IMG/VR virus record: IMGVR_UViG_3300035696_001556
Coordinates: 96,001-160,000 of that record
Origin: a virus
Length of the DNA: 64,000 nucleotides
Direction: 5' to 3' (one strand)
A model generated the notes under the pieces. That model worked only from the letters and a program-made list of their open reading frames with translations. It ran no database searches and had not been told where the DNA came from. Made by a program: the position numbers and the translations under genes. How positions within the stretch are numbered: position 1 is the first letter of the stretch; each line of letters starts with the position of its first letter. Positions 1 to 64,000 of this stretch are shown in pieces.

Positions 1-762
1 GCACCTACCTCTCTGGGGACTGAAGCACTTCCAATGGGTTCTGGTGTAGGAAGAGTATTAAGAGGTTTCGTTCAAAAATTTGCTCCTCCAACTGGATCAG
101 AAACAGATGTCATAAAAGCTTTAAATGCTGACGTAGACGCAATAGCTCTCGCAGATAAAAATTATGCAGATTTGGGTGCCATATCTGCGGAAAATTTCAA
201 TGATCCAAATTTTGTTAAAAGTACAAATGCAAAAGAAAATTTCTTGAGGGTAACTCAAGCTAAAGCTGGGCCTCAGGTTGCCGGTCTCTATCAACTTGTT
301 CCGGCAGAGGTGACCGCCCCGATAAGCGCTACAGTAATGAATAGCCCGATGTCTAACGCTTCCGGACCTCCATCTACAATCGTATCTAATCAACTTCTTA
401 TGATAACTACGAATACCATACCCTATACGGATATTAAAGGTTACAGGCATATTGGAGCTTTTCCATATGGTGCTAATTTGGTTATGAGAAATCACGGATT
501 CGATTCAACTGGAGGTAGTCCGAAAGAGGAGAGCCATGAAGTTGCTACCGTTATGACTACAGATCCTGAGCAAAGTAGTCCTACTCAGAATCCATCGGCA
601 GTACCAGAATTGTCGGCATATACATATCCATTTTCTGCAATACCACCTGCTCTCCCAAATTGCACTTCTACACGTATAAATGTAGAAGCTATGACAGCCG
701 ACCCAGGTGGGGCTCAAGCTCTTAGAAATGTATATTTAAAAAATCCGACTTTACCGCAATAG
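1..762 (+). CDS. 3' part of a virion structural protein (possibly baseplate hub), truncated by the window start
   Basis: Frame is open back to position 1, so the ATG at 34 is probably internal. Lies directly upstream of the spike gene; contains PYTDIKGYRHIGAFPYG. Function inferred from position only. Confidence 0.45.
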   Translation, partial: APTSLGTEALPMGSGVGRVLRGFVQKFAPPTGSETDVIKALNADVDAIALADKNYADLGAISAENFNDPNFVKSTNAKENFLRVTQAKAGPQVAGLYQLVPAEVTAPISATVMNSPMSNASGPPSTIVSNQLLMITTNTIPYTDIKGYRHIGAFPYGANLVMRNHGFDSTGGSPKEESHEVATVMTTDPEQSSPTQNPSAVPELSAYTYPFSAIPPALPNCTSTRINVEAMTADPGGAQALRNVYLKNPTLPQ

Positions 763-769
763 GTTAAAC

Positions 770-2767
770 ATGAATAACGGAATGTTAAATGCAGCAACTT
801 ACAGGGGACCTAGAAGGCCAGAAGACCATTCAATTCCTATTGGTTTAAGGAAAAGGGATTCAACTCTTGTAAGAGCTAAAGTTAAATACGTGGATTTGGA
901 ACGTTTGACTATGACTTGTGAAACCTTCTTCACCCACGAGATAATAATGGACATAGGTATTGCTATGCCATATGCGGGACCTATGAGCTTTATTTCTAGT
1001 GTGCCAGAAGAAAACTCAGTTGTAATTTTGGCGAAGGTTATGGAGACTTATTTCCCTATAGCATATCTGCCGACCTATTCTTTTGCTTTACAACAGGACT
1101 ATATAAAATCTTGGCCAGAATCTGTCCAAGCCAAAGACAATGACATTTTTTTCAAACATCGGAAGCTAAGACAAGGGGAATTAAATTTGGGATCTGCTCA
1201 AGGATCAGAGCTCTTTTTAAGCTATGATGCAATTCTGGAAAACGAGTACGGGGACAATATTATTATCCGTAATGCAGATCACTCTATTGTGTCTACATCT
1301 TTAATCAACAATATTTTCAGCAGTGGAGTGTGGATAAATGCTGGCGCTATACAGAGAAATATGTTGCCTGGACCTAATACTGACGATGGATATTTTGCCT
1401 ATCAGCATGTACTAAGAGACGGAAGAGTAGTATATCAACTTAAACCAGACAATAATACAGCTCTTAGTAAATACTATTCAGAATATCTTGTGGAGGTGGA
1501 AGATCAGGGCTCTGCAGAATTGCCCTCTAATAGTTCGAATGATGTATCTGATATAGATCCAAGAACTCCAGTGGCTGTATTCAGTCTTGGTAATTTTGTT
1601 GGGAACAACTCATCTTCAAAAAACTCTTATGGAAAATTATTGGGTTTGACTTTCTTTACCGCACACGATGCCCAAAATGGAGCTATGCAGTTTAAAAACC
1701 TTGTTAAAGATGAACCTGAAAAATACGGATTGGCTGCGACGATATATGCTCCTAATAAAAGCAACTATGAACAAGGAGCGATTTTTGCTATAGACAAAGA
1801 AGGACATTGTTATCAATATCTTCCTGCAGCTTCTGGTGGTGGAATAGGTAATGGTAGATCAATGTCCATTCTGGCTAGAGGTAATAAAAAAGAGATATGG
1901 GGAGCTGATTCGATACTTAATAATTCTTGGGATACCGTTCTGGAAGGTGGATTGAAGTGGAAGATAGGTAGTCATAACAGTAAGAACTATGATTTAAGAA
2001 ACACAAGCATGGATGTGGTGACCAATGGAAAAGTTTATTTCCAGTATGGTGACGCGACAACTCGATCTGTACGAGATTTTGATCAACCTGATAAGCTCGT
2101 CCAGAATATGGATAAATTCAGGAAGATAGAAAAAGTTGCTGGCAGTGAAAGAAAAGAAATAACCGGAACCAGGGAGACAATAGTCTCAGGTAATGATCAA
2201 TTTAGAATTAAGGGAATGAAAAGAGAGATCATATCCGGATTCTATAATTCCGTAGTCGGTGGAAACAGGAACGTAAGCGTAGGAGACACATACGCCCTTA
2301 AAGTAATTAATGAAGGCCAAGAAAGTTTCGGCAATAAAAAAATATCCTGTACGAAAGGCAATCACGAACTGACAATATTCAGTGTTGGAGATATAAAGGA
2401 GACCATAAACGTCTCTGGAGACAAAACTACAAATATAACGGCTGGGAATATTTCAGAAAACATAATTAGTCTCGGAGACAGAAGCTTTCAAACCTCGACC
2501 GGTAATTATAACGTCAACGTTCTGGCTGCAGGAAACATTACTCATAAGACGACAGCCGGAAATATAGTAGGACAGACGCAAGCAGGTCAAATGAATTTGA
2601 CAGCCAGTCTAGGTATGAACTTGGTTTCACAGACTTTTTCGAAAGTAGAAGGTTTGAAGATACAGCTTAAGACTCCAATACCTTTAGGTAAAATTGTGAC
2701 AAAGCTGACATCAACATGTTTTATAACCGGGGCAAATAGTCCTGGACATCCAATGCTGGACGGATAA
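770..2767 (+). CDS. Baseplate central spike protein (gp5/gpV/VgrG-like)
   Basis: N-terminal OB-fold-like segment (RAKVKYVD...PEENSVVIL). C-terminal beta-helix repeats (ERKEITG-TRETIVSG-...-YNSVVGG-NRNVSVG...). Cys/His tip CFITGANSPGH. No lysozyme domain seen. Confidence 0.8.
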   Translation: MNNGMLNAATYRGPRRPEDHSIPIGLRKRDSTLVRAKVKYVDLERLTMTCETFFTHEIIMDIGIAMPYAGPMSFISSVPEENSVVILAKVMETYFPIAYLPTYSFALQQDYIKSWPESVQAKDNDIFFKHRKLRQGELNLGSAQGSELFLSYDAILENEYGDNIIIRNADHSIVSTSLINNIFSSGVWINAGAIQRNMLPGPNTDDGYFAYQHVLRDGRVVYQLKPDNNTALSKYYSEYLVEVEDQGSAELPSNSSNDVSDIDPRTPVAVFSLGNFVGNNSSSKNSYGKLLGLTFFTAHDAQNGAMQFKNLVKDEPEKYGLAATIYAPNKSNYEQGAIFAIDKEGHCYQYLPAASGGGIGNGRSMSILARGNKKEIWGADSILNNSWDTVLEGGLKWKIGSHNSKNYDLRNTSMDVVTNGKVYFQYGDATTRSVRDFDQPDKLVQNMDKFRKIEKVAGSERKEITGTRETIVSGNDQFRIKGMKREIISGFYNSVVGGNRNVSVGDTYALKVINEGQESFGNKKISCTKGNHELTIFSVGDIKETINVSGDKTTNITAGNISENIISLGDRSFQTSTGNYNVNVLAAGNITHKTTAGNIVGQTQAGQMNLTASLGMNLVSQTFSKVEGLKIQLKTPIPLGKIVTKLTSTCFITGANSPGHPMLDG

Positions 2768-2768
2768 C

Positions 2769-3380
2769 GTGCCTATATCTAATACATTGATAGCTAGTGC
2801 TATTAAAGGCTACATGGCTTTTGAAGGTTTCACCGGTAGAGATATGGGAAGCCTCGCAGATGCTATTGGTATCGGAGTCTTTAAGGATATTTGCACTCCA
2901 AGTATAACCTCTGGTTTAATGACTGGCACTGTAGGGCCTTTAGGAACAGCTACAAGCCTTTCCGTGGCTGGGATAGTACCTACGGCTATGAGCGGAATGA
3001 TGAAGGCTAAAGGGGCTCAGAATGGTTTTACAGGAAGGGATTTAAGTAAGCTTGCAGACGCAATATCTAATGGGGTGTGCGATGTTTTAATGACAATGGT
3101 ATTGACTGGAACAACAGTAGGTTTAGCAGTAGGAGGCGGTACAGCGAACTTCGTAGGATTAGATGAGAATGAGTTAAGCGCTGACATAAAATTGGCTTTG
3201 CCTGAATTCACGGGAAGGGATATACTTAATCTGACTGATATGATAGCCGCTGGGATAGTTATGCATTTAATGTCCTCCGCTGTTTTTACCGTAGTGGTGG
3301 TTGGAATTGTATCTCCAGTGCCCCCAGTAGGACCTATCGCTATAACAGGGATACCTATAGTTGTACCAGTTGTTAGCTAA
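2769..3380 (+). CDS. Hydrophobic three-repeat virion protein (possible spike tip)
   Basis: GTG start 1 nt after the spike stop. Three FTGRDxxxLxDxIxxG repeats; Gly/Ala/Val rich. Confidence 0.6.
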   Translation: MPISNTLIASAIKGYMAFEGFTGRDMGSLADAIGIGVFKDICTPSITSGLMTGTVGPLGTATSLSVAGIVPTAMSGMMKAKGAQNGFTGRDLSKLADAISNGVCDVLMTMVLTGTTVGLAVGGGTANFVGLDENELSADIKLALPEFTGRDILNLTDMIAAGIVMHLMSSAVFTVVVVGIVSPVPPVGPIAITGIPIVVPVVS

Positions 3381-3391
3381 AAGGATATAAG

Positions 3392-6300
3392 ATGTCTTTC
3401 GAATTTTTTGAATTACAATCTATCGATTTAGAAAACACGGTAGTTAGAAATCCAAGGGTCGGTGCCAGAAACAGGCCTACATCCAGAACTATTGATATAG
3501 GCACTACTGGCCCAGGTGCAACCGGCGTTTATACTGGAGAGAGGGATGTCAATGTTGAATATCTTCTCCAGGGAGCAGTTAATGGAGATGTAATAAAAGC
3601 CAGTTCAGCTATTTTCGATAATCCTGCGGTAACGCCAGCATCATTAAGAGCTAGGGTCATAACAAATGTAACAGGCCTTAACGGATTACAGCCTGCTGAA
3701 ACTATAAATTATGGGGACATAATTCGTGCAGATGGTGATATGGCTTTCTATAGCATTACCGGGATGGGTTCCATTACGGGACAGGAAAGCTTTGGAACGG
3801 TAATATTTCTTAGCCAGGACAACACAACCGCTACAGGAGTCAACTCGCTTCAAGTACGAAAAATAAAACTGGATAGTACACATTTCGAGTATATCATAAA
3901 TCCTACAGGTCAAAATAATTTTTACTATGACGAGAAAAATAGAGACTGGGGTTACAGTGGCACGCAAGGATTTACAGGATGTGTTATAGCAGCTTCTACG
4001 GTACAAAGCTATTTCCAAGGTGACCCACTTACTTTTCAGTTCTATCCGTCTTATTGCAGTACTGCACCAGATGTCACTTCTGTGGACACAACAGCTATTG
4101 ACCCAAAGCAACCGTATGGCTTAAAAGTTCTTGACAACAAGCTGGCTATAGACACACCGTCCATTCATTTGAGCCCTGTGCCATATCCAGATGACGATGA
4201 GAATTTCAGAGTATATTGGGGTCCACAAAATAATTTGGAATTAAAGACCAAAGACATAGACTATACAGTTAATTACACTATAGATCCTGATTACACATCA
4301 GCAAAGCCCCCCTATAAAGACAGGAATGTAGCTTATGTAAAGTTTTTAAATCAGCTTAATGATACTACACAAGTAGATAGCATAGGCTTAGGTTTTCAGG
4401 GAGTATTTAATCTTCATCAGGATCCAAGCACTTCTGCTACCAAACAGCCGACAGCTATAACGAATATCTATCCTAATGCAAAAGGTTTGTCAATAGCTGG
4501 CTCTAATACAGAGTACATTGGAGAAATAGTCCGTGTTGGAGAAGAGGTTAAGCAAAAAAATTTTGACTATAACATAGAATATGACAACGGCATAATAAAC
4601 TTTATAAAGCATAACAGTCTTGAGCTTGATGTACCTAATGTCCTGTACAATCAAAAGCTGATCTGGGATGGTATAAGCGTTATAAAAGGAGTTGGCCTTA
4701 CTGGATTAGTTTCACCGGACAGAAGTGATTGTGTATTACCGTACGCTGTTTCAGGGCTCACCGGTATAGACGGTCCAGTTTTCTTTGAAGACATAGACGC
4801 GAACGATCTTATAGAAGGAACAGATTACATAATAGAATATACTAGCGGTGCCATCAAATTAACGAAACCGCTTAAAGGTAACGAATGCGTACTTGTCTCT
4901 TATTTTGTAGAAGGTGAAGCCGTTGTTAATGAGCCTCTGAATCTAAGCGTTTTGCGTACGGAAAAGTATCCAATCATTGAATCCTCTGTTACCATAAAGA
5001 AAACTTATTCTAATATAAGTACATTAACAAACGGGATCAATATCTTAGTTGAAGGTGTGGATTTCTCGGTATCTTATCTTACAGGCAAGATTACGCTTCT
5101 GAACCCTGCCATAGGCGAAAATATTAGTTCACTTCAAATAAGTTATACACCTTTCGCCCAAGTACAGTGTATCTTACAGCCGGTTCCGTCTGATGACACA
5201 AACTACAGAATTACTATCCTTGATGATGTAATGACCACAGTCGATCCTTTTAATCTGAAGTTTGAGATAGATAACCCAACAGTTTCTATCCCTGTAGTGG
5301 ATCCGTTTGGAGTTTCACCAACTACGTACAGCAGCTCTATCATCCCTGGCAGTGTCTTCTCTGTTAAAGCAATAGGCGAACCAGGATATGGATTTGATAA
5401 TCTTACTCCAGATCAAATGATAGCCATAGGAATGACCGGCTTAGAAATAATGGGATTGGCTACGCTTCTTGGAAAAACAGATGCTGAATTTTATGCATTA
5501 GGAATTACTGGCGTAATTAGTCTGGGTGTTACAGGAATACAGTATTACGATACTACAAATTATACTTATACTGATAGCACAAAATATCTGCAGCTTGATG
5601 GCACCGAAAACGCAAGTAAACCAAAGCCAGATATCAACGACATTATCACTGCCTCTTATACGTATGTGGCAGATGTGCTACCTTATACTCCAGTACAGAT
5701 TATTTATCCAGTGCTTGATCAGGATACCAACACTATCTTGATAGAAGGTTTCGATAAGACGGATATTATTTATTCTGGCATGACTTTCAGAATTGATAAC
5801 TCGGATCCCCAGAATACTTACTATTTCATTGTATCTTCCGTGACTTATGATGGTTTGAATACTTTAGTCACTCTGACAGGATCATTTTCAGAAGAGATTC
5901 GTAATCCGTCTTTTTATCTTTTTGATGACATTGTTGAATGGTATCCTTTACCAACAGGTTCTAGAGTGGACTCTACAGCAACTCTTGGATCAGATACAGT
6001 AACCATTAAAGGCAACGCCTTAGAATCTTTGAATTTGTTAAGACCTAAAACTTTGATGATGGTAGATAACACAAACATTTATGAAGTTATGACTACCACA
6101 GTAGTTGATAGTGAGACTTTGAACGTTAAGATATTCCCTAATCTCATGAATGAGTATCCAGGGAATATTCAGATATCCGAGCCTATATACCAAGTTGGGG
6201 ACACGACTGTTAATTCAGAGTATCCTATAATAACAGACCCACCTCATCCAGCTTTCACAATCAGATACATAGCCCCAGTTAATGCTATTTATGGATTTGC

Positions 6301-9300
6301 TACTATTTTCATAGACGCAGATCAAATAACTTTGGCGGAGATTGTCGATAACCAGGTGTTCTCGTATCCTCCTTTTGTGTACAGCTCTTTTGCCAGCATA
6401 TATGATTTAGCCCAGGCGATACAGAATACCGTGAATCAAACCTATCAAACGAATCCTTTCACGCTCACATCGTCAGACGGAGTGGTGCAGTACTATCTTG
6501 GTACTGGCTTCTGGGATGCAGACTTAGTAATACCGTTTGATCAGGACAGTCCTGTGGTGATACCTACGGAAGGATACACCATAACAATAAATCAGGAAGT
6601 TTTCAGATACATAGTAATTAGAACATATAAGGATGCCACGAACTTTCTTGTGGAGAGAAAAGATCTTACTGTGACGACCCCTCCATATTTCTCTGCAGGG
6701 CAGCTGTTGGCTTTTAAAAGTAAATCTTCAGGTAATACTAGCTTCTATCAAATCTCTGGAGCTACAAGTGTGTTTGAACAGCCTCCTTCCGGAATTACCG
6801 GTGTAGTAGATACTCAGGTATCTTTCAAGGATTCTTTCAGAGAGAACATGATAGATCCTTACATATATAAATATGATGGTGTCAACTGGATGCCATTATC
6901 ATTAGTTTATATAATAGATTATGTAAACTCTAATATAACTTTCAATGGGACTTCTGATTTCTTTAAAGTCGGAGCGCTACTAAACTTTAACGGCGGTTTT
7001 ATTTATAGGATAAACAGTGTATCTACTGTTGGTGCCACAGTCACATTAAATTTGACTCCAGCTATAAGCTCCAGTTTGAATAATATCCTGTCAGTAAGCA
7101 TATCTGACATGCCTATTTATTTGAACGAAATAACCAGTCAGCCATATTTTGTAATAGATTACACGCTCCCACCTGATCGCTCTGGAGAAGCCAGAGTAAC
7201 AATAAACGATAGCTATCTTACTATTACGGAGAGTCTCGATGGTTATCCAAACATGACAGCCATGGTTCCGCTGCCTTATAACAAGGCATCTAATCTGGAT
7301 AACCTATCACAATTTGGAGATTATTTGGCGCGTTTATCAGGTGTTGATATCAGAGGATCTATATTTGTTGATACGTCAGCATACGATTCAATATTCATAG
7401 CGGGAGGTAAGGCACTTAAGTTGGTTCCAACCCAACAGGGACCAGTATCGTTGTCTGCATCCATAGCTGTGTCTTATCCAATATTCCAGATTAATTACGT
7501 AGCTCCTACAGGCAATGTTGATGGAGATATTTATATCCCCAACGATGGATCAGCTGTTATTCAACTTAGTGAATGGAAAAAGACAGACAAATCAGGCACA
7601 TTAGTGACTTATAATGTCCCTTATGACGGGATACCGATAGTTAATATCATATCGATGATACGTTCAGTACCTTCCATAATTCCAGGATATAATCCTTGGT
7701 CTGTTTCAAACGAAAACTACGATAGCTATTATGCCACGAATAAGCCTTATTATTACAACATCATACCATTTGCAAGTCAGTCGCATGTAGCTTCAACCTC
7801 TATGCCCTATTCCGTCCAGGCTACTCAGAATCCAGTGTCCTGGTACAGCGTGCCGATACTGAATAGAAATGTCCTGACAGAGGGAACGGATTACAGCATA
7901 GATGGTACACAGGTTGTTTTGAAAAATCCTATACAAGTAGGAGAGAGATATGAAGTAAGCTACCTTGGTGTGAATGATCTGGCAGAATATGATGGGGAAA
8001 CCATCAGATGCTCGTGCAGATACTTTTCTACTGTTCCTGCTGGTTATCAAATAAGTGTTTATATGGACTATCTAAATCCCGATCAGTACTATATACAGAA
8101 ACTTACTGAAAGAACTTTCCTTGAAATAGTTACAGTACCACAGATACAAGATATCCTTCAGCAAGCTGGTAATAGCGCGGGCATGGGAAACAGCAGCGGC
8201 AGTGACGATACAACCCAGAATTACCAGGGTGGGCTTGTAGATCTCTACTATCAACTAAAAGACGAACAGATCAAACAACAAATATATCTTAAGGTTTTTC
8301 AATGGTATAAACAAAGACTTAGAAATTTTGCTGCAGAAGCTCAGGTTACTATGGGTATTGAATATGGTCACAGTAATCACATAGGTGTAAATGAAAACGG
8401 TGTGTTTAACATGCAGGACCAGTACGTTGAGGGAAATAACTATACACTAACTAAAGCATCTGATTTTGACCAGCTTAAAAACGGCTTTTCTAAATTTTTC
8501 CCAATCAATTATACGGATTCAGCGCCTCAGAAATATCCTCGTTTTACAAATAACTATGAGTCCTATAACGAGGTTTTTTGTTATAATGTGGAATACCATG
8601 ACAAGAATGATAGCTTCATAAGTAAAGAGGGCAGAGTTCTTTCTGCTAATCCTTACTGGGCGGATATTCCTCAGGCCTATGGTCCCGATACTGGTGGTGT
8701 CACCGGTTCAAGCTTAGATTTTGACATCTTACCATATACGCAGACTACTTCCGTTATTGCTGGCGGGACTATGTACTATGTTCCGTACAACGAGGATGAA
8801 AAACTTTTCAAGGTAACCGATGATAATTATAAGTTCTTAAGGAGGATATCCGTTGGGGACTCGGTACAACTATATGGCTTCCAGAATACATACAACATAG
8901 GAGCAATAGAAAACCAAAGCAGTGTGCCGAACGGAGCTGTGGCTATTAATTATGTGGTTCCGATACCAGGTTCTACCGGTGTTTATACAATTCCTATGAC
9001 TTACGATGGACCAGCTCCTACGAAAACTACTCCTAATCCTTCACCAGGCACTCAACAGATATACGGTACATATGCAAATACAACAGGGGATGCGGGAGTC
9101 ACTTCTACATACGCGGCTGTAGGGGAGGACTATCCATTAGGAACTCCGGTGGTAAAAAACACAGTTTCTGGAGCCATAATAGGACTTAGTTATAAAGTGG
9201 CCAAAACTTTGGTTCCTTTTGACAGGCTAATTCTAAGTAACGCATATTTCACAGAATCGGGTGTGCCGACATTCGTAGTTAAACCTGATTCCAATGGAGT

Positions 9301-12300
9301 TTATACATACTACTATTATACAAAAGATTTCCCTTGGGAGAATCCACAGCAACATAGCTGGAGCTTAAGCGATCTGGAGATACAGCTTCCTAAGGACGGG
9401 CAAAATCTAATAGTGACAAGGAACCAGAATAGTGATTATCCAGTTATTTTTCCTGCCTGGGATGATGAATACAATCTTGGAACAAAAGTAGTTGGATCCA
9501 AGATAGTTGATCAGAAAACTGGAACTGATACTATAAGAAAATCATTCTCTTTCGAAGATCTATTTAGTCTTGATGACGATGACAAGCTATTCACGGTGTA
9601 TGAAGGAACTTATAACGATATAACGGGCTTGTGGGAAGTTAGAAATACCATAACCGTCAATATGAAATATTTGAACTTCTTCGATGAAAGAAGTGTATCA
9701 AGAGTTGTTGATTCTATTAAATACAATGTAACAGGCTCTAAATATCTGATCCCGGTACCACCTTTCTTTGTCGAGATATCCAAAATATTTGAAAAGAAGG
9801 ATAATTTAGGGACAGATAGATTGTTCTATGTTTCCTTTGAGGATTATTACGATGCCAGCCTTTCTGGAGGATACGGACAAAGTATAGTTATGAGAACTAG
9901 AGATAGGAACAGCTGGGTCCAGTATGAAGTTACTTCAACCAGTACGCCTCCTGTAGCTCCGGAGTATGGTTTCTCATCCCCAGACATCTATACTAACTTC
10001 TATTATCCAAATAATTTGTTCTTAAAGCTTTTGGTAGAAAAACAAGTGTGGTTGACGGAACTCAATATCATCAAAGATCTTTTTGATACAAATAATAAAT
10101 TGAAAAGAGCTTTTGAGGTAAATGTTCAAAATGCTGTAACGACTACTCCTGGACCATCAGAATTTCAGGCATATTTGTCTCAGGTTTCTGAAAGTTCCGG
10201 TATCAATAATATCGAGGCTGCGATCAGCTCCTATAGCGAACATCTGAAATTCTTGTTGGATAGGTCTGATACTGTTCATCCATATCTCGTTGACAATACA
10301 TCTGGTCCACTGTATAGGACTATGATGGAAAGCCAGCCCATAACTATACCCATACAGAATTCGTACAACCAAGCTGAAGCTGCAAATATAGCCTATACTG
10401 CGTTCCAGGGGGAGTCAAATTATTATTTCAGTTTAAACGACTACTATTATCAGAAGTGGCAAAATGAGTATGAAAAATGGGCGTTAAGTCTTGAAGCTGG
10501 AAGTGTTTTTCAGAAAGATGCAAGAGACAACTATCAGAGCAACTATGATATAAATATAGGCTTCAACACATTCCCAGCTATTAAAATGTCCGTAATAGAT
10601 CAAGGATCTAAGGCAGCATTTACTATATCCGATGCTAAGTATTTGGTATATTATAACATACTCGAAACGGCAGATACCAGCGCAGATGAATACGATGATG
10701 CTACTCTGTTGATAACATATTTGGTGTCTGGAGATACCAACTATACTTTCATTTCTTTTGCTCTTCAAAACTACCCTACTTTACAGGCTCTGGTTGAGGA
10801 TATAAATGCACGCTGCAATGTAAACTCACAAGGTGTCAATTTAGGTGTGCAATTCATATCAGCATCTTGCGTTTTCAATTACTATCCGTATAGAAACTAT
10901 TCTCCACTGTATATACTTAGAACTTATAGAAATGTTGCAAATAATGATTCTAATGGCACTGATTTTTCATCTGGAGATGGATGGACTGTGCTCTCTACTG
11001 ATCCTTCGATTGATGATCGTATATATGTCTCCAATGTTTTGGATCATAGAGAATATGATGCAAGAGTTTTCTTTTTGAATAGGATAGGTTTCAAGTCTGA
11101 TTTTCTTTCTATTGATGGGACTAACTACAATGTCTTTCCTTACTATCTACCTGGGGACGCTAATTCTGGAAAAGATCTTTTGGGAGACAGCAAAGCAGGT
11201 CCTATATCTGTTTCAGGTAGATGGGCTACTGATGCCTATGGCTTAACTGGAGCACAGAGCGTAGATTATACGACTGAATTAAATGTAATGACAATCTCAC
11301 CAGCACTACCTACTGATACTTTCATAAGATATGAATTCCTTGATTATCTTAATGGTCCTGAACAGCTTCCTATACAGCAAACTCCTAGAAATCCTACTTA
11401 TGAAAAAAGTCAGGCAGATCTAACAAATATAGGGTATGACGAGACGACACAAAGTTTAGTAGAAGCTTATCCTTTGATTACAGGACCTTATACTAATTTC
11501 TCGCCCACGGGTCCAGATAATTCGAATTACGACACACTGATGCAGTGGACATCCTATGCCCAAGGATATACAGGAAGTCAGGCTCCTCAAACAGAAGTAA
11601 TAAGAGATCTTCAGATAGAGCTTATGTCTCAAGACCTAACTACGCCAAATAAGTTTAATAAGATATTCTTTACTTTCAGCTTGAGGCAATATTCCACTAT
11701 CAACGAGTTGGTGCATGCTTTAAATACAAACAGGTATACAACAGTTTTGAATCCTGATGGTATAACATATACCGCGCAATTAGCTACAGGAGCTTCAGGA
11801 AGCGTATATTTCTCAGCTGCTTTAGTTGGGTCACCAGACATACAGGGGAATATGAAGACCGTTGACTTAGTTACTAATTATGTTAGGCAGGAGATATATG
11901 TCTCTAATTATACGTCCTACACTTTAAACTATACATATACAGATATAAACGGTGCAATTGGAGTTCCTACTGTAATTCCTAACTCTGTATCAGTAAATAA
12001 GAGTTTCCCAATTGGATGGCAGCTCAGAGAACAAGATTCTTTGAGCACCAATACACAGCTTAACTTCAGGATAGATCCTAAAACATATAGTCCAAGCTAT
12101 TCTTATCGTTTTGTGCCAGACAAGCCTGATTTGGCACGTACGAATACATTCCTGTCTCAGAAGGAAGATATCTTAGCTTTTGATTTGTACAGCTGGGATA
12201 CTAATGCATATTATATGATTAAGAATAATGTACTCTATCTGAAAAGTGATACTGTAGCTCAAGTACAGATACCTCTTTATAAAACTCAAAGCTTGGATAC

Positions 12301-13981
12301 AACAATAGACCACCCAGAAGAGACTAACAAATTAATAGATGTTATCAGGTCTATTAATGATAATGGCTTGTGCAACAAAAAGTTTTTTGCTAATTTGAGA
12401 TTTGGAAGACTTTATAATTCTGATTTTGAATACACTTATTTCCCGGATACAGCTATATGGGCAGGCGGCGATGGCTGGGTACAGCTCTATCCTCCTGCGG
12501 GATTGGATTATTTATATCTCGACAAAGACAGTGTACTTTCGATTTACTCTGAAGGTCCAAATTTTAATTACGAAGTAGATACTCCAGGTATTACCGGTTC
12601 ATACGATACCAATACAGTTTATAACTCAGACAACTTAACATTAAGTGCAAACACTAGAGCTTTTAGCTTGAACTATAATCCAAGTTATGACGTTACTTCG
12701 GCTAGTTATAGTGTAAACCAAACAAGAATAGAACTTATAAGTAATTACGATGTCGGAGTAACAGGACATACCTTTGTGCTTGATGTAAACTTCTCGACGG
12801 CAACAACGCTTAATGCAGTAATAGCTTCTATAAATGGAAGTGGATTTTTTACTGCTAACCTGTCCTGGATCGATGGAAATGCGACATCGTCTACTTTACT
12901 ATCAGTAGGATTGACAAACATCCCATCTAGTGGTGCTTATGTCAGAATGCTAGGGCAGGTTAGCTATACATTGAGTAGTAGTATTACGATATCAGATCTA
13001 GCTAGCGAAATAAATAATGATAGTCTAGGTACTGGTTTCTCGGTGGATACTACGACAGCTAACTATGCGGGATATCTAGGTATGAGATCAGATCTGCTTA
13101 TACCTACCAGTGGACTTGTACCGCTAATGGCTAATAGTATATGGGCAGATTTTAGAAATATTCAAGCAGTGTCTGTTTTAAACATGAGTCATACAACCCA
13201 GACAAACGGTACAGCAATCGGACCAGCAGGAGAGGCTTGTACAGTGACTTTGTCTGGAAATCAAATAACATTTACTAAATCTACTCTGTCTTTGACGAAA
13301 ACAAGTTCTGATTATATAGGGGATTATTACGAATACGATAATCTAAGCGATAGGAATATACAAGACTTTTTCAATGCAGCAATGAGCATAGATGGTTACT
13401 ATCTCAATAACAGTTCAGCCAATGCTGGCTTTGCATACAAAAATGGATCACTTAACATGGACATAGCTTTGCTTCCTATGCCAGGAATAAGCTACGGTAA
13501 ACTGAGGTTAAGAGACAAAAATGAAGCAGATCCAATTAAAGCCTCAAGCGTAGGTACCATATCTCTAAATGTTAACGATCCTGAGATTTTAAATACACAC
13601 GTATATTTAGGATTTTTAGGAGATATCAATTTTTATCAGATATCCGATTATGATTTGTGGAAGCAGTATGTTCTTGTAAAAAGAAGGTTGGGTATGTCTT
13701 GGGACCAAAGCTCCCCAGATTATTATGTGCCAGATAATTTGTATAGCTTCGGGAGTTATGAGTACACTTTGAATCTGGTTAAAAACGGTAAATTCTTATA
13801 CTATCTCAAGTATACTAGATTCAATGAACTGGCAACTAGCTTGAGCGAAGAAGACTTATATAATAACAAATACCTCTGGATATTTTTAAAAGCACACAGG
13901 GAGATAGGATGCGACTCAAAAGTGATAGCTCTTCAAAAAAAGATCAAGAGCGACAACCAGAAAGCCCTTCTGCTTCAGTAA
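3392..13981 (+). CDS. Giant (3529 aa) multidomain baseplate/tail structural protein
   Basis: SD AAGGA. T/S/Y/N-rich beta composition with recurring modules (EGxDYxIxYxxGxI; FxIxYxxP; TxxxLxxxIN). Lies within the baseplate operon. Confidence 0.8.
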   Translation: MSFEFFELQSIDLENTVVRNPRVGARNRPTSRTIDIGTTGPGATGVYTGERDVNVEYLLQGAVNGDVIKASSAIFDNPAVTPASLRARVITNVTGLNGLQPAETINYGDIIRADGDMAFYSITGMGSITGQESFGTVIFLSQDNTTATGVNSLQVRKIKLDSTHFEYIINPTGQNNFYYDEKNRDWGYSGTQGFTGCVIAASTVQSYFQGDPLTFQFYPSYCSTAPDVTSVDTTAIDPKQPYGLKVLDNKLAIDTPSIHLSPVPYPDDDENFRVYWGPQNNLELKTKDIDYTVNYTIDPDYTSAKPPYKDRNVAYVKFLNQLNDTTQVDSIGLGFQGVFNLHQDPSTSATKQPTAITNIYPNAKGLSIAGSNTEYIGEIVRVGEEVKQKNFDYNIEYDNGIINFIKHNSLELDVPNVLYNQKLIWDGISVIKGVGLTGLVSPDRSDCVLPYAVSGLTGIDGPVFFEDIDANDLIEGTDYIIEYTSGAIKLTKPLKGNECVLVSYFVEGEAVVNEPLNLSVLRTEKYPIIESSVTIKKTYSNISTLTNGINILVEGVDFSVSYLTGKITLLNPAIGENISSLQISYTPFAQVQCILQPVPSDDTNYRITILDDVMTTVDPFNLKFEIDNPTVSIPVVDPFGVSPTTYSSSIIPGSVFSVKAIGEPGYGFDNLTPDQMIAIGMTGLEIMGLATLLGKTDAEFYALGITGVISLGVTGIQYYDTTNYTYTDSTKYLQLDGTENASKPKPDINDIITASYTYVADVLPYTPVQIIYPVLDQDTNTILIEGFDKTDIIYSGMTFRIDNSDPQNTYYFIVSSVTYDGLNTLVTLTGSFSEEIRNPSFYLFDDIVEWYPLPTGSRVDSTATLGSDTVTIKGNALESLNLLRPKTLMMVDNTNIYEVMTTTVVDSETLNVKIFPNLMNEYPGNIQISEPIYQVGDTTVNSEYPIITDPPHPAFTIRYIAPVNAIYGFATIFIDADQITLAEIVDNQVFSYPPFVYSSFASIYDLAQAIQNTVNQTYQTNPFTLTSSDGVVQYYLGTGFWDADLVIPFDQDSPVVIPTEGYTITINQEVFRYIVIRTYKDATNFLVERKDLTVTTPPYFSAGQLLAFKSKSSGNTSFYQISGATSVFEQPPSGITGVVDTQVSFKDSFRENMIDPYIYKYDGVNWMPLSLVYIIDYVNSNITFNGTSDFFKVGALLNFNGGFIYRINSVSTVGATVTLNLTPAISSSLNNILSVSISDMPIYLNEITSQPYFVIDYTLPPDRSGEARVTINDSYLTITESLDGYPNMTAMVPLPYNKASNLDNLSQFGDYLARLSGVDIRGSIFVDTSAYDSIFIAGGKALKLVPTQQGPVSLSASIAVSYPIFQINYVAPTGNVDGDIYIPNDGSAVIQLSEWKKTDKSGTLVTYNVPYDGIPIVNIISMIRSVPSIIPGYNPWSVSNENYDSYYATNKPYYYNIIPFASQSHVASTSMPYSVQATQNPVSWYSVPILNRNVLTEGTDYSIDGTQVVLKNPIQVGERYEVSYLGVNDLAEYDGETIRCSCRYFSTVPAGYQISVYMDYLNPDQYYIQKLTERTFLEIVTVPQIQDILQQAGNSAGMGNSSGSDDTTQNYQGGLVDLYYQLKDEQIKQQIYLKVFQWYKQRLRNFAAEAQVTMGIEYGHSNHIGVNENGVFNMQDQYVEGNNYTLTKASDFDQLKNGFSKFFPINYTDSAPQKYPRFTNNYESYNEVFCYNVEYHDKNDSFISKEGRVLSANPYWADIPQAYGPDTGGVTGSSLDFDILPYTQTTSVIAGGTMYYVPYNEDEKLFKVTDDNYKFLRRISVGDSVQLYGFQNTYNIGAIENQSSVPNGAVAINYVVPIPGSTGVYTIPMTYDGPAPTKTTPNPSPGTQQIYGTYANTTGDAGVTSTYAAVGEDYPLGTPVVKNTVSGAIIGLSYKVAKTLVPFDRLILSNAYFTESGVPTFVVKPDSNGVYTYYYYTKDFPWENPQQHSWSLSDLEIQLPKDGQNLIVTRNQNSDYPVIFPAWDDEYNLGTKVVGSKIVDQKTGTDTIRKSFSFEDLFSLDDDDKLFTVYEGTYNDITGLWEVRNTITVNMKYLNFFDERSVSRVVDSIKYNVTGSKYLIPVPPFFVEISKIFEKKDNLGTDRLFYVSFEDYYDASLSGGYGQSIVMRTRDRNSWVQYEVTSTSTPPVAPEYGFSSPDIYTNFYYPNNLFLKLLVEKQVWLTELNIIKDLFDTNNKLKRAFEVNVQNAVTTTPGPSEFQAYLSQVSESSGINNIEAAISSYSEHLKFLLDRSDTVHPYLVDNTSGPLYRTMMESQPITIPIQNSYNQAEAANIAYTAFQGESNYYFSLNDYYYQKWQNEYEKWALSLEAGSVFQKDARDNYQSNYDINIGFNTFPAIKMSVIDQGSKAAFTISDAKYLVYYNILETADTSADEYDDATLLITYLVSGDTNYTFISFALQNYPTLQALVEDINARCNVNSQGVNLGVQFISASCVFNYYPYRNYSPLYILRTYRNVANNDSNGTDFSSGDGWTVLSTDPSIDDRIYVSNVLDHREYDARVFFLNRIGFKSDFLSIDGTNYNVFPYYLPGDANSGKDLLGDSKAGPISVSGRWATDAYGLTGAQSVDYTTELNVMTISPALPTDTFIRYEFLDYLNGPEQLPIQQTPRNPTYEKSQADLTNIGYDETTQSLVEAYPLITGPYTNFSPTGPDNSNYDTLMQWTSYAQGYTGSQAPQTEVIRDLQIELMSQDLTTPNKFNKIFFTFSLRQYSTINELVHALNTNRYTTVLNPDGITYTAQLATGASGSVYFSAALVGSPDIQGNMKTVDLVTNYVRQEIYVSNYTSYTLNYTYTDINGAIGVPTVIPNSVSVNKSFPIGWQLREQDSLSTNTQLNFRIDPKTYSPSYSYRFVPDKPDLARTNTFLSQKEDILAFDLYSWDTNAYYMIKNNVLYLKSDTVAQVQIPLYKTQSLDTTIDHPEETNKLIDVIRSINDNGLCNKKFFANLRFGRLYNSDFEYTYFPDTAIWAGGDGWVQLYPPAGLDYLYLDKDSVLSIYSEGPNFNYEVDTPGITGSYDTNTVYNSDNLTLSANTRAFSLNYNPSYDVTSASYSVNQTRIELISNYDVGVTGHTFVLDVNFSTATTLNAVIASINGSGFFTANLSWIDGNATSSTLLSVGLTNIPSSGAYVRMLGQVSYTLSSSITISDLASEINNDSLGTGFSVDTTTANYAGYLGMRSDLLIPTSGLVPLMANSIWADFRNIQAVSVLNMSHTTQTNGTAIGPAGEACTVTLSGNQITFTKSTLSLTKTSSDYIGDYYEYDNLSDRNIQDFFNAAMSIDGYYLNNSSANAGFAYKNGSLNMDIALLPMPGISYGKLRLRDKNEADPIKASSVGTISLNVNDPEILNTHVYLGFLGDINFYQISDYDLWKQYVLVKRRLGMSWDQSSPDYYVPDNLYSFGSYEYTLNLVKNGKFLYYLKYTRFNELATSLSEEDLYNNKYLWIFLKAHREIGCDSKVIALQKKIKSDNQKALLLQ

Positions 13982-14148
13982 AGCAGGGAGATTCCTGGGA
14001 ACTTATTGATATGTCTCAACAGAAAGACCAAGCAGGAAGGTTAATGCAGAACCTTTTTGGTGAAGCATTGGCAAAACTACAGTATATGATAATGAAAGAT
14101 AAAAAGAAATTTGACAAATTAGTTAAGGAAAAAAGACATGTCAATTAG
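13909..14148 (+). CDS. Small hypothetical protein overlapping the end of the giant gene in the -1 frame
   Basis: Fills the gap between 13981 and 14138. AGGGAG lies just upstream of ATG 13909; an alternative ATG is at 14011. See the frameshift finding. Confidence 0.55.
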   Translation: MRLKSDSSSKKDQERQPESPSASVKQGDSWELIDMSQQKDQAGRLMQNLFGEALAKLQYMIMKDKKKFDKLVKEKRHVN

Positions 14149-15970
14149 ACCTTCAATAATTTTTTCCACCATCAAGCCAAGCTTGAGCGGCGGCTATCAA
14201 AATATAGGACTAGTAGATCCTGTTGTGCCTCCGTCTAATGTTTCTAATCTAGGTTTACCTATAACACCGGCCCCTAGCCAAGGACCTGGAGGAGAGACTT
14301 GGAAGGAATTTTCTATAAATCTATCGTTGGGGGATGTTATATCTCCAGCTGATTTAAACAATTTCAACCAATTGCTGAAGAACATAAACTCTGTAGCTCA
14401 GGGTTTGGTAGCAATAATTAAAATAATCAGACTGTTAACTTCTGATCTTCTTTCTTTAAACAGAGCTTTTAAGTTTGTAATACAGCTGATAGTGACCCAG
14501 TTGAAATCTTTAATTCAGACTTTCTTGTCAACAGGTATATATGTGTCCGTGATACAACCAAGGCAAAGCCCACACGAGAAAGGATACTTCTTTCCTACAT
14601 GGGCGGATTTCAATGAATTTAAAACGGTTCTTGTTTCTGCTTGTACGAATCCTGGTAATATAGGATCTCCTGCACAACTGGGGCCTAATGCAACTGTAGG
14701 GGGTTTTATTATAGGAGCAACTGCAGGATCTAATGATCTTGGGGTGATAGATCAGGTAATTGAAAATTTCAAAATTATAGGCAATCTTTTTGGATTCAAA
14801 ACACCGTTTCCTGGTCCTCCAAAAAATGCTAAAGCTGTAGGAGGCCTTTTCGATACTAAACTAGGGATACAGCTGACTTGGGACAAGCCAGATTCTTTTA
14901 TTTTTGGTGGTTTTAGGGTGTATAGATGTATGAATAAAGAGGGAACGTTCCCTTCAAGTTCGGATATGGATTTGATTATAGCTAATACGCCTACAGCCAG
15001 TAATCCTAATCAATTAAGGGATTTTCAGACTATAAAAATGTTTGACAATGATGCAAGCGGCGGCACTCCATTTAACTCAGGGAAACCCTTATTTGTTCCG
15101 GTCTCATTGACGTCGGAAAGTTATTCGATAATAGATTATGATGTGGTGCAGGGAACAACCTATTACTATAGAATATTTACTGTAATAGAGAATTCTGGTC
15201 TTGCGAACGATCCTTACATGTTTCGTTTGGGTAGTCCTATGTCTTCAAACGAGGCATCTGCCACTGCTGCGGGATGTATACCTGTTTCTGAGATACCAAC
15301 TGGGATCCTTACGACAGGAGGATCGTGGGTTAATGAAAAGGATTTAATGCTTGAATGGACATATGTGAACCTTAATAGATTTTTTGGTTCGCAGGTCGAT
15401 CAACTTCTTAAAGTGATAGATAACTTTGCAGACAAGCTCATCGGATTTGTTAGTACCGGATCGGATGCTATCGACGAATTTTTGGATTTTTTCAGTGGGA
15501 AAATAAATGATTACATCAATATAGTCCAGACCATAACAAATGTCGTGAACATATTAATGAATTTCAGGATGCAGGGGTCATTATTATTCCTTGATTTGAC
15601 CAATACGCAACCGGGGGGTATCACAAACTTTGCAGATAGGATTGCACATGCTGGAGTTCAGTCCAGCACTTTCGGAACTATCCCGCCAAGTGCAAGTACA
15701 GTTTTAGCTAATAGCGGTATAACGAACACTAATGCAGGGCCTTTAACCAAACAAATGAGTGACAGTATAGGTCAGTCTCTGGATGCTTTAAAAGGGATTT
15801 ATGTTGGTGTCATGGTAGTCTTCGGAACTGTTGATCCAACAGACAAACAAACTCTAAATACTATAACAGCTCCGTATTTGGAAGAATATAATGATGTTCA
15901 GCAGCAACTTTCTGGAACCCAAGACTCCATAAATATGCTTGTAAAGATACTGTTAGGGAAGGGGACTTAA
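14138..15970 (+). CDS. Virion structural protein with central FN3-like domain
   Basis: PGPPKNAKA...IQLTWDKP...FRVYR...GTTYYYRIFTV pattern between helical segments. Confidence 0.6.
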   Translation: MSIRPSIIFSTIKPSLSGGYQNIGLVDPVVPPSNVSNLGLPITPAPSQGPGGETWKEFSINLSLGDVISPADLNNFNQLLKNINSVAQGLVAIIKIIRLLTSDLLSLNRAFKFVIQLIVTQLKSLIQTFLSTGIYVSVIQPRQSPHEKGYFFPTWADFNEFKTVLVSACTNPGNIGSPAQLGPNATVGGFIIGATAGSNDLGVIDQVIENFKIIGNLFGFKTPFPGPPKNAKAVGGLFDTKLGIQLTWDKPDSFIFGGFRVYRCMNKEGTFPSSSDMDLIIANTPTASNPNQLRDFQTIKMFDNDASGGTPFNSGKPLFVPVSLTSESYSIIDYDVVQGTTYYYRIFTVIENSGLANDPYMFRLGSPMSSNEASATAAGCIPVSEIPTGILTTGGSWVNEKDLMLEWTYVNLNRFFGSQVDQLLKVIDNFADKLIGFVSTGSDAIDEFLDFFSGKINDYINIVQTITNVVNILMNFRMQGSLLFLDLTNTQPGGITNFADRIAHAGVQSSTFGTIPPSASTVLANSGITNTNAGPLTKQMSDSIGQSLDALKGIYVGVMVVFGTVDPTDKQTLNTITAPYLEEYNDVQQQLSGTQDSINMLVKILLGKGT

Positions 15971-15971
15971 A

Positions 15972-16478
15972 ATGGGTGTTTTACGTGGAAACATATCTCA
16001 GTACTATAATAAGGATAATCCTTCTGAAATACAGGATTTATACTCCATTATAAAAAATACTGAGGATTACAGATCTAAAAAAGTCACAGACTTGAAAAAT
16101 GAGCACTCTCTTATAATGAGAAGAATAACCAGACTTACGCAACAGAAAGAAGCATACATAAGAATGTCAGGTGTGCTGTCTAGTGCTGACGTTCCGGATA
16201 ACATATCTGCCGTTTTCTATAATGATGATTTTGATACAGGAGATTCTGAGCTCAGCCAAAGCGAAGATATCAATAAAGTAATCTTATTGAGAAGGCCTGC
16301 GGATCCGGTTCTTACATATACCAGGGACACTATGCGTAAAAATATCCCTGAGATAGAGATAAAAATACGGGACTATGATTATCAGTTGATGAGATTGTCT
16401 TTATTGGAAGAGAAGATAACATACTGGATATCCAATATCCTTAAAAGTGAAACGACAGCTCAACAGGCGGCAATCTAA
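15972..16478 (+). CDS. Hypothetical coiled-coil protein in virion operon
   Basis: Tightly coupled ORF (1-2 nt gaps); heptad-like helices. Confidence 0.6.
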   Translation: MGVLRGNISQYYNKDNPSEIQDLYSIIKNTEDYRSKKVTDLKNEHSLIMRRITRLTQQKEAYIRMSGVLSSADVPDNISAVFYNDDFDTGDSELSQSEDINKVILLRRPADPVLTYTRDTMRKNIPEIEIKIRDYDYQLMRLSLLEEKITYWISNILKSETTAQQAAI

Positions 16479-16480
16479 AC

Positions 16481-17521
16481 ATGGCTACTTTTTTAGATCA
16501 ATACAATCTTTTAGTTGGCATGTATCACGGATGCCACAATATTATTAAAGATTTAGATAACTTTCTAAATTTCCTTAATAAGTTGGTGGATCCAAATACT
16601 GTTGTGCCAGATTATGAGAGTCCAACCATATTCATAAAAAATCTTGACGTGTATAGAACAAGGGAGACATTACGTACGGATATAGGAAATTATTTGATTA
16701 CCTATGGAGATAACCTGTCTTCTTCGTATTCCGACGCATTAGGATACTTGACTGAAATGAGAAATTATCTCGATGTTCTAGTTAAGGTTCCATACATACA
16801 AGATTTAATGCCTTTCAAAGCTATTTTTTCTCAAAAACAGTATGATGCAAAATTGATGACTAGTTTGAGAGATCCACTGATGCAAAGTATCCGAGTTCTT
16901 TCGCAATCTAATACTTCTACAAGTAAAAGTGGGGTGGCAGTTAAGCCTACTAATGTTGATACTACCAACGCCCCAGCTTCTGCTTTAATGGCAGTAGTTA
17001 ATAGTCATGTAAATAACCCTGCAGCAGCAGTCGCATTGGATCCTATAAAAAATACGGACATCCAGGCAGATGAAAAAGATATCATTGCTTCTAAAGCTCA
17101 GCAGGCGATTCAGCAAAAGAACGTTCAAGCAAATCTAGCTGATCCTACCTATGTAGGAAACTTGGTCAACACAGTTGATACAAAGAATCCTAGCTGGATT
17201 AAAACAGTCGCTGGAGCTCCAAATAGTATCAATAGTTTTGTTACTGATGCTATGGGAAGATATGTAACCAGGAATCTGGTTCTGTTCGACAGTCTGTTTG
17301 TAACGACTCCTACACAGACTCAAGATGACACCTCAGCAGCTCTAAGAGAGCAGACTAGAAAAAAATATGGAGGAGGTAATTTAGGCTTTTGTGATGAAGT
17401 ACCGGATGCCAAGAATCCAGGCCAATGGATTTTGAAAAAAAAGGCAGTTTCTCAGCAAGCTTTAGTAGCCAACCGTAACGCTTTGGCTTTAAAGATTTTA
17501 CAGTCTAATCCAAACACCTAA
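16481..17521 (+). CDS. Hypothetical virion-operon protein
   Basis: 346-aa ORF coupled to its neighbours; no recognisable motif. Confidence 0.6.
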   Translation: MATFLDQYNLLVGMYHGCHNIIKDLDNFLNFLNKLVDPNTVVPDYESPTIFIKNLDVYRTRETLRTDIGNYLITYGDNLSSSYSDALGYLTEMRNYLDVLVKVPYIQDLMPFKAIFSQKQYDAKLMTSLRDPLMQSIRVLSQSNTSTSKSGVAVKPTNVDTTNAPASALMAVVNSHVNNPAAAVALDPIKNTDIQADEKDIIASKAQQAIQQKNVQANLADPTYVGNLVNTVDTKNPSWIKTVAGAPNSINSFVTDAMGRYVTRNLVLFDSLFVTTPTQTQDDTSAALREQTRKKYGGGNLGFCDEVPDAKNPGQWILKKKAVSQQALVANRNALALKILQSNPNT

Positions 17522-17528
17522 AAATAAG

Positions 17529-17536
17529 CTATTAAT
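17529..17536 (+). promoter_or_regulatory. Putative late-promoter motif CTATTAAT
   Basis: Same 8-mer recurs in short intergenic gaps before structural genes (30574, 58374; variants at 38087 and 33665). Confidence 0.5.
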
Positions 17537-17550
17537 ATTTTAATCTTTTT

Positions 17551-18285
17551 ATGTCTATAGATTTCAGAATACAAAATAAATGCGACCATGTTATCAACTG
17601 GGAGAGAATTTCTCTCCAAGCTGACAGACGCTCTTTGGCTCCGACGTTCCCTTTAGGATCCACAGTGTCTCTGTCTGTGAGAATAAATGACGTAGTAATA
17701 AGTCCGAGTAATTACAATATAGCTCTGAACAATGACCAAACTTTGTCTCCTACTTCGACCGTTATGCTTAAAAAGAAGTGTCCGCTCTACTATCCTATAG
17801 TGGAGTTACAGTATGTGACATTAAAAGCATTCTGTCCAAAGTGTTGGGGAACAACTGTACTGGATGATTTCGTTTATGGACCAAGTAAAGATGTGGTAAC
17901 CGTTCAAGATGAATTTCTGTTAATACAGACTTTTGAAAAACTCATAATTACAAGAATAAACAGCAATCCATATTACAGCTGGATAGGAACATCGATCCAT
18001 AAGCTGATAGGTAAAAAGATTACAGATATAGATTATTTCACAACAAAAATTTCTGAAGATGTTAAAAAGTGTGTAGATGATATTAAGAAAATAGAAGCAC
18101 AATATGTGAGCACCGGAAGATCCGTTAGTGCTGGAGAATTGTTTGGTAATCTCTTAGAAGTTGACGTAACTCAAAGTACGACAGATCCAACCATGCTGAA
18201 CGTTTTGGTTAAATATACTGCTCAAAGTGGAAAAGCAGTAGAATATCAGCAACTTGTACAACTTTCGAAATTGAGACAGAGATAA
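17551..18285 (+). CDS. gp25-like baseplate wedge/sheath-initiation protein with CxxC
   Basis: C-terminal gp25-like pattern (LIQTFEKLIITRINSNPYYSWIGTSI...VDVTQ...DPTMLNVLVKY); CPKC motif; immediately upstream of baseplate J. Confidence 0.7.
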   Translation: MSIDFRIQNKCDHVINWERISLQADRRSLAPTFPLGSTVSLSVRINDVVISPSNYNIALNNDQTLSPTSTVMLKKKCPLYYPIVELQYVTLKAFCPKCWGTTVLDDFVYGPSKDVVTVQDEFLLIQTFEKLIITRINSNPYYSWIGTSIHKLIGKKITDIDYFTTKISEDVKKCVDDIKKIEAQYVSTGRSVSAGELFGNLLEVDVTQSTTDPTMLNVLVKYTAQSGKAVEYQQLVQLSKLRQR

Positions 18286-18294
18286 GAGGTAGAC

Positions 18295-21200
18295 ATGTCA
18301 TACACAGGTCAACTAGGTCAGCTTCAATCGCCCACAATAGTATCTCCTATGACGAATTGGGTTCCTCAAGGAGAAACAGGTGCGAACTATGAATATTATT
18401 CTAGCAGCCTGACTCAACAGATATTAGGATCTCTTCCGGTACCACTGAGTGTACCAAACAACGTCTCGTTGGCGGTATTGTATAGCTATACTATCACCAG
18501 GAACGGTTCCATCTCCATTCCTACTCCTTATAGTCAAGTTGGTACTACCACTGGTGCCACCAATCCTGCATTGGAAGATGTACCTTGGTCTTTCAACACG
18601 GTAAGCTATGGAACTGTTCCTATTACCTATTACATTACACTATTAGAAGGAGATATACTTACAATATCTTTTATATCCAGAGATCTTTCTGGTCAGTATT
18701 TAGACAGTAATCCTTCTGAGGTTGTAGTTAATATAGTCAGTATAAATGAAATCAATACTTCTGCTAGTATCCCTTCAGGTATCCAATTGAAATTATTTAA
18801 AGACAATATGAAAATACTTATACCAAAAAGTAGTCTTTTAGTAAGTTCAAATAGTGATTTCCTTGGGTGTAACTTCTATATAAGCTTGAGCCCTGGTGGT
18901 GGTACAAACGGATACCAGTTAATGAATGACACTTATGTGAGTACCACGGATGACTCAGAACTTGTAGAAACTATCGTGACCCTCTCTGATGTGACCAGTG
19001 AAGCCGACAGTACCACCACTGAAACCAAACAGACTCAACAGGTGCCAACAGAGTATTACACTTTTTCCGTTAATAAAACAGTCCTGACAAATCTTGTTAA
19101 TGATGGTGTGATAAGCAACGTCTTTTTGTCGGATAATGTTTCTATAAATCAAGACATAGTTTTTTACTATGTCACAACTTCTGCAGCATACGATAGAACC
19201 TTAAATACCGCTGTAGAAAGTTCTTATTCTCTGGAATTGAATGGAAAGTTTTTACAATATAGCACAGATTTCACAGGTCTTCCTTCTCGTACAAGACAAG
19301 ACATTTTGTTAAGCGTGGTACAAAGATTGACAACAAACAATAACTTGGTTAATGTAGTTACAGGTCAAGTTATAAGAGATGTCATCGATCCTGTGACGGA
19401 TATGTTTTCAAAATTTTATGTTATAGAAGACTTTGTTTTCAGATGCAACTCTATTGACTGTCTGCTCTATTTTGATGATACAAATGGAGATGGTATCAGT
19501 GATCCGGTCGCTACCAGTCCACTGAAAACAGCCTTAGCAGATGCTTTGGGGATAACAGATTATACTGTTCTGCAATCTTTAATAGATCAGCAGTTTGATA
19601 AACAGGGTGCTAATTTTGAGATGGCAAGAAAAGCAGCCACGAATTCCCAGGGAAGCGTTGTGATTTTCACTACTAAAAAACCAGTTAGTGATTTGTCCAT
19701 ACCAGACGGTACTGTAGTTACCTATCCTGGAGACTTGAATTTAAACATACAGCCGCAAACTTATACGGTCATCGGTGATCATACCATGGAAGCAGCCACG
19801 ATAACTAATTATTATAATCCTAGTAAACAGAGATATGAGCTGCCAGCTTCTATTACGGCTGTTACTGCAGGGTCTATTGGAAATGTCCCTTCGGGATCAA
19901 TAACGATAATAACTGGTGTAGATTCCTCTCTTTCTGTGGAAAATGATGTACCTACTGATTACGGTACTGATTTGGAGATAAACAGTAGCTACGGTGCTCG
20001 TATAAAGATGGCACGTCCATCTTTCGACGCTGGAACAAAACCTGGATACACCGCTACGACATATGGAGTCCCAGGAGTACAGGAAGCAATAATCCAAGCA
20101 GCTGGCGATCCATTGATGATAAGAGACTATGATCCAACTACTGGACAGCATATCGGGGGAAAAGTTGATATTTATGTCAGGGGAACAAATGAGACTCAGA
20201 TTATAGATCAAGTAGCTTTTAAATTTGATTATCCTACTGATGTTCTCGGGAACAAAATAGGTGAAATATTCTATGTTACAGACGCATCGGAATTCAGGAT
20301 TAAGACGACGAATTCTAAAGTAACGGCTACCAGTCCAATCGTTATCGTAAGTAGAGTTCACAATACTACCAGAAATGCAGACTATGATTTGTCTGATCTG
20401 GTTATAGCAACCGATACTTTGCTTTTAAGCACTACAAGTCCTCGGAATGTAAGCATAGGCATGGCTACCTTGGATGTGATAGAGGTCGATTATGAATATA
20501 TGAGTTCCAATGTATTACCTTTGGAAAATCAACCTGTCATAGAGCTTATCTCTGTGTCAGACAGTGGTGGTAATACAATAGATCCTTCTCTATATCAGAT
20601 AGTGAAATCAGAAGATCCTTTGAAGACGGGTAATTCCTCAATATCCACCGATGGTATAGAGTTCCTGTTTAGTTCAGCCGATCAGCTCGCAGAAGCCATA
20701 ACACTTACAAATGAACAACACGTCATACGGGTAAACTTACCGGCACAGTTAAACTATAAAGGAGTTATACTCAACACAATAGTCGTGCAATCTCAGGATT
20801 TATCGACAACATACAAGAACAATATCGACTATACCATAACTTTGGGAAATCAAACAGAATTTACATATATAAATATCAAGCCAAACGGCATGATACGTTC
20901 TGGATTTACGGTTTCTGTGAGCTATGAAGCAAGTCAGAACTTCTTTGTAGCATACACCTATGATAGTCTCATAAACCAAGTACAGACGCAGATAAATAAT
21001 ATGAAGCATGCATGTGCTGATGTGATTGTTAAAGAAGCAGTAGAAAATATGGTTGATTTAAGTTTTACTGTGACCAGGGATTTAAGTGTGGCGACAACTA
21101 ACAACGGTACTCAGACAGATGATGAGATGGCTCTAATATCTCGTATACAAACTGCAGTCTTCAATGCAGTAGCTGGGCTACAAATGGGGCAGACTTTAAA

Positions 21201-21705
21201 ACAGAGTTTCCTTTTAAAAACGATAATGGAAGTATCTGGGGTAGATTCCGTGGAAACTCCCTTCTCTATTATGATGAAAAGAGCTGGATCATATATCCCA
21301 ATGGATAACTTGGGAACAGTATCTTTCGAAGTCTTCCAAAACTCAAGTAATAGTAATGGCGTAGTTTCTTATCAGAGTATCGATCCAGTGTTAACATACA
21401 GTACCACAGATGGTGGTGGTCCAAGTAATCTTTTCAGGGCTGTCTATGAAAACATGATAGAGTTGAACTTGGTATCTGATCCTACCTTAGTATCCGGAGG
21501 ACCAGGTAGAGCCGCTATCACGGCAGATGGAAGGATAACGGTCAGTACAACGGATGGCAGTCCTCCGCAAACAAAAAGTTATACAGCTGCTTATTATGTG
21601 GCTTATCCGACAGGAGTTACCTATACTGAGGATTTAACGACGGATGAAATAGAATATCTAAATGTGGACAGTCTGAGTTTTCAAGGAATAGACTTTACAA
21701 ATTAA
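18295..21705 (+). CDS. Baseplate J/gp6-like wedge protein
   Basis: RKAATNSQGSVVI...IPDGTVV; ITAVTAGSIGNVPSGSI...SVEND...GTDLE...RI; GVPGV...GGKVDIYV are characteristic Baseplate_J segments. Confidence 0.85.
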   Translation: MSYTGQLGQLQSPTIVSPMTNWVPQGETGANYEYYSSSLTQQILGSLPVPLSVPNNVSLAVLYSYTITRNGSISIPTPYSQVGTTTGATNPALEDVPWSFNTVSYGTVPITYYITLLEGDILTISFISRDLSGQYLDSNPSEVVVNIVSINEINTSASIPSGIQLKLFKDNMKILIPKSSLLVSSNSDFLGCNFYISLSPGGGTNGYQLMNDTYVSTTDDSELVETIVTLSDVTSEADSTTTETKQTQQVPTEYYTFSVNKTVLTNLVNDGVISNVFLSDNVSINQDIVFYYVTTSAAYDRTLNTAVESSYSLELNGKFLQYSTDFTGLPSRTRQDILLSVVQRLTTNNNLVNVVTGQVIRDVIDPVTDMFSKFYVIEDFVFRCNSIDCLLYFDDTNGDGISDPVATSPLKTALADALGITDYTVLQSLIDQQFDKQGANFEMARKAATNSQGSVVIFTTKKPVSDLSIPDGTVVTYPGDLNLNIQPQTYTVIGDHTMEAATITNYYNPSKQRYELPASITAVTAGSIGNVPSGSITIITGVDSSLSVENDVPTDYGTDLEINSSYGARIKMARPSFDAGTKPGYTATTYGVPGVQEAIIQAAGDPLMIRDYDPTTGQHIGGKVDIYVRGTNETQIIDQVAFKFDYPTDVLGNKIGEIFYVTDASEFRIKTTNSKVTATSPIVIVSRVHNTTRNADYDLSDLVIATDTLLLSTTSPRNVSIGMATLDVIEVDYEYMSSNVLPLENQPVIELISVSDSGGNTIDPSLYQIVKSEDPLKTGNSSISTDGIEFLFSSADQLAEAITLTNEQHVIRVNLPAQLNYKGVILNTIVVQSQDLSTTYKNNIDYTITLGNQTEFTYINIKPNGMIRSGFTVSVSYEASQNFFVAYTYDSLINQVQTQINNMKHACADVIVKEAVENMVDLSFTVTRDLSVATTNNGTQTDDEMALISRIQTAVFNAVAGLQMGQTLKQSFLLKTIMEVSGVDSVETPFSIMMKRAGSYIPMDNLGTVSFEVFQNSSNSNGVVSYQSIDPVLTYSTTDGGGPSNLFRAVYENMIELNLVSDPTLVSGGPGRAAITADGRITVSTTDGSPPQTKSYTAAYYVAYPTGVTYTEDLTTDEIEYLNVDSLSFQGIDFTN

Positions 21706-21717
21706 GAGAGGTTTTAA

Positions 21718-24700
21718 ATGTCTCCAAGTGTAGAACCTAACAGCGCAAGCATTTACGAAAATCTGAATTACGCTTATGACAAGGTAGTTTTCAATCCAGG
21801 GAATCCTCCTCTTGGCAGTGAATTGAACACGCTTCAGGAGCAACTGGAGATACTCACACAGAAAACTGCCGGGAGCATGCCGTCAGGTTGGTTAAGCTAC
21901 AGGCCGTTTTATACTTCGGCTACTTTGTCTAATAGCTTCTATACGCAAGATCCTTCTCAGCCAATACCCGAAGTAGCTATGGTAAATGGTTGGCCTATTT
22001 TTGTTACCAATACTAATACTGATTTATCTCAAATTAATCAGATAAACCTCAATGACTTTGAACTGAAATCAGGATCAAGAGTTGATGGAGTCGTCTTGGA
22101 AGTGTGGAGATCGCTATTAACTCCACAGGATACTAACGTTGCTTCGAAGCCTACGAATGTGAGCCAAGTAAGTACTATCTACTCAATATACATGTATGAC
22201 GAAGATCTCGGATGGGCAGTTGGTGACAGAGGAACTATCCTTAAGACAGTCAATGGAGGACTTAACTGGAACTCAATACAGACACCTATTTCCGTTCTTT
22301 TTACCAGAGTTCAGTTTTTTGATCAGTCTTTGGGTTATGCCGTAGGTCAAAATGGATATGTAATCAAGACCACTAACGGAGGAGACTCCTGGTATCTTCT
22401 TACTTCCGTTGTAAACGATAATCTTAATGATCTGGCTGTTATAGACCAGAACACTATTATCGCGGTCGGAGATAACGGAACAGTAATAAAGTCAATAGAC
22501 GGTACCAATTTTAATCTCATTGAAAGTACTTCTGGTGTTACCGCCAATTTAAATGCAGTACATTTTTATGATGACAGAATAGGCTGGGCTGCGGGTGACA
22601 ACGGAACTTTCCTCATCACGATAAATGAAGGACAATCCTGGCAGTCACAAACTGTCATAGATGCCAGTACCAATACCGTTGTAACCACAAATCTGACTTC
22701 TATATCTTTCTTCAATTTGAATGATGGACTGGTAGTTGGAGAGAATGGCACTATCCTTAAGACGACAGATGGTGGATACCACTTTGTCAACATGTCAGGT
22801 AGAATCTACAACGGAACAGCATATCAAACTATAAACCAACTGCGTCCTGGTTTGGACAATGACATCAATCGTGTTTTTGTAAGAAGGGAATTCGCAAATA
22901 ATTTCAATATCAGTGTTTATCCAGCTTCCATAGGAACATTTACGAATATCATTTACAGCATATCTCCTTCTAACTATCCTGATTCATTGGTTCTTCAGTG
23001 GCAGGGGGCTTTGGATGGAAGAAATTATATAAAGACACTTGATCTGGACGATTACGATACTGCAGATGATTTAGCTACAGCTGTTAATCAGATACAGAGT
23101 CCATACTCTCCTACTGATGTAAGCTACCCAGATAATCTGAGAAAAACAACCAGAGTGTTTATAATGACAGTAGACTACGCAAATGCTGTTAAACCTTCTG
23201 ATTTTCGTCCAGCAAGCGGTTCGATCTCTTCTACCGGTACAACAGTAATAAGTTTCTCCGTGGAAGATAAAGCTTGGATCGTAGGTAATGATGGTCTTGT
23301 GGCCAGTACTAATAACAGTGGATCTAAGTGGTCACTAATCACAAATAATTATGGATTCGATCTATATGATGTTAACATGCAGGCCAACAATTACGGGTGG
23401 GTAGTTGGATCTGCTGGCAGTATCCTTTTATATGATCCGACAAATATCCCAACTAATTTTGCACTGCAAAATACCGATCTTCCTCTTAAATCAAAAGGAA
23501 GAATATTCCCTGAAGGAAACATCCTTTCACAGTCTGATAGTTTCCTTAACGATAATATGATCGATCCAAATGTCGGAGTGGAAACTACAGACAGAGTCCA
23601 GATACAATATGCTATAAGAGTACTCGAGGGAGTAGATCCTTTCACATATCCTGAAGGTGGGCTAGGGGCAGAATACGTTTACAGTCTGGGTCCAAATGCT
23701 ACGGGGCAGGACGCGGGTAGTTACACTTTTGAAAATATGGGAGATCAAAACGGAGATTACGGACTTTGGAGAGCTCGTTGCAGGAACACTTATGATGGAT
23801 GGTCTTGGGCTATCCCTATGTTTTTTGTTGCACGCAGAAATTCTTCACCGTTTGATCCAGATACGAATATCAACGGGTCGACTATCTATAACCTCAATGC
23901 TATAAGACCGGACGGACTGACGTACGAACAAATAACAGATGATGATATAACTGATTTGAGAAAGAAGATAAATATCCAATCTTATACGGCTCTGTTCGAA
24001 AAGAATTTTGATAAGCTTCTCGGCAACAGATTACAGACCAAACTGAGTGAGCAAGATACAAAAGGTACTCAGTATGGGACTAACATCCTTTCTGCAGATA
24101 CATATGTAGGTACAGCCGCTTTAGGGAACCTAATAGCCGGAGATGTAACTTCCGAGGCCGTCTTGGAATCTTTTGTAAAAATACTTAATCCAAATGGCGC
24201 AACCCCTTTAACGGATGCTGATTGGACTGTAGGGCCTACTATAAACTGCATCTACATGACTGATCCTGCTTATCATTCAGTCATAAGTTACATAAACGGT
24301 GCAGCAACTTCCCAGGTCATACCAGGATATTTTGAGGGATTAGGAACCAACACCATAAAATTCGATATTGGAAATTATACTCCTGCTCCAGGTGAACAGT
24401 ACTTGATGACAGTTTGGAGAATAAACTATTCGAATAACGGTTTGACAAATATCCCGAATGAACCTCTAGGTATTTCGTATGTTCCTTCAACTGAGGATAC
24501 GAGCATATTTTACCGTGGTATAAATGCTAATACAGTGAGTCAGATCATAGAATACCTCACAGCAAATGTTCCAGGTTATAACGACTATGCTATTTTCTAT
24601 TCTGCTAAAACTGTTGGAACAACTGCGGCTGATATAAACCTTTACCAAAGTTCGGACATCTATGATCAGACTACTGATGGGTATAGTCAATCTTTGCAGC

Positions 24701-26109
24701 AATTCTCTGGGCAGCAATATAGAGGATCACTCGTGGAGTATCATTATTTCTTTCAGACAACGGCATTTGTTAAGAAATTTTCGGTGCCTAAGAGCATTAA
24801 CAATTATGGAGTTCTTAATGTAAAAAGCGTGGCAAATGCCGTGAATGGTACGCAGTATCTGATAAATTCTGATTATAGCACCTGGATGAATGTGTGGAGT
24901 GAGAACCAGTTATCAGACCTTACTTACGACAACGGAAGCATAGAAGTTTTCTTGGATCCTTCTTTTTCGATACCTAGTGGTGTTATAGTAGAAGTGATTT
25001 TAGAAGTTGTTCCTTCTAATATAGATCTCAATATAACAACCACCAACACCGGCCCCAATATCCAAGCGTATCGTGCTCCTTTCACCAGCAATTTCAATGT
25101 AGGTTCAAAAGGAGTGAGCGGGTTTTATAAATCCGTTCTATATGAAGCTAATCCAGCTCTCATTACAAATAATAACATAACTGTAGATTTGACTCAGACA
25201 CAAGCAGATCTGGATCTCAAGAATGCTATTATTCTTGGAATAAGCTCATACAGTACCAGAAACTTGACATATCAATCTTATGTGTGGTTCCAGTCGAGTC
25301 TACCGAATGCAGGACCTTACTACTACACTGTGCCAGTAACTCTTACGACAGGTTTAGGAACAAGTACGGTTGTCATAACAATACCTCAAGGTACTTGGGT
25401 GGGTAGCTTTTATGTTCCTATGTTGGTGCAACAGACAGCTTTTGGAACTGTTTCGGACAATTCTGAAGCATATGTCTTCTACAAATATCGTCCGTATCAG
25501 ACAGTAGGAAACCTTCCACCACAGCTGACTGTGGAGGTTTTAGTAAGTTCGGATTTCCTATATATCTCTAATTTGGGTACAGGTGGAAGTAATGCTATCC
25601 CAAAGGATCCTTACGAGAATCCTATAGAGCATATCCCAGTAAATGATACAACTTTTGTTAACGACAATATGTTTACGAATATTGACGATTTGGATTTCAC
25701 AAATTTCAGTATTCCAAACGGTTTAGCAAAGATGCCTGCTATTGTATCAAGAAAACTTGGAGAAGACATCATATTCAGTGTCCCAAATAATGTAGGGGAT
25801 AATCTTGGAAGGACATTCTATACGGTTTGCTCTGATAATTTCAGGTTCCAAGCTGAGGCTTTAAAGCAGGCTGTTCCTAGAAAAGTATTTCTTCCTATGG
25901 TTGGAAGAATAAGAAATGATGTAACAAGCCCGTTCGTAAGGGGAGAGATAGTTCTTATTATCTTCTCCAAAGTATTCAAGGCACGTGTCGAGAATGAAAC
26001 CGGGTATTTTGTAGATACTAATGTCGAATATTCTCCTGGATACTTTGAGGAAGCAGACACAGCCATTGCGATATATAGACTTAGTAATTTCCCAACTGTG
26101 CGGATGTAA
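21718..26109 (+). CDS. Baseplate/tail-fibre protein with inserted BNR/YCF48-like beta-propeller
   Basis: N-terminal YDKVVFNPGNPPLGSELNTLQ (DUF4815-like). Repeated WAVGxxGTILKTxxGGxxW blades. Paralogous to 39718..42957. Confidence 0.75.
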   Translation: MSPSVEPNSASIYENLNYAYDKVVFNPGNPPLGSELNTLQEQLEILTQKTAGSMPSGWLSYRPFYTSATLSNSFYTQDPSQPIPEVAMVNGWPIFVTNTNTDLSQINQINLNDFELKSGSRVDGVVLEVWRSLLTPQDTNVASKPTNVSQVSTIYSIYMYDEDLGWAVGDRGTILKTVNGGLNWNSIQTPISVLFTRVQFFDQSLGYAVGQNGYVIKTTNGGDSWYLLTSVVNDNLNDLAVIDQNTIIAVGDNGTVIKSIDGTNFNLIESTSGVTANLNAVHFYDDRIGWAAGDNGTFLITINEGQSWQSQTVIDASTNTVVTTNLTSISFFNLNDGLVVGENGTILKTTDGGYHFVNMSGRIYNGTAYQTINQLRPGLDNDINRVFVRREFANNFNISVYPASIGTFTNIIYSISPSNYPDSLVLQWQGALDGRNYIKTLDLDDYDTADDLATAVNQIQSPYSPTDVSYPDNLRKTTRVFIMTVDYANAVKPSDFRPASGSISSTGTTVISFSVEDKAWIVGNDGLVASTNNSGSKWSLITNNYGFDLYDVNMQANNYGWVVGSAGSILLYDPTNIPTNFALQNTDLPLKSKGRIFPEGNILSQSDSFLNDNMIDPNVGVETTDRVQIQYAIRVLEGVDPFTYPEGGLGAEYVYSLGPNATGQDAGSYTFENMGDQNGDYGLWRARCRNTYDGWSWAIPMFFVARRNSSPFDPDTNINGSTIYNLNAIRPDGLTYEQITDDDITDLRKKINIQSYTALFEKNFDKLLGNRLQTKLSEQDTKGTQYGTNILSADTYVGTAALGNLIAGDVTSEAVLESFVKILNPNGATPLTDADWTVGPTINCIYMTDPAYHSVISYINGAATSQVIPGYFEGLGTNTIKFDIGNYTPAPGEQYLMTVWRINYSNNGLTNIPNEPLGISYVPSTEDTSIFYRGINANTVSQIIEYLTANVPGYNDYAIFYSAKTVGTTAADINLYQSSDIYDQTTDGYSQSLQQFSGQQYRGSLVEYHYFFQTTAFVKKFSVPKSINNYGVLNVKSVANAVNGTQYLINSDYSTWMNVWSENQLSDLTYDNGSIEVFLDPSFSIPSGVIVEVILEVVPSNIDLNITTTNTGPNIQAYRAPFTSNFNVGSKGVSGFYKSVLYEANPALITNNNITVDLTQTQADLDLKNAIILGISSYSTRNLTYQSYVWFQSSLPNAGPYYYTVPVTLTTGLGTSTVVITIPQGTWVGSFYVPMLVQQTAFGTVSDNSEAYVFYKYRPYQTVGNLPPQLTVEVLVSSDFLYISNLGTGGSNAIPKDPYENPIEHIPVNDTTFVNDNMFTNIDDLDFTNFSIPNGLAKMPAIVSRKLGEDIIFSVPNNVGDNLGRTFYTVCSDNFRFQAEALKQAVPRKVFLPMVGRIRNDVTSPFVRGEIVLIIFSKVFKARVENETGYFVDTNVEYSPGYFEEADTAIAIYRLSNFPTVRM

Positions 26110-26113
26110 TTAG

Positions 26114-27274
26114 ATGCTTTCTCAGAACTCTAAAAGCAACAATATAAGAACTTCGTTTGTTGGGAGCGGACTGACAGGAGTTCAGACTTATGCTCAGGCA
26201 CAACAGTACTCTGTTGACCTGGGAACAATACTGTACAATAACTCCTTCAAGAGTTTGAACAGCCTTGTCATTCCTTTAAAAGATCAAACCTTTTTTGATC
26301 TGCCCCAGGACAAGGGAAAGTATGCTGTCATAAATGTTTATTATGATGCCGAGAATGGTAATTTTGTATTCGATGAAATTTATTTGGGATATAAATATGT
26401 AGAAAAGCTATCTGCTCCAGCGTTATACAATGTAATACCTCTAGCTCAGTTTACGCTTCAGGAGAGCCAAGGAAGTTATATAGTAGTAAGTTACAATGAA
26501 TATTCCCAGATGGCGACTTTCTCCATAACGGATACTTTTATTCAGGGAGATACTGGGATAAAAGCTGCCCCTGGGGAGACTGGTCCAGAAGGAATAACGG
26601 GTTTATTTGGCTCGTGGGGTTGGACTGGTGTCAACGGAGTGACAGGAGATCAGGGTTTAACTGGATTATCAGCAACGGGTATAAACGGATTACAGGGAGA
26701 AACAGGGGTATATGTAGATAAAACTGTTTTACTGTATCACAAATTTAAAACAGCAGATGCTAAACAAACGGATTATTCTTTCTATGAAAGAGACTGCATC
26801 TATCAATACACTGGTCCTAATGCTAATCCTAATTATACAGGAACTTATGGAGTTTCTGGAAGTCCATTGTCCTATTATTATCTAGAATCTGGTGTTGTGG
26901 ACTATTGTCACGAGGTTGTCTATGGAGGAGGTTTATCGCAGTACATAAGAAATGAGTTTGTAGAATTTGGAGTGTCTGGGTCTCAGTTTGGAGTAACAGG
27001 AACACTAAGTGCCTGGATAAAATTAACTGAAAAGCCTATTGCAGGCTTTACTGGCACTCTAGATTCCATTAATCCTATGATAGTTCATTTTCATGACACC
27101 TCAACTCAGCAGCCTACCTCATGGACTTGGTGGATGGATTATCTCGGACAGTCGGTTGTTCTTAATATGCAAAATCCAATATATGCCTTTCCAGTTACAG
27201 GGATGCACATAGTTAAACTGAGAGCGACTAATCTTAATGGTTATTCTGAAATATGCCATTTTGTTAATTTGTAA
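26114..27274 (+). CDS. Collagen-repeat fibre protein with partial LamG and C-terminal PKD domain
   Basis: GXY run 26546-26707; TLSAWIK; PKD pattern PIAGF...FHDTS...SWTW...NPIYAF...G...VKLRATN. Confidence 0.7.
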   Translation: MLSQNSKSNNIRTSFVGSGLTGVQTYAQAQQYSVDLGTILYNNSFKSLNSLVIPLKDQTFFDLPQDKGKYAVINVYYDAENGNFVFDEIYLGYKYVEKLSAPALYNVIPLAQFTLQESQGSYIVVSYNEYSQMATFSITDTFIQGDTGIKAAPGETGPEGITGLFGSWGWTGVNGVTGDQGLTGLSATGINGLQGETGVYVDKTVLLYHKFKTADAKQTDYSFYERDCIYQYTGPNANPNYTGTYGVSGSPLSYYYLESGVVDYCHEVVYGGGLSQYIRNEFVEFGVSGSQFGVTGTLSAWIKLTEKPIAGFTGTLDSINPMIVHFHDTSTQQPTSWTWWMDYLGQSVVLNMQNPIYAFPVTGMHIVKLRATNLNGYSEICHFVNL

Positions 27275-27282
27275 TAAAAAAT

Positions 27283-29907
27283 ATGACAACGCAAAAAATA
27301 TTTCTAACTGATACTTCCTTGACGTCATGGTCTGGTGTTGCCACGGATGGCTCTGATATCACAGTTGAGTGTATTGGTGGTGGTGCTGGTGCTGGAAAAG
27401 GAACCGGTAGCGTTGCTACGTGGTGTGCAGGAGGTGGCGGAGAATATGCTAAGAAAATACTTTCATATGTATCTGGCACTCCCGTACCTGTACATGTTGG
27501 TAAAGGTGGACTAGGTGTTCCCATCACAACAGAAGAACAAGATGTTGGCCTTGATGGTGAAGCAACTACATTTAACACTACTGCCGTCGTTGCAAATGGT
27601 GGTCAAGCAATAGGTCCTGGTGGTACCGGAGGCTCTGGAGATTTGCTTTATAATGGAGGTGCTGGTGGCACTACCACGACAACGCATTTAGCAGGTGGAG
27701 CAGGAGGAGGTGGGGCAGCAGGTCCATTAGGTCCAGGAGCAAATGGTGGTATCTCTTACAACGGTGATTATAGTGGAGGTAGCGGAGGTGGAGGTAATGG
27801 AGGAGGTACTGCCGGTGCTGATGGTTCATCTGGTGGAGGACTTGGTTATGGTGGTTATAATGCTGAAACAACAGGTAGGGGAATGCCAAATGACTCTGGA
27901 TCCGACACTCTACTGATTAATGGGACACTGGGTGGCGGAGGTGGTGGCGGAGCAGGCTATGCTAGTGATGGAGGAAATGGTGGTCCAGGAACAGAATGGG
28001 ATAACTCTCACGGTAGTGGTGGAGGCGGTGCTGGAACAATATATATCCCAACATTAGATGATCCTCACGGAAATCAAATAGCAGGTAATGGTGGACTTTA
28101 TGGGGGCGGTGGTGGCCAATGTGCATGGAATGTTTCGGGACGTGGACAGGGTGGAAACGGTTCACAAGGGATAATTGTAATCACCTATAATCTCCCTGTA
28201 CCTCCTTCCATAACCACACAACCAATAAATCAAACAGTGATAGCTCCTACAACCGCGACATTTATGGTTGTAGCAGCTGGTACTGGGACATTATCTTACC
28301 AATGGTATAAAAACTCGTCACTAATCCCTAGTGCTAATTTGAGTTCCTACACGACACCACCTACAAGTTCAGGAGATAGTGGAGCTGTATTCTATTGCGT
28401 AGTAAATAGTACTTATGGGACTGCCACATCAACCAATGCAACACTTACTGTACTACCTCCTCTAACAGCAGTCGATTTTACATTGTCCCCACAAGAAGGA
28501 TTCAGTCCTTTAACTATAATTTTTACTGCAAGCTGTACAGGCACCCCCACATATCTTAAATGGATATTTGGAGATGGTACTTCTGTAGATACTCCTCTTC
28601 AGTCTATTATTTCACACACGTACGATACACCAGGTATATATTCTCCAACTCTCATAGGTTCAGATGGTACAAATACGTTTACAGAAACTAAAGATAATTA
28701 TATTATAGTCAATCAGTCCTACATCGAATCAGAAAATAGCATTGTACAATCATACTGTTCTCTTCCTTATAAAAATTGGGAATTTTATGTAGATCCACAA
28801 ATGCATTTAGTATTTGTTTTAGGACAATACAGTTATAGATCAAATTTGCCTGTTATTAATGTCGGAGAATGGACACTAGCTGAGTTTCATGCTGGTCAGA
28901 ATAATATGTATGTGTCTACCGTTGCAACCGGAAGACAGCTTATACCTAGTTATCAGGTTTTTACGGGGTATGAGATTTATAGCGAAAATGAACTAATAAT
29001 AGCAAAAAACACGTCCATGAAAATAGATGAATTGAGAGTGGTAGCAGTAGAAGAGGATCTAACAGATTATTTTAATTCCCTGATAGGACGCGTTTATTAT
29101 CTTCGGGAGACCCCTTTATCGGTAATACAACCAGAGATTAAATTGTCTGGAATGTTTAGCTGTATAGGGTGGGTTAGAAGTCTTGTTGTACCAGATGGTG
29201 ATGTCCTAATACCGTTGACTATATCGGATCCTTATGGAAATGTTATAGGAGTCGATTCGGCAATAAGAATAGAGATCTTGAAAGACGGCTCTGACTACAG
29301 GTTGCAGTATTTAGGGTCTCAATCTCAGTCTATTAATAAAACTTTAAAAATAAATGTCAATGATGGCAACTGGCATTTTCTTGGCTATGAGTGTGACGAC
29401 AATGGTAACATGACTTTTTATGTCGATGCTATGATCGTGCCAGCACAAGATGGGTTAGATTCGTATGGCTTACCTTACTCTGTAGCCAAATCTACCACTC
29501 CGCGTGTCGGAGGGGGAGATGTGTGGCTACCGTATCTTTATGAGTCTGGACAAGTAATATACCAGTATAATTGGAGGTTTGGAAAAAATTTCAATCTTGG
29601 TCAATCTTGGATACAACAGTTAATGATAAAAGACCAACAAGCTCTACAAACAGCTTTTTCGAGCAATGCGATCAGTGTTGACCCAGCAATTCAAGCTATT
29701 TATTCTGAGATGTTGGCCTCGAAAGTACTGTCAACTTTGGATACAGCTTTAGATCCGTCTAATCCAGAAAGTATAATGGGTTTGACTGGTACTGTTGGCG
29801 TAGCATATGCTTCGCCTGGCTTAAGTACAAGTTCAATGGCTTATGTATCATCTTTTCAAAATGGTGGTTTCACTCACTCAAATGGACCTGATATTATTTT
29901 CAGTTAA
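27283..29907 (+). CDS. Gly-rich/Ig-like/PKD/LamG fibre or receptor-binding protein
   Basis: VECIGGGAGAG...GSQGIIVITY Gly-rich domain; PSITTQP...YQWYKN...YCVV Ig domain; WIFGDG PKD domain; LamG-like C-terminus. Confidence 0.75.
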   Translation: MTTQKIFLTDTSLTSWSGVATDGSDITVECIGGGAGAGKGTGSVATWCAGGGGEYAKKILSYVSGTPVPVHVGKGGLGVPITTEEQDVGLDGEATTFNTTAVVANGGQAIGPGGTGGSGDLLYNGGAGGTTTTTHLAGGAGGGGAAGPLGPGANGGISYNGDYSGGSGGGGNGGGTAGADGSSGGGLGYGGYNAETTGRGMPNDSGSDTLLINGTLGGGGGGGAGYASDGGNGGPGTEWDNSHGSGGGGAGTIYIPTLDDPHGNQIAGNGGLYGGGGGQCAWNVSGRGQGGNGSQGIIVITYNLPVPPSITTQPINQTVIAPTTATFMVVAAGTGTLSYQWYKNSSLIPSANLSSYTTPPTSSGDSGAVFYCVVNSTYGTATSTNATLTVLPPLTAVDFTLSPQEGFSPLTIIFTASCTGTPTYLKWIFGDGTSVDTPLQSIISHTYDTPGIYSPTLIGSDGTNTFTETKDNYIIVNQSYIESENSIVQSYCSLPYKNWEFYVDPQMHLVFVLGQYSYRSNLPVINVGEWTLAEFHAGQNNMYVSTVATGRQLIPSYQVFTGYEIYSENELIIAKNTSMKIDELRVVAVEEDLTDYFNSLIGRVYYLRETPLSVIQPEIKLSGMFSCIGWVRSLVVPDGDVLIPLTISDPYGNVIGVDSAIRIEILKDGSDYRLQYLGSQSQSINKTLKINVNDGNWHFLGYECDDNGNMTFYVDAMIVPAQDGLDSYGLPYSVAKSTTPRVGGGDVWLPYLYESGQVIYQYNWRFGKNFNLGQSWIQQLMIKDQQALQTAFSSNAISVDPAIQAIYSEMLASKVLSTLDTALDPSNPESIMGLTGTVGVAYASPGLSTSSMAYVSSFQNGGFTHSNGPDIIFS

Positions 29908-29915
29908 GGCAATGT

Positions 29916-30563
29916 ATGCTGAACACAAAAAATAATACGTTTAATGTCAGAATCCAAAGCAACATCGCGGATTATACCGTTGTTATAGATTCCGGATCGT
30001 TGGTTATTGACAACAAGTGGATCGATTTTAAAGGTGTGCTTTTTAATATAAAACAATATTTAAGAAACGCAGTCACGGGAAGCAGAGTAAGGTTTTTTAC
30101 CAACGTTAATTATGCGGGATATCTAGTACTTGGTATCGATGTAACTGGAGCTCTGATAGTTTTGGAAGGGGCACAAGTTTCATACACTACTCTGGCTTCA
30201 GTCCCTATTCCACCTGTTTTTAGTATGGTCCCGATAGCGGGGATAGTGGTAATTCAGGATGGTTCAAATAATCTGATCGATGGAATAAATCCCATAACCG
30301 ATAGTAATGTCATTTTCTATTCGGGTATGGGAAACACACTTGACAAAAATCAAAAAGGGATAATGGGTTTTGATAGTAATATACTTGGCGACACAGGTCT
30401 CTGTGGACAGACTGGATATCCTGGATTAGACGGAGACACAGGCCTGCAAGGTTTGCCAGGGATTGTTGGACCTGTAGGTTTTGGTTTTACAGGTCTGCAG
30501 GGATCCCAAGGACTTACAGGAATAAATTGGGACATAGCCGTTGGCTTTAATATTCTGTTATAA
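29916..30563 (+). CDS. Collagen-repeat virion protein
   Basis: GXY run 30357-30521. N-domain paralogous to 30606 (QDGSNN/QDGSND...PIT...YxGxGN). Confidence 0.7.
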   Translation: MLNTKNNTFNVRIQSNIADYTVVIDSGSLVIDNKWIDFKGVLFNIKQYLRNAVTGSRVRFFTNVNYAGYLVLGIDVTGALIVLEGAQVSYTTLASVPIPPVFSMVPIAGIVVIQDGSNNLIDGINPITDSNVIFYSGMGNTLDKNQKGIMGFDSNILGDTGLCGQTGYPGLDGDTGLQGLPGIVGPVGFGFTGLQGSQGLTGINWDIAVGFNILL

Positions 30564-30573
30564 AACCGATATT

Positions 30574-30581
30574 CTATTAAT
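30574..30581 (+). promoter_or_regulatory. Putative late-promoter motif CTATTAAT
   Basis: Exact motif copy in a 42-nt intergenic gap, followed by TTTTTATC as at 38087. Confidence 0.5.
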
Positions 30582-30605
30582 TTTTTATCTCATTTAAAGG
30601 CTAGC

Positions 30606-31604
30606 ATGTCTCTCATCACTAGAATAAATCAGCCTTTTGCATCGTTAACCAAAGATAGTGCTATCCAAGGAAATAGTATTGTCTTTATCAAAGGTGGCTC
30701 TACCATAATAAATGGTAATTGGTTGCAGTTTAATGACCTTAGGATAGACGTACAGGCGCTGGTAGAAAGTTACATAAGTCAGCAAGCAACTAGGATTTTT
30801 AATACAGTAAACGGGATTTTGTATGTAGTTATAACTCTCAATCAAAGTAGTAAGTTAGAGGTGATACCAAGTATCTCTTTAAACCAGACAACGACAGGGA
30901 GTGTAAAAGTTTTCAGTTCCTTGTCTGGAAGATTGCCACTGATGCTGGTTACCCTGCAACAGGACGGATCAAATGATTTATCCAGTATCATACCTATTAC
31001 AGCTGATGCTATAGAAGTCTACAAAGGTTATGGAAATTTTACATTAATAGGGCAACAAGGAGAGACTGGTCCTCAAGGAGATACAGGGATACAGAACGGA
31101 ATAGGACTAACTGGATTAAATGGACTAATAGGTGAACAAGGAATAACAGGTTGTATAGGATCAATAGGAGAAAACGGAGTACTAGGAGCGACAGGATTGG
31201 AAGGACAGGTTGGTGTTTCCATACCCAGAGAGGTATTCATAATACCCGTTAATCCTATAGCTAATTTCGTTGGAGTTCCCTTATCTGTAGATCAAAGTGT
31301 AGGGGTTGCTTTTACTAATCTGTCATTGGGTGATTGGAATAGCCTACTATGGGATTTTGGGGATGGATCAACTTCTACAGATAGTTCCAATCCTATAATT
31401 CACGCATATGATAATGTTGGTGTTTATACAGTTACCCTTTATTTATACGGTGTAGGTAACAATAGCAGTTCGACTGGAAATTCACCTTTTACTGTTATTG
31501 AACCTTATGACGTTCAGGATACGATAGATCCAAATAATCCATATGGCACTTGGACAACTGTAATAGGAAATGTTAATGTCACACAGAATTCAGTAGTTCC
31601 TTAA
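30606..31604 (+). CDS. Collagen-repeat + PKD virion protein
   Basis: GXY run 31050-31214; PKD PIANF...FTNLS...WDFGDG...HAYDNVGVYTVTL. Confidence 0.75.
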   Translation: MSLITRINQPFASLTKDSAIQGNSIVFIKGGSTIINGNWLQFNDLRIDVQALVESYISQQATRIFNTVNGILYVVITLNQSSKLEVIPSISLNQTTTGSVKVFSSLSGRLPLMLVTLQQDGSNDLSSIIPITADAIEVYKGYGNFTLIGQQGETGPQGDTGIQNGIGLTGLNGLIGEQGITGCIGSIGENGVLGATGLEGQVGVSIPREVFIIPVNPIANFVGVPLSVDQSVGVAFTNLSLGDWNSLLWDFGDGSTSTDSSNPIIHAYDNVGVYTVTLYLYGVGNNSSSTGNSPFTVIEPYDVQDTIDPNNPYGTWTTVIGNVNVTQNSVVP

Positions 31605-31619
31605 TAAAGGAGATTTTTG

Positions 31620-32780
31620 ATGTCAGAAACTGGAGCATTAAAGCACATCATTCAAATAAACGACCTGAGAAGTAATTTAGAGCAAGGCTTAACTGGAGCT
31701 GGTCTTACTGAACTAAAAGCTAATCAGATAGCAATAGCTTTAGGAACAACAGGCCCTTCTCCCGTTTATCGACTTTTGTTCAGAGACAGTGTTGGAGGTC
31801 CTCATGATGTCGCTAATTTAACTGATATTGGAGCTGGTCCTGCTGGAGCAACTGGAGTTCTTGGATCTACGGGTCTTAAGGGAGCAACTGGAGCACAAGG
31901 AGTAACAGGACTTTCCGGTGTTGGTGGCGGTGGAGGTGTTACTGGAAGTGGAGTCAGCACTCAAGTAGCTGTTTGGACTGCTAATGGGTCTATTGGTGGA
32001 TTTAATGGATTTATTTATACAGGAGGTTCTTATTCTCCAATTTTATCTTTAGTAAATGGGGAAACCGGTGGGACAACTGTACTTAATTTTGTTGATGAAG
32101 ATAGCCAAATTTCTTCAGAAGGTAGCTTTGACCTTAATTCAGGTGGAGATTTTAATTATTCAACAACTGATCCAACAGGAAATTTTAACATTACCTTGGA
32201 TCCTGAAGGAACTGGGAGTTTTTATTTACATTGTCAGGTAGCTTCTTTCTCACTCAGTCCAAGTGGAGGAGCAGGAAGCTATACTCTTAACTTTTCTGCT
32301 GGAACTACACTTGTTGCCAAATTTGAAGGGGGTTCCGGTTTAGATCAGGTATGGTCTGCAGGAGCAAATAATGACAATCTTATAATAGCATCTGGCGGAA
32401 GTTTTGAGCTACAGGCAAATTCAAACATTTTTTTACGGGCATCTTATTCTGTTGAAGAAGGAGTTTATAATGATAGTAATTTATATATAATGAATTTTAT
32501 TGGGTCAAGTTTTTCTCCCCCTTCAGCGGATGTGGCTGGAAGTATACAAATGTCAGCTGTTGGAGATCTTAATATTTTTTCTGGATTAGGCGCTGATGAT
32601 GAGCGTACAATTAACATGTATTGTTATACTTCTGGTGGCTCAACTATAAAGTTATTAACTCTTTCTCCAAATTTTAATGGAAGTGGAACAGTTTTTATAT
32701 ATAGTCTTCCTAGTGACTCTGGAGGACTTACAACTGGGGCACTGTATAATTCAAGTGGTACATTAAAAATTAAATCTTAA
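31620..32780 (+). CDS. Tail fibre-like protein with short collagen segment
   Basis: SD AAGGAG before ATG 31620. GAT/GST/GVT triplets, GGGGVTGSG..QVAVW fibre motif, C-terminal LPS..GL..GALYNSSGTLKI. Confidence 0.7.
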   Translation: MSETGALKHIIQINDLRSNLEQGLTGAGLTELKANQIAIALGTTGPSPVYRLLFRDSVGGPHDVANLTDIGAGPAGATGVLGSTGLKGATGAQGVTGLSGVGGGGGVTGSGVSTQVAVWTANGSIGGFNGFIYTGGSYSPILSLVNGETGGTTVLNFVDEDSQISSEGSFDLNSGGDFNYSTTDPTGNFNITLDPEGTGSFYLHCQVASFSLSPSGGAGSYTLNFSAGTTLVAKFEGGSGLDQVWSAGANNDNLIIASGGSFELQANSNIFLRASYSVEEGVYNDSNLYIMNFIGSSFSPPSADVAGSIQMSAVGDLNIFSGLGADDERTINMYCYTSGGSTIKLLTLSPNFNGSGTVFIYSLPSDSGGLTTGALYNSSGTLKIKS

Positions 32781-32802
32781 ATAATATTAAAAAGGAGATA
32801 AA

Positions 32803-33663
32803 ATGAAGTTAAATGTAAGCATCATTTATCCGAATCATGGCCAGGTTTCTTATATAACAAAAAAAAGTGTAAATGATTTAGTCAAATCCAAAATAGCTGA
32901 GATAACCGTAAAAATGACGCAAGGAAGCAACTTACCTTCAGCTAGGAATAATGCAATTAATTATAGCAAAAGTTTTGAGATATACCAAAAATTAGAAAAT
33001 TTTGATTATATGCTTATGCTTGATTCTGATATGGGATTTGTTCCAGAAGATATTCAGAAATTGATTAATCATAATAGGGATATTATAAGCGCAGCCTATC
33101 AAAGAAGAGAAAACCTTGACATCATATGTGCGGGATATTGGAAGGATAATGTTGGTGGTATTAATGATACAGAAAGATTTATATCTTGGTCCGAAAAAGA
33201 ATTGAAAAAAGTTGATTGGATTGGGGCAGGATGTCTGCTCATTAAACGGGAAGCTTTAGAGAAAATGGAATATCCTTGGTTTAGAGCGGAGTTAATAAAA
33301 TTTAAAAAAGATGATAAGGATGTCCAAATTATTACGAGTGATGATTTTGGTTTTTGTAAAAACGCAAAAAAACACAATTTAGATGTATATGTTGATTGTT
33401 CTTGTAAAGTTGAGCATTTGTCCATGAATACTGGTACCATTGTATCTGATTTGCCTTTAGATGTTCGTAAAAATGTGGTTGAAGAAGAAATGAAAAAACT
33501 TGAAATAGAGATATATCGTGTAGCCTTAAAAGTAGAGGCAGTTAAAAATGTACCTGGTATAACAGATGACTCAACAAAAAAACTTGATGCCTTGAAATCT
33601 TTGAAGTCAGTCTATCTCAAAGAGATGGAAAAATTACAGAGAATAAATGTACATTCTTTTTAA
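32803..33663 (+). CDS. GT-A fold (family 2-like) glycosyltransferase with C-terminal coiled coil
   Basis: ARNNAI; DYMLMLDSD (DxD); VDWIGAGCLLIKRE; PWF; SDDFGFC; VYVD...H. SD AAGGAG. Confidence 0.85.
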   Translation: MKLNVSIIYPNHGQVSYITKKSVNDLVKSKIAEITVKMTQGSNLPSARNNAINYSKSFEIYQKLENFDYMLMLDSDMGFVPEDIQKLINHNRDIISAAYQRRENLDIICAGYWKDNVGGINDTERFISWSEKELKKVDWIGAGCLLIKREALEKMEYPWFRAELIKFKKDDKDVQIITSDDFGFCKNAKKHNLDVYVDCSCKVEHLSMNTGTIVSDLPLDVRKNVVEEEMKKLEIEIYRVALKVEAVKNVPGITDDSTKKLDALKSLKSVYLKEMEKLQRINVHSF

Positions 33664-33777
33664 CCTATAAATAAGAAAAAATTATGATTGAAACCACTTG
33701 CTACAACTCAGAAACAGTTGAATAATATTAACAGTTTGTTAGCACAACTGTCCTAAATAGACAGAAAGATAAATAAA

Positions 33778-36700
33778 ATGGCAGATGTGACTTCAGAATC
33801 TCTTGCTCAACAGGAGCTAAACGGTAGAAAGAGGTTTGATACAGGGATAGAGTTTGAAAAAATAATCTCTAACCTATCTCGAACCATCCAGGATCGTTTG
33901 ATTATAAATCTGCCTAGCAACTACCCTCAAGATCGCAATACCAATCTAGCAGAGCTTTACAGAGCCTTTTCCGAGGAGTTTGCCCGTCTACAATCTTCTT
34001 TGTCCGATGTTAACGCCGATCAATATCACGATACGACAAGATATCAATACCTCTATGAGATCCTAGGGGATACTCTCTTCCTTGATGATAACGCGATAAA
34101 TAACAACATTTCGGATGTAGCGTACAGACAGTTCCTGATAACTGTTAGGAATGCATACTATGGCGGAAGCAGAACAGCTAATATCGAAAGTGCTGTGTCA
34201 GATATCTTGGGTGTCCCGGTAGTCCTAAAAGAGCTATATCTGGAAGCGAGAAAAAGTAGCTCTTCGTACACAGTCAAAGATTCTAACAAGATGTTTTTTG
34301 ACGTGCTCATGGATTACGTTTCTTCATCATCTTCCATAGGGCAGATCCTGCAAAGTTTAGCTTTTTTCTTAAGTCTTATTAAACCAGGACACACGCTCTA
34401 TGATACTCGCCTAGTATGGAAAGACGCTATATCACATGACAGAGCATGCACTCCTGTTTATACAGCGGGAATGACATCAGGTACGTTTTATGGTGTAGAT
34501 AAAATAGGCATGGTGACTTCTGTTATAAGTAGTTTATACTATTTCCCTAGCCCTATCCCCGATGTAAGTCAAAGATGGATAGAGGGTACTGTAGTCTCTG
34601 TAGACTCCAACAAAAGTATAGTCTATGCCCAGGATCTTCAGAGCAATAATTTAATCTTAGTAGTCGTAACAAATTCTCAGTTATATGAGAGAACTCAAGA
34701 CGAAGAAGATGAAATAATAGATACTCCGATTACTATAGATGATCTACCTGTTGGGGGAAGTATAAAATTTTATGCTACTCAAGATAGTCCAACTAGTTCT
34801 GGAGTAATAAAATCAAATTGGCTGTATACGGATGTGATTGTATCAATCGACCCTTCATTAGAGATAATAAATCTTAAATCTGGTGGAATTTTAGTTTATA
34901 ACTCTGATGCTTTGATCTATACAAGAGACAGCGAAGGGGAATACAGAATATTAGTTACGGATCTGCTACCTGGATACACAATAGTGTTTAAAGGTACTCT
35001 GTACACTGAATCATTTAATTTTTACAACGTCCCAACAGAAGTCCAAGAAAATATCTACAAACAATATGATCCTGAAATAATAAGAAAGCCTTATTTCCAG
35101 GATAACGTAAAGAAAGTCCTTGAGACAAGAGACGGTCTACCTATAGGCCCTGCAGTCGTAATGATCGATGGAGTAGCGACATCGGTATATGTAAATGGAA
35201 AATTTTATGAAAGAGCAAACTCAGTAAATTATCAGAGCACCGAAATCTATAGATACAGTCTCTACATAAACAATGTCTATACCGATCAGTTTTCTATCCA
35301 AGCTCCTAATCCTGAGATAACAATAGATGAAGCAAAAGCTATATTTATTTCGCGTGGGGATACAGGACTAGAGACAAATCCTTATACGATAGATGTAAGT
35401 ACGACTGCTCAATTGCTTGAATCAACTGATAGCCCTACAGTCCAGGCAATAGGAATAGGAGCAACAGGTCAAACCGAGGCTTGTGACAGAAGAGCCGAAT
35501 GCCATCTGATCCCTTATTATGAAGATAATAGAAAATATTATGAGTATCCAGACGTTGAGTTGACTTCAGGTTTTATTCATACCCCATACATACCTCCTAT
35601 AGGTAGCCCAACAGGACTTAATCTTCCCGCATATTTTAATATATCTCAAGACCCTAACACATACCAGATGCCGCTACTCCCTATTTTGAATAGTATAGGT
35701 ACACCGGCATCTCCTGGTGATTTAACAGTATACGTAAATGGCTTGAAAGTTGTTGATGCTGTAAGTAGCGTTGATCCTTGGACAGGAGGGGTTGGCCTAA
35801 ATTTTCTTCCCCCAGCTAACTCACTTATCAGAATCGATTATTATTACTCAGGGAGATACCCCCTTGCGCAATATTATATCGAAAGAATAGGAGAGGTACA
35901 ATCGTCGCAACGACTACAATGGCCTTACCCACTAACGGCTACTGGGATGTATGGTGGCGCACAAGATTTTCAGGTAGATCTATATCCTATTTTAAATCAA
36001 CAGGGAGAACTTGCCTGCCCTTCAGATATAGAAACCTTTGTAGGGGATCCAGGGGCTACGGGTATCATCGTAAACAACATAGGTGATTATACCCTTGTTA
36101 CAAATTCTAGCCTAGCTGGAGTAGCAGGTGGTGATACACTAATAGTGAACTCCCAGGATATCTTTGAGAATACTCTCATTTATTCAATCGTCGGGATAAC
36201 AGGTACAAACGATATCATAGTTGATAGGGCGTTCCCGCTAGATATAACTTTAGCCACACCTACTTTTGAAACCATAAGATTCACAGGAGTTACAGGGGCT
36301 GTAGATCAAATAAGACCGCTTTTAGGTCACATCCATACAGCCATTACAGGAGCGGTAGGTTCCTATATCAAGTTTGATTATTATTTCACGAACTTCAATA
36401 GGACATATACAATGGTCCCTGATGTCTGGGGAGCTACTGGCTTTAAAGGATATCCAGGGATTACTGGTTTTTATACGGATCAAGGACATACCCCTGATAC
36501 TTTCTACGGAAATTATAGCGGATTTACCCTTGTCCCTGACCAAGGTCTTACTGGATATGTAAATCCAATATTCGAATTCGGGCAGGTAGCCAAAACAGGA
36601 TATCGTTACAGGGCTTTCAATCTTTCCAACAGTTCTGTATTAAATTCTAGAGATACTTTAGTCCTTGATGGATATACTAAAGAAGATGGAAGAGCGTCTT

Positions 36701-38082
36701 GGAAGAATAATCACAATGTCCTGGATCAATATAGCCTTCTGTTTAGCCCGGAATATCTAACTGACACAAGTCAAAGTATAGTTTTGAATGATAAATATCT
36801 ACAAAACAATTTGGATCCTGTTACCAAGCTATACCCCGGTACGCCTCCTTTTGTTCAGACATACAGCGATGATGGGCATTATGTAGATAACAACCTTCCG
36901 CAGGAACAGAACACATATCAAGAGCCTTCTCAGGCATCGTACGATTTAAACGCAGGATTTACTATAGTAGGAACCGATACTTCTGGTTTAGTAGATTATC
37001 AACCTGTATGCGAATATGAAAAAAACAGACGGATAAGACTGTACTCTGGATTGAAGATGGTAGAGACAGGTTATACAGGGTTCCAAGGGCCTCTGACTTC
37101 TATTACAGAGGGACAGAGATCGCTACCATTTAGGATGCTTTTTATAGATCAATATTATCCAGATAGAGAACAAAGACTGAATGACTATTTGGATTATATA
37201 AATAGAGTCCCAGAGGAGTTGAAGAGCGGGGTCCTTAAAACCTTAAAAAATTCAAAGATTGTAAAACGGGTAGAAGGTAATTGGCTGTCTCTTAGAACAG
37301 GCGACATGCTGACTATACAAAATGTTCCGTACAACGGATCAATATTGGATATAGTCTACACTGTTCTGAATGTTATAGACTATGAAACTGTAGAACTGAC
37401 GACAACATTCAAGCAAGTTTCTGGGGAATATAATTATGAATTGACCAGAGATACCGTTTACAATGTGGATGTCTATCTTAATAAAGTAACAAGGGCGATA
37501 TCAGTTACCGGTATAAATACATTACAAAGCCTAGGTGCTGTAGGTTTAGTTGGTATCCCAGAATATGGAGAGACAGGTTTATATAGCGAAATGACTTTCC
37601 CTGATCCTGGTCTTGAGCCCTATCCTAGGAGTCCTGACAATCCCGATATTACTAGTCTACCTACAGGCGATAGAACTATCCTTCTGCATCATGAGACTGG
37701 GTTGGGGCCAACTGATACTAGATACATACCTCTTATCAGTGAGATAATAGGTGGTGAAGGAAGTTCTGTGTTTTATACTGGTATGTATCCAGGATACACT
37801 GGATCATACACCGGCCCAAGTGGAGCCTTGAACTTAGGGTTGACTGGGCCTACTTGTGATAATGTTCCAACAGTGGTAGAAGGCGATGACAAGTATTTCA
37901 TACCTTCTGGCTATTCAGGGATTTTCTGGGCGTACAGTGAATCTGAATACCGTATTAATTGGAGAAACTGGGACATGGGTTTGATGATAATACACAATCC
38001 AGGTGGGATAGTGGGTCTAAGTGGATCTGAGGGAATCATAGGAATAACAGGTACAACAGAGTGGGGAATCAAATTAGTCTAA
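33778..38082 (+). CDS. Large baseplate wedge protein (P2 gpI/gp7-like N-terminus)
   Basis: N-terminal LPSNYP...YLYEILG...YRQFL...YYGGSR..NIE..V..ILG..V.LKE...LIKPGHT, typical of tail_P2_I-like domains. Confidence 0.7.
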   Translation: MADVTSESLAQQELNGRKRFDTGIEFEKIISNLSRTIQDRLIINLPSNYPQDRNTNLAELYRAFSEEFARLQSSLSDVNADQYHDTTRYQYLYEILGDTLFLDDNAINNNISDVAYRQFLITVRNAYYGGSRTANIESAVSDILGVPVVLKELYLEARKSSSSYTVKDSNKMFFDVLMDYVSSSSSIGQILQSLAFFLSLIKPGHTLYDTRLVWKDAISHDRACTPVYTAGMTSGTFYGVDKIGMVTSVISSLYYFPSPIPDVSQRWIEGTVVSVDSNKSIVYAQDLQSNNLILVVVTNSQLYERTQDEEDEIIDTPITIDDLPVGGSIKFYATQDSPTSSGVIKSNWLYTDVIVSIDPSLEIINLKSGGILVYNSDALIYTRDSEGEYRILVTDLLPGYTIVFKGTLYTESFNFYNVPTEVQENIYKQYDPEIIRKPYFQDNVKKVLETRDGLPIGPAVVMIDGVATSVYVNGKFYERANSVNYQSTEIYRYSLYINNVYTDQFSIQAPNPEITIDEAKAIFISRGDTGLETNPYTIDVSTTAQLLESTDSPTVQAIGIGATGQTEACDRRAECHLIPYYEDNRKYYEYPDVELTSGFIHTPYIPPIGSPTGLNLPAYFNISQDPNTYQMPLLPILNSIGTPASPGDLTVYVNGLKVVDAVSSVDPWTGGVGLNFLPPANSLIRIDYYYSGRYPLAQYYIERIGEVQSSQRLQWPYPLTATGMYGGAQDFQVDLYPILNQQGELACPSDIETFVGDPGATGIIVNNIGDYTLVTNSSLAGVAGGDTLIVNSQDIFENTLIYSIVGITGTNDIIVDRAFPLDITLATPTFETIRFTGVTGAVDQIRPLLGHIHTAITGAVGSYIKFDYYFTNFNRTYTMVPDVWGATGFKGYPGITGFYTDQGHTPDTFYGNYSGFTLVPDQGLTGYVNPIFEFGQVAKTGYRYRAFNLSNSSVLNSRDTLVLDGYTKEDGRASWKNNHNVLDQYSLLFSPEYLTDTSQSIVLNDKYLQNNLDPVTKLYPGTPPFVQTYSDDGHYVDNNLPQEQNTYQEPSQASYDLNAGFTIVGTDTSGLVDYQPVCEYEKNRRIRLYSGLKMVETGYTGFQGPLTSITEGQRSLPFRMLFIDQYYPDREQRLNDYLDYINRVPEELKSGVLKTLKNSKIVKRVEGNWLSLRTGDMLTIQNVPYNGSILDIVYTVLNVIDYETVELTTTFKQVSGEYNYELTRDTVYNVDVYLNKVTRAISVTGINTLQSLGAVGLVGIPEYGETGLYSEMTFPDPGLEPYPRSPDNPDITSLPTGDRTILLHHETGLGPTDTRYIPLISEIIGGEGSSVFYTGMYPGYTGSYTGPSGALNLGLTGPTCDNVPTVVEGDDKYFIPSGYSGIFWAYSESEYRINWRNWDMGLMIIHNPGGIVGLSGSEGIIGITGTTEWGIKLV

Positions 38083-38086
38083 TACT

Positions 38087-38094
38087 CTACTAAT
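38087..38094 (+). promoter_or_regulatory. Putative late-promoter motif variant CTACTAAT
   Basis: One mismatch to CTATTAAT, followed by TTTTTATC identical to the 30574 site. Confidence 0.45.
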
Positions 38095-38141
38095 TTTTTA
38101 TCCTATATAGGGCTACTATTTAATAGTTTAAGGAGATTTAT

Positions 38142-38717
38142 ATGTTTAAGGAGTTCTTAGCTAAAGGGTTGCAGCAGCTTCTTTATTTTTTTACGGGGAT
38201 AAGATACCAAGAAGAAGCAAAGAAATTAAAAGGTGAACTGTTTTTGTTTTTGAAAGAGAACGGTAAGATAATAAAAACTATCCACCAATCCAACATCATA
38301 GTGAATACCGCCTCTATATTGATAGCTCGTTTGCTTAAGGACAACACCGAACCTGCAGCTGGTATATCATATTTGGCTGTAGGAAGTGGAAATGACAACT
38401 GGGATCCTTTTGATCCCCCAGCCCCAACTACCTCGCAATGCCTCTTAGAAAATGAATTATTTAGAACTAATATATCTGCTTCTACTTTCGTAGACCCACA
38501 AACAGCAGAACCTACATCAGTGGCCACAAACATAGTTGACTATGCAACCAGCTTTTCAGAAGCACAAGCTGTAGGTCCGATAATGGAATTGGCTTTGTTC
38601 GGTGGCGAAGCTACTTCCACCATAAATACAGGTACGATGATAAATTGGAGGACATTTCCCGTTATAAACAAGACAAACGCAATGACATTGACGATTATTT
38701 TCCGTATCACAGCATAA
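38142..38717 (+). CDS. Tail-collar/fibre-attachment protein (P2 gpH N-terminal-like)
   Basis: NIIVN...YLAVGSG...LENELFR...EA.GPIMELALF...FPVINKT..MTLTIIFRIT pattern; SD AAGGAG. Confidence 0.7.
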   Translation: MFKEFLAKGLQQLLYFFTGIRYQEEAKKLKGELFLFLKENGKIIKTIHQSNIIVNTASILIARLLKDNTEPAAGISYLAVGSGNDNWDPFDPPAPTTSQCLLENELFRTNISASTFVDPQTAEPTSVATNIVDYATSFSEAQAVGPIMELALFGGEATSTINTGTMINWRTFPVINKTNAMTLTIIFRITA

Positions 38718-38729
38718 AGGTTTTCACGG

Positions 38730-39716
38730 ATGAAACAGATCATAAAGAGATGCTCCAATATCGGAGCCGATGTACTAGGCTTTATCAAAGTCGGCGGAGA
38801 CTCTTTAGCCATTATTGAAAAGAATAATGAGATTAAGGGAGTACTTAACGGTTGTGAGATCTTCAAGACTAGTAATTTTAGAGATGACATGAATAACATA
38901 GTCTGTGTATTTGGAGACCTAGCTAAGAATTTGTACAATAAAAATAAGCCAGAGGATTTTACCATCTACAAAGAACATTGGGCTAGCGATAAACATTCAA
39001 TGGGAGGAGTCCTTGATCTTGTACTTTCCAATTTGAAAAAAGAGGCTAAGGTAACACTAAAAGTAAGAGCAAAAGAATCCTCTATAAACTTCGATCCATC
39101 TTTAAAATATGGAAGCAAAATAGATCCTAGCATCCTGAACAAGAATGTGAATGTTTTTAGTCTTAAACTAAACAATGCGGGTTTGGTTCTTCAAAATTTT
39201 TTACGGTGTGCTTCGGTATTAACAAGATGTAAATTAGAGAACAAAGACCCTGTCTGGGGAGAGAAAGAGATTTCTAGTTACATAAGTGATATCAGGGGAA
39301 AAATAGCCTCGAACGATTCTGAGATAGGTAAGCTTGATTTTTATAAAGAGATGATTGAAAAAACGGCTAGTAAAATACATTTAAAACTTTCCTCAGAGCT
39401 TTTCAAAAAAAATTCAGAGGAAAGAAAGATCTTAGGTGGCGTGCTGATTCCCGAGTTGATCGACAACTATGAAGGATTTAAAAAGTTAGCTACTTCTGTT
39501 GTTTTTGCTGCGGCTCCTTTAGCGTGCGTGGACGATATGTTCAGAAAATATACAAACTATCCCGCTAGCTGGTTTATATCGGACGATGTTTTGATCGGTC
39601 TTAATGACGGATATGCTTTTTTGATAAATTTTATGCAGGAACTTCCTAGAATAGAAACAAACGCAATTATACCGTTAGATGTGTACGGTACTCAAATCCT
39701 AAACAAAGGCAGATAA
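38730..39716 (+). CDS. Hypothetical K/E-rich protein within the virion operon
   Basis: 328-aa coupled ORF whose composition differs from the neighbouring beta-rich proteins. Confidence 0.6.
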   Translation: MKQIIKRCSNIGADVLGFIKVGGDSLAIIEKNNEIKGVLNGCEIFKTSNFRDDMNNIVCVFGDLAKNLYNKNKPEDFTIYKEHWASDKHSMGGVLDLVLSNLKKEAKVTLKVRAKESSINFDPSLKYGSKIDPSILNKNVNVFSLKLNNAGLVLQNFLRCASVLTRCKLENKDPVWGEKEISSYISDIRGKIASNDSEIGKLDFYKEMIEKTASKIHLKLSSELFKKNSEERKILGGVLIPELIDNYEGFKKLATSVVFAAAPLACVDDMFRKYTNYPASWFISDDVLIGLNDGYAFLINFMQELPRIETNAIIPLDVYGTQILNKGR

Positions 39717-39717
39717 A

Positions 39718-42700
39718 ATGTCAGATTATTTTGGACCCGGACAGCCTAGAGTTTTAGACGTCTCCGATAGAAGTCTGGATCAGGTCGTATTCCAACAGAC
39801 ACGTCCTCCTCTCACTTCCGAGTGGAATTTAATAAATCAGATAGGTGATTTTAAATCACAGCAAAATATCCAGACGAGTTTGCCTTCTGGATGGCTTAAA
39901 GTAGGGACTGTCCAAGACATAGGTGTTACTGGTATATCTACTTCTGAAGCTTCAGCCCGTAGTGGACAGGTTCTAACATCTCTAACATACGGATCAAATA
40001 ATTTCAAACTTATTTGTAGAGACACAACGAATGTTGCTGTAATAAATGGATGGCCTTTTGTTGTACAAACCAACCTTGGCATTACAGATATTATAATGCA
40101 GTTGCCCGGTTTTACCAGTTTATACAGATATGATGTCATATTTTTGGAAGTATGGAAAAAACTGGTAAGTTACACGGATCTTTTGTATACTTATGGAAAT
40201 GTTGATGCTGGGGCTTTCCCTGATAATGAGATTCTATGGAGTGCGGTGGGAGCTGAAAGTACTAAGAGAGTTCAATTGCAATATAGGATTAGGACATCTC
40301 CTAATAGTAATCCAACTGGATGGGTTTGGAACACCTCTTCATATCCAGATGGTTTAGGACAATCTGATGTTTATGCCGTAGGAGGAAATCCAGATGGGTC
40401 GTATACCAGTTATTCTTTTACGAATGCCGGGGAACAAGACATAGGCCTTTACATAGCTGGAGACGGTAGCTCAACGGCCCAAACAGAACTTAATACCGTA
40501 GATGGATATGTTTATGCTATACCTATGTTCATGATATACAGACGGGGTTATACTCCTTTAGTACCGTTTTCATACAACAATATTTTTAGTAGTTCTATTT
40601 TATCTACTTCTGGATCAGGGTCAGATCGTCCAGATGGTAAGTACGCCGATATTGTATACAAAGACGATATAGTGGACTTAAGACATCAAATTGTTACTTC
40701 TGGTAAAGATCTAGAAGGTATCCTTCAGGAGAGCTTCAGAAAGCTAGCAACTAATCAGTTGAGTACTACTTTGGGTCAAGGTTTTACTAACGGACATGCA
40801 ATGACGCCTTGCCCAGGTGGATCAAATTTATTTAAATTAGAACAGATACAGGGGAGCATACACAACATAGGACAAGGTTGTGCGACTGGTGATTTCAAAA
40901 GAAGAGCCTACTGTAATGCCCAGCTTATCTCCGATCATAATGTTTTTGTAGTTCCACCGTTGCCTAATCCTAATGTTCCAACTGAATGGGGCTATGGTAC
41001 CATTCCTGTATCTTCTTTTTTTTCCAGCCCTATAGGAGAGATTATTTCCATAGATGGTGTGTATTTTATAGATGATGGAGTCGGAGACTCAGGAGCGGCT
41101 GTTAATGTTATATACAGCAACCCAACAGAAATAGTTTTACAGCCTGCTAGTATACCTCCAGTAACTAGATCTACTTCCTCTTGTAAATTGTACATAGAAT
41201 TTACTTTTCAATACTATGCACAACCGGCAGGATTTTTTGATGTCCCTAAAAAATTCTATGAGATCAGCAACAATGTTTATCAACCTATTGCCACAAGGGA
41301 TCAAACTATTCCAGTACGTTTTGCTAATGGAGGATCTTTTATAGCAGGATCTACTCAGGATTATGTAAAATATCAAGGTGGCAACTATACTGAAAACTAT
41401 GCTTTCGGACACGAATACTATTATTACATTTCCAACTCTGGCTCATCCAATTTTTCCATCACATGTCCGAATGGGATGTATAACAATTATACCATTTTGG
41501 GAGTTAAAACTGTCCAAACTCAAATAGGTCCAATTGGCAGCGGAGTATATGGAAACCCTGTTGATTTTACAGTAACCAGAACTGTTGTCTCTGGGACTGT
41601 AACCTACGCAATAGGAACAACCGTGATAGCTCCTGCAGACTTTTTGATTACGTTATACACAGGTACTAAGTTTTTTGAGATGTCTAAGCAAGGTAGAGGT
41701 ATAATAGATATCTACGAAATGATGCTTATCTCTGCCAGCAGGGACACGAACGGTAACTATAGGCTGGATACTGGGGATCCCAGTAAACCTATAATAGCCA
41801 TAGCCACCTATACGGGCTATAGCCCTCCTTATGTAATAGGTACTGCATATGTATATGACGGAGTAACGGGATCTATGATACCAGTCTTCCTGGCAGGGGG
41901 AGTCTCGCAAATAAATGACTATCTACCTGTTTTAAATAACAGTGAATATCAGGAAGGACTATTACCGACTCGTTTGTGGCTCAGTGCTCCAAATACACTA
42001 AATCCCACTATATTAGTCCCAGTTTTGGTGCATAGCTACGTGGCGTCTTCAGAATCAGCTTATAGCTTTTACTATAATTTCAATCCTTATCAAGGCCTGC
42101 TTACGTCCTCAAGTACTGAAAAAGGTAAGATTGAAAAAGAAGGTCCTGCTATAGTGACTTCTGAAGGTTCAGGGATAGTAAATAACTTTACTGTAAATCC
42201 CAGTGCAACTGATAGTGCAGCATCCATTACACAGACACAGAGAACGGTCACACAGTCAGGTAGCAACATGTTATCTTGGACAACATATGTCAAGCCTGGG
42301 GACTATTTCAGTATCTCTTCTCCTTATTATTACAGAATAATAAGTGTAGATTCTGATACACAGCTGACTTTAGCTGAATTATATGTCGAAGTTACTGCAG
42401 TAGCACAGCAGTATTCTATTGTGAGATTAGACATTCCTAATAGCAACGTCTCCAATACTATGGATATAATGCCTTCGTCAGATGCTACGGATTATAATGG
42501 GTTGGGCTCTGAATTTTCTATAGCTTCTGGTGGGGTATTAGGAACTTTAATAGAAATAAAAGAAAAAGTAGCGTTACAAGATCCTTTAGATACCATAGTA
42601 AACGATTTTCAATTAGGATTGAATCTGCCACCAGTTAACAGAGGAAGAGTTTACTTCCGTTTAACAGATGGAGAAAATGATTTCATTAAACTGGGAGTTT

Positions 42701-42957
42701 TAACTCCTTACATCAAATACGGCAACATAACTTGGAGCACTGCGCAAGGGTACAAAAAAGTATATCAGGCATACCTGTATAATCAAGCGTACTATGATGG
42801 GATCAATTATCGTGATCTGACTGGTAGAGCTTATTTGCTTGTCGTATCAAGCGAGACTAATCAAGGACAACAAGAAATACTGTTAAATGGATTTTCAAAA
42901 CAGGATGCTGTTGACATATTTGAATTAGTTGGAAGACCTATCATAAAAACAATTTAA
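39718..42957 (+). CDS. Baseplate/tail-fibre protein, paralog of 21718..26109
   Basis: Shared blocks VVFQ...PPL.SE.N, LEVW, E.T.RVQ.QY.IR, DG...AIPMF...RR, RPDG...I...DI.DLR, PYQ and C-terminal IFEL.G.P. Confidence 0.75.
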   Translation: MSDYFGPGQPRVLDVSDRSLDQVVFQQTRPPLTSEWNLINQIGDFKSQQNIQTSLPSGWLKVGTVQDIGVTGISTSEASARSGQVLTSLTYGSNNFKLICRDTTNVAVINGWPFVVQTNLGITDIIMQLPGFTSLYRYDVIFLEVWKKLVSYTDLLYTYGNVDAGAFPDNEILWSAVGAESTKRVQLQYRIRTSPNSNPTGWVWNTSSYPDGLGQSDVYAVGGNPDGSYTSYSFTNAGEQDIGLYIAGDGSSTAQTELNTVDGYVYAIPMFMIYRRGYTPLVPFSYNNIFSSSILSTSGSGSDRPDGKYADIVYKDDIVDLRHQIVTSGKDLEGILQESFRKLATNQLSTTLGQGFTNGHAMTPCPGGSNLFKLEQIQGSIHNIGQGCATGDFKRRAYCNAQLISDHNVFVVPPLPNPNVPTEWGYGTIPVSSFFSSPIGEIISIDGVYFIDDGVGDSGAAVNVIYSNPTEIVLQPASIPPVTRSTSSCKLYIEFTFQYYAQPAGFFDVPKKFYEISNNVYQPIATRDQTIPVRFANGGSFIAGSTQDYVKYQGGNYTENYAFGHEYYYYISNSGSSNFSITCPNGMYNNYTILGVKTVQTQIGPIGSGVYGNPVDFTVTRTVVSGTVTYAIGTTVIAPADFLITLYTGTKFFEMSKQGRGIIDIYEMMLISASRDTNGNYRLDTGDPSKPIIAIATYTGYSPPYVIGTAYVYDGVTGSMIPVFLAGGVSQINDYLPVLNNSEYQEGLLPTRLWLSAPNTLNPTILVPVLVHSYVASSESAYSFYYNFNPYQGLLTSSSTEKGKIEKEGPAIVTSEGSGIVNNFTVNPSATDSAASITQTQRTVTQSGSNMLSWTTYVKPGDYFSISSPYYYRIISVDSDTQLTLAELYVEVTAVAQQYSIVRLDIPNSNVSNTMDIMPSSDATDYNGLGSEFSIASGGVLGTLIEIKEKVALQDPLDTIVNDFQLGLNLPPVNRGRVYFRLTDGENDFIKLGVLTPYIKYGNITWSTAQGYKKVYQAYLYNQAYYDGINYRDLTGRAYLLVVSSETNQGQQEILLNGFSKQDAVDIFELVGRPIIKTI

Positions 42958-42981
42958 GTGCAACTTTAGAAGGGCACTACT

Positions 42982-43299
42982 ATGAGTGGAGAAATTTTAA
43001 AAACGGCAATCGATTTGGCTGGAGAACCAAAGAAAAACGGAAATGGCTATGGAAATGGGAACGGAAAAAGATGGCAGTTAATCAGAGATGTCCTTCTTAG
43101 TGGAACGTTTTTGTTCTGTATAGGGATATTGTGGCAGACTTCAGCTTTCGTCACTAAAGTAGATGATTTTATGGCTCTGCAGAAAGATGAATGGATTAAG
43201 ATGGATGTAAGGGTAAAAGTTGCAGAAAATGACCTACAAGTTCTGAAAGAATGGAAGGTGGCTCGTACTCAGCAGCCTTTCAGCGATAAAAAGGAATAA
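42982..43299 (+). CDS. Small single-TM membrane protein (holin-like)
   Basis: One hydrophobic helix VLLSGTFLFCIGILW followed by a coiled coil; at the end of the tail cluster. Confidence 0.5.
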   Translation: MSGEILKTAIDLAGEPKKNGNGYGNGNGKRWQLIRDVLLSGTFLFCIGILWQTSAFVTKVDDFMALQKDEWIKMDVRVKVAENDLQVLKEWKVARTQQPFSDKKE

Positions 43300-43301
43300 T
43301 A

Positions 43302-44594
43302 ATGTCTATTTCTAAGAGATCTGTGACTAATGTTTTAAGGAAGGTGTATGCTATTGATCCTTTAGGTAAACAGGACATGCCCAAGGAGCAAACACCTGTG
43401 AAAACAGAAGTTCCTCCTCAAGCGCCAGAAACTCTACAGATAATGAATCGTATTTTCTTTTATGATGCCGATCCAAATAAGAAGATTTCTTTTTCCAATC
43501 TCAATGACATCTTGACTGGGACGGACGATAATGATAAACAGGAGCTTTTAAATAATCTTAAAGGTGGAAATACTGCAGATTTTCATGCGGACTATTTCAA
43601 ATGGAGAGCACTATTCGTTAAGGCTGTGTCCCAAAAGGATCAAACAAAAGTGGTCGTTTATAGATTCGATCTGAATCCATGGGGAACCAAAGCTTCGGGT
43701 GGAGACATGATTAAAACCAATGTGGCAGGTTTTAATCCACCATCTCCAGACGATGTAGCGAAGGATACTAACTATAAACTTTTTGCCACCATCAATGAAA
43801 TCCCTGACATGGTAAGTCTGAGCCAGGGTCCTGAGGCTATTTACAGTACGGATAGGGTTTCAGATCAGTTTTCAACCAGACTACTTAGTGCCAGAGCTGA
43901 AACTACAGTCGCAAAGAAAATGAATTATGATAATTTCAAGACAAATATATTCGCGTATTTTCGCATTTGGGTACCGATCAATGTTAACGAGCTAAGAAAC
44001 GTCGATGGATCAAAACCAACCACGGATCAACTACCACTGGGGCTTCAAAGAAGCTCACCGGGACACTATAAAGGTGGTGGAGATTTCTTTAAGAAATTTG
44101 TGACAGCTGGTAAATATAATGTTGGAGAAAAGATGGAGGCACCTGTGACTAGCCCAGTAGAACAGCAACCTGAAAAAATTCAAGAAAAAGCTCCCGAGTT
44201 CACACCAGTGACCAAAGAGGCTAATCTTGTTGAGATAAAAGAAGACAAAGGCAGAGGCGTAATGCACTATACCGGAAGCTACGACATCATGCAGAAGCTT
44301 GTTGAAGCGCAACATAAAAAAATGAAAATAAGGAAAGAAGCATTGGCACAAGCGGGACAGGGAGGAACAGTTTTTCGTCCTCCAAAAGTTAATACACCGG
44401 TACCTATAGGCAATGTTCAAGAAACAAAAAAGGTAGTGGTGCCGTTGTTAAATGCCTCTAAAAAATTAGAGACACTTATGAAAGGTCTACCTGGATCTGG
44501 AGTTCAACAAACATCTCAAGCAGTTACGGTAGGTACTGGAATGGGGGTACAGAGCTCAGTAAAAAGCGTTCTAAAAAAATATTTTGGTTCCTAA
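43302..44594 (+). CDS. Hypothetical protein (possibly internal virion protein)
   Basis: 430-aa ORF; similar basic motifs at both termini (SVTNVLRKVY / SVKSVLKKYF). Confidence 0.55.
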   Translation: MSISKRSVTNVLRKVYAIDPLGKQDMPKEQTPVKTEVPPQAPETLQIMNRIFFYDADPNKKISFSNLNDILTGTDDNDKQELLNNLKGGNTADFHADYFKWRALFVKAVSQKDQTKVVVYRFDLNPWGTKASGGDMIKTNVAGFNPPSPDDVAKDTNYKLFATINEIPDMVSLSQGPEAIYSTDRVSDQFSTRLLSARAETTVAKKMNYDNFKTNIFAYFRIWVPINVNELRNVDGSKPTTDQLPLGLQRSSPGHYKGGGDFFKKFVTAGKYNVGEKMEAPVTSPVEQQPEKIQEKAPEFTPVTKEANLVEIKEDKGRGVMHYTGSYDIMQKLVEAQHKKMKIRKEALAQAGQGGTVFRPPKVNTPVPIGNVQETKKVVVPLLNASKKLETLMKGLPGSGVQQTSQAVTVGTGMGVQSSVKSVLKKYFGS

Positions 44595-44600
44595 AAGCCC

Positions 44601-44641
44601 ACTTTAATTTCTAGTGCCTGCGTTAGTATATTATATATAAT
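44601..44641 (+). promoter_or_regulatory. Putative promoter of the replication module
   Basis: TATATT (44627-32) and TATAAT (44636-41) in the gap between the structural and replication modules; weak -35. Confidence 0.45.
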
Positions 44642-44679
44642 AGGTACATCATATTTACTTTTTTAAAAGATAAGATTTC

Positions 44680-46443
44680 ATGGGCGGATACAGTCTCGTA
44701 CCTTCAAACTACGAATTCCTAAAGAAACTCCGGGCTAGTAAAACAGCTACCTTGAAGCCTTGTTCCTTCTTAAAAGAATCCACACAACTGAGATACTATC
44801 AGGTTGTAGGCGCTACAAATTTAATGTGCCTCAGCCGTATGATACTGGGCGATTCTGTGGGTTTAGGTAAGACCTGCGAGCTAATCGCCGCCTATGCTTT
44901 CTTGTTACAAAAAGATCCCACTCTTAAACTTCTTGTTGTAACTCCCAACTCAGCCATGGATCAGTGGGCTGAGGAGTTCGAGAAGTTCTCAAAAGACATT
45001 AAAGTTCATGTTATGTCCAATGAATTTGGTAAACTTAAAGGCCAAAACAAATGTGCCCATGTAGCCTATTTGAAAAAAAGAGGAATCCCGTACAATAAAA
45101 TTACCGGTTTTGACGCGAGAAAAATGCAGTATGATTACGTTAAAGCCCACGTCCTAATAACAAGCTATTTTACTGTTCAAGAGGATTATACTTTTTTAAT
45201 ACAGAATAGATCCCCAAATTATATGGTAGCTTGGGACGAGTGTCAGGCATTCAAATCAAGAACAACAAAAACACACTTTGGAGCTAGTAAAATATCTGAA
45301 AAAGCCGTCCGAGTTTATGGGCTGAGCGCCACCGTCATAAAAAACAGACTCGAGGAGGCTTACAATATTTTCCGTATTATAGTCCCAGGATTATTTGGAA
45401 GCGTGGCCAGGTTCCATAGAAATTTTGTTAAACTAAAGAAGATGAAAAAGAAACCAGGCAGCAAAAAAAGATTTTACACCATAATAACCGGATATAAAAA
45501 TCTTAAAGATTTCAGAACTACCATTGAGCCATATTTTCTTATACGTAAAACAAAAGATGTGGCCAAAGAACTCCCTGCTATCATTTCTAAAAAAGTAGTT
45601 TTGGAGATGACGGAACCGCAAGCAGTCCTCTATAAATTGGCTTTGAACGGATATATCTACCAACAAAGGGTCAAAACTAAATACTTTGAATTCAGGGATT
45701 ACTATGATAAACTGCTTACGCCTTCAGAAAAAGATGTGACCGACCTAGAGAAGTTAAGTAAAGCCTACAGTGAGTCTCTTACCGAAGACGGAATGTTAAA
45801 AAATAAACTGGCGGCTCTGTCCTTTTGTCAGCTTGTCTCTAATGGACCGCAATGGTTAGATAAAACAGAGCCTGGAGAAAGTTCTAAAGAAACCGAGTTT
45901 AAACGCATATTTGATCAGGAGTTACGTGCAGAGAAGACGATAGTATTTACACGGTTTAAATCCGGCATCCCACGGTTAGCAACTATCCTGGATGAGTTGG
46001 AGATCAAATACACGATGATAACAGGGGATGTTATAAAAGAGGATAGAAAGAGTGCCCGTTTGGATTTTCAGAACCTCACAAACAAAATACCGGTCATATT
46101 TATTACATCAGCTGGATCTGCTGCTTTAAATCTCCAAGCCGCCAATGTTATATTATTCTATGACACTCCGTGGAGCTATGGGGATTTGTATCAAACAATA
46201 GGCCGTGCGCAGAGGATAGGAAGCATCCATCCTCACGTTCATATTATTCATATGGTGAATAAAAAAACGATAGACGAGCATGTTTTAGATATCTTGGAGA
46301 GTAAGAAACAACTCATTACGGAAGTAGTGGGAGATATAGCAGAAGGTGCCATAGAATTTACAGGAAAAGATTCCATAATTTTTAAAGAAGACGAGAGCTC
46401 CATTGATGCTCTCTTCAAGTCAGTTTTTAAAAAAGCAGCTTAA
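44680..46443 (+). CDS. SNF2/SWI2-family helicase
   Basis: LRYYQ, LGDSVGLGKT (motif I), WDECQ (II), LSAT (III), ALNLQAAN (V), QTIGRAQRIG (VI). Confidence 0.92.
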   Translation: MGGYSLVPSNYEFLKKLRASKTATLKPCSFLKESTQLRYYQVVGATNLMCLSRMILGDSVGLGKTCELIAAYAFLLQKDPTLKLLVVTPNSAMDQWAEEFEKFSKDIKVHVMSNEFGKLKGQNKCAHVAYLKKRGIPYNKITGFDARKMQYDYVKAHVLITSYFTVQEDYTFLIQNRSPNYMVAWDECQAFKSRTTKTHFGASKISEKAVRVYGLSATVIKNRLEEAYNIFRIIVPGLFGSVARFHRNFVKLKKMKKKPGSKKRFYTIITGYKNLKDFRTTIEPYFLIRKTKDVAKELPAIISKKVVLEMTEPQAVLYKLALNGYIYQQRVKTKYFEFRDYYDKLLTPSEKDVTDLEKLSKAYSESLTEDGMLKNKLAALSFCQLVSNGPQWLDKTEPGESSKETEFKRIFDQELRAEKTIVFTRFKSGIPRLATILDELEIKYTMITGDVIKEDRKSARLDFQNLTNKIPVIFITSAGSAALNLQAANVILFYDTPWSYGDLYQTIGRAQRIGSIHPHVHIIHMVNKKTIDEHVLDILESKKQLITEVVGDIAEGAIEFTGKDSIIFKEDESSIDALFKSVFKKAA

Positions 46444-46481
46444 CTTTTAAAAGTTGCAGTATTTTAGAAAAAGCGACTCTA

Positions 46482-47219
46482 ATGGAAAACAAAAAAGTTT
46501 GCCCCTATTGCGGCAATTCGGGTCAGATAAAATTCATATCCGCGAACAGAAAAAGCATTGCTGTAGACAAGTACAACAAACCGCTAGTGGAGTACAGTTA
46601 TTATACTTGCCCCTGTGTTAACAATAAGGTAATCAGTGAGACCTACAATAAACTTTCTGGAACACCGGACGTAACCCTTGCAGAAGCCATTTATGCAGGA
46701 AAATTCGCTGGATTCAGGAACCTCGTTATCCACGGCAGCGAAGAAAAATTTCTATTCCTTGTAAAAGCCACAATGCTCCTTCATGCGAACTATCATCGAA
46801 CTTTTGAAATTCTAAACGGTATAGAGCTCGTACAGAAATATTATGTTGAACAGCGTCCTGGAACTTTCAGAAGTTTGTCCGATCTCGAAGCCAAAGATCT
46901 GTTGATATTTTTGTTTGATGCAGCTCCAGAAAATAAAGTGCAAAATACGACTGTTTTTGAAGTAATAAAAAACAGATTGCGCATGAACAGTCTTGAAAAA
47001 CGCTTGAAAAAAGAAGAAGTTTATCGACCCACTTGGGTCTATACCACATCACAGGAATCTATAACAAAAAGTAAAGAATACTCCAGTGATGCGGGGCAAC
47101 TTCTTAAAACTCATTTTACATGGTTGAATTTAGAAGATTATGACACACCTTTTAAAGCTGCGGGGCCTGAGTCATTGCAGAAGAGATCCGCAGCTCAAGA
47201 CATCACGGGAGATATTTAA
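46482..47219 (+). CDS. DnaC/IstB-like helicase loader with Zn finger, degenerate ATPase
   Basis: CPYC...CPC N-terminus; DLLIFL; EVIKNR...RPTWVYT resembles DnaC/IstB. No intact Walker A. Abuts DnaB. Confidence 0.6.
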   Translation: MENKKVCPYCGNSGQIKFISANRKSIAVDKYNKPLVEYSYYTCPCVNNKVISETYNKLSGTPDVTLAEAIYAGKFAGFRNLVIHGSEEKFLFLVKATMLLHANYHRTFEILNGIELVQKYYVEQRPGTFRSLSDLEAKDLLIFLFDAAPENKVQNTTVFEVIKNRLRMNSLEKRLKKEEVYRPTWVYTTSQESITKSKEYSSDAGQLLKTHFTWLNLEDYDTPFKAAGPESLQKRSAAQDITGDI

Positions 47220-48776
47220 ATGCTTGATATAGCAATAATTTTCCGATCAATAATAAACTTCAAAGATGCTGCCGGACAGGAAACGATCTCACAGCCCAAT
47301 CTTGTGAAGAATTTCAGAGCATTACAGGAACACGTTCCTGATCCCCCAGAAGAAAAAGCATACCAAATTCTATACCACTATATTTTGGATCATGTCAGGA
47401 CTTGTGACACTTCTGATGACTACGAGCTTCCTTCGTATGAGCTGATTAAAAAATGGTTTGAAGAAAACGGGGATAAAGAGGTTGAGGCTATATTATCTGT
47501 TTTGGAGAAAATAAGAGTACAACAGCCATACATAGGTCAAGATTATCGGAAGATCTTGAAGCAGTACAAACAAGAGGTAGATTTACTTAAGCTTGAGCAG
47601 ATTCTTGTTACTGCTGAAAAAATCGCCAAGATAGGGCTAAGAGAAAGTAAAGCCAAAAATGCGCCGTTGCTGAAAGGTATCCCAGACGCTATAGACTACT
47701 TTGCCAGGCAGTCAAGATATCTGAGGCAAAATGTTTTTGGACTGAAGTTAGAATCACAGATAGTAAGCCAGGAGGATGTTACAGAAATGAAAACAGATTA
47801 TGAAAAAGTAAAAAAAGACCCTATAGAAGTTTTAGGTATCTATACGGGACTTGATTCAATAGATACTGTGTGTAAAGGTTTGAAAAACACAGAGCTAATG
47901 CTTGTAACAGCTTTTACCTCTCATGGAAAGACTACGTTTGTAATGCATGTTGCATACAAAGCAATCATATCCGGATTCAATAGCGCAGTGATTACCCTGG
48001 AGCAATCCTTCAAGGAGATACGCCAACAGATTTATGTGAAGCATACCTGTAATCCTAAATTCAGTCAAGAACCTTATAGCATTAAGCATCCGGAATTTTC
48101 AAAATACATAGGAAATATAGCTTTGGAAGACATTATCTATGGTAATTTGGATGAAAAGGAACAAGCGTTTTTTGATGCAGTCTGCACTGATCTAATTGAG
48201 ACCCCCGGTTATGGTAAGCTTTATCTGTGGCAACCCCCAAAGGCTCAGATCACTGTGGCGGATATAGAGTTCAAGCTTATGCAGATCCAGCAAGAGCTGA
48301 AGGCTACAGGCAGAGATCTGGAGTTTGCAGTTATAGATTATATCAGTCTTTTGGGGTTGCCGGTTGAGGAAAGGACTAAAGATCCCAATGAAAATCAGAA
48401 CACCATCATAAAACAGCTTAAGAGGATGTGTTTAACTTTCAATAATGGAAAAGGGATAAGGATATTGTCTCCGTTTCAGGCAAGCAGAAAAGGATATGAG
48501 GAAGCCATAGAGCATGACGGTATATACAGCTTAACGGCTTTGTCAAATGCCCATGAAGCAGAACGATCTTCAGATGTTGTGATAGCTCTATTTGTGGACA
48601 AAGATGGCAGAAACGAAGGAAAAACAAAATTCAGTTGTTTGAAAAACAGAAGACACAGGTTCTTTAATCCTTTCAATGCGATATTGAGTCATAAATCTTT
48701 CACCTATACGGAAAGCAATTTTGATCCAGGTCTGGAAGCAGTAGCAGCAGCCGAACAAATTCAAAGTATCATATGA
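47220..48776 (+). CDS. dnaB: DnaB-like replicative helicase
   Basis: TGLDSID...GL..TELMLVTAFTSHGKTT (Walker A), ITLEQ, VIDYISL, Q.SR, AERSSDVVIAL, LKNR. Confidence 0.9.
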   Translation: MLDIAIIFRSIINFKDAAGQETISQPNLVKNFRALQEHVPDPPEEKAYQILYHYILDHVRTCDTSDDYELPSYELIKKWFEENGDKEVEAILSVLEKIRVQQPYIGQDYRKILKQYKQEVDLLKLEQILVTAEKIAKIGLRESKAKNAPLLKGIPDAIDYFARQSRYLRQNVFGLKLESQIVSQEDVTEMKTDYEKVKKDPIEVLGIYTGLDSIDTVCKGLKNTELMLVTAFTSHGKTTFVMHVAYKAIISGFNSAVITLEQSFKEIRQQIYVKHTCNPKFSQEPYSIKHPEFSKYIGNIALEDIIYGNLDEKEQAFFDAVCTDLIETPGYGKLYLWQPPKAQITVADIEFKLMQIQQELKATGRDLEFAVIDYISLLGLPVEERTKDPNENQNTIIKQLKRMCLTFNNGKGIRILSPFQASRKGYEEAIEHDGIYSLTALSNAHEAERSSDVVIALFVDKDGRNEGKTKFSCLKNRRHRFFNPFNAILSHKSFTYTESNFDPGLEAVAAAEQIQSII

Positions 48777-49327
48777 AAGACCTTCAAAGTTTAAAGGAAC
48801 ACATTAAAAAATATGTTACTCTCGGAGATCTACTTCGAAATGAAGGAAAATTACTTTACAACCTTGATGAAGAACAGATCCATTGCCCTTTTCATGGAGA
48901 AGACAGAAGAAAAAGCGCACGGTATTACAAAAGTACCGATGACATATACTGCTGGAAATGTAAAAAAATATGGGACATCTTCTCCTATCTTCAACAGAGC
49001 AAAGGGATCTCATTAGGAGAAGCCATAAACAGTCTTGTACAGACGTACAGGATAGATATTTCATCTGTCCCAGAGCAGATGGAAGTACTTATAAAGGGAG
49101 TAACTGGGACACAAAGAATAGAGATAGATCGTAAAAAGGTTTTCTTAATGCAAGTGTATGACTATCTCATAGGGATAAGGGATAAAGTAGATTTTGAAAA
49201 ATTCAGGAAGCTGGCATTTTCATATATGATTCTAAAATGTTCCATAACGGATGAAAAATTCACGGAAGCTTCAGGGAAACTCAACGAAGCCCTGATCCGA
49301 GTAACGAAAGAAATTAACAATGGCTGA
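48773..49327 (+). CDS. Stand-alone CHC2 zinc-finger (DnaG N-terminal-like) protein
   Basis: CPFHGEDRRKSA...YCWKC...DIF...GISLGEAI; no TOPRIM domain. Confidence 0.85.
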   Translation: MKDLQSLKEHIKKYVTLGDLLRNEGKLLYNLDEEQIHCPFHGEDRRKSARYYKSTDDIYCWKCKKIWDIFSYLQQSKGISLGEAINSLVQTYRIDISSVPEQMEVLIKGVTGTQRIEIDRKKVFLMQVYDYLIGIRDKVDFEKFRKLAFSYMILKCSITDEKFTEASGKLNEALIRVTKEINNG

Positions 49328-51911
49328 AGATTTTTCACTGATAACGCCACAACTTGATCCCTTCGTAAAATCCGATGTAAAACATATCTTCGAGGAGATG
49401 CCGTGGATGAAGGGTAAGAGTATCATTCTATTGCACAAGAAATTGGATATTGAAAACTACATAAACAAACTTATAAAACAAGGGATCGCTGCGTGTGACG
49501 TTGAAACCACCGGTCTGAATACTCGATTAAGTCCAGAAGGCATGCCATATGCTACCCTTGTAGGGTTGTGTTTAGCGGCCAGCAAGGATGATGGAGTCTA
49601 TATCCCCATAGCCCATAAGAAGGGCGAAAAGTTGGATTCTGAATTAAATGTCCCTCTTGATTTTATACTGGGAGAACTTAAACGTCTTGCTGCAAACTGT
49701 GTCCTTATATTTCATAACGTTAAATATGACGGTGCCGTGCTCAGAAATTACGGTATTTATATAGGTGGGGAATCCTGCGACGAGACAATGTACGAAGACA
49801 CTCTTATTATGGCAGTAATCCAGGATGCTTCAAGAAAGGATAACAGATTAAAACACCTTGCAAAAGTCTTACTACAGAGAGAAATGCTGGAAATAAAAGG
49901 GCTCGGTGTTACCGTTTCAAGTGATGACATTGTAGCGTTTGATGAGGTCCCTCCGGAAAAAGCAGTTTATTATGGAGCTGCAGACGCTATGAATACTTTT
50001 TATTTGTATGAATATTTCAAGGCGCTCATAGATAAACAGGATCCAGATAAAAGGCAAGGGCCATGGGGTATTTATAAGATAGAGAAAAAGTGTATGTTTG
50101 TTACGATGGAGATGGAACGAAATTATGTACGTTTGGATATAGATTATTTAAAGAAAGTAAAAGAAGACCTTGAAGCAAGGAGTGCCGAGTGTGTACGCAA
50201 AGTGTGGGATGCTGCAGGACGACAGTTTGATGTGGCAAGCCCTAAACAGCTGGGTACTGTTTTATTCGATGAGCTGAAAATACCGTATCCGATAAAAGAG
50301 AAAACCAAAACAGAAGGTTATGTAACATCTGAGTTCGTCCTTGGAAAAATAGCGGATAAGCACCCAATAGTTAATCGTATCCTCGATTATAGAGGATATC
50401 AGAAAAGCCTGACTACTTACATAGACAATCTTCTACTCAATGCAGATGAGAATAATGAAGTTAAATTTGAATTAAATCAGACGAGGGCAGATACTGGAAG
50501 GTACTCAGCCACTGGAGGGCAGGGGTTAAAAAAGGATGGATATTGCGGGGTAGAGTGCCAAAATCTTCCAAGAACCAATAAAAAAGACCCTAAAGCGGTA
50601 GATATCAGAAAAGCTCTGATAGCCCGTCCAGGATTTAAAATAGTAACTCTTGACTACAGTGGTGAGGAACTTCGTGTAGCTGCTAACTTTTCTAAGGAAG
50701 AAAAGTGGATAAATGAGTTTCTACACGGGACTGGAGACTTGCATACTATCACGACACAGATTATATTTAATAAAACCGAAGTCTCTAAAGATGAAAGAAA
50801 TTTGGGAAAAACCTTGAACTTCACCGTTTTGTACGGGGGAGGCCCTGGGACCTTCGCAGGAAGAGCTAATATACCTTTCGATCAAGCCAAGAAATTCATC
50901 TATAATTTCTTCAAGCAGTATACAGGCATTGAGAGGTGGGTCAAATATGAGGCGAAAATATCTAGGAAAAGAGGTTATGCCAAGACTGCTTTAGGCCGAA
51001 GAAGACCCTTGACTGACTTCTACAATTCCCCAGAAAAAGAAGTCCAGAAAAAAGGTGACCGTTGTGCGGTCAACACGGCAATCCAAGGATCAAGCGCTGA
51101 CATAATAAAGATAGCTCTACATAGGGTTTCAAAGTGGATACGAGAGCAAGGACTACAAGACAAGATAAGAATGCTAATACCTATCCACGATGAAATAGTA
51201 TATGAAATAAAAAATGATGGCTCGGAAGAAGAGACAGCAGCTTTCGGGCATTACATCGAAGAAATAGCCAAAATAATGATCATAGATGACATCCCTACCA
51301 AGCTAGGCTGGCCTGTTCATCTGGCAGTCGACGCAGAATACGGAGATTCTTTCTCCATTGATCATGATTATTTCAAAGAAAAAGAAGCGGCTAAAAAAAA
51401 CATGGCCGCTGTCCCTGTTTCTAAAAACGATTCAACCAAGGAGGTTCAGCAGCCGAAACAAGAGACCCCAGTTACTTACGCAGAAAATTCAAATGATGTT
51501 AGTGTTGTGACGATACAGCATTCTTCAGTGCAGAACAAGGGATATCAATTCGAGGCAAAGATACGTAGTCAGATTTTAGGAGAAGATGACTTACGTTTAG
51601 CAAAAGAGATTTTATTAAAAAGGGTCCAGGAAGAAGCCAGAGAGATAGATAAAGAGGTTTCTGACAACCCAACTTTGAAAACTTTGATAGATGAAAAAAA
51701 TTACCTCACTTGGACGATATCCAACTTCGACACTGTCGTAGCCAAGCAGATAGCCGTCATTATTGGTATCCTCGAGAATTTTACGGACATGTACTCGGGG
51801 CCTAAATGTCACATAAAACTGACAAGTAAAGATGGTGAAGTCTTGTACACAAGCCCAAACAAGGTCTCTGCAGATGCCTTTGTATCTCTATGCTTATGGC
51901 TTAACATTTAA
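49320..51911 (+). CDS. polA: Family A DNA polymerase with 3'-5' exonuclease
   Basis: ExoI DVETTG, ExoII HNVKYD, ExoIII YGAADA; TGRYS; motif A DYSGEELR; motif B RNLGKTLNFTVLYG; motif C IHDEIV. No 5'-3' exonuclease domain. Confidence 0.95.
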   Translation: MAEDFSLITPQLDPFVKSDVKHIFEEMPWMKGKSIILLHKKLDIENYINKLIKQGIAACDVETTGLNTRLSPEGMPYATLVGLCLAASKDDGVYIPIAHKKGEKLDSELNVPLDFILGELKRLAANCVLIFHNVKYDGAVLRNYGIYIGGESCDETMYEDTLIMAVIQDASRKDNRLKHLAKVLLQREMLEIKGLGVTVSSDDIVAFDEVPPEKAVYYGAADAMNTFYLYEYFKALIDKQDPDKRQGPWGIYKIEKKCMFVTMEMERNYVRLDIDYLKKVKEDLEARSAECVRKVWDAAGRQFDVASPKQLGTVLFDELKIPYPIKEKTKTEGYVTSEFVLGKIADKHPIVNRILDYRGYQKSLTTYIDNLLLNADENNEVKFELNQTRADTGRYSATGGQGLKKDGYCGVECQNLPRTNKKDPKAVDIRKALIARPGFKIVTLDYSGEELRVAANFSKEEKWINEFLHGTGDLHTITTQIIFNKTEVSKDERNLGKTLNFTVLYGGGPGTFAGRANIPFDQAKKFIYNFFKQYTGIERWVKYEAKISRKRGYAKTALGRRRPLTDFYNSPEKEVQKKGDRCAVNTAIQGSSADIIKIALHRVSKWIREQGLQDKIRMLIPIHDEIVYEIKNDGSEEETAAFGHYIEEIAKIMIIDDIPTKLGWPVHLAVDAEYGDSFSIDHDYFKEKEAAKKNMAAVPVSKNDSTKEVQQPKQETPVTYAENSNDVSVVTIQHSSVQNKGYQFEAKIRSQILGEDDLRLAKEILLKRVQEEAREIDKEVSDNPTLKTLIDEKNYLTWTISNFDTVVAKQIAVIIGILENFTDMYSGPKCHIKLTSKDGEVLYTSPNKVSADAFVSLCLWLNI

Positions 51912-51928
51912 AGCCTGGAGGTCCTTTT

Positions 51929-52681
51929 ATGGTCGTTGTGAAAACGGTCGAAGAATTCCAGAGAGAGAATGAAAACGAGTTAAAATCTTTTCTCTCTCAC
52001 AAGACGGGTATAATAGATCAAGAAATTATCAACGATACTATTCAAGATTTTTATCTCCGTCTCATGCAAACGAAAGCTCTGGAGGGTTTTGATGAAACCA
52101 GAGCGCCAACAGACGAGCAGAACATGCTGAATTACGAGCGTTGGGTCTGCAATAATTTCTGTTGGTTCCTGCCCCTTATGCGTAAAAAGAATTACACGCA
52201 AGTACTTAAGCTCAAGGTCCTTTCTGAGAAAGAGCGTAGAAAAAGAGAAGATTATATTCGGAAGTACGGGGAAGAATTCATAGATGAAGAAGATCCAAGT
52301 TATGAGACTTTAAGATTTTATTCGGAGATATCCGTAAAAAAGCCTCAGTCAACGGAATCGGTCAGCATTTATGATGTCGTGAATCCAGCTTCCAAGAATA
52401 ATCCGTATAAAATAAATCCGGATTATGACGCTTCTATTGTTGAGCAGGACGATGAAGATGTCCTTGTTAAAAGTTTGAATGCTTTTTTCAGGCATGTACA
52501 AAAAGTCCTACCCGAAAAGAAAGCTCGACAGATCATCCTCTATATGAAATACCGTAAAGAGGGTTTGAACAATGTTGACATAGCTATAATTTTGGGTGTG
52601 TCGAATAACATGGTCAAGTTCATAAAACGTGACGCTCGTGCGATGTACAAAAAATGGACCAAGGAACTAGTGATAGCCTGA
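51929..52681 (+). CDS. ECF-like sigma factor / sigma70 region 2 + region 4 HTH protein
   Basis: DTIQDFYLRL...FD...YERW (region 2-like); EGLNNVDIAIILGVSNNMVK (region 4 HTH); SD GGAGG. Confidence 0.7.
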   Translation: MVVVKTVEEFQRENENELKSFLSHKTGIIDQEIINDTIQDFYLRLMQTKALEGFDETRAPTDEQNMLNYERWVCNNFCWFLPLMRKKNYTQVLKLKVLSEKERRKREDYIRKYGEEFIDEEDPSYETLRFYSEISVKKPQSTESVSIYDVVNPASKNNPYKINPDYDASIVEQDDEDVLVKSLNAFFRHVQKVLPEKKARQIILYMKYRKEGLNNVDIAIILGVSNNMVKFIKRDARAMYKKWTKELVIA

Positions 52682-52860
52682 ACAAAGTTTCCTATGCTGA
52701 AGTCGTTGAAGAAGTAAAAAGATTGCAGGGTCTCCTTTTAATGTATAAAAATGGAGACCCCCTTTTACCTTCAGATTTTAACTACAGGAACACGCTGTTC
52801 GCTTTAAGGCACTACAAGCTCAAACTGTCGTGCTGGAAAAAATCAGAAAGGAATTCTTAA
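52654..52860 (+). CDS. Small hypothetical protein
   Basis: Fills the gap; its TAA overlaps the next ATG (TAATG). Confidence 0.5.
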   Translation: MDQGTSDSLNKVSYAEVVEEVKRLQGLLLMYKNGDPLLPSDFNYRNTLFALRHYKLKLSCWKKSERNS

Positions 52861-54176
52861 TGAAAGATAAAGAAAGAGATATAAATGTTAGATTAGAGGG
52901 AGCCCAAGAAGACATTGACATCACTATAGAAGGTGTCCTTGCAGGTTCTATAAAAGAAGCATATCCTATACCGGATCATGAACCAGAATATTTGGATCAA
53001 CCACCGAGCACGCATCTCACTGCTAAAAAGGATAAGCTCGAGATAAATCTTATTGACAACACAAAAAAAGAAGAAGTCAAAAAAGATCCAAAGACCATGG
53101 CTGAAGATGCCATATCCCTTGCCGGTAGACTGGAAACCTGGAATGGATCGTGCAGGGACCTTTTTCTTGATTTAAGGACGATTACTTTTACAGCAACGGA
53201 TGAAGATATGTTCATAGAATGCAATGACAAGGATTATTATCCAAAACCCCTTTATTTCAAAACTGATCCACAGAAACCTAAGGATCCGAAGACAGTGCAG
53301 GCACAAAAGCAATTTTGCAAACAGATAGGGATCCCTCATAGTTTTTTCATGAATAACCGGCCACAGCTTAAGATGGATATAGTTAAAACATGGCAAGCTG
53401 GACTTGGAGCAGACAAGGATAAAGGTCGAGGGATAGTCCGATTCAGGGAGTCGCCAGATTACTGCGTACTACGTGCAATCGTACCGGAGACCTATGCCCT
53501 CATACAGAACTATGAGATTATCAGAACAATAAACGACACTTTTATAAAAGTAGATGGTTTCAGAACAATAAACGACACTTTTATAAAAGTAGATGGTTCT
53601 AACCCCAATGTCTTGGAATTCGCCTATGGAGACGAAAGGGATGATCTTACTCTACATGCCCGATATCTGTCAGGCCAGAAGTTCCAGATTTTAGATTCGG
53701 ATGTTTGTGTAGGGTTCTCGGTTATAGCATCTGAACTAGGAGCCAGCCCACTTATCGTTGAGGCTTTGTTACACCATATCCAAAGCAGGACAGCGTTCAT
53801 AGCTTCTTATGGTGCCGAGTCTTTTTTAACGGCTAAATATGAAGGCATACAGCCTCAAGAGATCAAAGAGCTCTTCCCTAAACTTATAGAGCGTATTACC
53901 CAGGAAATTCCTGAAATGAAGGCCCGTATAGAAAATTTGAGGGGCACGATAGATCCAGAAGAAACCTGTGAAATAATAGCTTCTTGGAAAGGTTTACCTT
54001 CAAAGTTTCAAAGAGCTCTCTTCCATGAAGTAAGTACCTGTCCTGATGATATGAAGACTATGTGGGATTTTGCAAGGCACATGTCTTTAATAGCCAAAGA
54101 TTTTGATTCTTTAAAGAGACTTCAGATAGAGCGAGCGGCAGGTCAATACCTTAATTTGATGTTTAGTAAACAATAG
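52860..54176 (+). CDS. DUF932-like phage protein
   Basis: AQKQFCKQIGIPHSFF...LRAIV..Y..I.N...GFSVIASELG..PL.VE pattern. ATG 52860 is more likely than GTG 52830. Confidence 0.55.
   Translation: MKDKERDINVRLEGAQEDIDITIEGVLAGSIKEAYPIPDHEPEYLDQPPSTHLTAKKDKLEINLIDNTKKEEVKKDPKTMAEDAISLAGRLETWNGSCRDLFLDLRTITFTATDEDMFIECNDKDYYPKPLYFKTDPQKPKDPKTVQAQKQFCKQIGIPHSFFMNNRPQLKMDIVKTWQAGLGADKDKGRGIVRFRESPDYCVLRAIVPETYALIQNYEIIRTINDTFIKVDGFRTINDTFIKVDGSNPNVLEFAYGDERDDLTLHARYLSGQKFQILDSDVCVGFSVIASELGASPLIVEALLHHIQSRTAFIASYGAESFLTAKYEGIQPQEIKELFPKLIERITQEIPEMKARIENLRGTIDPEETCEIIASWKGLPSKFQRALFHEVSTCPDDMKTMWDFARHMSLIAKDFDSLKRLQIERAAGQYLNLMFSKQ
53521..53598 (+). repeat. Perfect 39-bp tandem duplication (in frame)
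   Basis: TCAGAACAATAAACGACACTTTTATAAAAGTAGATGGTT occurs twice (53521-53559, 53560-53598). Confidence 0.97.
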
Positions 54177-54185
54177 GAGGATTAT

Positions 54186-54566
54186 ATGCTTAAGAAAACT
54201 TCAAAGCTCACGAGAACATACTTAAGCAGCGATGTTTTTGTCGACAGAGATATAACATGGGAAGAACTTAATAGAGCAATGTCACAATTAGGTTCAGGCC
54301 GATCAGACCCTGAAAAGTCATCAATTGCCTTAAAAGATTCGAAAGGAAAAGTACAGATATTCAAACCAGGATCAATGAAGAATTTTATGAAATTTCTTCA
54401 TGCAGCTTGGTGCGAGATGCCGTCTAAAAAGGAGACAAAAGAAAGAGAAACAAAAATAAGAATTGGGACAGTTTATGCTTATAAAGGATCGAGACAGCTT
54501 GAAGGTAAGCCATATGATGATGAAAACTGGACTATAGAAATACATACACGAGTTCCAAAATTTTAA
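54186..54566 (+). CDS. Hypothetical protein
   Basis: Strong SD AGGAGG; 126 aa. Confidence 0.7.
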   Translation: MLKKTSKLTRTYLSSDVFVDRDITWEELNRAMSQLGSGRSDPEKSSIALKDSKGKVQIFKPGSMKNFMKFLHAAWCEMPSKKETKERETKIRIGTVYAYKGSRQLEGKPYDDENWTIEIHTRVPKF

Positions 54567-54616
54567 GTGGGATTATTGAAAAATGTTAACAAACAGAAAA
54601 ATTGAAAGGAATAGCT

Positions 54617-55267
54617 ATGGATGGAACTGCACAATTCAGATGTAGCTGTGGTAAAGAATATGTCTTTGAAGTCACTTCTCAAACTATGCAAGAAAAACTG
54701 GATGAAGATTACAGCCTCAAAGCCACGACGGAAGTAAAAATTGAAAAAGGAAATGAAGCTAAAAAACAATCTAAAAAAAGAGTTTTAGATTTGTTAAATA
54801 AAGCTCTGGGCAGTATTAATCATCCTGAGAAACGAGAAGAGTCTCAAGATTTAGTAGAGATGGCCATGATGGAAATGGAGTCTTTATATAGAGAGGATCC
54901 AGATCAGACAAACTCTACGAAAAATAAAAAAGAAGTAGATGACTGTCTTAACTGTAGAGATTTCGGTAAAGGACCTATAGAACTCTGCGGAGAGTGCGGT
55001 CCCTATCATCATTTTCGTTTTTGGTCTCCAAAAGTAAATGATAAAAAGGAGTGCGAAGACGGAATGAAATATCTACTTCAAGATTTGAGTGATTTGCTCC
55101 TTGATGAAGTTTCGAATATTACAGCTGAAATTGTAGAATACAGCTTAGAAACTCTTAACAGGATAAGAGATAAATTAATTGCATTTAGAAAGTTGGCCAA
55201 AGATAATAAGTACAAATATGACGAAGCTATAGACAGATTTATTGAGACTAAAATGTGGGAGCGTTAA
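54617..55267 (+). CDS. Hypothetical Cys-motif protein
   Basis: SD AAGGA before ATG 54617; CSCG and CLNC...CGEC motifs. Confidence 0.6.
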   Translation: MDGTAQFRCSCGKEYVFEVTSQTMQEKLDEDYSLKATTEVKIEKGNEAKKQSKKRVLDLLNKALGSINHPEKREESQDLVEMAMMEMESLYREDPDQTNSTKNKKEVDDCLNCRDFGKGPIELCGECGPYHHFRFWSPKVNDKKECEDGMKYLLQDLSDLLLDEVSNITAEIVEYSLETLNRIRDKLIAFRKLAKDNKYKYDEAIDRFIETKMWER

Positions 55268-55268
55268 A

Positions 55269-55784
55269 ATGACTGAGGACAAAAAAGTTCTGCCGTTGGA
55301 TCAGGTACTGGATAATAATAATTTTATGCTACTTGTCCACGAGGTGATTAAGACAAGAGAAGCTTTGCCTGATGGTAGATCTTTTTCATATAAGGAAGTC
55401 AAGTTTCCTTTCAATGGTAAGGTCATCTATGTGATGGGAAGGCACGTCCCTTTAGAGAGCGTATACTCCCACGGTAAAAGTAATTGCAAGACATGTTCCG
55501 GTAAGGGTTACTATTTTACTAATTTAAGTAAGAAACAGTTTCCTGATCCGAGCGCCTTTCTTGTTCAGGAAGATGCGCTTCCGAAAGATCTTACTCCCAT
55601 TGAACAGGAAAAATGGAAAAAGGAAGAAGAAGCAAAGCCAACTTGGAGAGTACTAACGATCTGTATGTGTGCGGTGAAAGATGCCCATAGAAAAAATGCC
55701 CACCTGCTGAGCAACGAAAACCACAACATCTGGATGACTTTGGATTATGAAATAAAAGATCTTGAACCAGAGCCTTCAAAATAG
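55269..55784 (+). CDS. Hypothetical Zn-finger protein
   Basis: CKTCSGKG...CMC; ATG 55269 directly follows the upstream stop. Confidence 0.65.
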   Translation: MTEDKKVLPLDQVLDNNNFMLLVHEVIKTREALPDGRSFSYKEVKFPFNGKVIYVMGRHVPLESVYSHGKSNCKTCSGKGYYFTNLSKKQFPDPSAFLVQEDALPKDLTPIEQEKWKKEEEAKPTWRVLTICMCAVKDAHRKNAHLLSNENHNIWMTLDYEIKDLEPEPSK

Positions 55785-55790
55785 TATATT
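55762..55790 (+). promoter_or_regulatory. Sigma70-like promoter TTGAAC-N17-TATATT for NADAR-ligase
   Basis: -35 at 55762-67 and -10 at 55785-90 with a 17-nt spacer; SD GAGGAG follows. Confidence 0.55.
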
Positions 55791-55810
55791 AAGTACAGAG
55801 GAGATAGATT

Positions 55811-56290
55811 ATGGAAGAAAAGTTCACCTTCTTTTGGTCGGGCGTTTTCAGTCAATGGCACCCCAGTTTATTTCAAATAGATGGAGTATACTACAATACA
55901 GCGGAACAGTTTATGATGGCAGAGAAAGCCCGTCTATTTGGAGATCTAGAAACCTTAGCTAAAATTATGTCTGCAGCAGATCCCCGAGAACAAAAAGCTT
56001 ATGGCCGAGAAGTCAAAGGATTTATCAAAGAAAAGTGGGACGCTATAGCAAGAGATGTTGTTCTCAGAGGCAGCATAGCCAAGTACGAACAAAATCCAAA
56101 TCTGTTGAAAGAGTTAATGGCCACAGAAGGAACGACTCTTGTTGAGGCAAGTCCGGAAGATAGAATATGGGGGATAGGGCTTCGAAAGAATGACTCAAGG
56201 GCTAAATCACGGGATACATGGCTCGGGACTAACTGGCTTGGACAGTGCCTAACAGAAGCCAGAGAGATACTAAAAAAGAAAGCAAACTAA
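55811..56290 (+). CDS. NADAR (YbiA/DUF1768) family hydrolase
   Basis: FSQWHPS.F...AEQFMMAEKARLFGD...K.YGREVKGF...W...LVEASPEDRIWGIG...GTNWLG..L. Confidence 0.95.
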   Translation: MEEKFTFFWSGVFSQWHPSLFQIDGVYYNTAEQFMMAEKARLFGDLETLAKIMSAADPREQKAYGREVKGFIKEKWDAIARDVVLRGSIAKYEQNPNLLKELMATEGTTLVEASPEDRIWGIGLRKNDSRAKSRDTWLGTNWLGQCLTEAREILKKKAN

Positions 56291-56300
56291 AGGAACATTT

Positions 56301-58346
56301 ATGGCTATCTCCGCATCTTTAAGAGAGAAAATCGAAAAGCTTAAAGCTTGCGATGAAGGCTATTATAGTGGTAAGGGTGAGTCAGACCTGACAGATGAAC
56401 AGTACGATCTCCTTAAAGATTATGTCATCCGTGAACTCCCGCCCGATAGCCCCGAATTAAAAGAACTACTGGCAAAAGTCGGGCATAAAGTAAGCACTGG
56501 ATGGAAAAAAGAGCGCCATGTAATAGCCATGGGCTCACAGAACAAGGTTAGCAATATCCCAGCCATAGAAGCATGGTATAAAGATGCCCTGGCTAAACTT
56601 AACTTGAAGAGTCCTCCTGCTTTCGTCCTGCAACATAAAGTCGACGGATTCTCGTTGGAAACTGCATACGAGCAGGGAAAACTCACCAAAGGCGTCACAC
56701 GAGGAGACGGTGTAACGGGGCAGAACATTACGCCTAATGTCAAGAAATTCCGGTTCGTGCCTAATCTTTTGTCCGTTAAAAAGAATGTGATCGTAAGGGG
56801 AGAAGGCCATTTTTCAAAAGGAGGCTTCCAGAAAATACAACCTTTTGTGACGCAAGAAAGAGGAAAGCCGTATAAAAATGCCCGTAATGCTGCTTCTGGG
56901 GTTAGTACAAGATTTGACGGAAAATATTGTGAGTATATACAGGTACTTGCATATGATGTTAACGCAAATGTGAAAACCGAAACTGAAAAAATAGATATTA
57001 TAAAGAAACTTGGTTTTAAACCGGTCCAAACCTATCCTTGCAAAGATTTGAAAGAAATCCTTAAAATCTATCAAGATTACAAAGATGGTCTGCGTGAAAA
57101 ACTTGACTATGAAATTGATGGATTAGTTTTGAAGTTGAATAGTATCGAACTTCAGGAAAGAATGGGAACGACCCATAGTAGACCTGACGGCCAGATCGCC
57201 CTCAAGTTTAATTCGGATCAAGCTGTCACCACCCTCAAAGATATAGTGATCCGAGTTGGAAGAACTGGCAAATTGACTCCTGTAGGTATCCTCGAACCTG
57301 TCGATTTGATGGGGTCTACGATAACCAGAGCAAGCCTTCATAATTTTGCTTATATCGAAGCGAACTTCCTCAGCCCTGGCGCTGAAGTGGTAATCGAAAA
57401 GAAAGGTGATATCATCCCTCAGGTCGTAGATATAATGACTCCAGGAAAAGGATACACCAAGCCTACCAAGTGCCCTTCCTGTGGTGGTCCTCTCATCTGG
57501 GACGATGTTAATCTATGGTGTGAGAACGACAACTGCCGTGATCGGGAAGTAAGCCGTATCCTCTATTGGGTGCAGAGTATCGACATGAAAGGTTTTTCAA
57601 GAAGTTTTGTAGAAAAGTTGTGGGATAAAGGCAAGATCAAAAAAGTTTCGGATCTGTATACTTTGAGTCCGGACGACCTAGCCGTAATAGATGGATTAGG
57701 CGCTAAAACAATTAAATCATTCTTCGAAGTCCTAGACAGTACGAAGGAGATGTACTTGGAGCAGTTTATTACCGCTTTGGGTATCCCAGGGGCATCTAAG
57801 GGGACAGCAGAAGATCTAGTCAAAAATTTCAAGGATTGGGAGTCCATTCTTAAAGTTAAACCGGATGACATGCTCAAGATACCTGGATATGCCAAGATTT
57901 CTTCAGAAACGGTATGCTCAGGAATCGCCGAAATTAAAGATATGGCAGCAGAGCTTCTGAAGGTGATAAAGATCAAGGCCAAGAAGAAAGGATCGCTTAC
58001 AGGGCTATCCTTATGCGTTACAGGGTCTATGGAGAGTATGTCCCGCAAGGAGTTCGAGAACTTGGTAGTGGCCGAAGGAGGATCGTTTAAATCGAGCATC
58101 TCAGTGGGGCTGAACTATCTGGTCACCAACACCCCTGACTCAGGGTCTGACAAGAATTCAAAGGTGTTATACCTGAACAAGAAAATGGATCAGGATGGGA
58201 CCCCAGGAAAGAAGATTAAGATTATTACAGAAAAAGAATTTTTGAAATTAGCCAACATAGAGCCTAAGAAGGCAGATTCAAATAAATCCTCAAAAGCAGA
58301 CTCCCCCGATATCGAGTTGGAATTCGAGCCCCTTTTTAAGCAATAA
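56301..58346 (+). CDS. ligA: NAD+-dependent DNA ligase
   Basis: KVDG adenylation motif, TRGDG, RGE, NARNAASG, IDGLVLK, VGRTG, ASLHN, GDIIP, C4 Zn finger, HhH repeats, C-terminal BRCT. Confidence 0.96.
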   Translation: MAISASLREKIEKLKACDEGYYSGKGESDLTDEQYDLLKDYVIRELPPDSPELKELLAKVGHKVSTGWKKERHVIAMGSQNKVSNIPAIEAWYKDALAKLNLKSPPAFVLQHKVDGFSLETAYEQGKLTKGVTRGDGVTGQNITPNVKKFRFVPNLLSVKKNVIVRGEGHFSKGGFQKIQPFVTQERGKPYKNARNAASGVSTRFDGKYCEYIQVLAYDVNANVKTETEKIDIIKKLGFKPVQTYPCKDLKEILKIYQDYKDGLREKLDYEIDGLVLKLNSIELQERMGTTHSRPDGQIALKFNSDQAVTTLKDIVIRVGRTGKLTPVGILEPVDLMGSTITRASLHNFAYIEANFLSPGAEVVIEKKGDIIPQVVDIMTPGKGYTKPTKCPSCGGPLIWDDVNLWCENDNCRDREVSRILYWVQSIDMKGFSRSFVEKLWDKGKIKKVSDLYTLSPDDLAVIDGLGAKTIKSFFEVLDSTKEMYLEQFITALGIPGASKGTAEDLVKNFKDWESILKVKPDDMLKIPGYAKISSETVCSGIAEIKDMAAELLKVIKIKAKKKGSLTGLSLCVTGSMESMSRKEFENLVVAEGGSFKSSISVGLNYLVTNTPDSGSDKNSKVLYLNKKMDQDGTPGKKIKIITEKEFLKLANIEPKKADSNKSSKADSPDIELEFEPLFKQ

Positions 58347-58373
58347 AAATCTGTTCGTTCTCCCCCTAATTAT

Positions 58374-58381
58374 CTATTAAT
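58374..58381 (+). promoter_or_regulatory. Putative late-promoter motif CTATTAAT
   Basis: Exact motif copy before the isolated fibre-like gene. Confidence 0.5.
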
Positions 58382-58430
58382 AAAAAATGTTAAGAGATAG
58401 AATACCATTTAATTGTTAGGAGAATAACAG

Positions 58431-60077
58431 ATGGCTACCAATCCTCTTCATTCTACTGTTGGCCCGGAAGACTATATCTCGCCATATTCAGATATTAATT
58501 ACTCCAAGGGACCAAAAATACTTTACGGTAACCCAGATGTAATGACAGTTGTGTTGAATGACTCACAGGGAGATAGTGACGATGAGTGGGGCAATACGGA
58601 AGAAATCGCTTTAAGGATGATTATAGATGAAGCCATTTCTTCGCATCAGACAGTTTTTGGATGGTCAGGCATAGTTGGTTTGCAAGGTCAGATGGCCTAT
58701 CTTTTAACATTTTTTGTTAACTACGATCCCGCTTTTAATCTGGCTAATACTTCACAGGTGATTTTCACTATAGGTACCACACAGTTGTCAAACGGACAGC
58801 TCTCATTAGGCACATCAGCGCTTCTTAATTCCGCTGGACTCTCCTTGAGCAACGGGTCACTTACAATTCAAAGTCCTTCTGCAGGGATTGCAAATATTAC
58901 CACTAAAACAGGCACATCTATAAGTGAACTAAGTTTAGTTGCAGATCCAACCAATCCTTATTTAATTATTTCTCTAAATGCAACAGAATATTATTTTAGT
59001 CCAACTGGTTTTTCACTACCAGGATTGGCTTTTTCTGCCGGTAGTGGATCATTCAATACCCTTGCCGGTGGAGCCATGAGCGGGATCTCTTTAGCTCTTA
59101 CGGGAAATTTAACTTTCCCCACAAGTACTTCAGCACCATATGTGGCTACTGCTCTAAGTAACTATATTTTTGGTAATGCAGGAGGCGCATCGGATAGCGG
59201 AGATCAGTTAGTACTAACCTCTAATGATATACGATTTTTTATAAAAACTCCTAATCCAATCACCACTTATGCTAACAATTTGGTATTGTCTTATACTCAT
59301 GGACCTCTGTCCCCCTATCCAATTAGTGCTAATTTTTCTTCGTTTGTGAGTATATCTAACGATTTAAGTCTTACCGCTATCAATGGTACTGCTGTTATTA
59401 ATTTTCTGTCTTCTAATACAAGTACTTTAACGGTGTCTTATGTCGGCGGAAATACTGTTTGGAACATCACAGGAGCCCAAGTATTTTATTTCCTTGGAGA
59501 TTCGGGTAATCCTGCTGATGGAGTTTCTTTATTTTCATATGCTAAAGGTCAAGGTCCGGGAGCAGGTATAGGTTTTGTTGGTTATGATTCAAGCGGAACC
59601 ACGCTGTTAGATATGTCCATGTTTTTAGGATCTGGATCAATACCAACTACACAATACGGTTTAGTTCTAGAAAACACTACGTCAAGTAATTTCATTCTTA
59701 GTAAAATGTCTATGTATGTCACGGATCAATCGAGGAGTGCGACAGGATTTGTAAGCTTGGATGCAGTTAACGGTATTAGCACAGGTCAAACTCCTATTTT
59801 ATGGAAAACTTATGATATTACTGGTATATCATGGCCTGGCCCTGCTACAGGTTTTGTAGTGGATTTACCTAATGAAACTGTAGCTGTAAATAAAGTCTGT
59901 GGATTAAGTGTTACCGTTTTAAACAGTGGTGGTGGAGTTTATTCACCGGGGTCCAATACATATTCTGTATACTATTTCTATAATGTTGCTCATAGCTGTT
60001 TTTCTTTATCTTTTGATATCACAGGTCCTTCCATTGACACAGTTACTGTTAACGCAGTGATTTTTTATACTGTTTAA
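58431..60077 (+). CDS. Fibre/decoration-like structural protein
   Basis: S/T/G/N-rich, charge-poor beta composition after an acidic N-terminal domain; SD AGGAG. Confidence 0.6.
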   Translation: MATNPLHSTVGPEDYISPYSDINYSKGPKILYGNPDVMTVVLNDSQGDSDDEWGNTEEIALRMIIDEAISSHQTVFGWSGIVGLQGQMAYLLTFFVNYDPAFNLANTSQVIFTIGTTQLSNGQLSLGTSALLNSAGLSLSNGSLTIQSPSAGIANITTKTGTSISELSLVADPTNPYLIISLNATEYYFSPTGFSLPGLAFSAGSGSFNTLAGGAMSGISLALTGNLTFPTSTSAPYVATALSNYIFGNAGGASDSGDQLVLTSNDIRFFIKTPNPITTYANNLVLSYTHGPLSPYPISANFSSFVSISNDLSLTAINGTAVINFLSSNTSTLTVSYVGGNTVWNITGAQVFYFLGDSGNPADGVSLFSYAKGQGPGAGIGFVGYDSSGTTLLDMSMFLGSGSIPTTQYGLVLENTTSSNFILSKMSMYVTDQSRSATGFVSLDAVNGISTGQTPILWKTYDITGISWPGPATGFVVDLPNETVAVNKVCGLSVTVLNSGGGVYSPGSNTYSVYYFYNVAHSCFSLSFDITGPSIDTVTVNAVIFYTV

Positions 60078-60143
60078 TTTGAAAGCATTTAAACTTTAAA
60101 TTTTCAACTACATGATATTATATTTATATAACGAGGAGATAAT

Positions 60144-60569
60144 ATGAAATTGTCAAATCTTCAGATCATGAACCCGCAGTTTGTCCCTGCTCTTGAAAAG
60201 CTTCTCAAGAAAGAGATGCCTATTTCTACATGTGAGGCTCTTGCTGTGGCTATAACGGAGATAGAAAAGCAGGGTGCCCTACTTCAGAAAGTCCGCAACG
60301 CTTTAATTGATAAATACCTTGAGAAAGACGATAAGGGTAAACCGATAGTCATAAATGGCAACCAACCCAAATACAAGAACCCGGAAGCTCAACAGCAGTT
60401 TATGAAAGAATTAGGTGTACTCCTTCAGGAAAGTTTTGAAGTTTCTTTTGATAAAAAAATAGACATATCTGAAGATGAAATTATGAGTGCCCAGGAGTAC
60501 ATGCTGGTAAGAGATTTGGTAAATATCACGAAAAAAACAACAGGTGCCCTTGACATTTCTAGTAAATAG
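60144..60569 (+). CDS. DUF1617-like small helical phage protein
   Basis: AL.KL...EMP...R..LIDKY.EKDDKGKP...F.KEL..LL..E.EV pattern; SD GAGGAG. Confidence 0.6.
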   Translation: MKLSNLQIMNPQFVPALEKLLKKEMPISTCEALAVAITEIEKQGALLQKVRNALIDKYLEKDDKGKPIVINGNQPKYKNPEAQQQFMKELGVLLQESFEVSFDKKIDISEDEIMSAQEYMLVRDLVNITKKTTGALDISSK

Positions 60570-60578
60570 TCATATATT
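60550..60578 (+). promoter_or_regulatory. Sigma70-type promoter TTGACA-N17-TATATT
   Basis: Perfect -35 at 60550-55, 17-nt spacer, -10 TATATT at 60573-78; predicted TSS ~60585. Confidence 0.75.
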
Positions 60579-60584
60579 TGGTAA

Positions 60585-60830
60585 GGCTTGTGTAGCAGGA
60601 AAAACAAAAGCAGACTAAACCGGTGGCGGAACCGGGCAGGCAAGCTACCTCTGTTGAAAGCAACAAGGCATAAGTGCTGAAAAACAAAACGCCATGGAAG
60701 TTTAATAAGGCTCTTCCTAAACTGCTACACTAGATAACATTCAGAACCGAACATGCAGGTTAGCGCATGTGCAGAAAGATCCTACTGCGAAAAGATGGGT
60801 CACAACCGGCTGACCGTAAAACGTTGCCAA
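60585..60830 (+). ncRNA. Candidate structured ncRNA or long structured 5' leader
   Basis: 9-bp closing stem GTGTAGCAG/CTGCTACAC, six further hairpins, two possible pseudoknots and a duplicated GAAAAACAAAA linker. GC-richer than its flanks and starts at the predicted TSS. Confidence 0.6.
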
Positions 60831-60848
60831 AAAAGAAGGAGTCCAACC

Positions 60849-61889
60849 ATGGACACTGCTACAGATTCTTCCACGTCTCTTTCTACTGTCGAAGGCCGCA
60901 TCAGAAAAGCGGCAGAAGTTCTCAAAGCAGATTATAGTGATTTTCAAGAGCTTCTCAAAGAGCAAATTGGTGTTGAACCGAATGACGAGGGGCTACGACT
61001 ACTCAATGCTCAAACCACCACAGAACAAGTAATAATAGAAACCCTCAAAGGCTGTTATCTTCCTGTAAAAAATTCTGAAAAGCTAATGCTGGAATCTTCA
61101 AAAACTTCTTTAAGCCTTCCTGCTGTTGCGGCTATCCTAAAGGGTAGAAATCCTTTTGCTACAGTGCAGGATGCACTTGATAAGTCTTACAAAACAGATA
61201 CCACCGCAAAAGTCGAGAAAGATTCCTCTATCGAAGGAAATGTAATCGCCCACCAGTTTGTTGAACTCGCCAGAGGTCTCCGTGATCCCAAGGGCATGAA
61301 AGATAGAGAATTGCTGGAGCTCTATGACAAAGAGCGCGATTATGAAATTGAACAGGAGTTGCATCGTAGGGCAAATTTCCAGCATTTCGTTGTTCTCAAG
61401 CCTGGTCAAGAGGGTAAAACCCAGAAGGCTATCGATATCGAAATGAGCTTGGACCTGCTTAAAAGATCACGCCGGATAGTCAATCCCACTTTAGTCCGCC
61501 AAGGGGATATATTCGTAAATGTCTATCGGGTTACAGAGCTCAATCCAGAAGATCAGATTTTTGAGATCTGTCCGTTCTGCGGCGAGATCATGTATGACAA
61601 TTATTGTGAACGTTGTGGTGCAGATTTCGGTGGTACTGGGGATGATGAAAAAGCTTTCATCAAGCTCATAAGTGAGAAGGAAAGCTTTGACAAAAACTCT
61701 ATGTCAGACCGCAAGGCAGTACTTGCAAGTGCAAGTAAAGGTCTTATGGATCTTCGTATAACATGGCCAAAAGTTAATAAAAAGTACGAAGAGCTTAAGA
61801 TGCTTGGAGAGCTTCCAAAGCTTAGGAAGAGCCGTTCTCTTCCGTATTCTAAGCCAGCTGATCCATTTCACACCAAAGATAAGATTTAA
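60849..61889 (+). CDS. Hypothetical protein with Zn ribbon
   Basis: SD AAGGAG before ATG 60849; CPFCGE...YCERCG. Confidence 0.75.
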   Translation: MDTATDSSTSLSTVEGRIRKAAEVLKADYSDFQELLKEQIGVEPNDEGLRLLNAQTTTEQVIIETLKGCYLPVKNSEKLMLESSKTSLSLPAVAAILKGRNPFATVQDALDKSYKTDTTAKVEKDSSIEGNVIAHQFVELARGLRDPKGMKDRELLELYDKERDYEIEQELHRRANFQHFVVLKPGQEGKTQKAIDIEMSLDLLKRSRRIVNPTLVRQGDIFVNVYRVTELNPEDQIFEICPFCGEIMYDNYCERCGADFGGTGDDEKAFIKLISEKESFDKNSMSDRKAVLASASKGLMDLRITWPKVNKKYEELKMLGELPKLRKSRSLPYSKPADPFHTKDKI

Positions 61890-61908
61890 ATAATATGTTT
61901 CGAGAATA

Positions 61909-61936
61909 GGGGGCTCTTAGATCTCCAGGAGCCCCC
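61909..61936 (+). other. Strong intergenic hairpin
   Basis: GGGGGCTCTT/AGGAGCCCCC 10-bp stem (one G-U) with an 8-nt loop; no U-tract on either strand. Confidence 0.7.
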
Positions 61937-61959
61937 ACTCTACCTGAAAGGATCTTCTT

Positions 61960-62220
61960 ATGCCTAATGAAAATCTTGACTTTAAATTTTTTAGATGCCA
62001 AGAATATTATTTTATAACTCCTGCTAGAAATCTGTGCAAGATATATGAAATCATAGAACTTAATGCTACAGGGACTGAACTATGTAGTTATTTTAGTCAA
62101 CATGTACCTTATGAATACGCTGTAACTGATGAAGCAAATAAAAAAGACAAAGAAAAATTTTATCTAGGCGCTACTTTTGTGGAAGCTGCAGCGAAATTCA
62201 TGAGTCTCACGAAGAAATAA
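61960..62220 (+). CDS. Small hypothetical protein
   Basis: SD AAGGA; 86 aa. Confidence 0.6.
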   Translation: MPNENLDFKFFRCQEYYFITPARNLCKIYEIIELNATGTELCSYFSQHVPYEYAVTDEANKKDKEKFYLGATFVEAAAKFMSLTKK

Positions 62221-62242
62221 CATTATATCAAAGGCGGACAAG

Positions 62243-63553
62243 ATGTATAGAGATGTTTTAGGTTTTTCAATATCGCCCTTTATGCAAAGGGTCATGAATA
62301 TACATGGATTTTTTGGTTCAATCATGCGTACAGGAAAGAAATCGGAAGACAGCAGTAACAAACTTCCTCCCGGAGTACCGATCCCGGTTTTACCAGTAGA
62401 CTATTTGAAAGTTCGTCCAGATAGTTGGATAGGGGGCGAAGGAGCATATGTAGTTCCCGTTGACTCAGATTGGGGACTCTGGTTCAACTTCACCATGAAT
62501 AATCCTTTTAACACAGCAGTCCTTCCTTCTATAAAAGGCATGAATCCTCTTACGGGGCAGCGTGTGAGTGGGTATGATCTTGAAGAGTATCAAGACAAAT
62601 GTCCTGTACATAACAAACCCTTCAGCAAAGGTAATCTTTGTACGGAGTGTGGTTTCAAATGGCCCTATCAGAACTATCTTGCGCATCCTGGAAAACTTTG
62701 GGTCGACGGATTTAGGACTCCGGATGGTAACGTACGCCAGTTTTATTTTACAGAAGAGATGGCGAAATCTATCCCAGAGCTGGTAATTGGTAAAGAAGAT
62801 ACAGTCCCAGCATTTGGATTTTGCTTCTACAAACTCAAGGAGTATGACGGGCATTTTGAAGAAGGAAAGTACGTCAAAAACGAATTTCCAATAAATCCTC
62901 GCTCACAATATAGCTCTTATTGTGGAGGTAGTATAGGAATAGGTACTTCTTGTGCTTCTAGTATGTTTTATTCCCCAAGTCTGAGCACTGATTTTCTTGC
63001 TAAGCCAGCAGATATGGCCAGTAGAAGTGCCCGTTACCGTAAAGGACTAGCAGGACCAAGGAAATTCTCTACTGGAGGATCAATGCTACACATTTCTGGT
63101 GTATCTTTGGACTCAGTATCTTTTAAAACTGATTTGGCGGATGCAGACAGTTCTACAAAGGCATCTTATCTGTCAGCTAGTAATACAGCCTCAATAGAGA
63201 GTGCTTCTAATGGAACTACTCTTAATTTTAGTTCGAGTGCAGATGGTGGAGCTTCGTATGAAAATACTTTGATAGGAGATGATGAGAAAGGCACAGATAT
63301 TTTACGTGAATATGAAAGTCCTTTACGTAAATCCGCAGAGGTGGGCATCGGAGCAGGAGCAAAAATAAAACAAGCTTTTGCAAAAAGCAGTAAGTCTTTA
63401 GAAGACTGGGAGAAGAAACCGGCAGGAGTTATCAGACTGTACTTTGTCTTCCAGGAAGAATTTGAAAGATATGCTGCAGCAGGTTTTAACAATCTCGAAG
63501 GAAATGAAACAGGATACCTTGAAGGTCTCCCAGTAGGAGGATCCCATGAATAA
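62243..63553 (+). CDS. Conserved hypothetical protein with inserted Zn ribbon and Ser-rich linker
   Basis: LPPG...W.GG...LWFNF...NPLTG...QNYL..P..LWVDGF...G.VRQF...GIGAGAKIKQ; CPVH...CTEC. Confidence 0.7.
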   Translation: MYRDVLGFSISPFMQRVMNIHGFFGSIMRTGKKSEDSSNKLPPGVPIPVLPVDYLKVRPDSWIGGEGAYVVPVDSDWGLWFNFTMNNPFNTAVLPSIKGMNPLTGQRVSGYDLEEYQDKCPVHNKPFSKGNLCTECGFKWPYQNYLAHPGKLWVDGFRTPDGNVRQFYFTEEMAKSIPELVIGKEDTVPAFGFCFYKLKEYDGHFEEGKYVKNEFPINPRSQYSSYCGGSIGIGTSCASSMFYSPSLSTDFLAKPADMASRSARYRKGLAGPRKFSTGGSMLHISGVSLDSVSFKTDLADADSSTKASYLSASNTASIESASNGTTLNFSSSADGGASYENTLIGDDEKGTDILREYESPLRKSAEVGIGAGAKIKQAFAKSSKSLEDWEKKPAGVIRLYFVFQEEFERYAAAGFNNLEGNETGYLEGLPVGGSHE

Positions 63554-64000
63554 GGTAGATTTATTATTTATATGTGATATAACGGGATCTATGGGTAGCC
63601 TCATAGATGATGCCAAAAAAAGAATGAAAGATATCTTGAGCAAGCTCTCTTCAGAATTCAATGTGGATACCCAAGTAGGTTTGTCTCTCTATCGTGATCA
63701 CGTATCTCAGGGGGACCCTTTTACCGTGGTTACTTTTGATCTCATGCCTATAGATAAGATCCAAGAAAAAATAGATCAGATATTCGTTGATGGGGGTGGC
63801 GACTGGCAAGAAGCAGTCCTCGATGGAATTATTGAAGGAGTTTCCAATATGTCTTGGAGAAAAGAATCCAAGCGGATTGCTTTTCTCATAGGTGACGCTC
63901 CCCCACATGGTATGGATGAAGATACTTTTTGCTGTACTTGTGGAAAAACTTGGGGGGACGCTATCCAGGTAGCTGAAGAGAAATGTGTGCCTATTTATTC
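63546..64000 (+). CDS. von Willebrand factor A (vWA) domain protein, truncated by the window end
   Basis: Not in the ORF track. SD AGGAGG and ATG 63546; translates MNKVDLLFICDITGSMG (MIDAS DxTxS)...YRDH...GGGDWQEAV...WR...LIGDAPPHG. Confidence 0.9.
   Translation, partial: MNKVDLLFICDITGSMGSLIDDAKKRMKDILSKLSSEFNVDTQVGLSLYRDHVSQGDPFTVVTFDLMPIDKIQEKIDQIFVDGGGDWQEAVLDGIIEGVSNMSWRKESKRIAFLIGDAPPHGMDEDTFCCTCGKTWGDAIQVAEEKCVPIY

Follow-up and report, generated by a model that had tools for sequence, protein, structure and literature searches.

Among the known systems nearest to the one considered here are SgtA-BclA3 of Clostridioides difficile, in which a collagen-like glycoprotein of the exosporium is paired with its O-GlcNAc transferase, and, more loosely, BclA of Bacillus anthracis. 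SgtA is a 358-long protein with a GT-A domain (residues 1-260) followed by a TPR region (residues 262-358); its gene lies directly upstream of bclA3. Given short synthetic peptides that represent the GPT collagen region, the enzyme modifies their Thr with O-GlcNAc (PMC7157674). Since SgtA is active on short peptides, an enzyme of such architecture has no need for a triple helix and could act on an isolated G-x-T-G tetrapeptide. GmaR of Listeria and FlmG of Caulobacter (PMC7591256) also combine a substrate-binding TPR region with a GT domain, and modify a structural protein that is still cytoplasmic and unassembled. Chemically proven glycosylation of phage virions is limited, in the literature surveyed, to mycobacteriophages, for which no minimal sequon is known. 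According to the account of Freeman et al. (2023, Cell Host Microbe, PMID 37329881) given in PMC12619734, their glycans were shown chemically on the C-termini of capsid and tail-tube subunits; glycosyltransferases of the phage itself are the proposed or demonstrated source of this decoration of its virion proteins, the acceptors being in flexible tails. Mimivirus likewise encodes collagen-like proteins of its fibrils together with its own glycosyltransferases (PMC9614988, PMC4691112), although this is a eukaryotic virus with another chemistry in which no scattered tetrapeptide sequon is described.

The window analysed here is a stretch of 64,000 nucleotides of a huge phage genome (positions 96,001 to 160,000 of IMG/VR record IMGVR_UViG_3300035696_001556). 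The tetrapeptide G-x-T-G (written G.TG as a pattern) occurs 15 times in a 3529-long protein, against 1.32 expected from composition, and 13 times in a 1434-long baseplate wedge protein, against 0.88 expected. These are exactly the counts of the original prediction, and the enrichment that it proposed withstands comparison with shuffled sequences: none of 500 shuffles reaches 15 in the first protein (mean 1.39) or 13 in the second, and replication proteins have 0-2 copies each (two in the NAD ligase). In an unbiased scan of three-residue patterns, G.TG comes out on top both for the three big proteins (34 observed, 3.1 expected; p = 6e-24; 9,893 patterns) and, once collagen is masked, for the virion block (75 observed, 13 expected; p = 1e-31; 19,813 patterns), which rules out a cherry-picked motif; the same scan does not place G.TG in the list of top patterns for proteins outside the virion block. 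The sub-patterns [^G].TG (20), G.T[^G] (15) and G.[^T]G (12) each occur as often as expected in the 3529-long protein, discarding a general richness in TG or G..G, and neither G.SG nor G.AG is enriched in it. Gly and Thr codons within the motif follow genome-wide usage, so G-x-T-G is not a DNA word. A DNA-level origin is dismissed by this codon usage together with a blastn-short comparison of motif neighbourhoods to the collagen genes, where the only matches, of 11-14 nt, are the motif itself. The confinement of the excess to the whole tetrapeptide, with ordinary codons, indicates selection at the protein level. The G-x-T-G excess is thus real, acts at the level of protein and is specific to a lineage.

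The 3529-long virion protein (3392..13981, plus strand) is encoded between a hub-like gene and the baseplate genes. It is of unknown family, with no match in Pfam and PHROG searches, and 14 of its 15 motifs lie outside collagen-type runs. The wedge protein (33778..38082, plus strand) is identified by PF10076 (E 4e-5) and the baseplate family phrog_1160. Its amino terminus is weakly similar to Mu Gp48 and is followed by a long carboxyl-terminal extension; the 13 motifs span residues 527-1422 and include a tail cluster rich in Tyr, Gly and Thr (FYTGMYPGYTGSYTG...GLTG) at residues about 1330-1357. Smaller carriers are encoded on the same strand. The 386-long fibre protein (26114..27274; PF01391 E 6e-6, tail fibre PHROGs) has 10 motifs where 0.4 are expected, four of them outside its short collagen-like runs at residues 154-200. 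Collagen-like fibre proteins of 215 residues (29916..30563) and of 332 residues with a PKD domain (30606..31604) have five motifs each, against 0.3 and 0.4 expected. A Gly-rich 387-long protein (31617..32780) without a Pfam or PHROG family has eight (0.9 expected) and a collagen-like run at residues 74-112. The G-X-Y runs in the fibres of the window are 12-39 residues long and straddle the 27.2-bit cut-off of PF01391, one fibre scoring above and two slightly below it, with E-values of 3e-7 to 1e-5; an 870-long protein encoded outside the window gives an unambiguous collagen match (PF01391, E 1e-94). Another enriched protein, of 1424 residues, is encoded at genome position 20832, far from the fibres.

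The core baseplate genes (18295..26109, plus strand) are free of the excess. The Baseplate_J-like protein (1136 residues) has one motif, against 0.5 expected, and the BNR-repeat baseplate protein (1463 residues) none, against 0.8, so that these two proteins serve as an internal negative control. The sheath has two copies (1.1 expected) and the hub-like protein and capsid-region candidates have none; the load of candidate acceptor motifs in capsid-region proteins and sheath is thus 0-2, at expectation. This differs from the mycobacteriophages as described in the account cited above, whose glycans are on capsid and tail-tube subunits: here the motif is not enriched in the candidates for capsid and sheath, no tail-tube gene was recognised, the proteins that carry it belong to the wedge, the fibres and a group of giant orphans, the sequon is another one, and the system is known from its sequence alone. 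The original description of the motif as virion-wide is too broad: it is enriched in a handful of large peripheral proteins and at expectation in the sheath, Baseplate_J-like, BNR, hub-like and capsid-region proteins.

A DNA-level search of a phage collection detected no close relatives of this phage (G000), and protein-level matches are distant only: an uncultured 485-kb phage, Tunturiibacter phage Tunturi_5 and Bacillus phage G. Relatives were found by an alignment-based search of IMG/VR with the wedge protein, which has 57 homologues; a search with the Baseplate_J-like protein alone found nothing. Taking G000 as reference, wedge orthologues have 17, 14, 15, 13, 7, 5 and down to 0 copies of the motif, and in an alignment of 20 sequences (A1) each of its 13 sites is kept in at most five of the other 19. 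Motif residues fall at positions with a higher gap fraction (0.43 vs 0.18) and lower identity (0.13 vs 0.30). As the copy number ranges from 17 to 0 at mostly non-homologous, indel-prone positions, the wedge can fold without the motif. The orthologues of the 3529-long protein in G007 and G003 have seven and five motifs, respectively, and share 0-1 of the 15 positions of G000. The motif is, as initially proposed, a lineage-specific Thr motif, acting at the protein level in one subclade and turning over among orthologues.

The isolated motifs have the same frame as the unit of the phage's Thr-rich collagen-like repeats (...G-x-T-G...), with Thr preceded by Gly at -2 and followed by Gly at +1. 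They could be what is left of short collagen-like stretches after decay, or have arisen neutrally through recombination with collagen genes, in either case without a function of their own. True collagen runs of 27-36 residues in some wedge orthologues, and the few motifs of G000 found in mini-runs, such as residues 885-897 of the wedge and 37-49 of the 3529-long protein, agree with such an origin. Against it, most motifs are solitary, with flanks lacking Gly in register, and their DNA has no similarity to collagen genes beyond the motif. The debris that decay predicts, G..G and G.T, is at expectation, and about 14 sites of the 3529-long protein were gained where its orthologues show unrelated residues, neither gaps nor collagen. 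We give this origin very little credence.

The placement of the motif was inspected in an AF2 model of the wedge, a poor model (mean pLDDT 55.6) that includes 11 of the motifs. Seven of them are in coil with pLDDT below 50, those at 806 and 837 are where a strand passes into a turn within a confident beta domain, that at 759 is inside a strand of the same domain, and that at 1098 is just past the end of a strand with marginal confidence. Positions in variable loops, turns or tails of peripheral virion proteins are supported for the motif sites. The X position is mostly hydrophobic, and at two or three sites in beta-hairpin turns the last Gly is semi-conserved in orthologues lacking the motif, features that also fit a structural turn.

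G-x-T-G could accordingly be an unmodified structural or assembly signal, forming tight turns or flexible hinges, or serving the docking or registration of the small collagen-like fibres on the enlarged wedge. Besides the strand-to-turn sites, gene neighbourhood speaks for this explanation. In fetched loci with G-x-T collagen-like genes directly upstream, the wedge has 5-17 isolated motifs, and otherwise 0-3 (10 vs 5 distinct loci, Fisher p = 3e-4, the loci not being phylogenetically independent). The split between motif-rich and motif-poor phages can be traced to about two separate events in evolution, one in the long-wedge subclade and one in the P0025 lineage, which leaves such correlations little phylogenetic power. 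The small fibres have orthologues only in the motif-rich subclade, those of the 386-long protein being confined to long-wedge phages. A structural turn leaves unexplained the strict need for Thr, with G.SG and G.AG at expectation, and the near-complete turnover of positions while the count is maintained. It does not account either for the way in which motifs cluster in the low-complexity tails of the small proteins encoded next to the large glycosyltransferase described below, or for the enrichment of proteins far from the fibres, such as the 1424-long one. We know of no mechanism by which a single G-x-T-G docks a collagen helix. Weighing these points, we consider a purely structural or assembly role rather unlikely.

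The gene immediately downstream of that for the Gly-rich 387-long protein, and thus between the collagen-like fibre genes and the wedge gene, encodes a 286-long glycosyltransferase-like protein, P0001 (32803..33663, plus strand; phrog_1574, 1e-23), with its own Shine-Dalgarno sequence. It has a DSD at residues 74-76, and D74, D76 and H205 are invariant among 17 homologues (alignment A2). Its match to PF00535 covers the DxD region alone and scores 13.9 bits (E 0.004), below the curated cut-off of 23.3, and hmmscan at E 0.01 does not report the family. A weak match to Anp1 and a phmmer match to STIV A197 (E 0.003) with the DxD aligned are also found. Its AF2 model (pLDDT 66.8) gives top Foldseek hits to Mnn9, A197, LH3, COLGALT1 and mimivirus R699, with E-values of about 1e-7 and probability 1.00 at TM-scores of only about 0.4; R699 is a further point in common with the Mimivirus fibrils. 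The structural neighbours include GT-A enzymes that glycosylate proteins and collagen (LH3, COLGALT1, GalNAc-Ts, POMGnT1). P0001 is thus predicted to have a GT-A fold with a DxD and a downstream His. Its first description as a GT2 gene is corrected to that of a GT-A-fold protein, for which the score falls short of showing GT2 family membership.

Fold, invariant residues, structural neighbours that glycosylate collagen and position of the gene speak for P0001 as the enzyme that glycosylates G-x-T-G across the virion, as do the other sugar genes that fill its slot in relatives (GT2+GT1 in G001, an epimerase in L034). Its distribution argues otherwise. None of 17 related phage records has a homologue, including motif-rich and near-complete ones such as the 98%-complete 466-kb G003 and others with 7-17 wedge motifs. 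The loci of 31 homologues in other phages have G.TG at expectation; the giant ORFs adjoining them show an excess of another pattern, G-[ILM]-x-T. The GC content of P0001, 0.31 against about 0.39-0.40 in its neighbours, suggests a recent accessory acquisition, whereas the whole long-wedge subclade carries the motif load. Judging from this distribution, P0001 is probably an accessory gene that no other member of the clade possesses. The link first drawn between the motif and the gene at 32803 finds no support, and a role of P0001 as the virion-wide enzyme is in our opinion quite improbable.

A better candidate, from domain content and conservation, may be a multi-glycosyltransferase (multi-GT) of 1796 residues encoded at genome positions 51280-56670, about 40 kb upstream of the window, with GT2, TPR, GT1/GT4, GT2 and GT4 domains. 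Its first module matches PF00535 in two stretches (E 3.5e-26) and retains the invariant DxDD and His/Glu positions of the family; D90, D92 and D93 are invariant in an alignment of 19 sequences headed by the phage module (A4). TPR_8, TPR_12, TPR_14 and TPR_2 matches at residues about 236-353 follow directly C-terminal to the GT domain. The nearest PDB matches of the module are GmaR, which transfers O-GlcNAc to flagellin and is the best by sequence, and the peptide glycosyltransferase SunS; identity to GmaR is low (E 6e-10 over about 145 residues). The closest bacterial relatives are GT2+TPR proteins of 350-370 residues from spore-forming Firmicutes. Of 80 such relatives, 46 are encoded no more than 4 kb from a collagen-like gene, which in most cases follows immediately downstream and has Thr as Y in 71% of triplets; the gene order is that of sgtA-bclA3. 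Shared architecture, size and Firmicute relatives make the first module putatively SgtA-like. The glycosylation reading originally put forward is supported in part, in that the genome includes glycosyltransferases of the kind associated with glycosylation of G-x-T collagen, and the gene it had pointed to gives way to a better candidate.

The multi-GT is kept in all eight long records where it could be found, the survey being confined to long records, so that the ENA/Logan loci L034, L037 and L039 of the P0004 and P0025 lineages fall outside it. A gene for a giant G-x-T collagen-like protein is 1.4-5.5 kb away in five of these eight records, and a G.TG-rich protein of 814-819 residues about 7 kb away in two more. 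In G000, two proteins encoded just downstream of the multi-GT, of 87 residues (genome positions 58160-58423) and 169 residues, have [G/Y]-x-T-G clustered in their tails. The multi-GT coexists with G-x-T collagen proteins also in G014 and G017, whose isolated motifs are at 1.1 and 1.7 times expectation. The equal presence of the multi-GT in motif-poor relatives, a further argument for the structural explanation, means that the enzyme does not predict the scattered motif: it is necessary at most and not sufficient. The phage and SgtA-BclA3 systems are alike in the order of GT-A/GT2 and TPR domains, in the neighbouring Thr-rich G-x-T collagen-like gene and in a candidate acceptor Thr flanked by Gly. 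They differ in that the phage module is fused to three more GT domains, with an intein in this phage, in a 1796-long protein of a huge phage, that X is Ile, Val or Leu in the phage and Pro or Ala in the spore protein, and that the tetrapeptide also occurs singly, dispersed over large virion proteins other than collagens, for which the spore system has no described counterpart. GmaR and FlmG, for their part, act on flagellins that have no G-x-T-G sequon.

We privilege the hypothesis that G-x-T-G is a Thr O-glycosylation acceptor written by the GT2+TPR module of the multi-GT, and we find it evenly balanced whether this is correct. A short linear G-[hydrophobic]-T-G motif would have come under lineage-specific positive selection and multiplied at variable loop, turn and tail positions within one subclade of huge phages, in the wedge, the 3529- and 1424-long proteins, the small fibres and the small 'tagged' proteins encoded beside the multi-GT. 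Its Thr would be O-glycosylated inside the infected cell, prior to assembly. The first module would initiate, the three further domains of the multi-GT would extend the glycan, and P0001 would be at most an accessory, strain-specific modifier. We infer glycosylation of the motif Thr, the identity of the enzyme and a role of the glycan, which could be shielding, adhesion or stabilisation. The chemistry is not fixed by the data and a requirement for Thr suits several processes, so the motif could be a site of phosphorylation, proteolytic maturation or cross-linking instead. Against this, no kinase, protease or transglutaminase-type gene is found among the subclade-specific genes, and among conserved genes GT2+TPR alone belongs to a family with a documented connection to G-x-T repeats; we hold such alternative processes to be most improbable. 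Genes present in motif-rich and absent from motif-poor relatives amount to 21 candidates, and none of the 13 scanned with Pfam matches a protein-modifying enzyme, the fragmentary contigs of the relatives giving this profile little power. A search for PF01370 epimerases gives matches in two records only, none near the wedge.

A broader version of the O-glycosylation hypothesis, which we offer tentatively and deem somewhat less probable, is that the collagen repeat unit became a portable sequon seeded, with fast turnover, over exposed outer loops and tails of baseplate and fibres. The resulting glycan coat would be selected for density of sites and not for their position, like the shifting glycan shields of animal viruses; one multi-domain enzyme would write it and accessory glycosyltransferases like P0001 would vary the glycan. 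If G-x-T-G is an acceptor site, it provides a defined four-residue tag with a candidate enzyme and shows, in nature, how a sequon is gained and turns over at the surface of a phage, and a glycosylated surface would be readable from sequence in uncultured huge phages. The SgtA/BclA spore-coat system would then extend to viruses, suggesting a peptide tag for enzymatic glycosylation. If its role is purely structural, it nonetheless illustrates cleanly how strongly a tetrapeptide can be selected within one lineage.

Two further observations concern the range of the motif. Ser was also a substrate for SgtA in vitro (PMC7157674), and the lack of enrichment of G.SG in this phage counts against the glycosylation reading. 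A 203-long protein (2769..3380, plus strand) has two GFTG, both in an internally duplicated segment (GFTGRD...LADAI), and these may be a domain repeat and a different phenomenon.

The source is a single IMG/VR virus record of 173,494 bp (39% GC), almost all of whose genes are encoded on the + strand; the window covers its bases 96001-160000. With an estimated completeness of ~37% (CheckV), the record represents part of a huge phage (G000). No close relative was found in the phage collection searched, and the nearest protein matches are to an uncultured 485-kb phage, Tunturiibacter phage Tunturi_5 and Bacillus phage G. The span under study is a contractile-tail baseplate and fibre module. It encodes a hub-like protein, a 3529-aa protein (window 3392-13981), a weak match to a sheath initiator, a Baseplate_J-like protein, a BNR-repeat protein, four short collagen-like fibre proteins, a Gly-rich PKD/Ig protein, a 286-aa glycosyltransferase (GT)-like protein (P0001, window 32803-33663) and a 1434-aa wedge protein (window 33778-38082) whose N-terminus weakly resembles Mu Gp48. 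Replication genes follow (SNF2 helicase, DnaB, PolA, NAD ligase).

The excess of G-x-T-G first counted by eye is borne out: the 3529-aa protein has 15 copies where 1.3 are expected and the wedge 13 where 0.9 are expected, and neither number was attained by any of 500 shuffles. The genome record holds 236 copies for 39 expected. Collagen-type runs, chiefly G-I-T and G-V-T, account for 156 of them; the other 80 are isolated, 75 in the virion block (18.5 expected) and 5 in the rest of the record (3.1 expected). The excess is a property of the whole tetrapeptide; TG, G.T and G..G lacking the remaining residue occur at expectation, and neither G.SG nor G.AG is enriched. When all patterns of the forms abc, a.bc and ab.c were scanned without bias, G-x-T-G came out many orders of magnitude ahead of any other, both in the enriched proteins and in the virion block, and it is missing from the top list outside this block and in the related phage G014. 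Codon usage within the motif is ordinary and its neighbourhoods share no DNA similarity with collagen genes past the motif itself, so selection acts on the peptide.

The motif is not virion-wide as the original prediction had proposed: in G000 and all relatives, counts in the sheath, Baseplate_J, BNR, hub-like and capsid-region proteins match expectation. It is carried by the wedge, the 3529-aa protein, a 1424-aa protein (genome 20832) and a 427-aa InlB-B-repeat protein, by the small fibres, and by small proteins with [G/Y]-x-T-G-rich tails encoded directly downstream of a large glycosyltransferase. An 874-aa protein (window 27283-29907; 16% Gly, Gly_rich_2-like N-terminus, Ig/PKD domains) has 50 G..G yet 2 G-x-T-G for 2.2 expected, so that one Gly-rich virion protein of the same operon escaped the motif. 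The 203-aa protein at window 2769-3380 is internally duplicated, each copy starting with GFTGRD followed by ...LADAI; both its motifs are thus parts of a domain repeat and may have nothing to do with the scattered ones.

Motif positions turn over across orthologues. Among 57 wedge homologues, the motif load of orthologues ranges from 17 to 0 and the majority of G000 sites align to unrelated residues or gaps (gap fraction 0.43 vs 0.18, identity 0.13 vs 0.30). Two orthologues of the 3529-aa protein have 7 and 5 motifs, either one sharing 0-1 of the 15 G000 positions, while those of the 1424-aa protein have ~5 positions in common. These alignments indicate that the motif is not required by the fold, and the pattern of sites is that seen when site number, not position, is selected. 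An AF2 model of modest quality covering wedge residues 740-1434 includes 11 motifs. Seven of them are in low-confidence coil, two (806 and 837) where strands of a confident beta domain pass into turns, and one (759) inside a strand of that domain; 1098 lies just past a strand end at marginal confidence. Two or three sites on pre-existing turns, together with a hydrophobic X in ~3/4 of isolated motifs, are also compatible with a structural or assembly role of G-x-T-G, which we find unlikely.

The original prediction attributed modification of the motif to P0001. This protein has a GT-A fold with weak matches to Anp1, PF00535 and STIV A197, in every case over the DxD region; D74, D76 and H205 are invariant in 17 homologues, and Foldseek retrieves Mnn9, A197, the GT domains of LH3 and COLGALT1, and mimivirus R699. 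As a conserved partner of the motif it was rejected: no homologue is present in the records of 17 relatives, including the 98%-complete G003, the loci of 31 homologues in other phage contigs have G-x-T-G at expectation, and the gene has a GC content of 0.31 for ~0.39-0.40 in its neighbours. We consider it very improbable that P0001 is the enzyme. Accessory sugar enzymes recur in the slot upstream of the wedge, as relatives carry there GT2 and GT1 genes (G001) or an epimerase (L034). Giant ORFs (~2000 aa) ~3.5 kb downstream of P0001 homologues in IMG/VR contigs are enriched in G-[I/L/M]-x-T, frequently as '..tGIxT..' at regular spacing: 15 vs 1.5 in L026:4401-10961 (p = 5e-11), 9 vs 1.3-1.5 in L008:11216-17332 and L017:11612-18037, and 8 GL.T vs 1.2 in L016:4322-10504. 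This enrichment, not found in G000, may reflect a repeated domain or mark a further acceptor motif.

In 17 IMG/VR loci with wedge homologues, isolated motifs number 5-17 in long-wedge orthologues that adjoin small G-x-T collagen-like genes and 0-3 in short-wedge ones without such neighbours. A separate short-wedge lineage (P0025) is likewise motif-rich and adjoins a G-x-T-G-rich collagen-like gene; the contrasts amount to ~2 independent events. Observed/expected ratios of isolated motifs over whole records are 3.7 in G000, ~3 in G007, G008 and G009, 1.6-1.9 in G003, G005 and G017, and 1.1 in G014. A 489-aa protein with nucleoside 2-deoxyribosyltransferase-like and 2'-5' RNA ligase/LigT-like domains (genome 45774-47243; L140:12774-14243) is conserved among the motif-rich relatives, and no copy was found in the three motif-poor contigs.

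A better candidate enzyme than P0001 is a 1796-aa multi-domain protein (genome 51280-56670; L032:1280-6670) that carries an intein in addition to its GT2, TPR, GT1/GT4, GT2 and GT4 domains. All long related records in which it could be located have it conserved, at 1260-1796 aa. In 5 of 8 records a giant G-x-T collagen-like protein is encoded 1.4-5.5 kb away, and in 2 more G-x-T-G-rich proteins are encoded ~7 kb away. The closest PDB matches of its first module are GmaR, which glycosylates a protein, and SunS, which glycosylates a peptide. Among database proteins, this module is closest to 350-370-aa GT2+TPR proteins, mainly of Clostridia, Bacillus and Paenibacillus; for 46 of 80 such bacterial genes, a collagen-like gene is located no more than 4 kb away, in most cases immediately downstream, and Thr occupies 71% of Y positions in these neighbours. 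The published gene order sgtA-bclA3 is the same arrangement. SgtA (358 aa, GT-A plus TPR), whose architecture the phage module shares, O-GlcNAcylates Thr of short synthetic GPT-repeat peptides (PMC7157674). For an enzyme that evolved on ...G-x-T-G-x-T-G... and also acts on free peptides, the target would be a Thr flanked by Gly at -2 and +1, and this is just the tetrapeptide overrepresented in G000. We give roughly even weight for and against G-x-T-G being a glycosylation sequon. The multi-domain GT and collagen proteins occur also in relatives without the scattered motif, hence the enzyme can be necessary, not sufficient.

A TnpB/OrfB_IS605 gene (genome 58963-60183; L032:8963-10183) lies among the small G-x-T-G-tagged proteins, between the multi-domain GT and collagen-like fibre genes. 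The intein of the multi-domain GT interrupts its last GT4-like domain (residues ~1309-1705; Pfam Intein_splicing, E 5e-11; NCBIfam intein C-terminal region). The orthologue in G008 has about the same length (1784 aa); the remaining ones, of ~1260-1390 aa, are presumably intein-free. A 972-aa head-region protein (genome 35156-38074; L140:2156-5074) matches Hint, intein-splicing and LAGLIDADG domains, so it is probably encoded by a structural or packaging gene that, like the one for the multi-domain GT, contains an intein.

Follow-up and report, generated by a model that had tools for sequence, protein, structure and literature searches.

Introduction

Why does a tightly packed array of phage genes leave a gap of 279 nucleotides behind a consensus promoter, and what does the RNA made from this gap do? 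The question is raised by a window of 64,000 nucleotides, which comprises bases 96001-160000 of a 173,494-base IMG/VR virus record. The completeness of this record is rated at 37% by CheckV, and it is therefore a fragment of a huge phage. Huge phages are known almost only from metagenomes, and to our knowledge their gene regulation is essentially unexplored.

Results

The gap lies behind a consensus promoter in a conserved gene order

The initial annotation had noted that the largest intergenic gap of the window opens with a TTGACA-N17-TATATT promoter, and both observations were borne out. The gap spans 60570-60848 and is the widest between long open reading frames of the window, in a region where the genes on the plus strand are otherwise tightly packed. 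The promoter is located at 60550-60578 on the plus strand, is of the sigma-70 type and agrees with TTGACA/TATAAT at 11 of 12 positions, with transcription predicted to start around position 60585. The same plus-strand sequence is present in exactly two copies in the 173-kb record, at 60550 and at 65470 in window coordinates. Upstream of the gap, a gene for a protein of 141 amino acids (60144-60569, plus strand) belongs to PHROG 1401, a family of unknown function. Downstream, a strong Shine-Dalgarno (SD) sequence, AAGGAG (60836-60841), precedes the ATG start codon (60849-60851) of a gene encoding a protein of 346 amino acids, and all further downstream genes likewise lie on the plus strand.

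This arrangement is kept among relatives, where genes for an NAD-dependent ligase, a large protein and a protein of ~140 amino acids are followed by a gap of 210-320 nucleotides and the gene for the 346-aa protein. The same promoter form is found upstream of the RNA motif described below in many relatives, including L008, L016, L025, L030, L041 and L155. The spacing between promoter and motif is 7-27 nucleotides in many of them, often with a variable hairpin in between.

The conserved core consists of two serial pseudoknots and a hairpin

The gap had been described as encoding a single RNA of about 250 nucleotides. A structured leader is indeed present; its conserved unit, however, comprises only the last ~105 nucleotides (60745-60848), up to the start of the gene. 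Within this unit, the core at 60745-60828, the "domain 2" of the initial annotation, is, as judged from the comparison of related sequences, a strongly constrained structured RNA element of the plus strand with two pseudoknots and a hairpin. It consists of two H-type pseudoknots in series, PK1/P1 followed by P2/PK2, a short A-rich linker and the hairpin P3, so that the helices follow each other in the order a-b-a'-b', c-d-c'-d', e-e'. Conservation begins abruptly at 60745, and the sequence upstream of this position is unrelated among relatives.

The first pseudoknot is formed by PK1, which pairs AACC (60745-60748) with GGTT (60758-60761), and by P1, which pairs ACATGC (60751-60756) with GCATGT (60765-60770) and harbors the 3' strand of PK1 in its loop. 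The inner two pairs of PK1 are 100% paired, and the helix covaries: a CG pair is replaced by GC in five sequences (AAGGC/GCCTT type) and an AU pair by GC or UA. P1 is paired in 99% of cells, and its first pair occurs as AU (n=17), GC (n=16) or GU (n=3). The second pseudoknot comprises P2, GCAG (60771-60774) with CTGC (60785-60788), and PK2, GATCC (60778-60782) with GGGTC (60797-60801), the 5' strand of which is located in the P2 loop. P2 shows compensatory changes at all four pairs; its paired share of 78-84% is an underestimate, as the P2 loop is one nucleotide longer in the subclade of the window and is shifted by the alignments. For PK2, 98.6% of cells are paired in the sequence-only alignment, with compensatory changes at all four pairs counted there. 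Hence, two covariation-supported H-type pseudoknots lie about 50 to 105 nucleotides 5' of ATG 60849. The hairpin P3 pairs GGC(T)GAC (60808-60814), with one bulged T, with GTTGCC (60823-60828) around a loop of eight nucleotides, CGTAAAAC. It is paired in 94% of cells, with compensatory changes at four to five pairs, and it is rich in G-U pairs and therefore fits an RNA of the plus strand only.

The A-rich linkers of the core measure 6-8 nucleotides, and one of ~7 nucleotides separates P3 from the SD sequence. In 43 sequences, the 3' end of P3 lies 14-23 nucleotides (mean 18.7) before the ATG and ~7 nucleotides before the SD; in the window these distances are ~19 and ~7 nucleotides, respectively. 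The SD lies outside every conserved helix, and no conserved anti-SD or SD-containing helix is present. Likewise, no intrinsic terminator was found on the plus strand between promoter and ATG, nor did the leader alignment contain a hypervariable, guide-like segment. The element measures 102-113 nucleotides; the exceptions are L002 and L004, which carry two copies of the second pseudoknot module.

These results modify the model of the initial annotation. The complementary segments that it had listed (60590-60598/60722-60730, CCGGT/ACCGG, TGTTG/CAACA, GGAAG/CTTCC, ACATGC/GCATGT and GCAG/CTGC) are all present in the sequence, and so are the two identical GAAAAACAAAA linkers at 60599 and 60679. Within domain 2, the proposed helices P1 and P2 covary and PK1 and PK2 are additional pseudoknots that had gone unseen, while the third proposed hairpin, GGTCA/TGACC with a CAAC/GTTG loop pseudoknot, fails, with 35% of cells paired as in controls. 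A switch had also been envisaged on the basis of the alternative pairing GGTTAGC/GCTGACC. It finds no support in the alignment, where 74.6% of cells are paired compared with 73.9% in shuffles, a share of ~75% that is reached because of conserved columns only; moreover, the pairing breaks where PK1 covaries.

The core is maintained by repeated compensatory changes

Covariation upstream of homologs of the 60849 gene had been suggested as a check of the proposed structure, and the core proved to be conserved and covarying. For the comparison, 54 loci encoding homologs of the 346-aa protein were fetched. When the leader was compared with these loci by blastn, 60742-60850 aligned in nearly all relatives, and the core aligns at the DNA level even where the identity of the 346-aa protein is only 35-40%. 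A sequence-only MAFFT alignment of 36 distinct leaders contains about 23 invariant columns, including whole base pairs of P1. In this alignment, 93.3% of cells are paired compared with 25-35% when the partners are slid by 1-3 columns, changes on both sides of a pair occur at 18 of 25 pairs, and none of 500 shuffles reaches any of five covariation measures. A model-based alignment of 44 rows gave similar values (91.2% of cells paired, compensatory changes at 20 of 26 pairs). In addition, RNAalifold predicts P1, PK2 and P3 without guidance.

When the pair states were placed on a tree of the downstream protein, at least 10 independent changes were counted for the first pair of P1 and at least 10 for one PK2 pair (42-64). 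For the pairs of P3 and P2 the counts were 5-9 and 4-9, respectively, and for those of PK1 they were 2. Since the pair states change repeatedly on the tree, the covariation reflects repeated events rather than one inherited change. Moreover, the 44-row alignment contains 55 G-U cells, each of which the opposite strand would turn into an A-C mismatch, and the RNA is therefore read from the plus strand.

The dense pairing beyond chance that had been attributed to the whole leader was not confirmed by folding energies. The minimum free energy (MFE) of 60585-60849 as a single sequence corresponds to z = -0.82, and an equally good fold is reached by 39 of 200 shuffles; the minus strand of the leader gives z = -0.59 and the conserved core alone z = +0.16. 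The single-sequence energy is uninformative here; pseudoknots are invisible to MFE folding. Thus, of the two observations that had been named as speaking against the element, folding no better than that of shuffles was made, and a lack of conservation and covariation in relatives was not.

In the sequences searched, the motif precedes one phage gene family

A covariance model of the core, R1, was used for searches. Among the searched sources with upstream DNA, the window included, R1 has a match immediately before the homologous gene in 43 of 43, and the identity of the 346-aa homologs among these sources extends down to ~35%. In the 173-kb record of the phage itself R1 matches once, so that the motif is single-copy. 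In IMG/VR, two scans with exact P1 patterns served as pre-filter and yielded 169 DNA stretches; the only true R1 matches among them were on contigs carrying the gene for the 346-aa protein. Two of these contigs, L155 and L175 (131 kb and 470 kb), were recovered through the RNA alone, and both carry the gene. Scans of bacterial and archaeal genomes, in which an exact P1 pattern was required, did not reveal the motif in any of the 239 matches listed, which were only chance or coding matches.

L009 carries the motif twice: one copy is separated from the gene by a homing-endonuclease-like gene, and the other, which is complete, stands directly before the gene. A more distant member of the family, L466, has a diverged version in which PK1, P1, PK2 and P3 are readable by eye. 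The still more distant L467 and L469 carry other hairpins before the SD; that these members of the same protein family are without the canonical motif counts against reading the motif as an operator.

The initial annotation had not recognized the RNA as a known family and had proposed a search of Rfam. With Rfam 15, no family matches anywhere in the window at gathering scores. At E <= 10, the region 60400-61000 gives two chance-level matches, both outside the leader, and none in 60585-60848. Likewise, no match was obtained when the locus was compared with the GenBank phage collection by blastn.

Domain 1 is a subclade-specific insert

Between promoter and core, the window carries a branched insert, domain 1 (60590-60730, plus strand), closed by a helix of nine base pairs (60590-60598/60722-60730) and containing hairpins at 60620-60635, 60652-60665 and 60696-60717. 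Folded alone, it reaches z = -2.47, and 2 of 200 shuffles fold as well. In the blastn comparison with the fetched loci, L053 and L055, the two closest relatives, were the only ones in which 60585-60730 aligned, and the comparison of domain 1 thus rests on three sequences. Their alignment preserves the closing helix, in which a single compensatory change and two wobble changes have occurred; in L055, GGTGG/CCACC takes the place of GGAAG/CTTCC, and in L053, CCGGT/ACCGG persists apart from one mismatch. One pair of the proposed pseudoknot between GGCG and CGCC is exchanged in both L053 and L055, which is compatible with the pairing, but this part of the alignment is gapped. As three sequences are compared, these changes are no more than suggestive of a maintained structure of domain 1. 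At the corresponding position, other relatives carry an unrelated simple hairpin or nothing. In most relatives a variable 5' hairpin separates promoter and motif; we read domain 1 as a subclade-specific enlargement of this hairpin, which probably only protects the 5' end.

The downstream operon encodes two proteins without a recognizable fold

The gene behind the leader (60849-61889, plus strand) encodes the 346-aa protein with a predicted four-cysteine zinc ribbon (C241, C244, C253 and C256), and the four cysteines are invariant among homologs. A scan of IMG/VR with the single protein retrieved no relative, whereas an alignment query did. There are 75 homologs in 90% clusters, all of metagenomic origin and on contigs of up to 474 kb, and a profile search of 50% representatives extended the family to 333 clusters. 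Searches of the protein against Pfam, PHROGs, NCBIfam and a PDB sequence profile gave no significant match, and fused or longer members of the family do not contain a Pfam domain. Its AF2 model, which is confident (pLDDT 81), has no fold match by Foldseek against PDB, by VIA-align wide or in BFVD; the best structural match, with a VIA-align Z of 4.8 over 72 residues, is below the noise level of the tool.

In nearly all relatives the gene is followed by a homolog of a second one (62243-63553 on the plus strand of the window), which encodes a beta-rich protein of 436 amino acids with a conserved Cys/His cluster (C120, H123, C133 and C136). Its AF2 model is of moderate confidence (pLDDT 62) and gives generic beta-sandwich matches with Z <= 4.2 and no clear fold match. 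Neither family nor structure searches revealed a recognizable RNA-binding fold in the 346-aa or the 436-aa protein, and neither protein indicates a ligand or pathway. A retron, an IS110 bridge RNA and a guide RNA were considered as well and rejected, as no RT or DEDD/transposase domain is encoded downstream and no loop is hypervariable.

Discussion

A putative translational operator

The data presented above indicate that 60745-60848 very probably is a real cis-regulatory leader RNA. The initial annotation had left the choice between a novel phage ncRNA and a regulatory leader. What stands is an uncatalogued leader linked in cis to the 60849 gene; a free ncRNA is less favored because the distance to SD and ATG is tightly fixed. 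The element most likely controls translation of the gene for the 346-aa protein.

We propose, with a probability of about 0.45, that the leader is a translational operator bound by a protein, probably one of its own operon. The mRNA would start at the consensus promoter at 60550 and encode the 346-aa zinc-ribbon protein together with its 436-aa neighbor, and the compact fold beside the ribosome-binding site would be the operator recognized by a trans-acting protein. This factor would most likely be a product of the operon, with the zinc-ribbon protein as the first candidate. When in excess, it would bind and thereby hinder or trap the 30S subunit, resulting in feedback repression of the kind exerted by T4 gp32 and gp43 and by E. 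coli ribosomal protein S15. Since the SD is masked by no conserved helix, control would be steric rather than exerted by SD sequestration. An operon protein is favored as the trans-acting factor because the element is tied to one gene family, because the leader is without an expression platform, because L009 has a second complete copy of the motif directly before the gene, and because there are precedents in the pseudoknot of T4 gene 32, the hairpin operator of gene 43 and the pseudoknot of rpsO.

Alternative functions of the leader

A stable 5' fold could also act without any ligand or factor, either by protecting the mRNA from decay that depends on its 5' end or, as a translational enhancer or insulator, by keeping the ribosome-binding site open. 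The -10 box ends 7-9 nucleotides before the motif in several relatives (L008, L016, L027, L042 and L155), so that the motif would form the very 5' end of the mRNA, and the SD is unpaired and flanked by A-rich linkers. Stabilizing hairpins do not require a particular sequence, whereas here ~23 invariant positions and two pseudoknots have been kept across deep divergence; moreover, the separate variable hairpin upstream of the motif in most relatives could do this job. A precedent for such a role is the exceptionally stable T4 gene 32 mRNA (PMC3014915). We consider a factor-independent element unlikely.

The ~23 invariant nucleotides are equally typical of a ligand pocket, a catalytic core or a protein site. 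We regard it as doubtful that the core represents a new class of ligand-sensing riboswitch or of self-cleaving ribozyme confined to a huge-phage lineage. As a riboswitch, the double pseudoknot would be the aptamer for a small molecule or ion and alter translation initiation or mRNA decay. A compact, pseudoknotted and strongly covarying fold with many invariant junction and loop nucleotides in a 5' leader is what would be expected, and H-type pseudoknots adjoining the SD are known from a number of small riboswitches (preQ1, SAM-II, fluoride, guanidine-III). In addition, the operon proteins show no visible protein-binding function. On the other hand, in the sequences searched the motif precedes one gene family only, in one phage lineage, and is in none of the 239 bacterial and archaeal matches listed for the exact P1 pattern. 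Nor does the leader have an expression platform, with neither a plus-strand terminator nor a conserved SD-masking helix, and the alternative pairing GGTTAGC/GCTGACC is unsupported. The restriction to one gene family and the arrangement in L009 fit a protein-specific operator better than a metabolite sensor, and taken by itself we rate the riboswitch as rather improbable.

Still less probable is an RNA that is functional in its own right, be it a self-cleaving ribozyme or processing signal, which would define the 5' end of the mRNA and in the subclade of the window would free domain 1 as a small RNA of its own, or the RNA subunit of a ribonucleoprotein with the operon proteins. The abrupt start of conservation at 60745 behind unrelated sequence, the invariant nucleotides inside helices and the folding of domain 1, which is better than that of shuffles, would agree with such a role. 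However, even at E <= 10 the leader is matched by none of the ribozyme models in Rfam, and the two serial H-type pseudoknots differ from the nested double pseudoknot of HDV-like ribozymes, in which the order is a-b-c-c'-a'-d-d'-b'. A hypervariable guide-like segment is absent, and the constant spacing from the SD speaks in favor of a function as part of the mRNA.

The put RNAs of phage HK022 act on RNA polymerase to cause processive antitermination. A promoter-proximal RNA of this kind, serving the long gene array on the plus strand, would be consistent with the strong consensus promoter that immediately precedes the element in many relatives and with the common orientation of all downstream genes. 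The tight spacing to the SD and the strict link to one gene would be unexpected for a modifier of RNA polymerase, and the motif is single-copy in the record, the other exact promoter copy (65470) being without it; we consider this reading highly improbable.

Finally, we regard it as extremely improbable that there is no RNA element but a DNA operator made of inverted repeats or an N-terminal coding extension from ATG 60753: ACATGC/GCATGT is also a DNA palindrome downstream of the promoter, and public gene calls on the relative L053 used an upstream start, but only one of the two strands accommodates the 55 G-U cells and the pseudoknotted pairings follow no DNA-operator logic. As to the extension, in the window itself no stop codon interrupts the frame from ATG 60753 to 60849, with which it is in frame, but there is no SD before it; across relatives, no more than 3 of 43 sequences keep this frame open, and the ATG of P1 lies in phases 0, 1 and 2 relative to the gene 12, 17 and 8 times, respectively.

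Compensatory changes, which occurred repeatedly, have preserved five helices including two pseudoknots even where the adjacent protein has diverged to 35% identity, and the element marks a conserved protein pair without known family or fold as needing precise dosage. If it were ligand-sensing or self-cleaving, it would constitute a new RNA class; such a riboswitch or ribozyme would switch on a two-protein operon without recognizable fold and thereby mark a phage-specific sensing pathway. Being short, self-contained and placed behind an E. coli-type consensus promoter, the element is directly testable.

Comparison with known systems

The closest parallel to the putative operator is the gene 32 mRNA of phages T4, T2 and RB69, the leader of which harbors an autoregulatory H-type pseudoknot for translational feedback (PMC3014915; PMC535899). 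In both cases, the start codon of one specific gene is preceded, at a distance of tens of nucleotides, by an H-type pseudoknot, and the regulated gp32 binds zinc, as the downstream protein described here would with its predicted zinc ribbon. Feedback control of translation has been shown for T4 gene 32, whereas here it is proposed. The T4 leader, the sequence of which we compared by description only, has one pseudoknot, while the present one has two and a hairpin abutting the SD. In T4, the pseudoknot is followed by an A/U-rich tract for cooperative binding, which is long and unstructured, contains UUAA(A) repeats and reaches across the ribosome-binding site; here this tract is absent, and the interval is filled by the covarying P3. 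In addition, the 346-aa protein is not a gp32 homolog, as judged from the lack of significant Pfam, PHROG or NCBIfam matches and of a clear structure match. Because the A/U-rich tract is absent and the protein unrelated, the leader does not appear to be a member of the T4 gene 32 leader family, although it would work most like the pseudoknot operators of gene 32 and rpsO. According to a review from 2010, T4 gene 32 may provide the only case in which a viral pseudoknot serves translational autoregulation (PMC3014915). If the leader is an operator, the logic of pseudoknot autoregulation would extend to a far larger, unrelated phage group.

In T4, both gp32 and gp43 act in feedback repression on their own mRNAs (PMC3014915). 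The gene 43 operator of T4 and RB69 is a hairpin that is located just 5' of the ribosome-binding site and has a conserved loop (PMC3014915); here this position is taken by P3. It differs in being a single hairpin overlapping with the ribosome-binding site, without pseudoknots, and the protein is a DNA polymerase.

Repression of rpsO by ribosomal protein S15 traps or blocks the 30S subunit and does not sequester the SD. Like the leader described here, it employs a pseudoknotted operator beside the SD, and 30S trapping is the mechanism that we infer for the phage element. The rpsO pseudoknot of E. coli includes the SD and the start region, whereas the fold described here leaves the SD out, and the two systems are unrelated in gene, sequence and organism. 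The rpsO operator is mentioned in PMC3014915.

The core further resembles the preQ1-I/II, SAM-II, fluoride and guanidine-III riboswitches, which are compact H-type pseudoknots in the 5'-UTR near the SD with invariant junction nucleotides. Small pseudoknot riboswitches of this type precede many genes of one pathway in many bacteria, usually enclose the SD and are all in Rfam. The present leader, in contrast, has one gene partner, a free SD and no matching Rfam model.

Lastly, 8,495 unnamed motifs predicted from IMG/VR in 2023, the csRNAs termed "DNAVirus_X", include leaders upstream of GP32 and GP20 (PMC10690425). As far as the main text describes them, they are likewise covarying intergenic motifs within 25 nucleotides of a phage gene start, taken from the same data source, and it describes none upstream of the 346-aa family and none built from tandem pseudoknots (PMC10690425). 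The leader may be among the 8,495 motifs. On the basis of these comparisons, we regard it as a putative structured 5' leader operator, which lies outside Rfam and is distinguished by its tandem-pseudoknot build.

Gene variants and start sites downstream of the leader

In five relative loci carrying homologues of the 346-aa zinc-ribbon protein (L022, L023, L034, L037 and L045), the protein match is preceded by the leader motif at a distance of approximately 1 kb. The respective genes encode 594-614 aa, comprising an N-terminal extension of approximately 270 aa joined to the 346-aa-type protein, and it is this extended ORF that is preceded by the leader. No Pfam domain was detected in the extension in these loci. 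Moreover, some public gene calls place the start at an in-frame ATG within the leader, upstream of the true start. For L053, the public call (3001-4017) yields 338 aa instead of the 311 aa obtained from the true start at position 3082, and the same problem arises in the window, where the longest ORF (60753-61889) comprises 378 aa.

In the downstream 436-aa protein (62243-63553), residues C120, P121, H123, C133 and C136 are conserved and resemble a zinc site. The next gene (63546-64256) overlaps with the 436-aa gene and encodes a 236-aa vWA-domain protein, which is found beside the 346-aa/436-aa pair only in some relatives, namely L002, L004, L011, L042 and L155. Upstream of the leader locus, the window harbors a single ORF of 3,529 aa (3392-13981) as well as several further ORFs exceeding 1,000 aa.

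Promoter copies and the region upstream of the motif

On the + strand of the 173-kb record (G000:C1), the exact sequence TTGACA-N17-TATATT occurs only twice, at positions 156550 and 161470, corresponding to window coordinates 60550 and 65470, respectively. The minus strand of the record carries a third exact copy close to base 54. In the window subclade (window 60731-60743; L051, L053 and L055), the stretch between domain 1, the structured insert upstream of the motif, and the motif itself contains a conserved short block, AGATAAnAT. This block resembles a -10 box but lacks a -35 partner.

Divergence and rearrangement of the leader

The canonical motif is absent in the distant protein-family members L467 (700-874) and L469 (1330-1503). 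Long gaps of 213-469 nt upstream of the gene persist in these members, with a hairpin directly preceding the SD, and this region may represent a diverged or replaced leader. One homologue, P0031, is labelled as a 'Candidatus Altiarchaeales archaeon' MAG; since its contig is probably of phage origin and was grouped with an archaeal genome during binning, the label says little about the host.

Two leader occurrences were found in L009 (IMGVR_UViG_3300046710_000523; 1488-2991). The first copy (1488-1580) ends after PK2, the pairing that completes the second pseudoknot, and continues into an ORF of 446 aa. This ORF carries DUF723/DUF4379 treble-clef zinc-finger repeats and resembles a homing endonuclease. 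The second copy (2890-2991), located directly upstream of the gene, is complete and strongly diverged, with a GC content of 0.32. The arrangement looks like the insertion of a mobile gene within the leader, the proposed operator being retained or restored beside the regulated gene.

In L002 (2864-2997) and L004 (2856-2994), relatives with a protein identity of approximately 50-53%, the P2/PK2 pseudoknot module is doubled in tandem, and the leader measures 134-139 nt. In one example, AGGG/CCCT with GAGTC/GACTC forms the first module and GCAG/CTGC with GATCC/GGATC the second. This duplication suggests modular evolution of the second pseudoknot.
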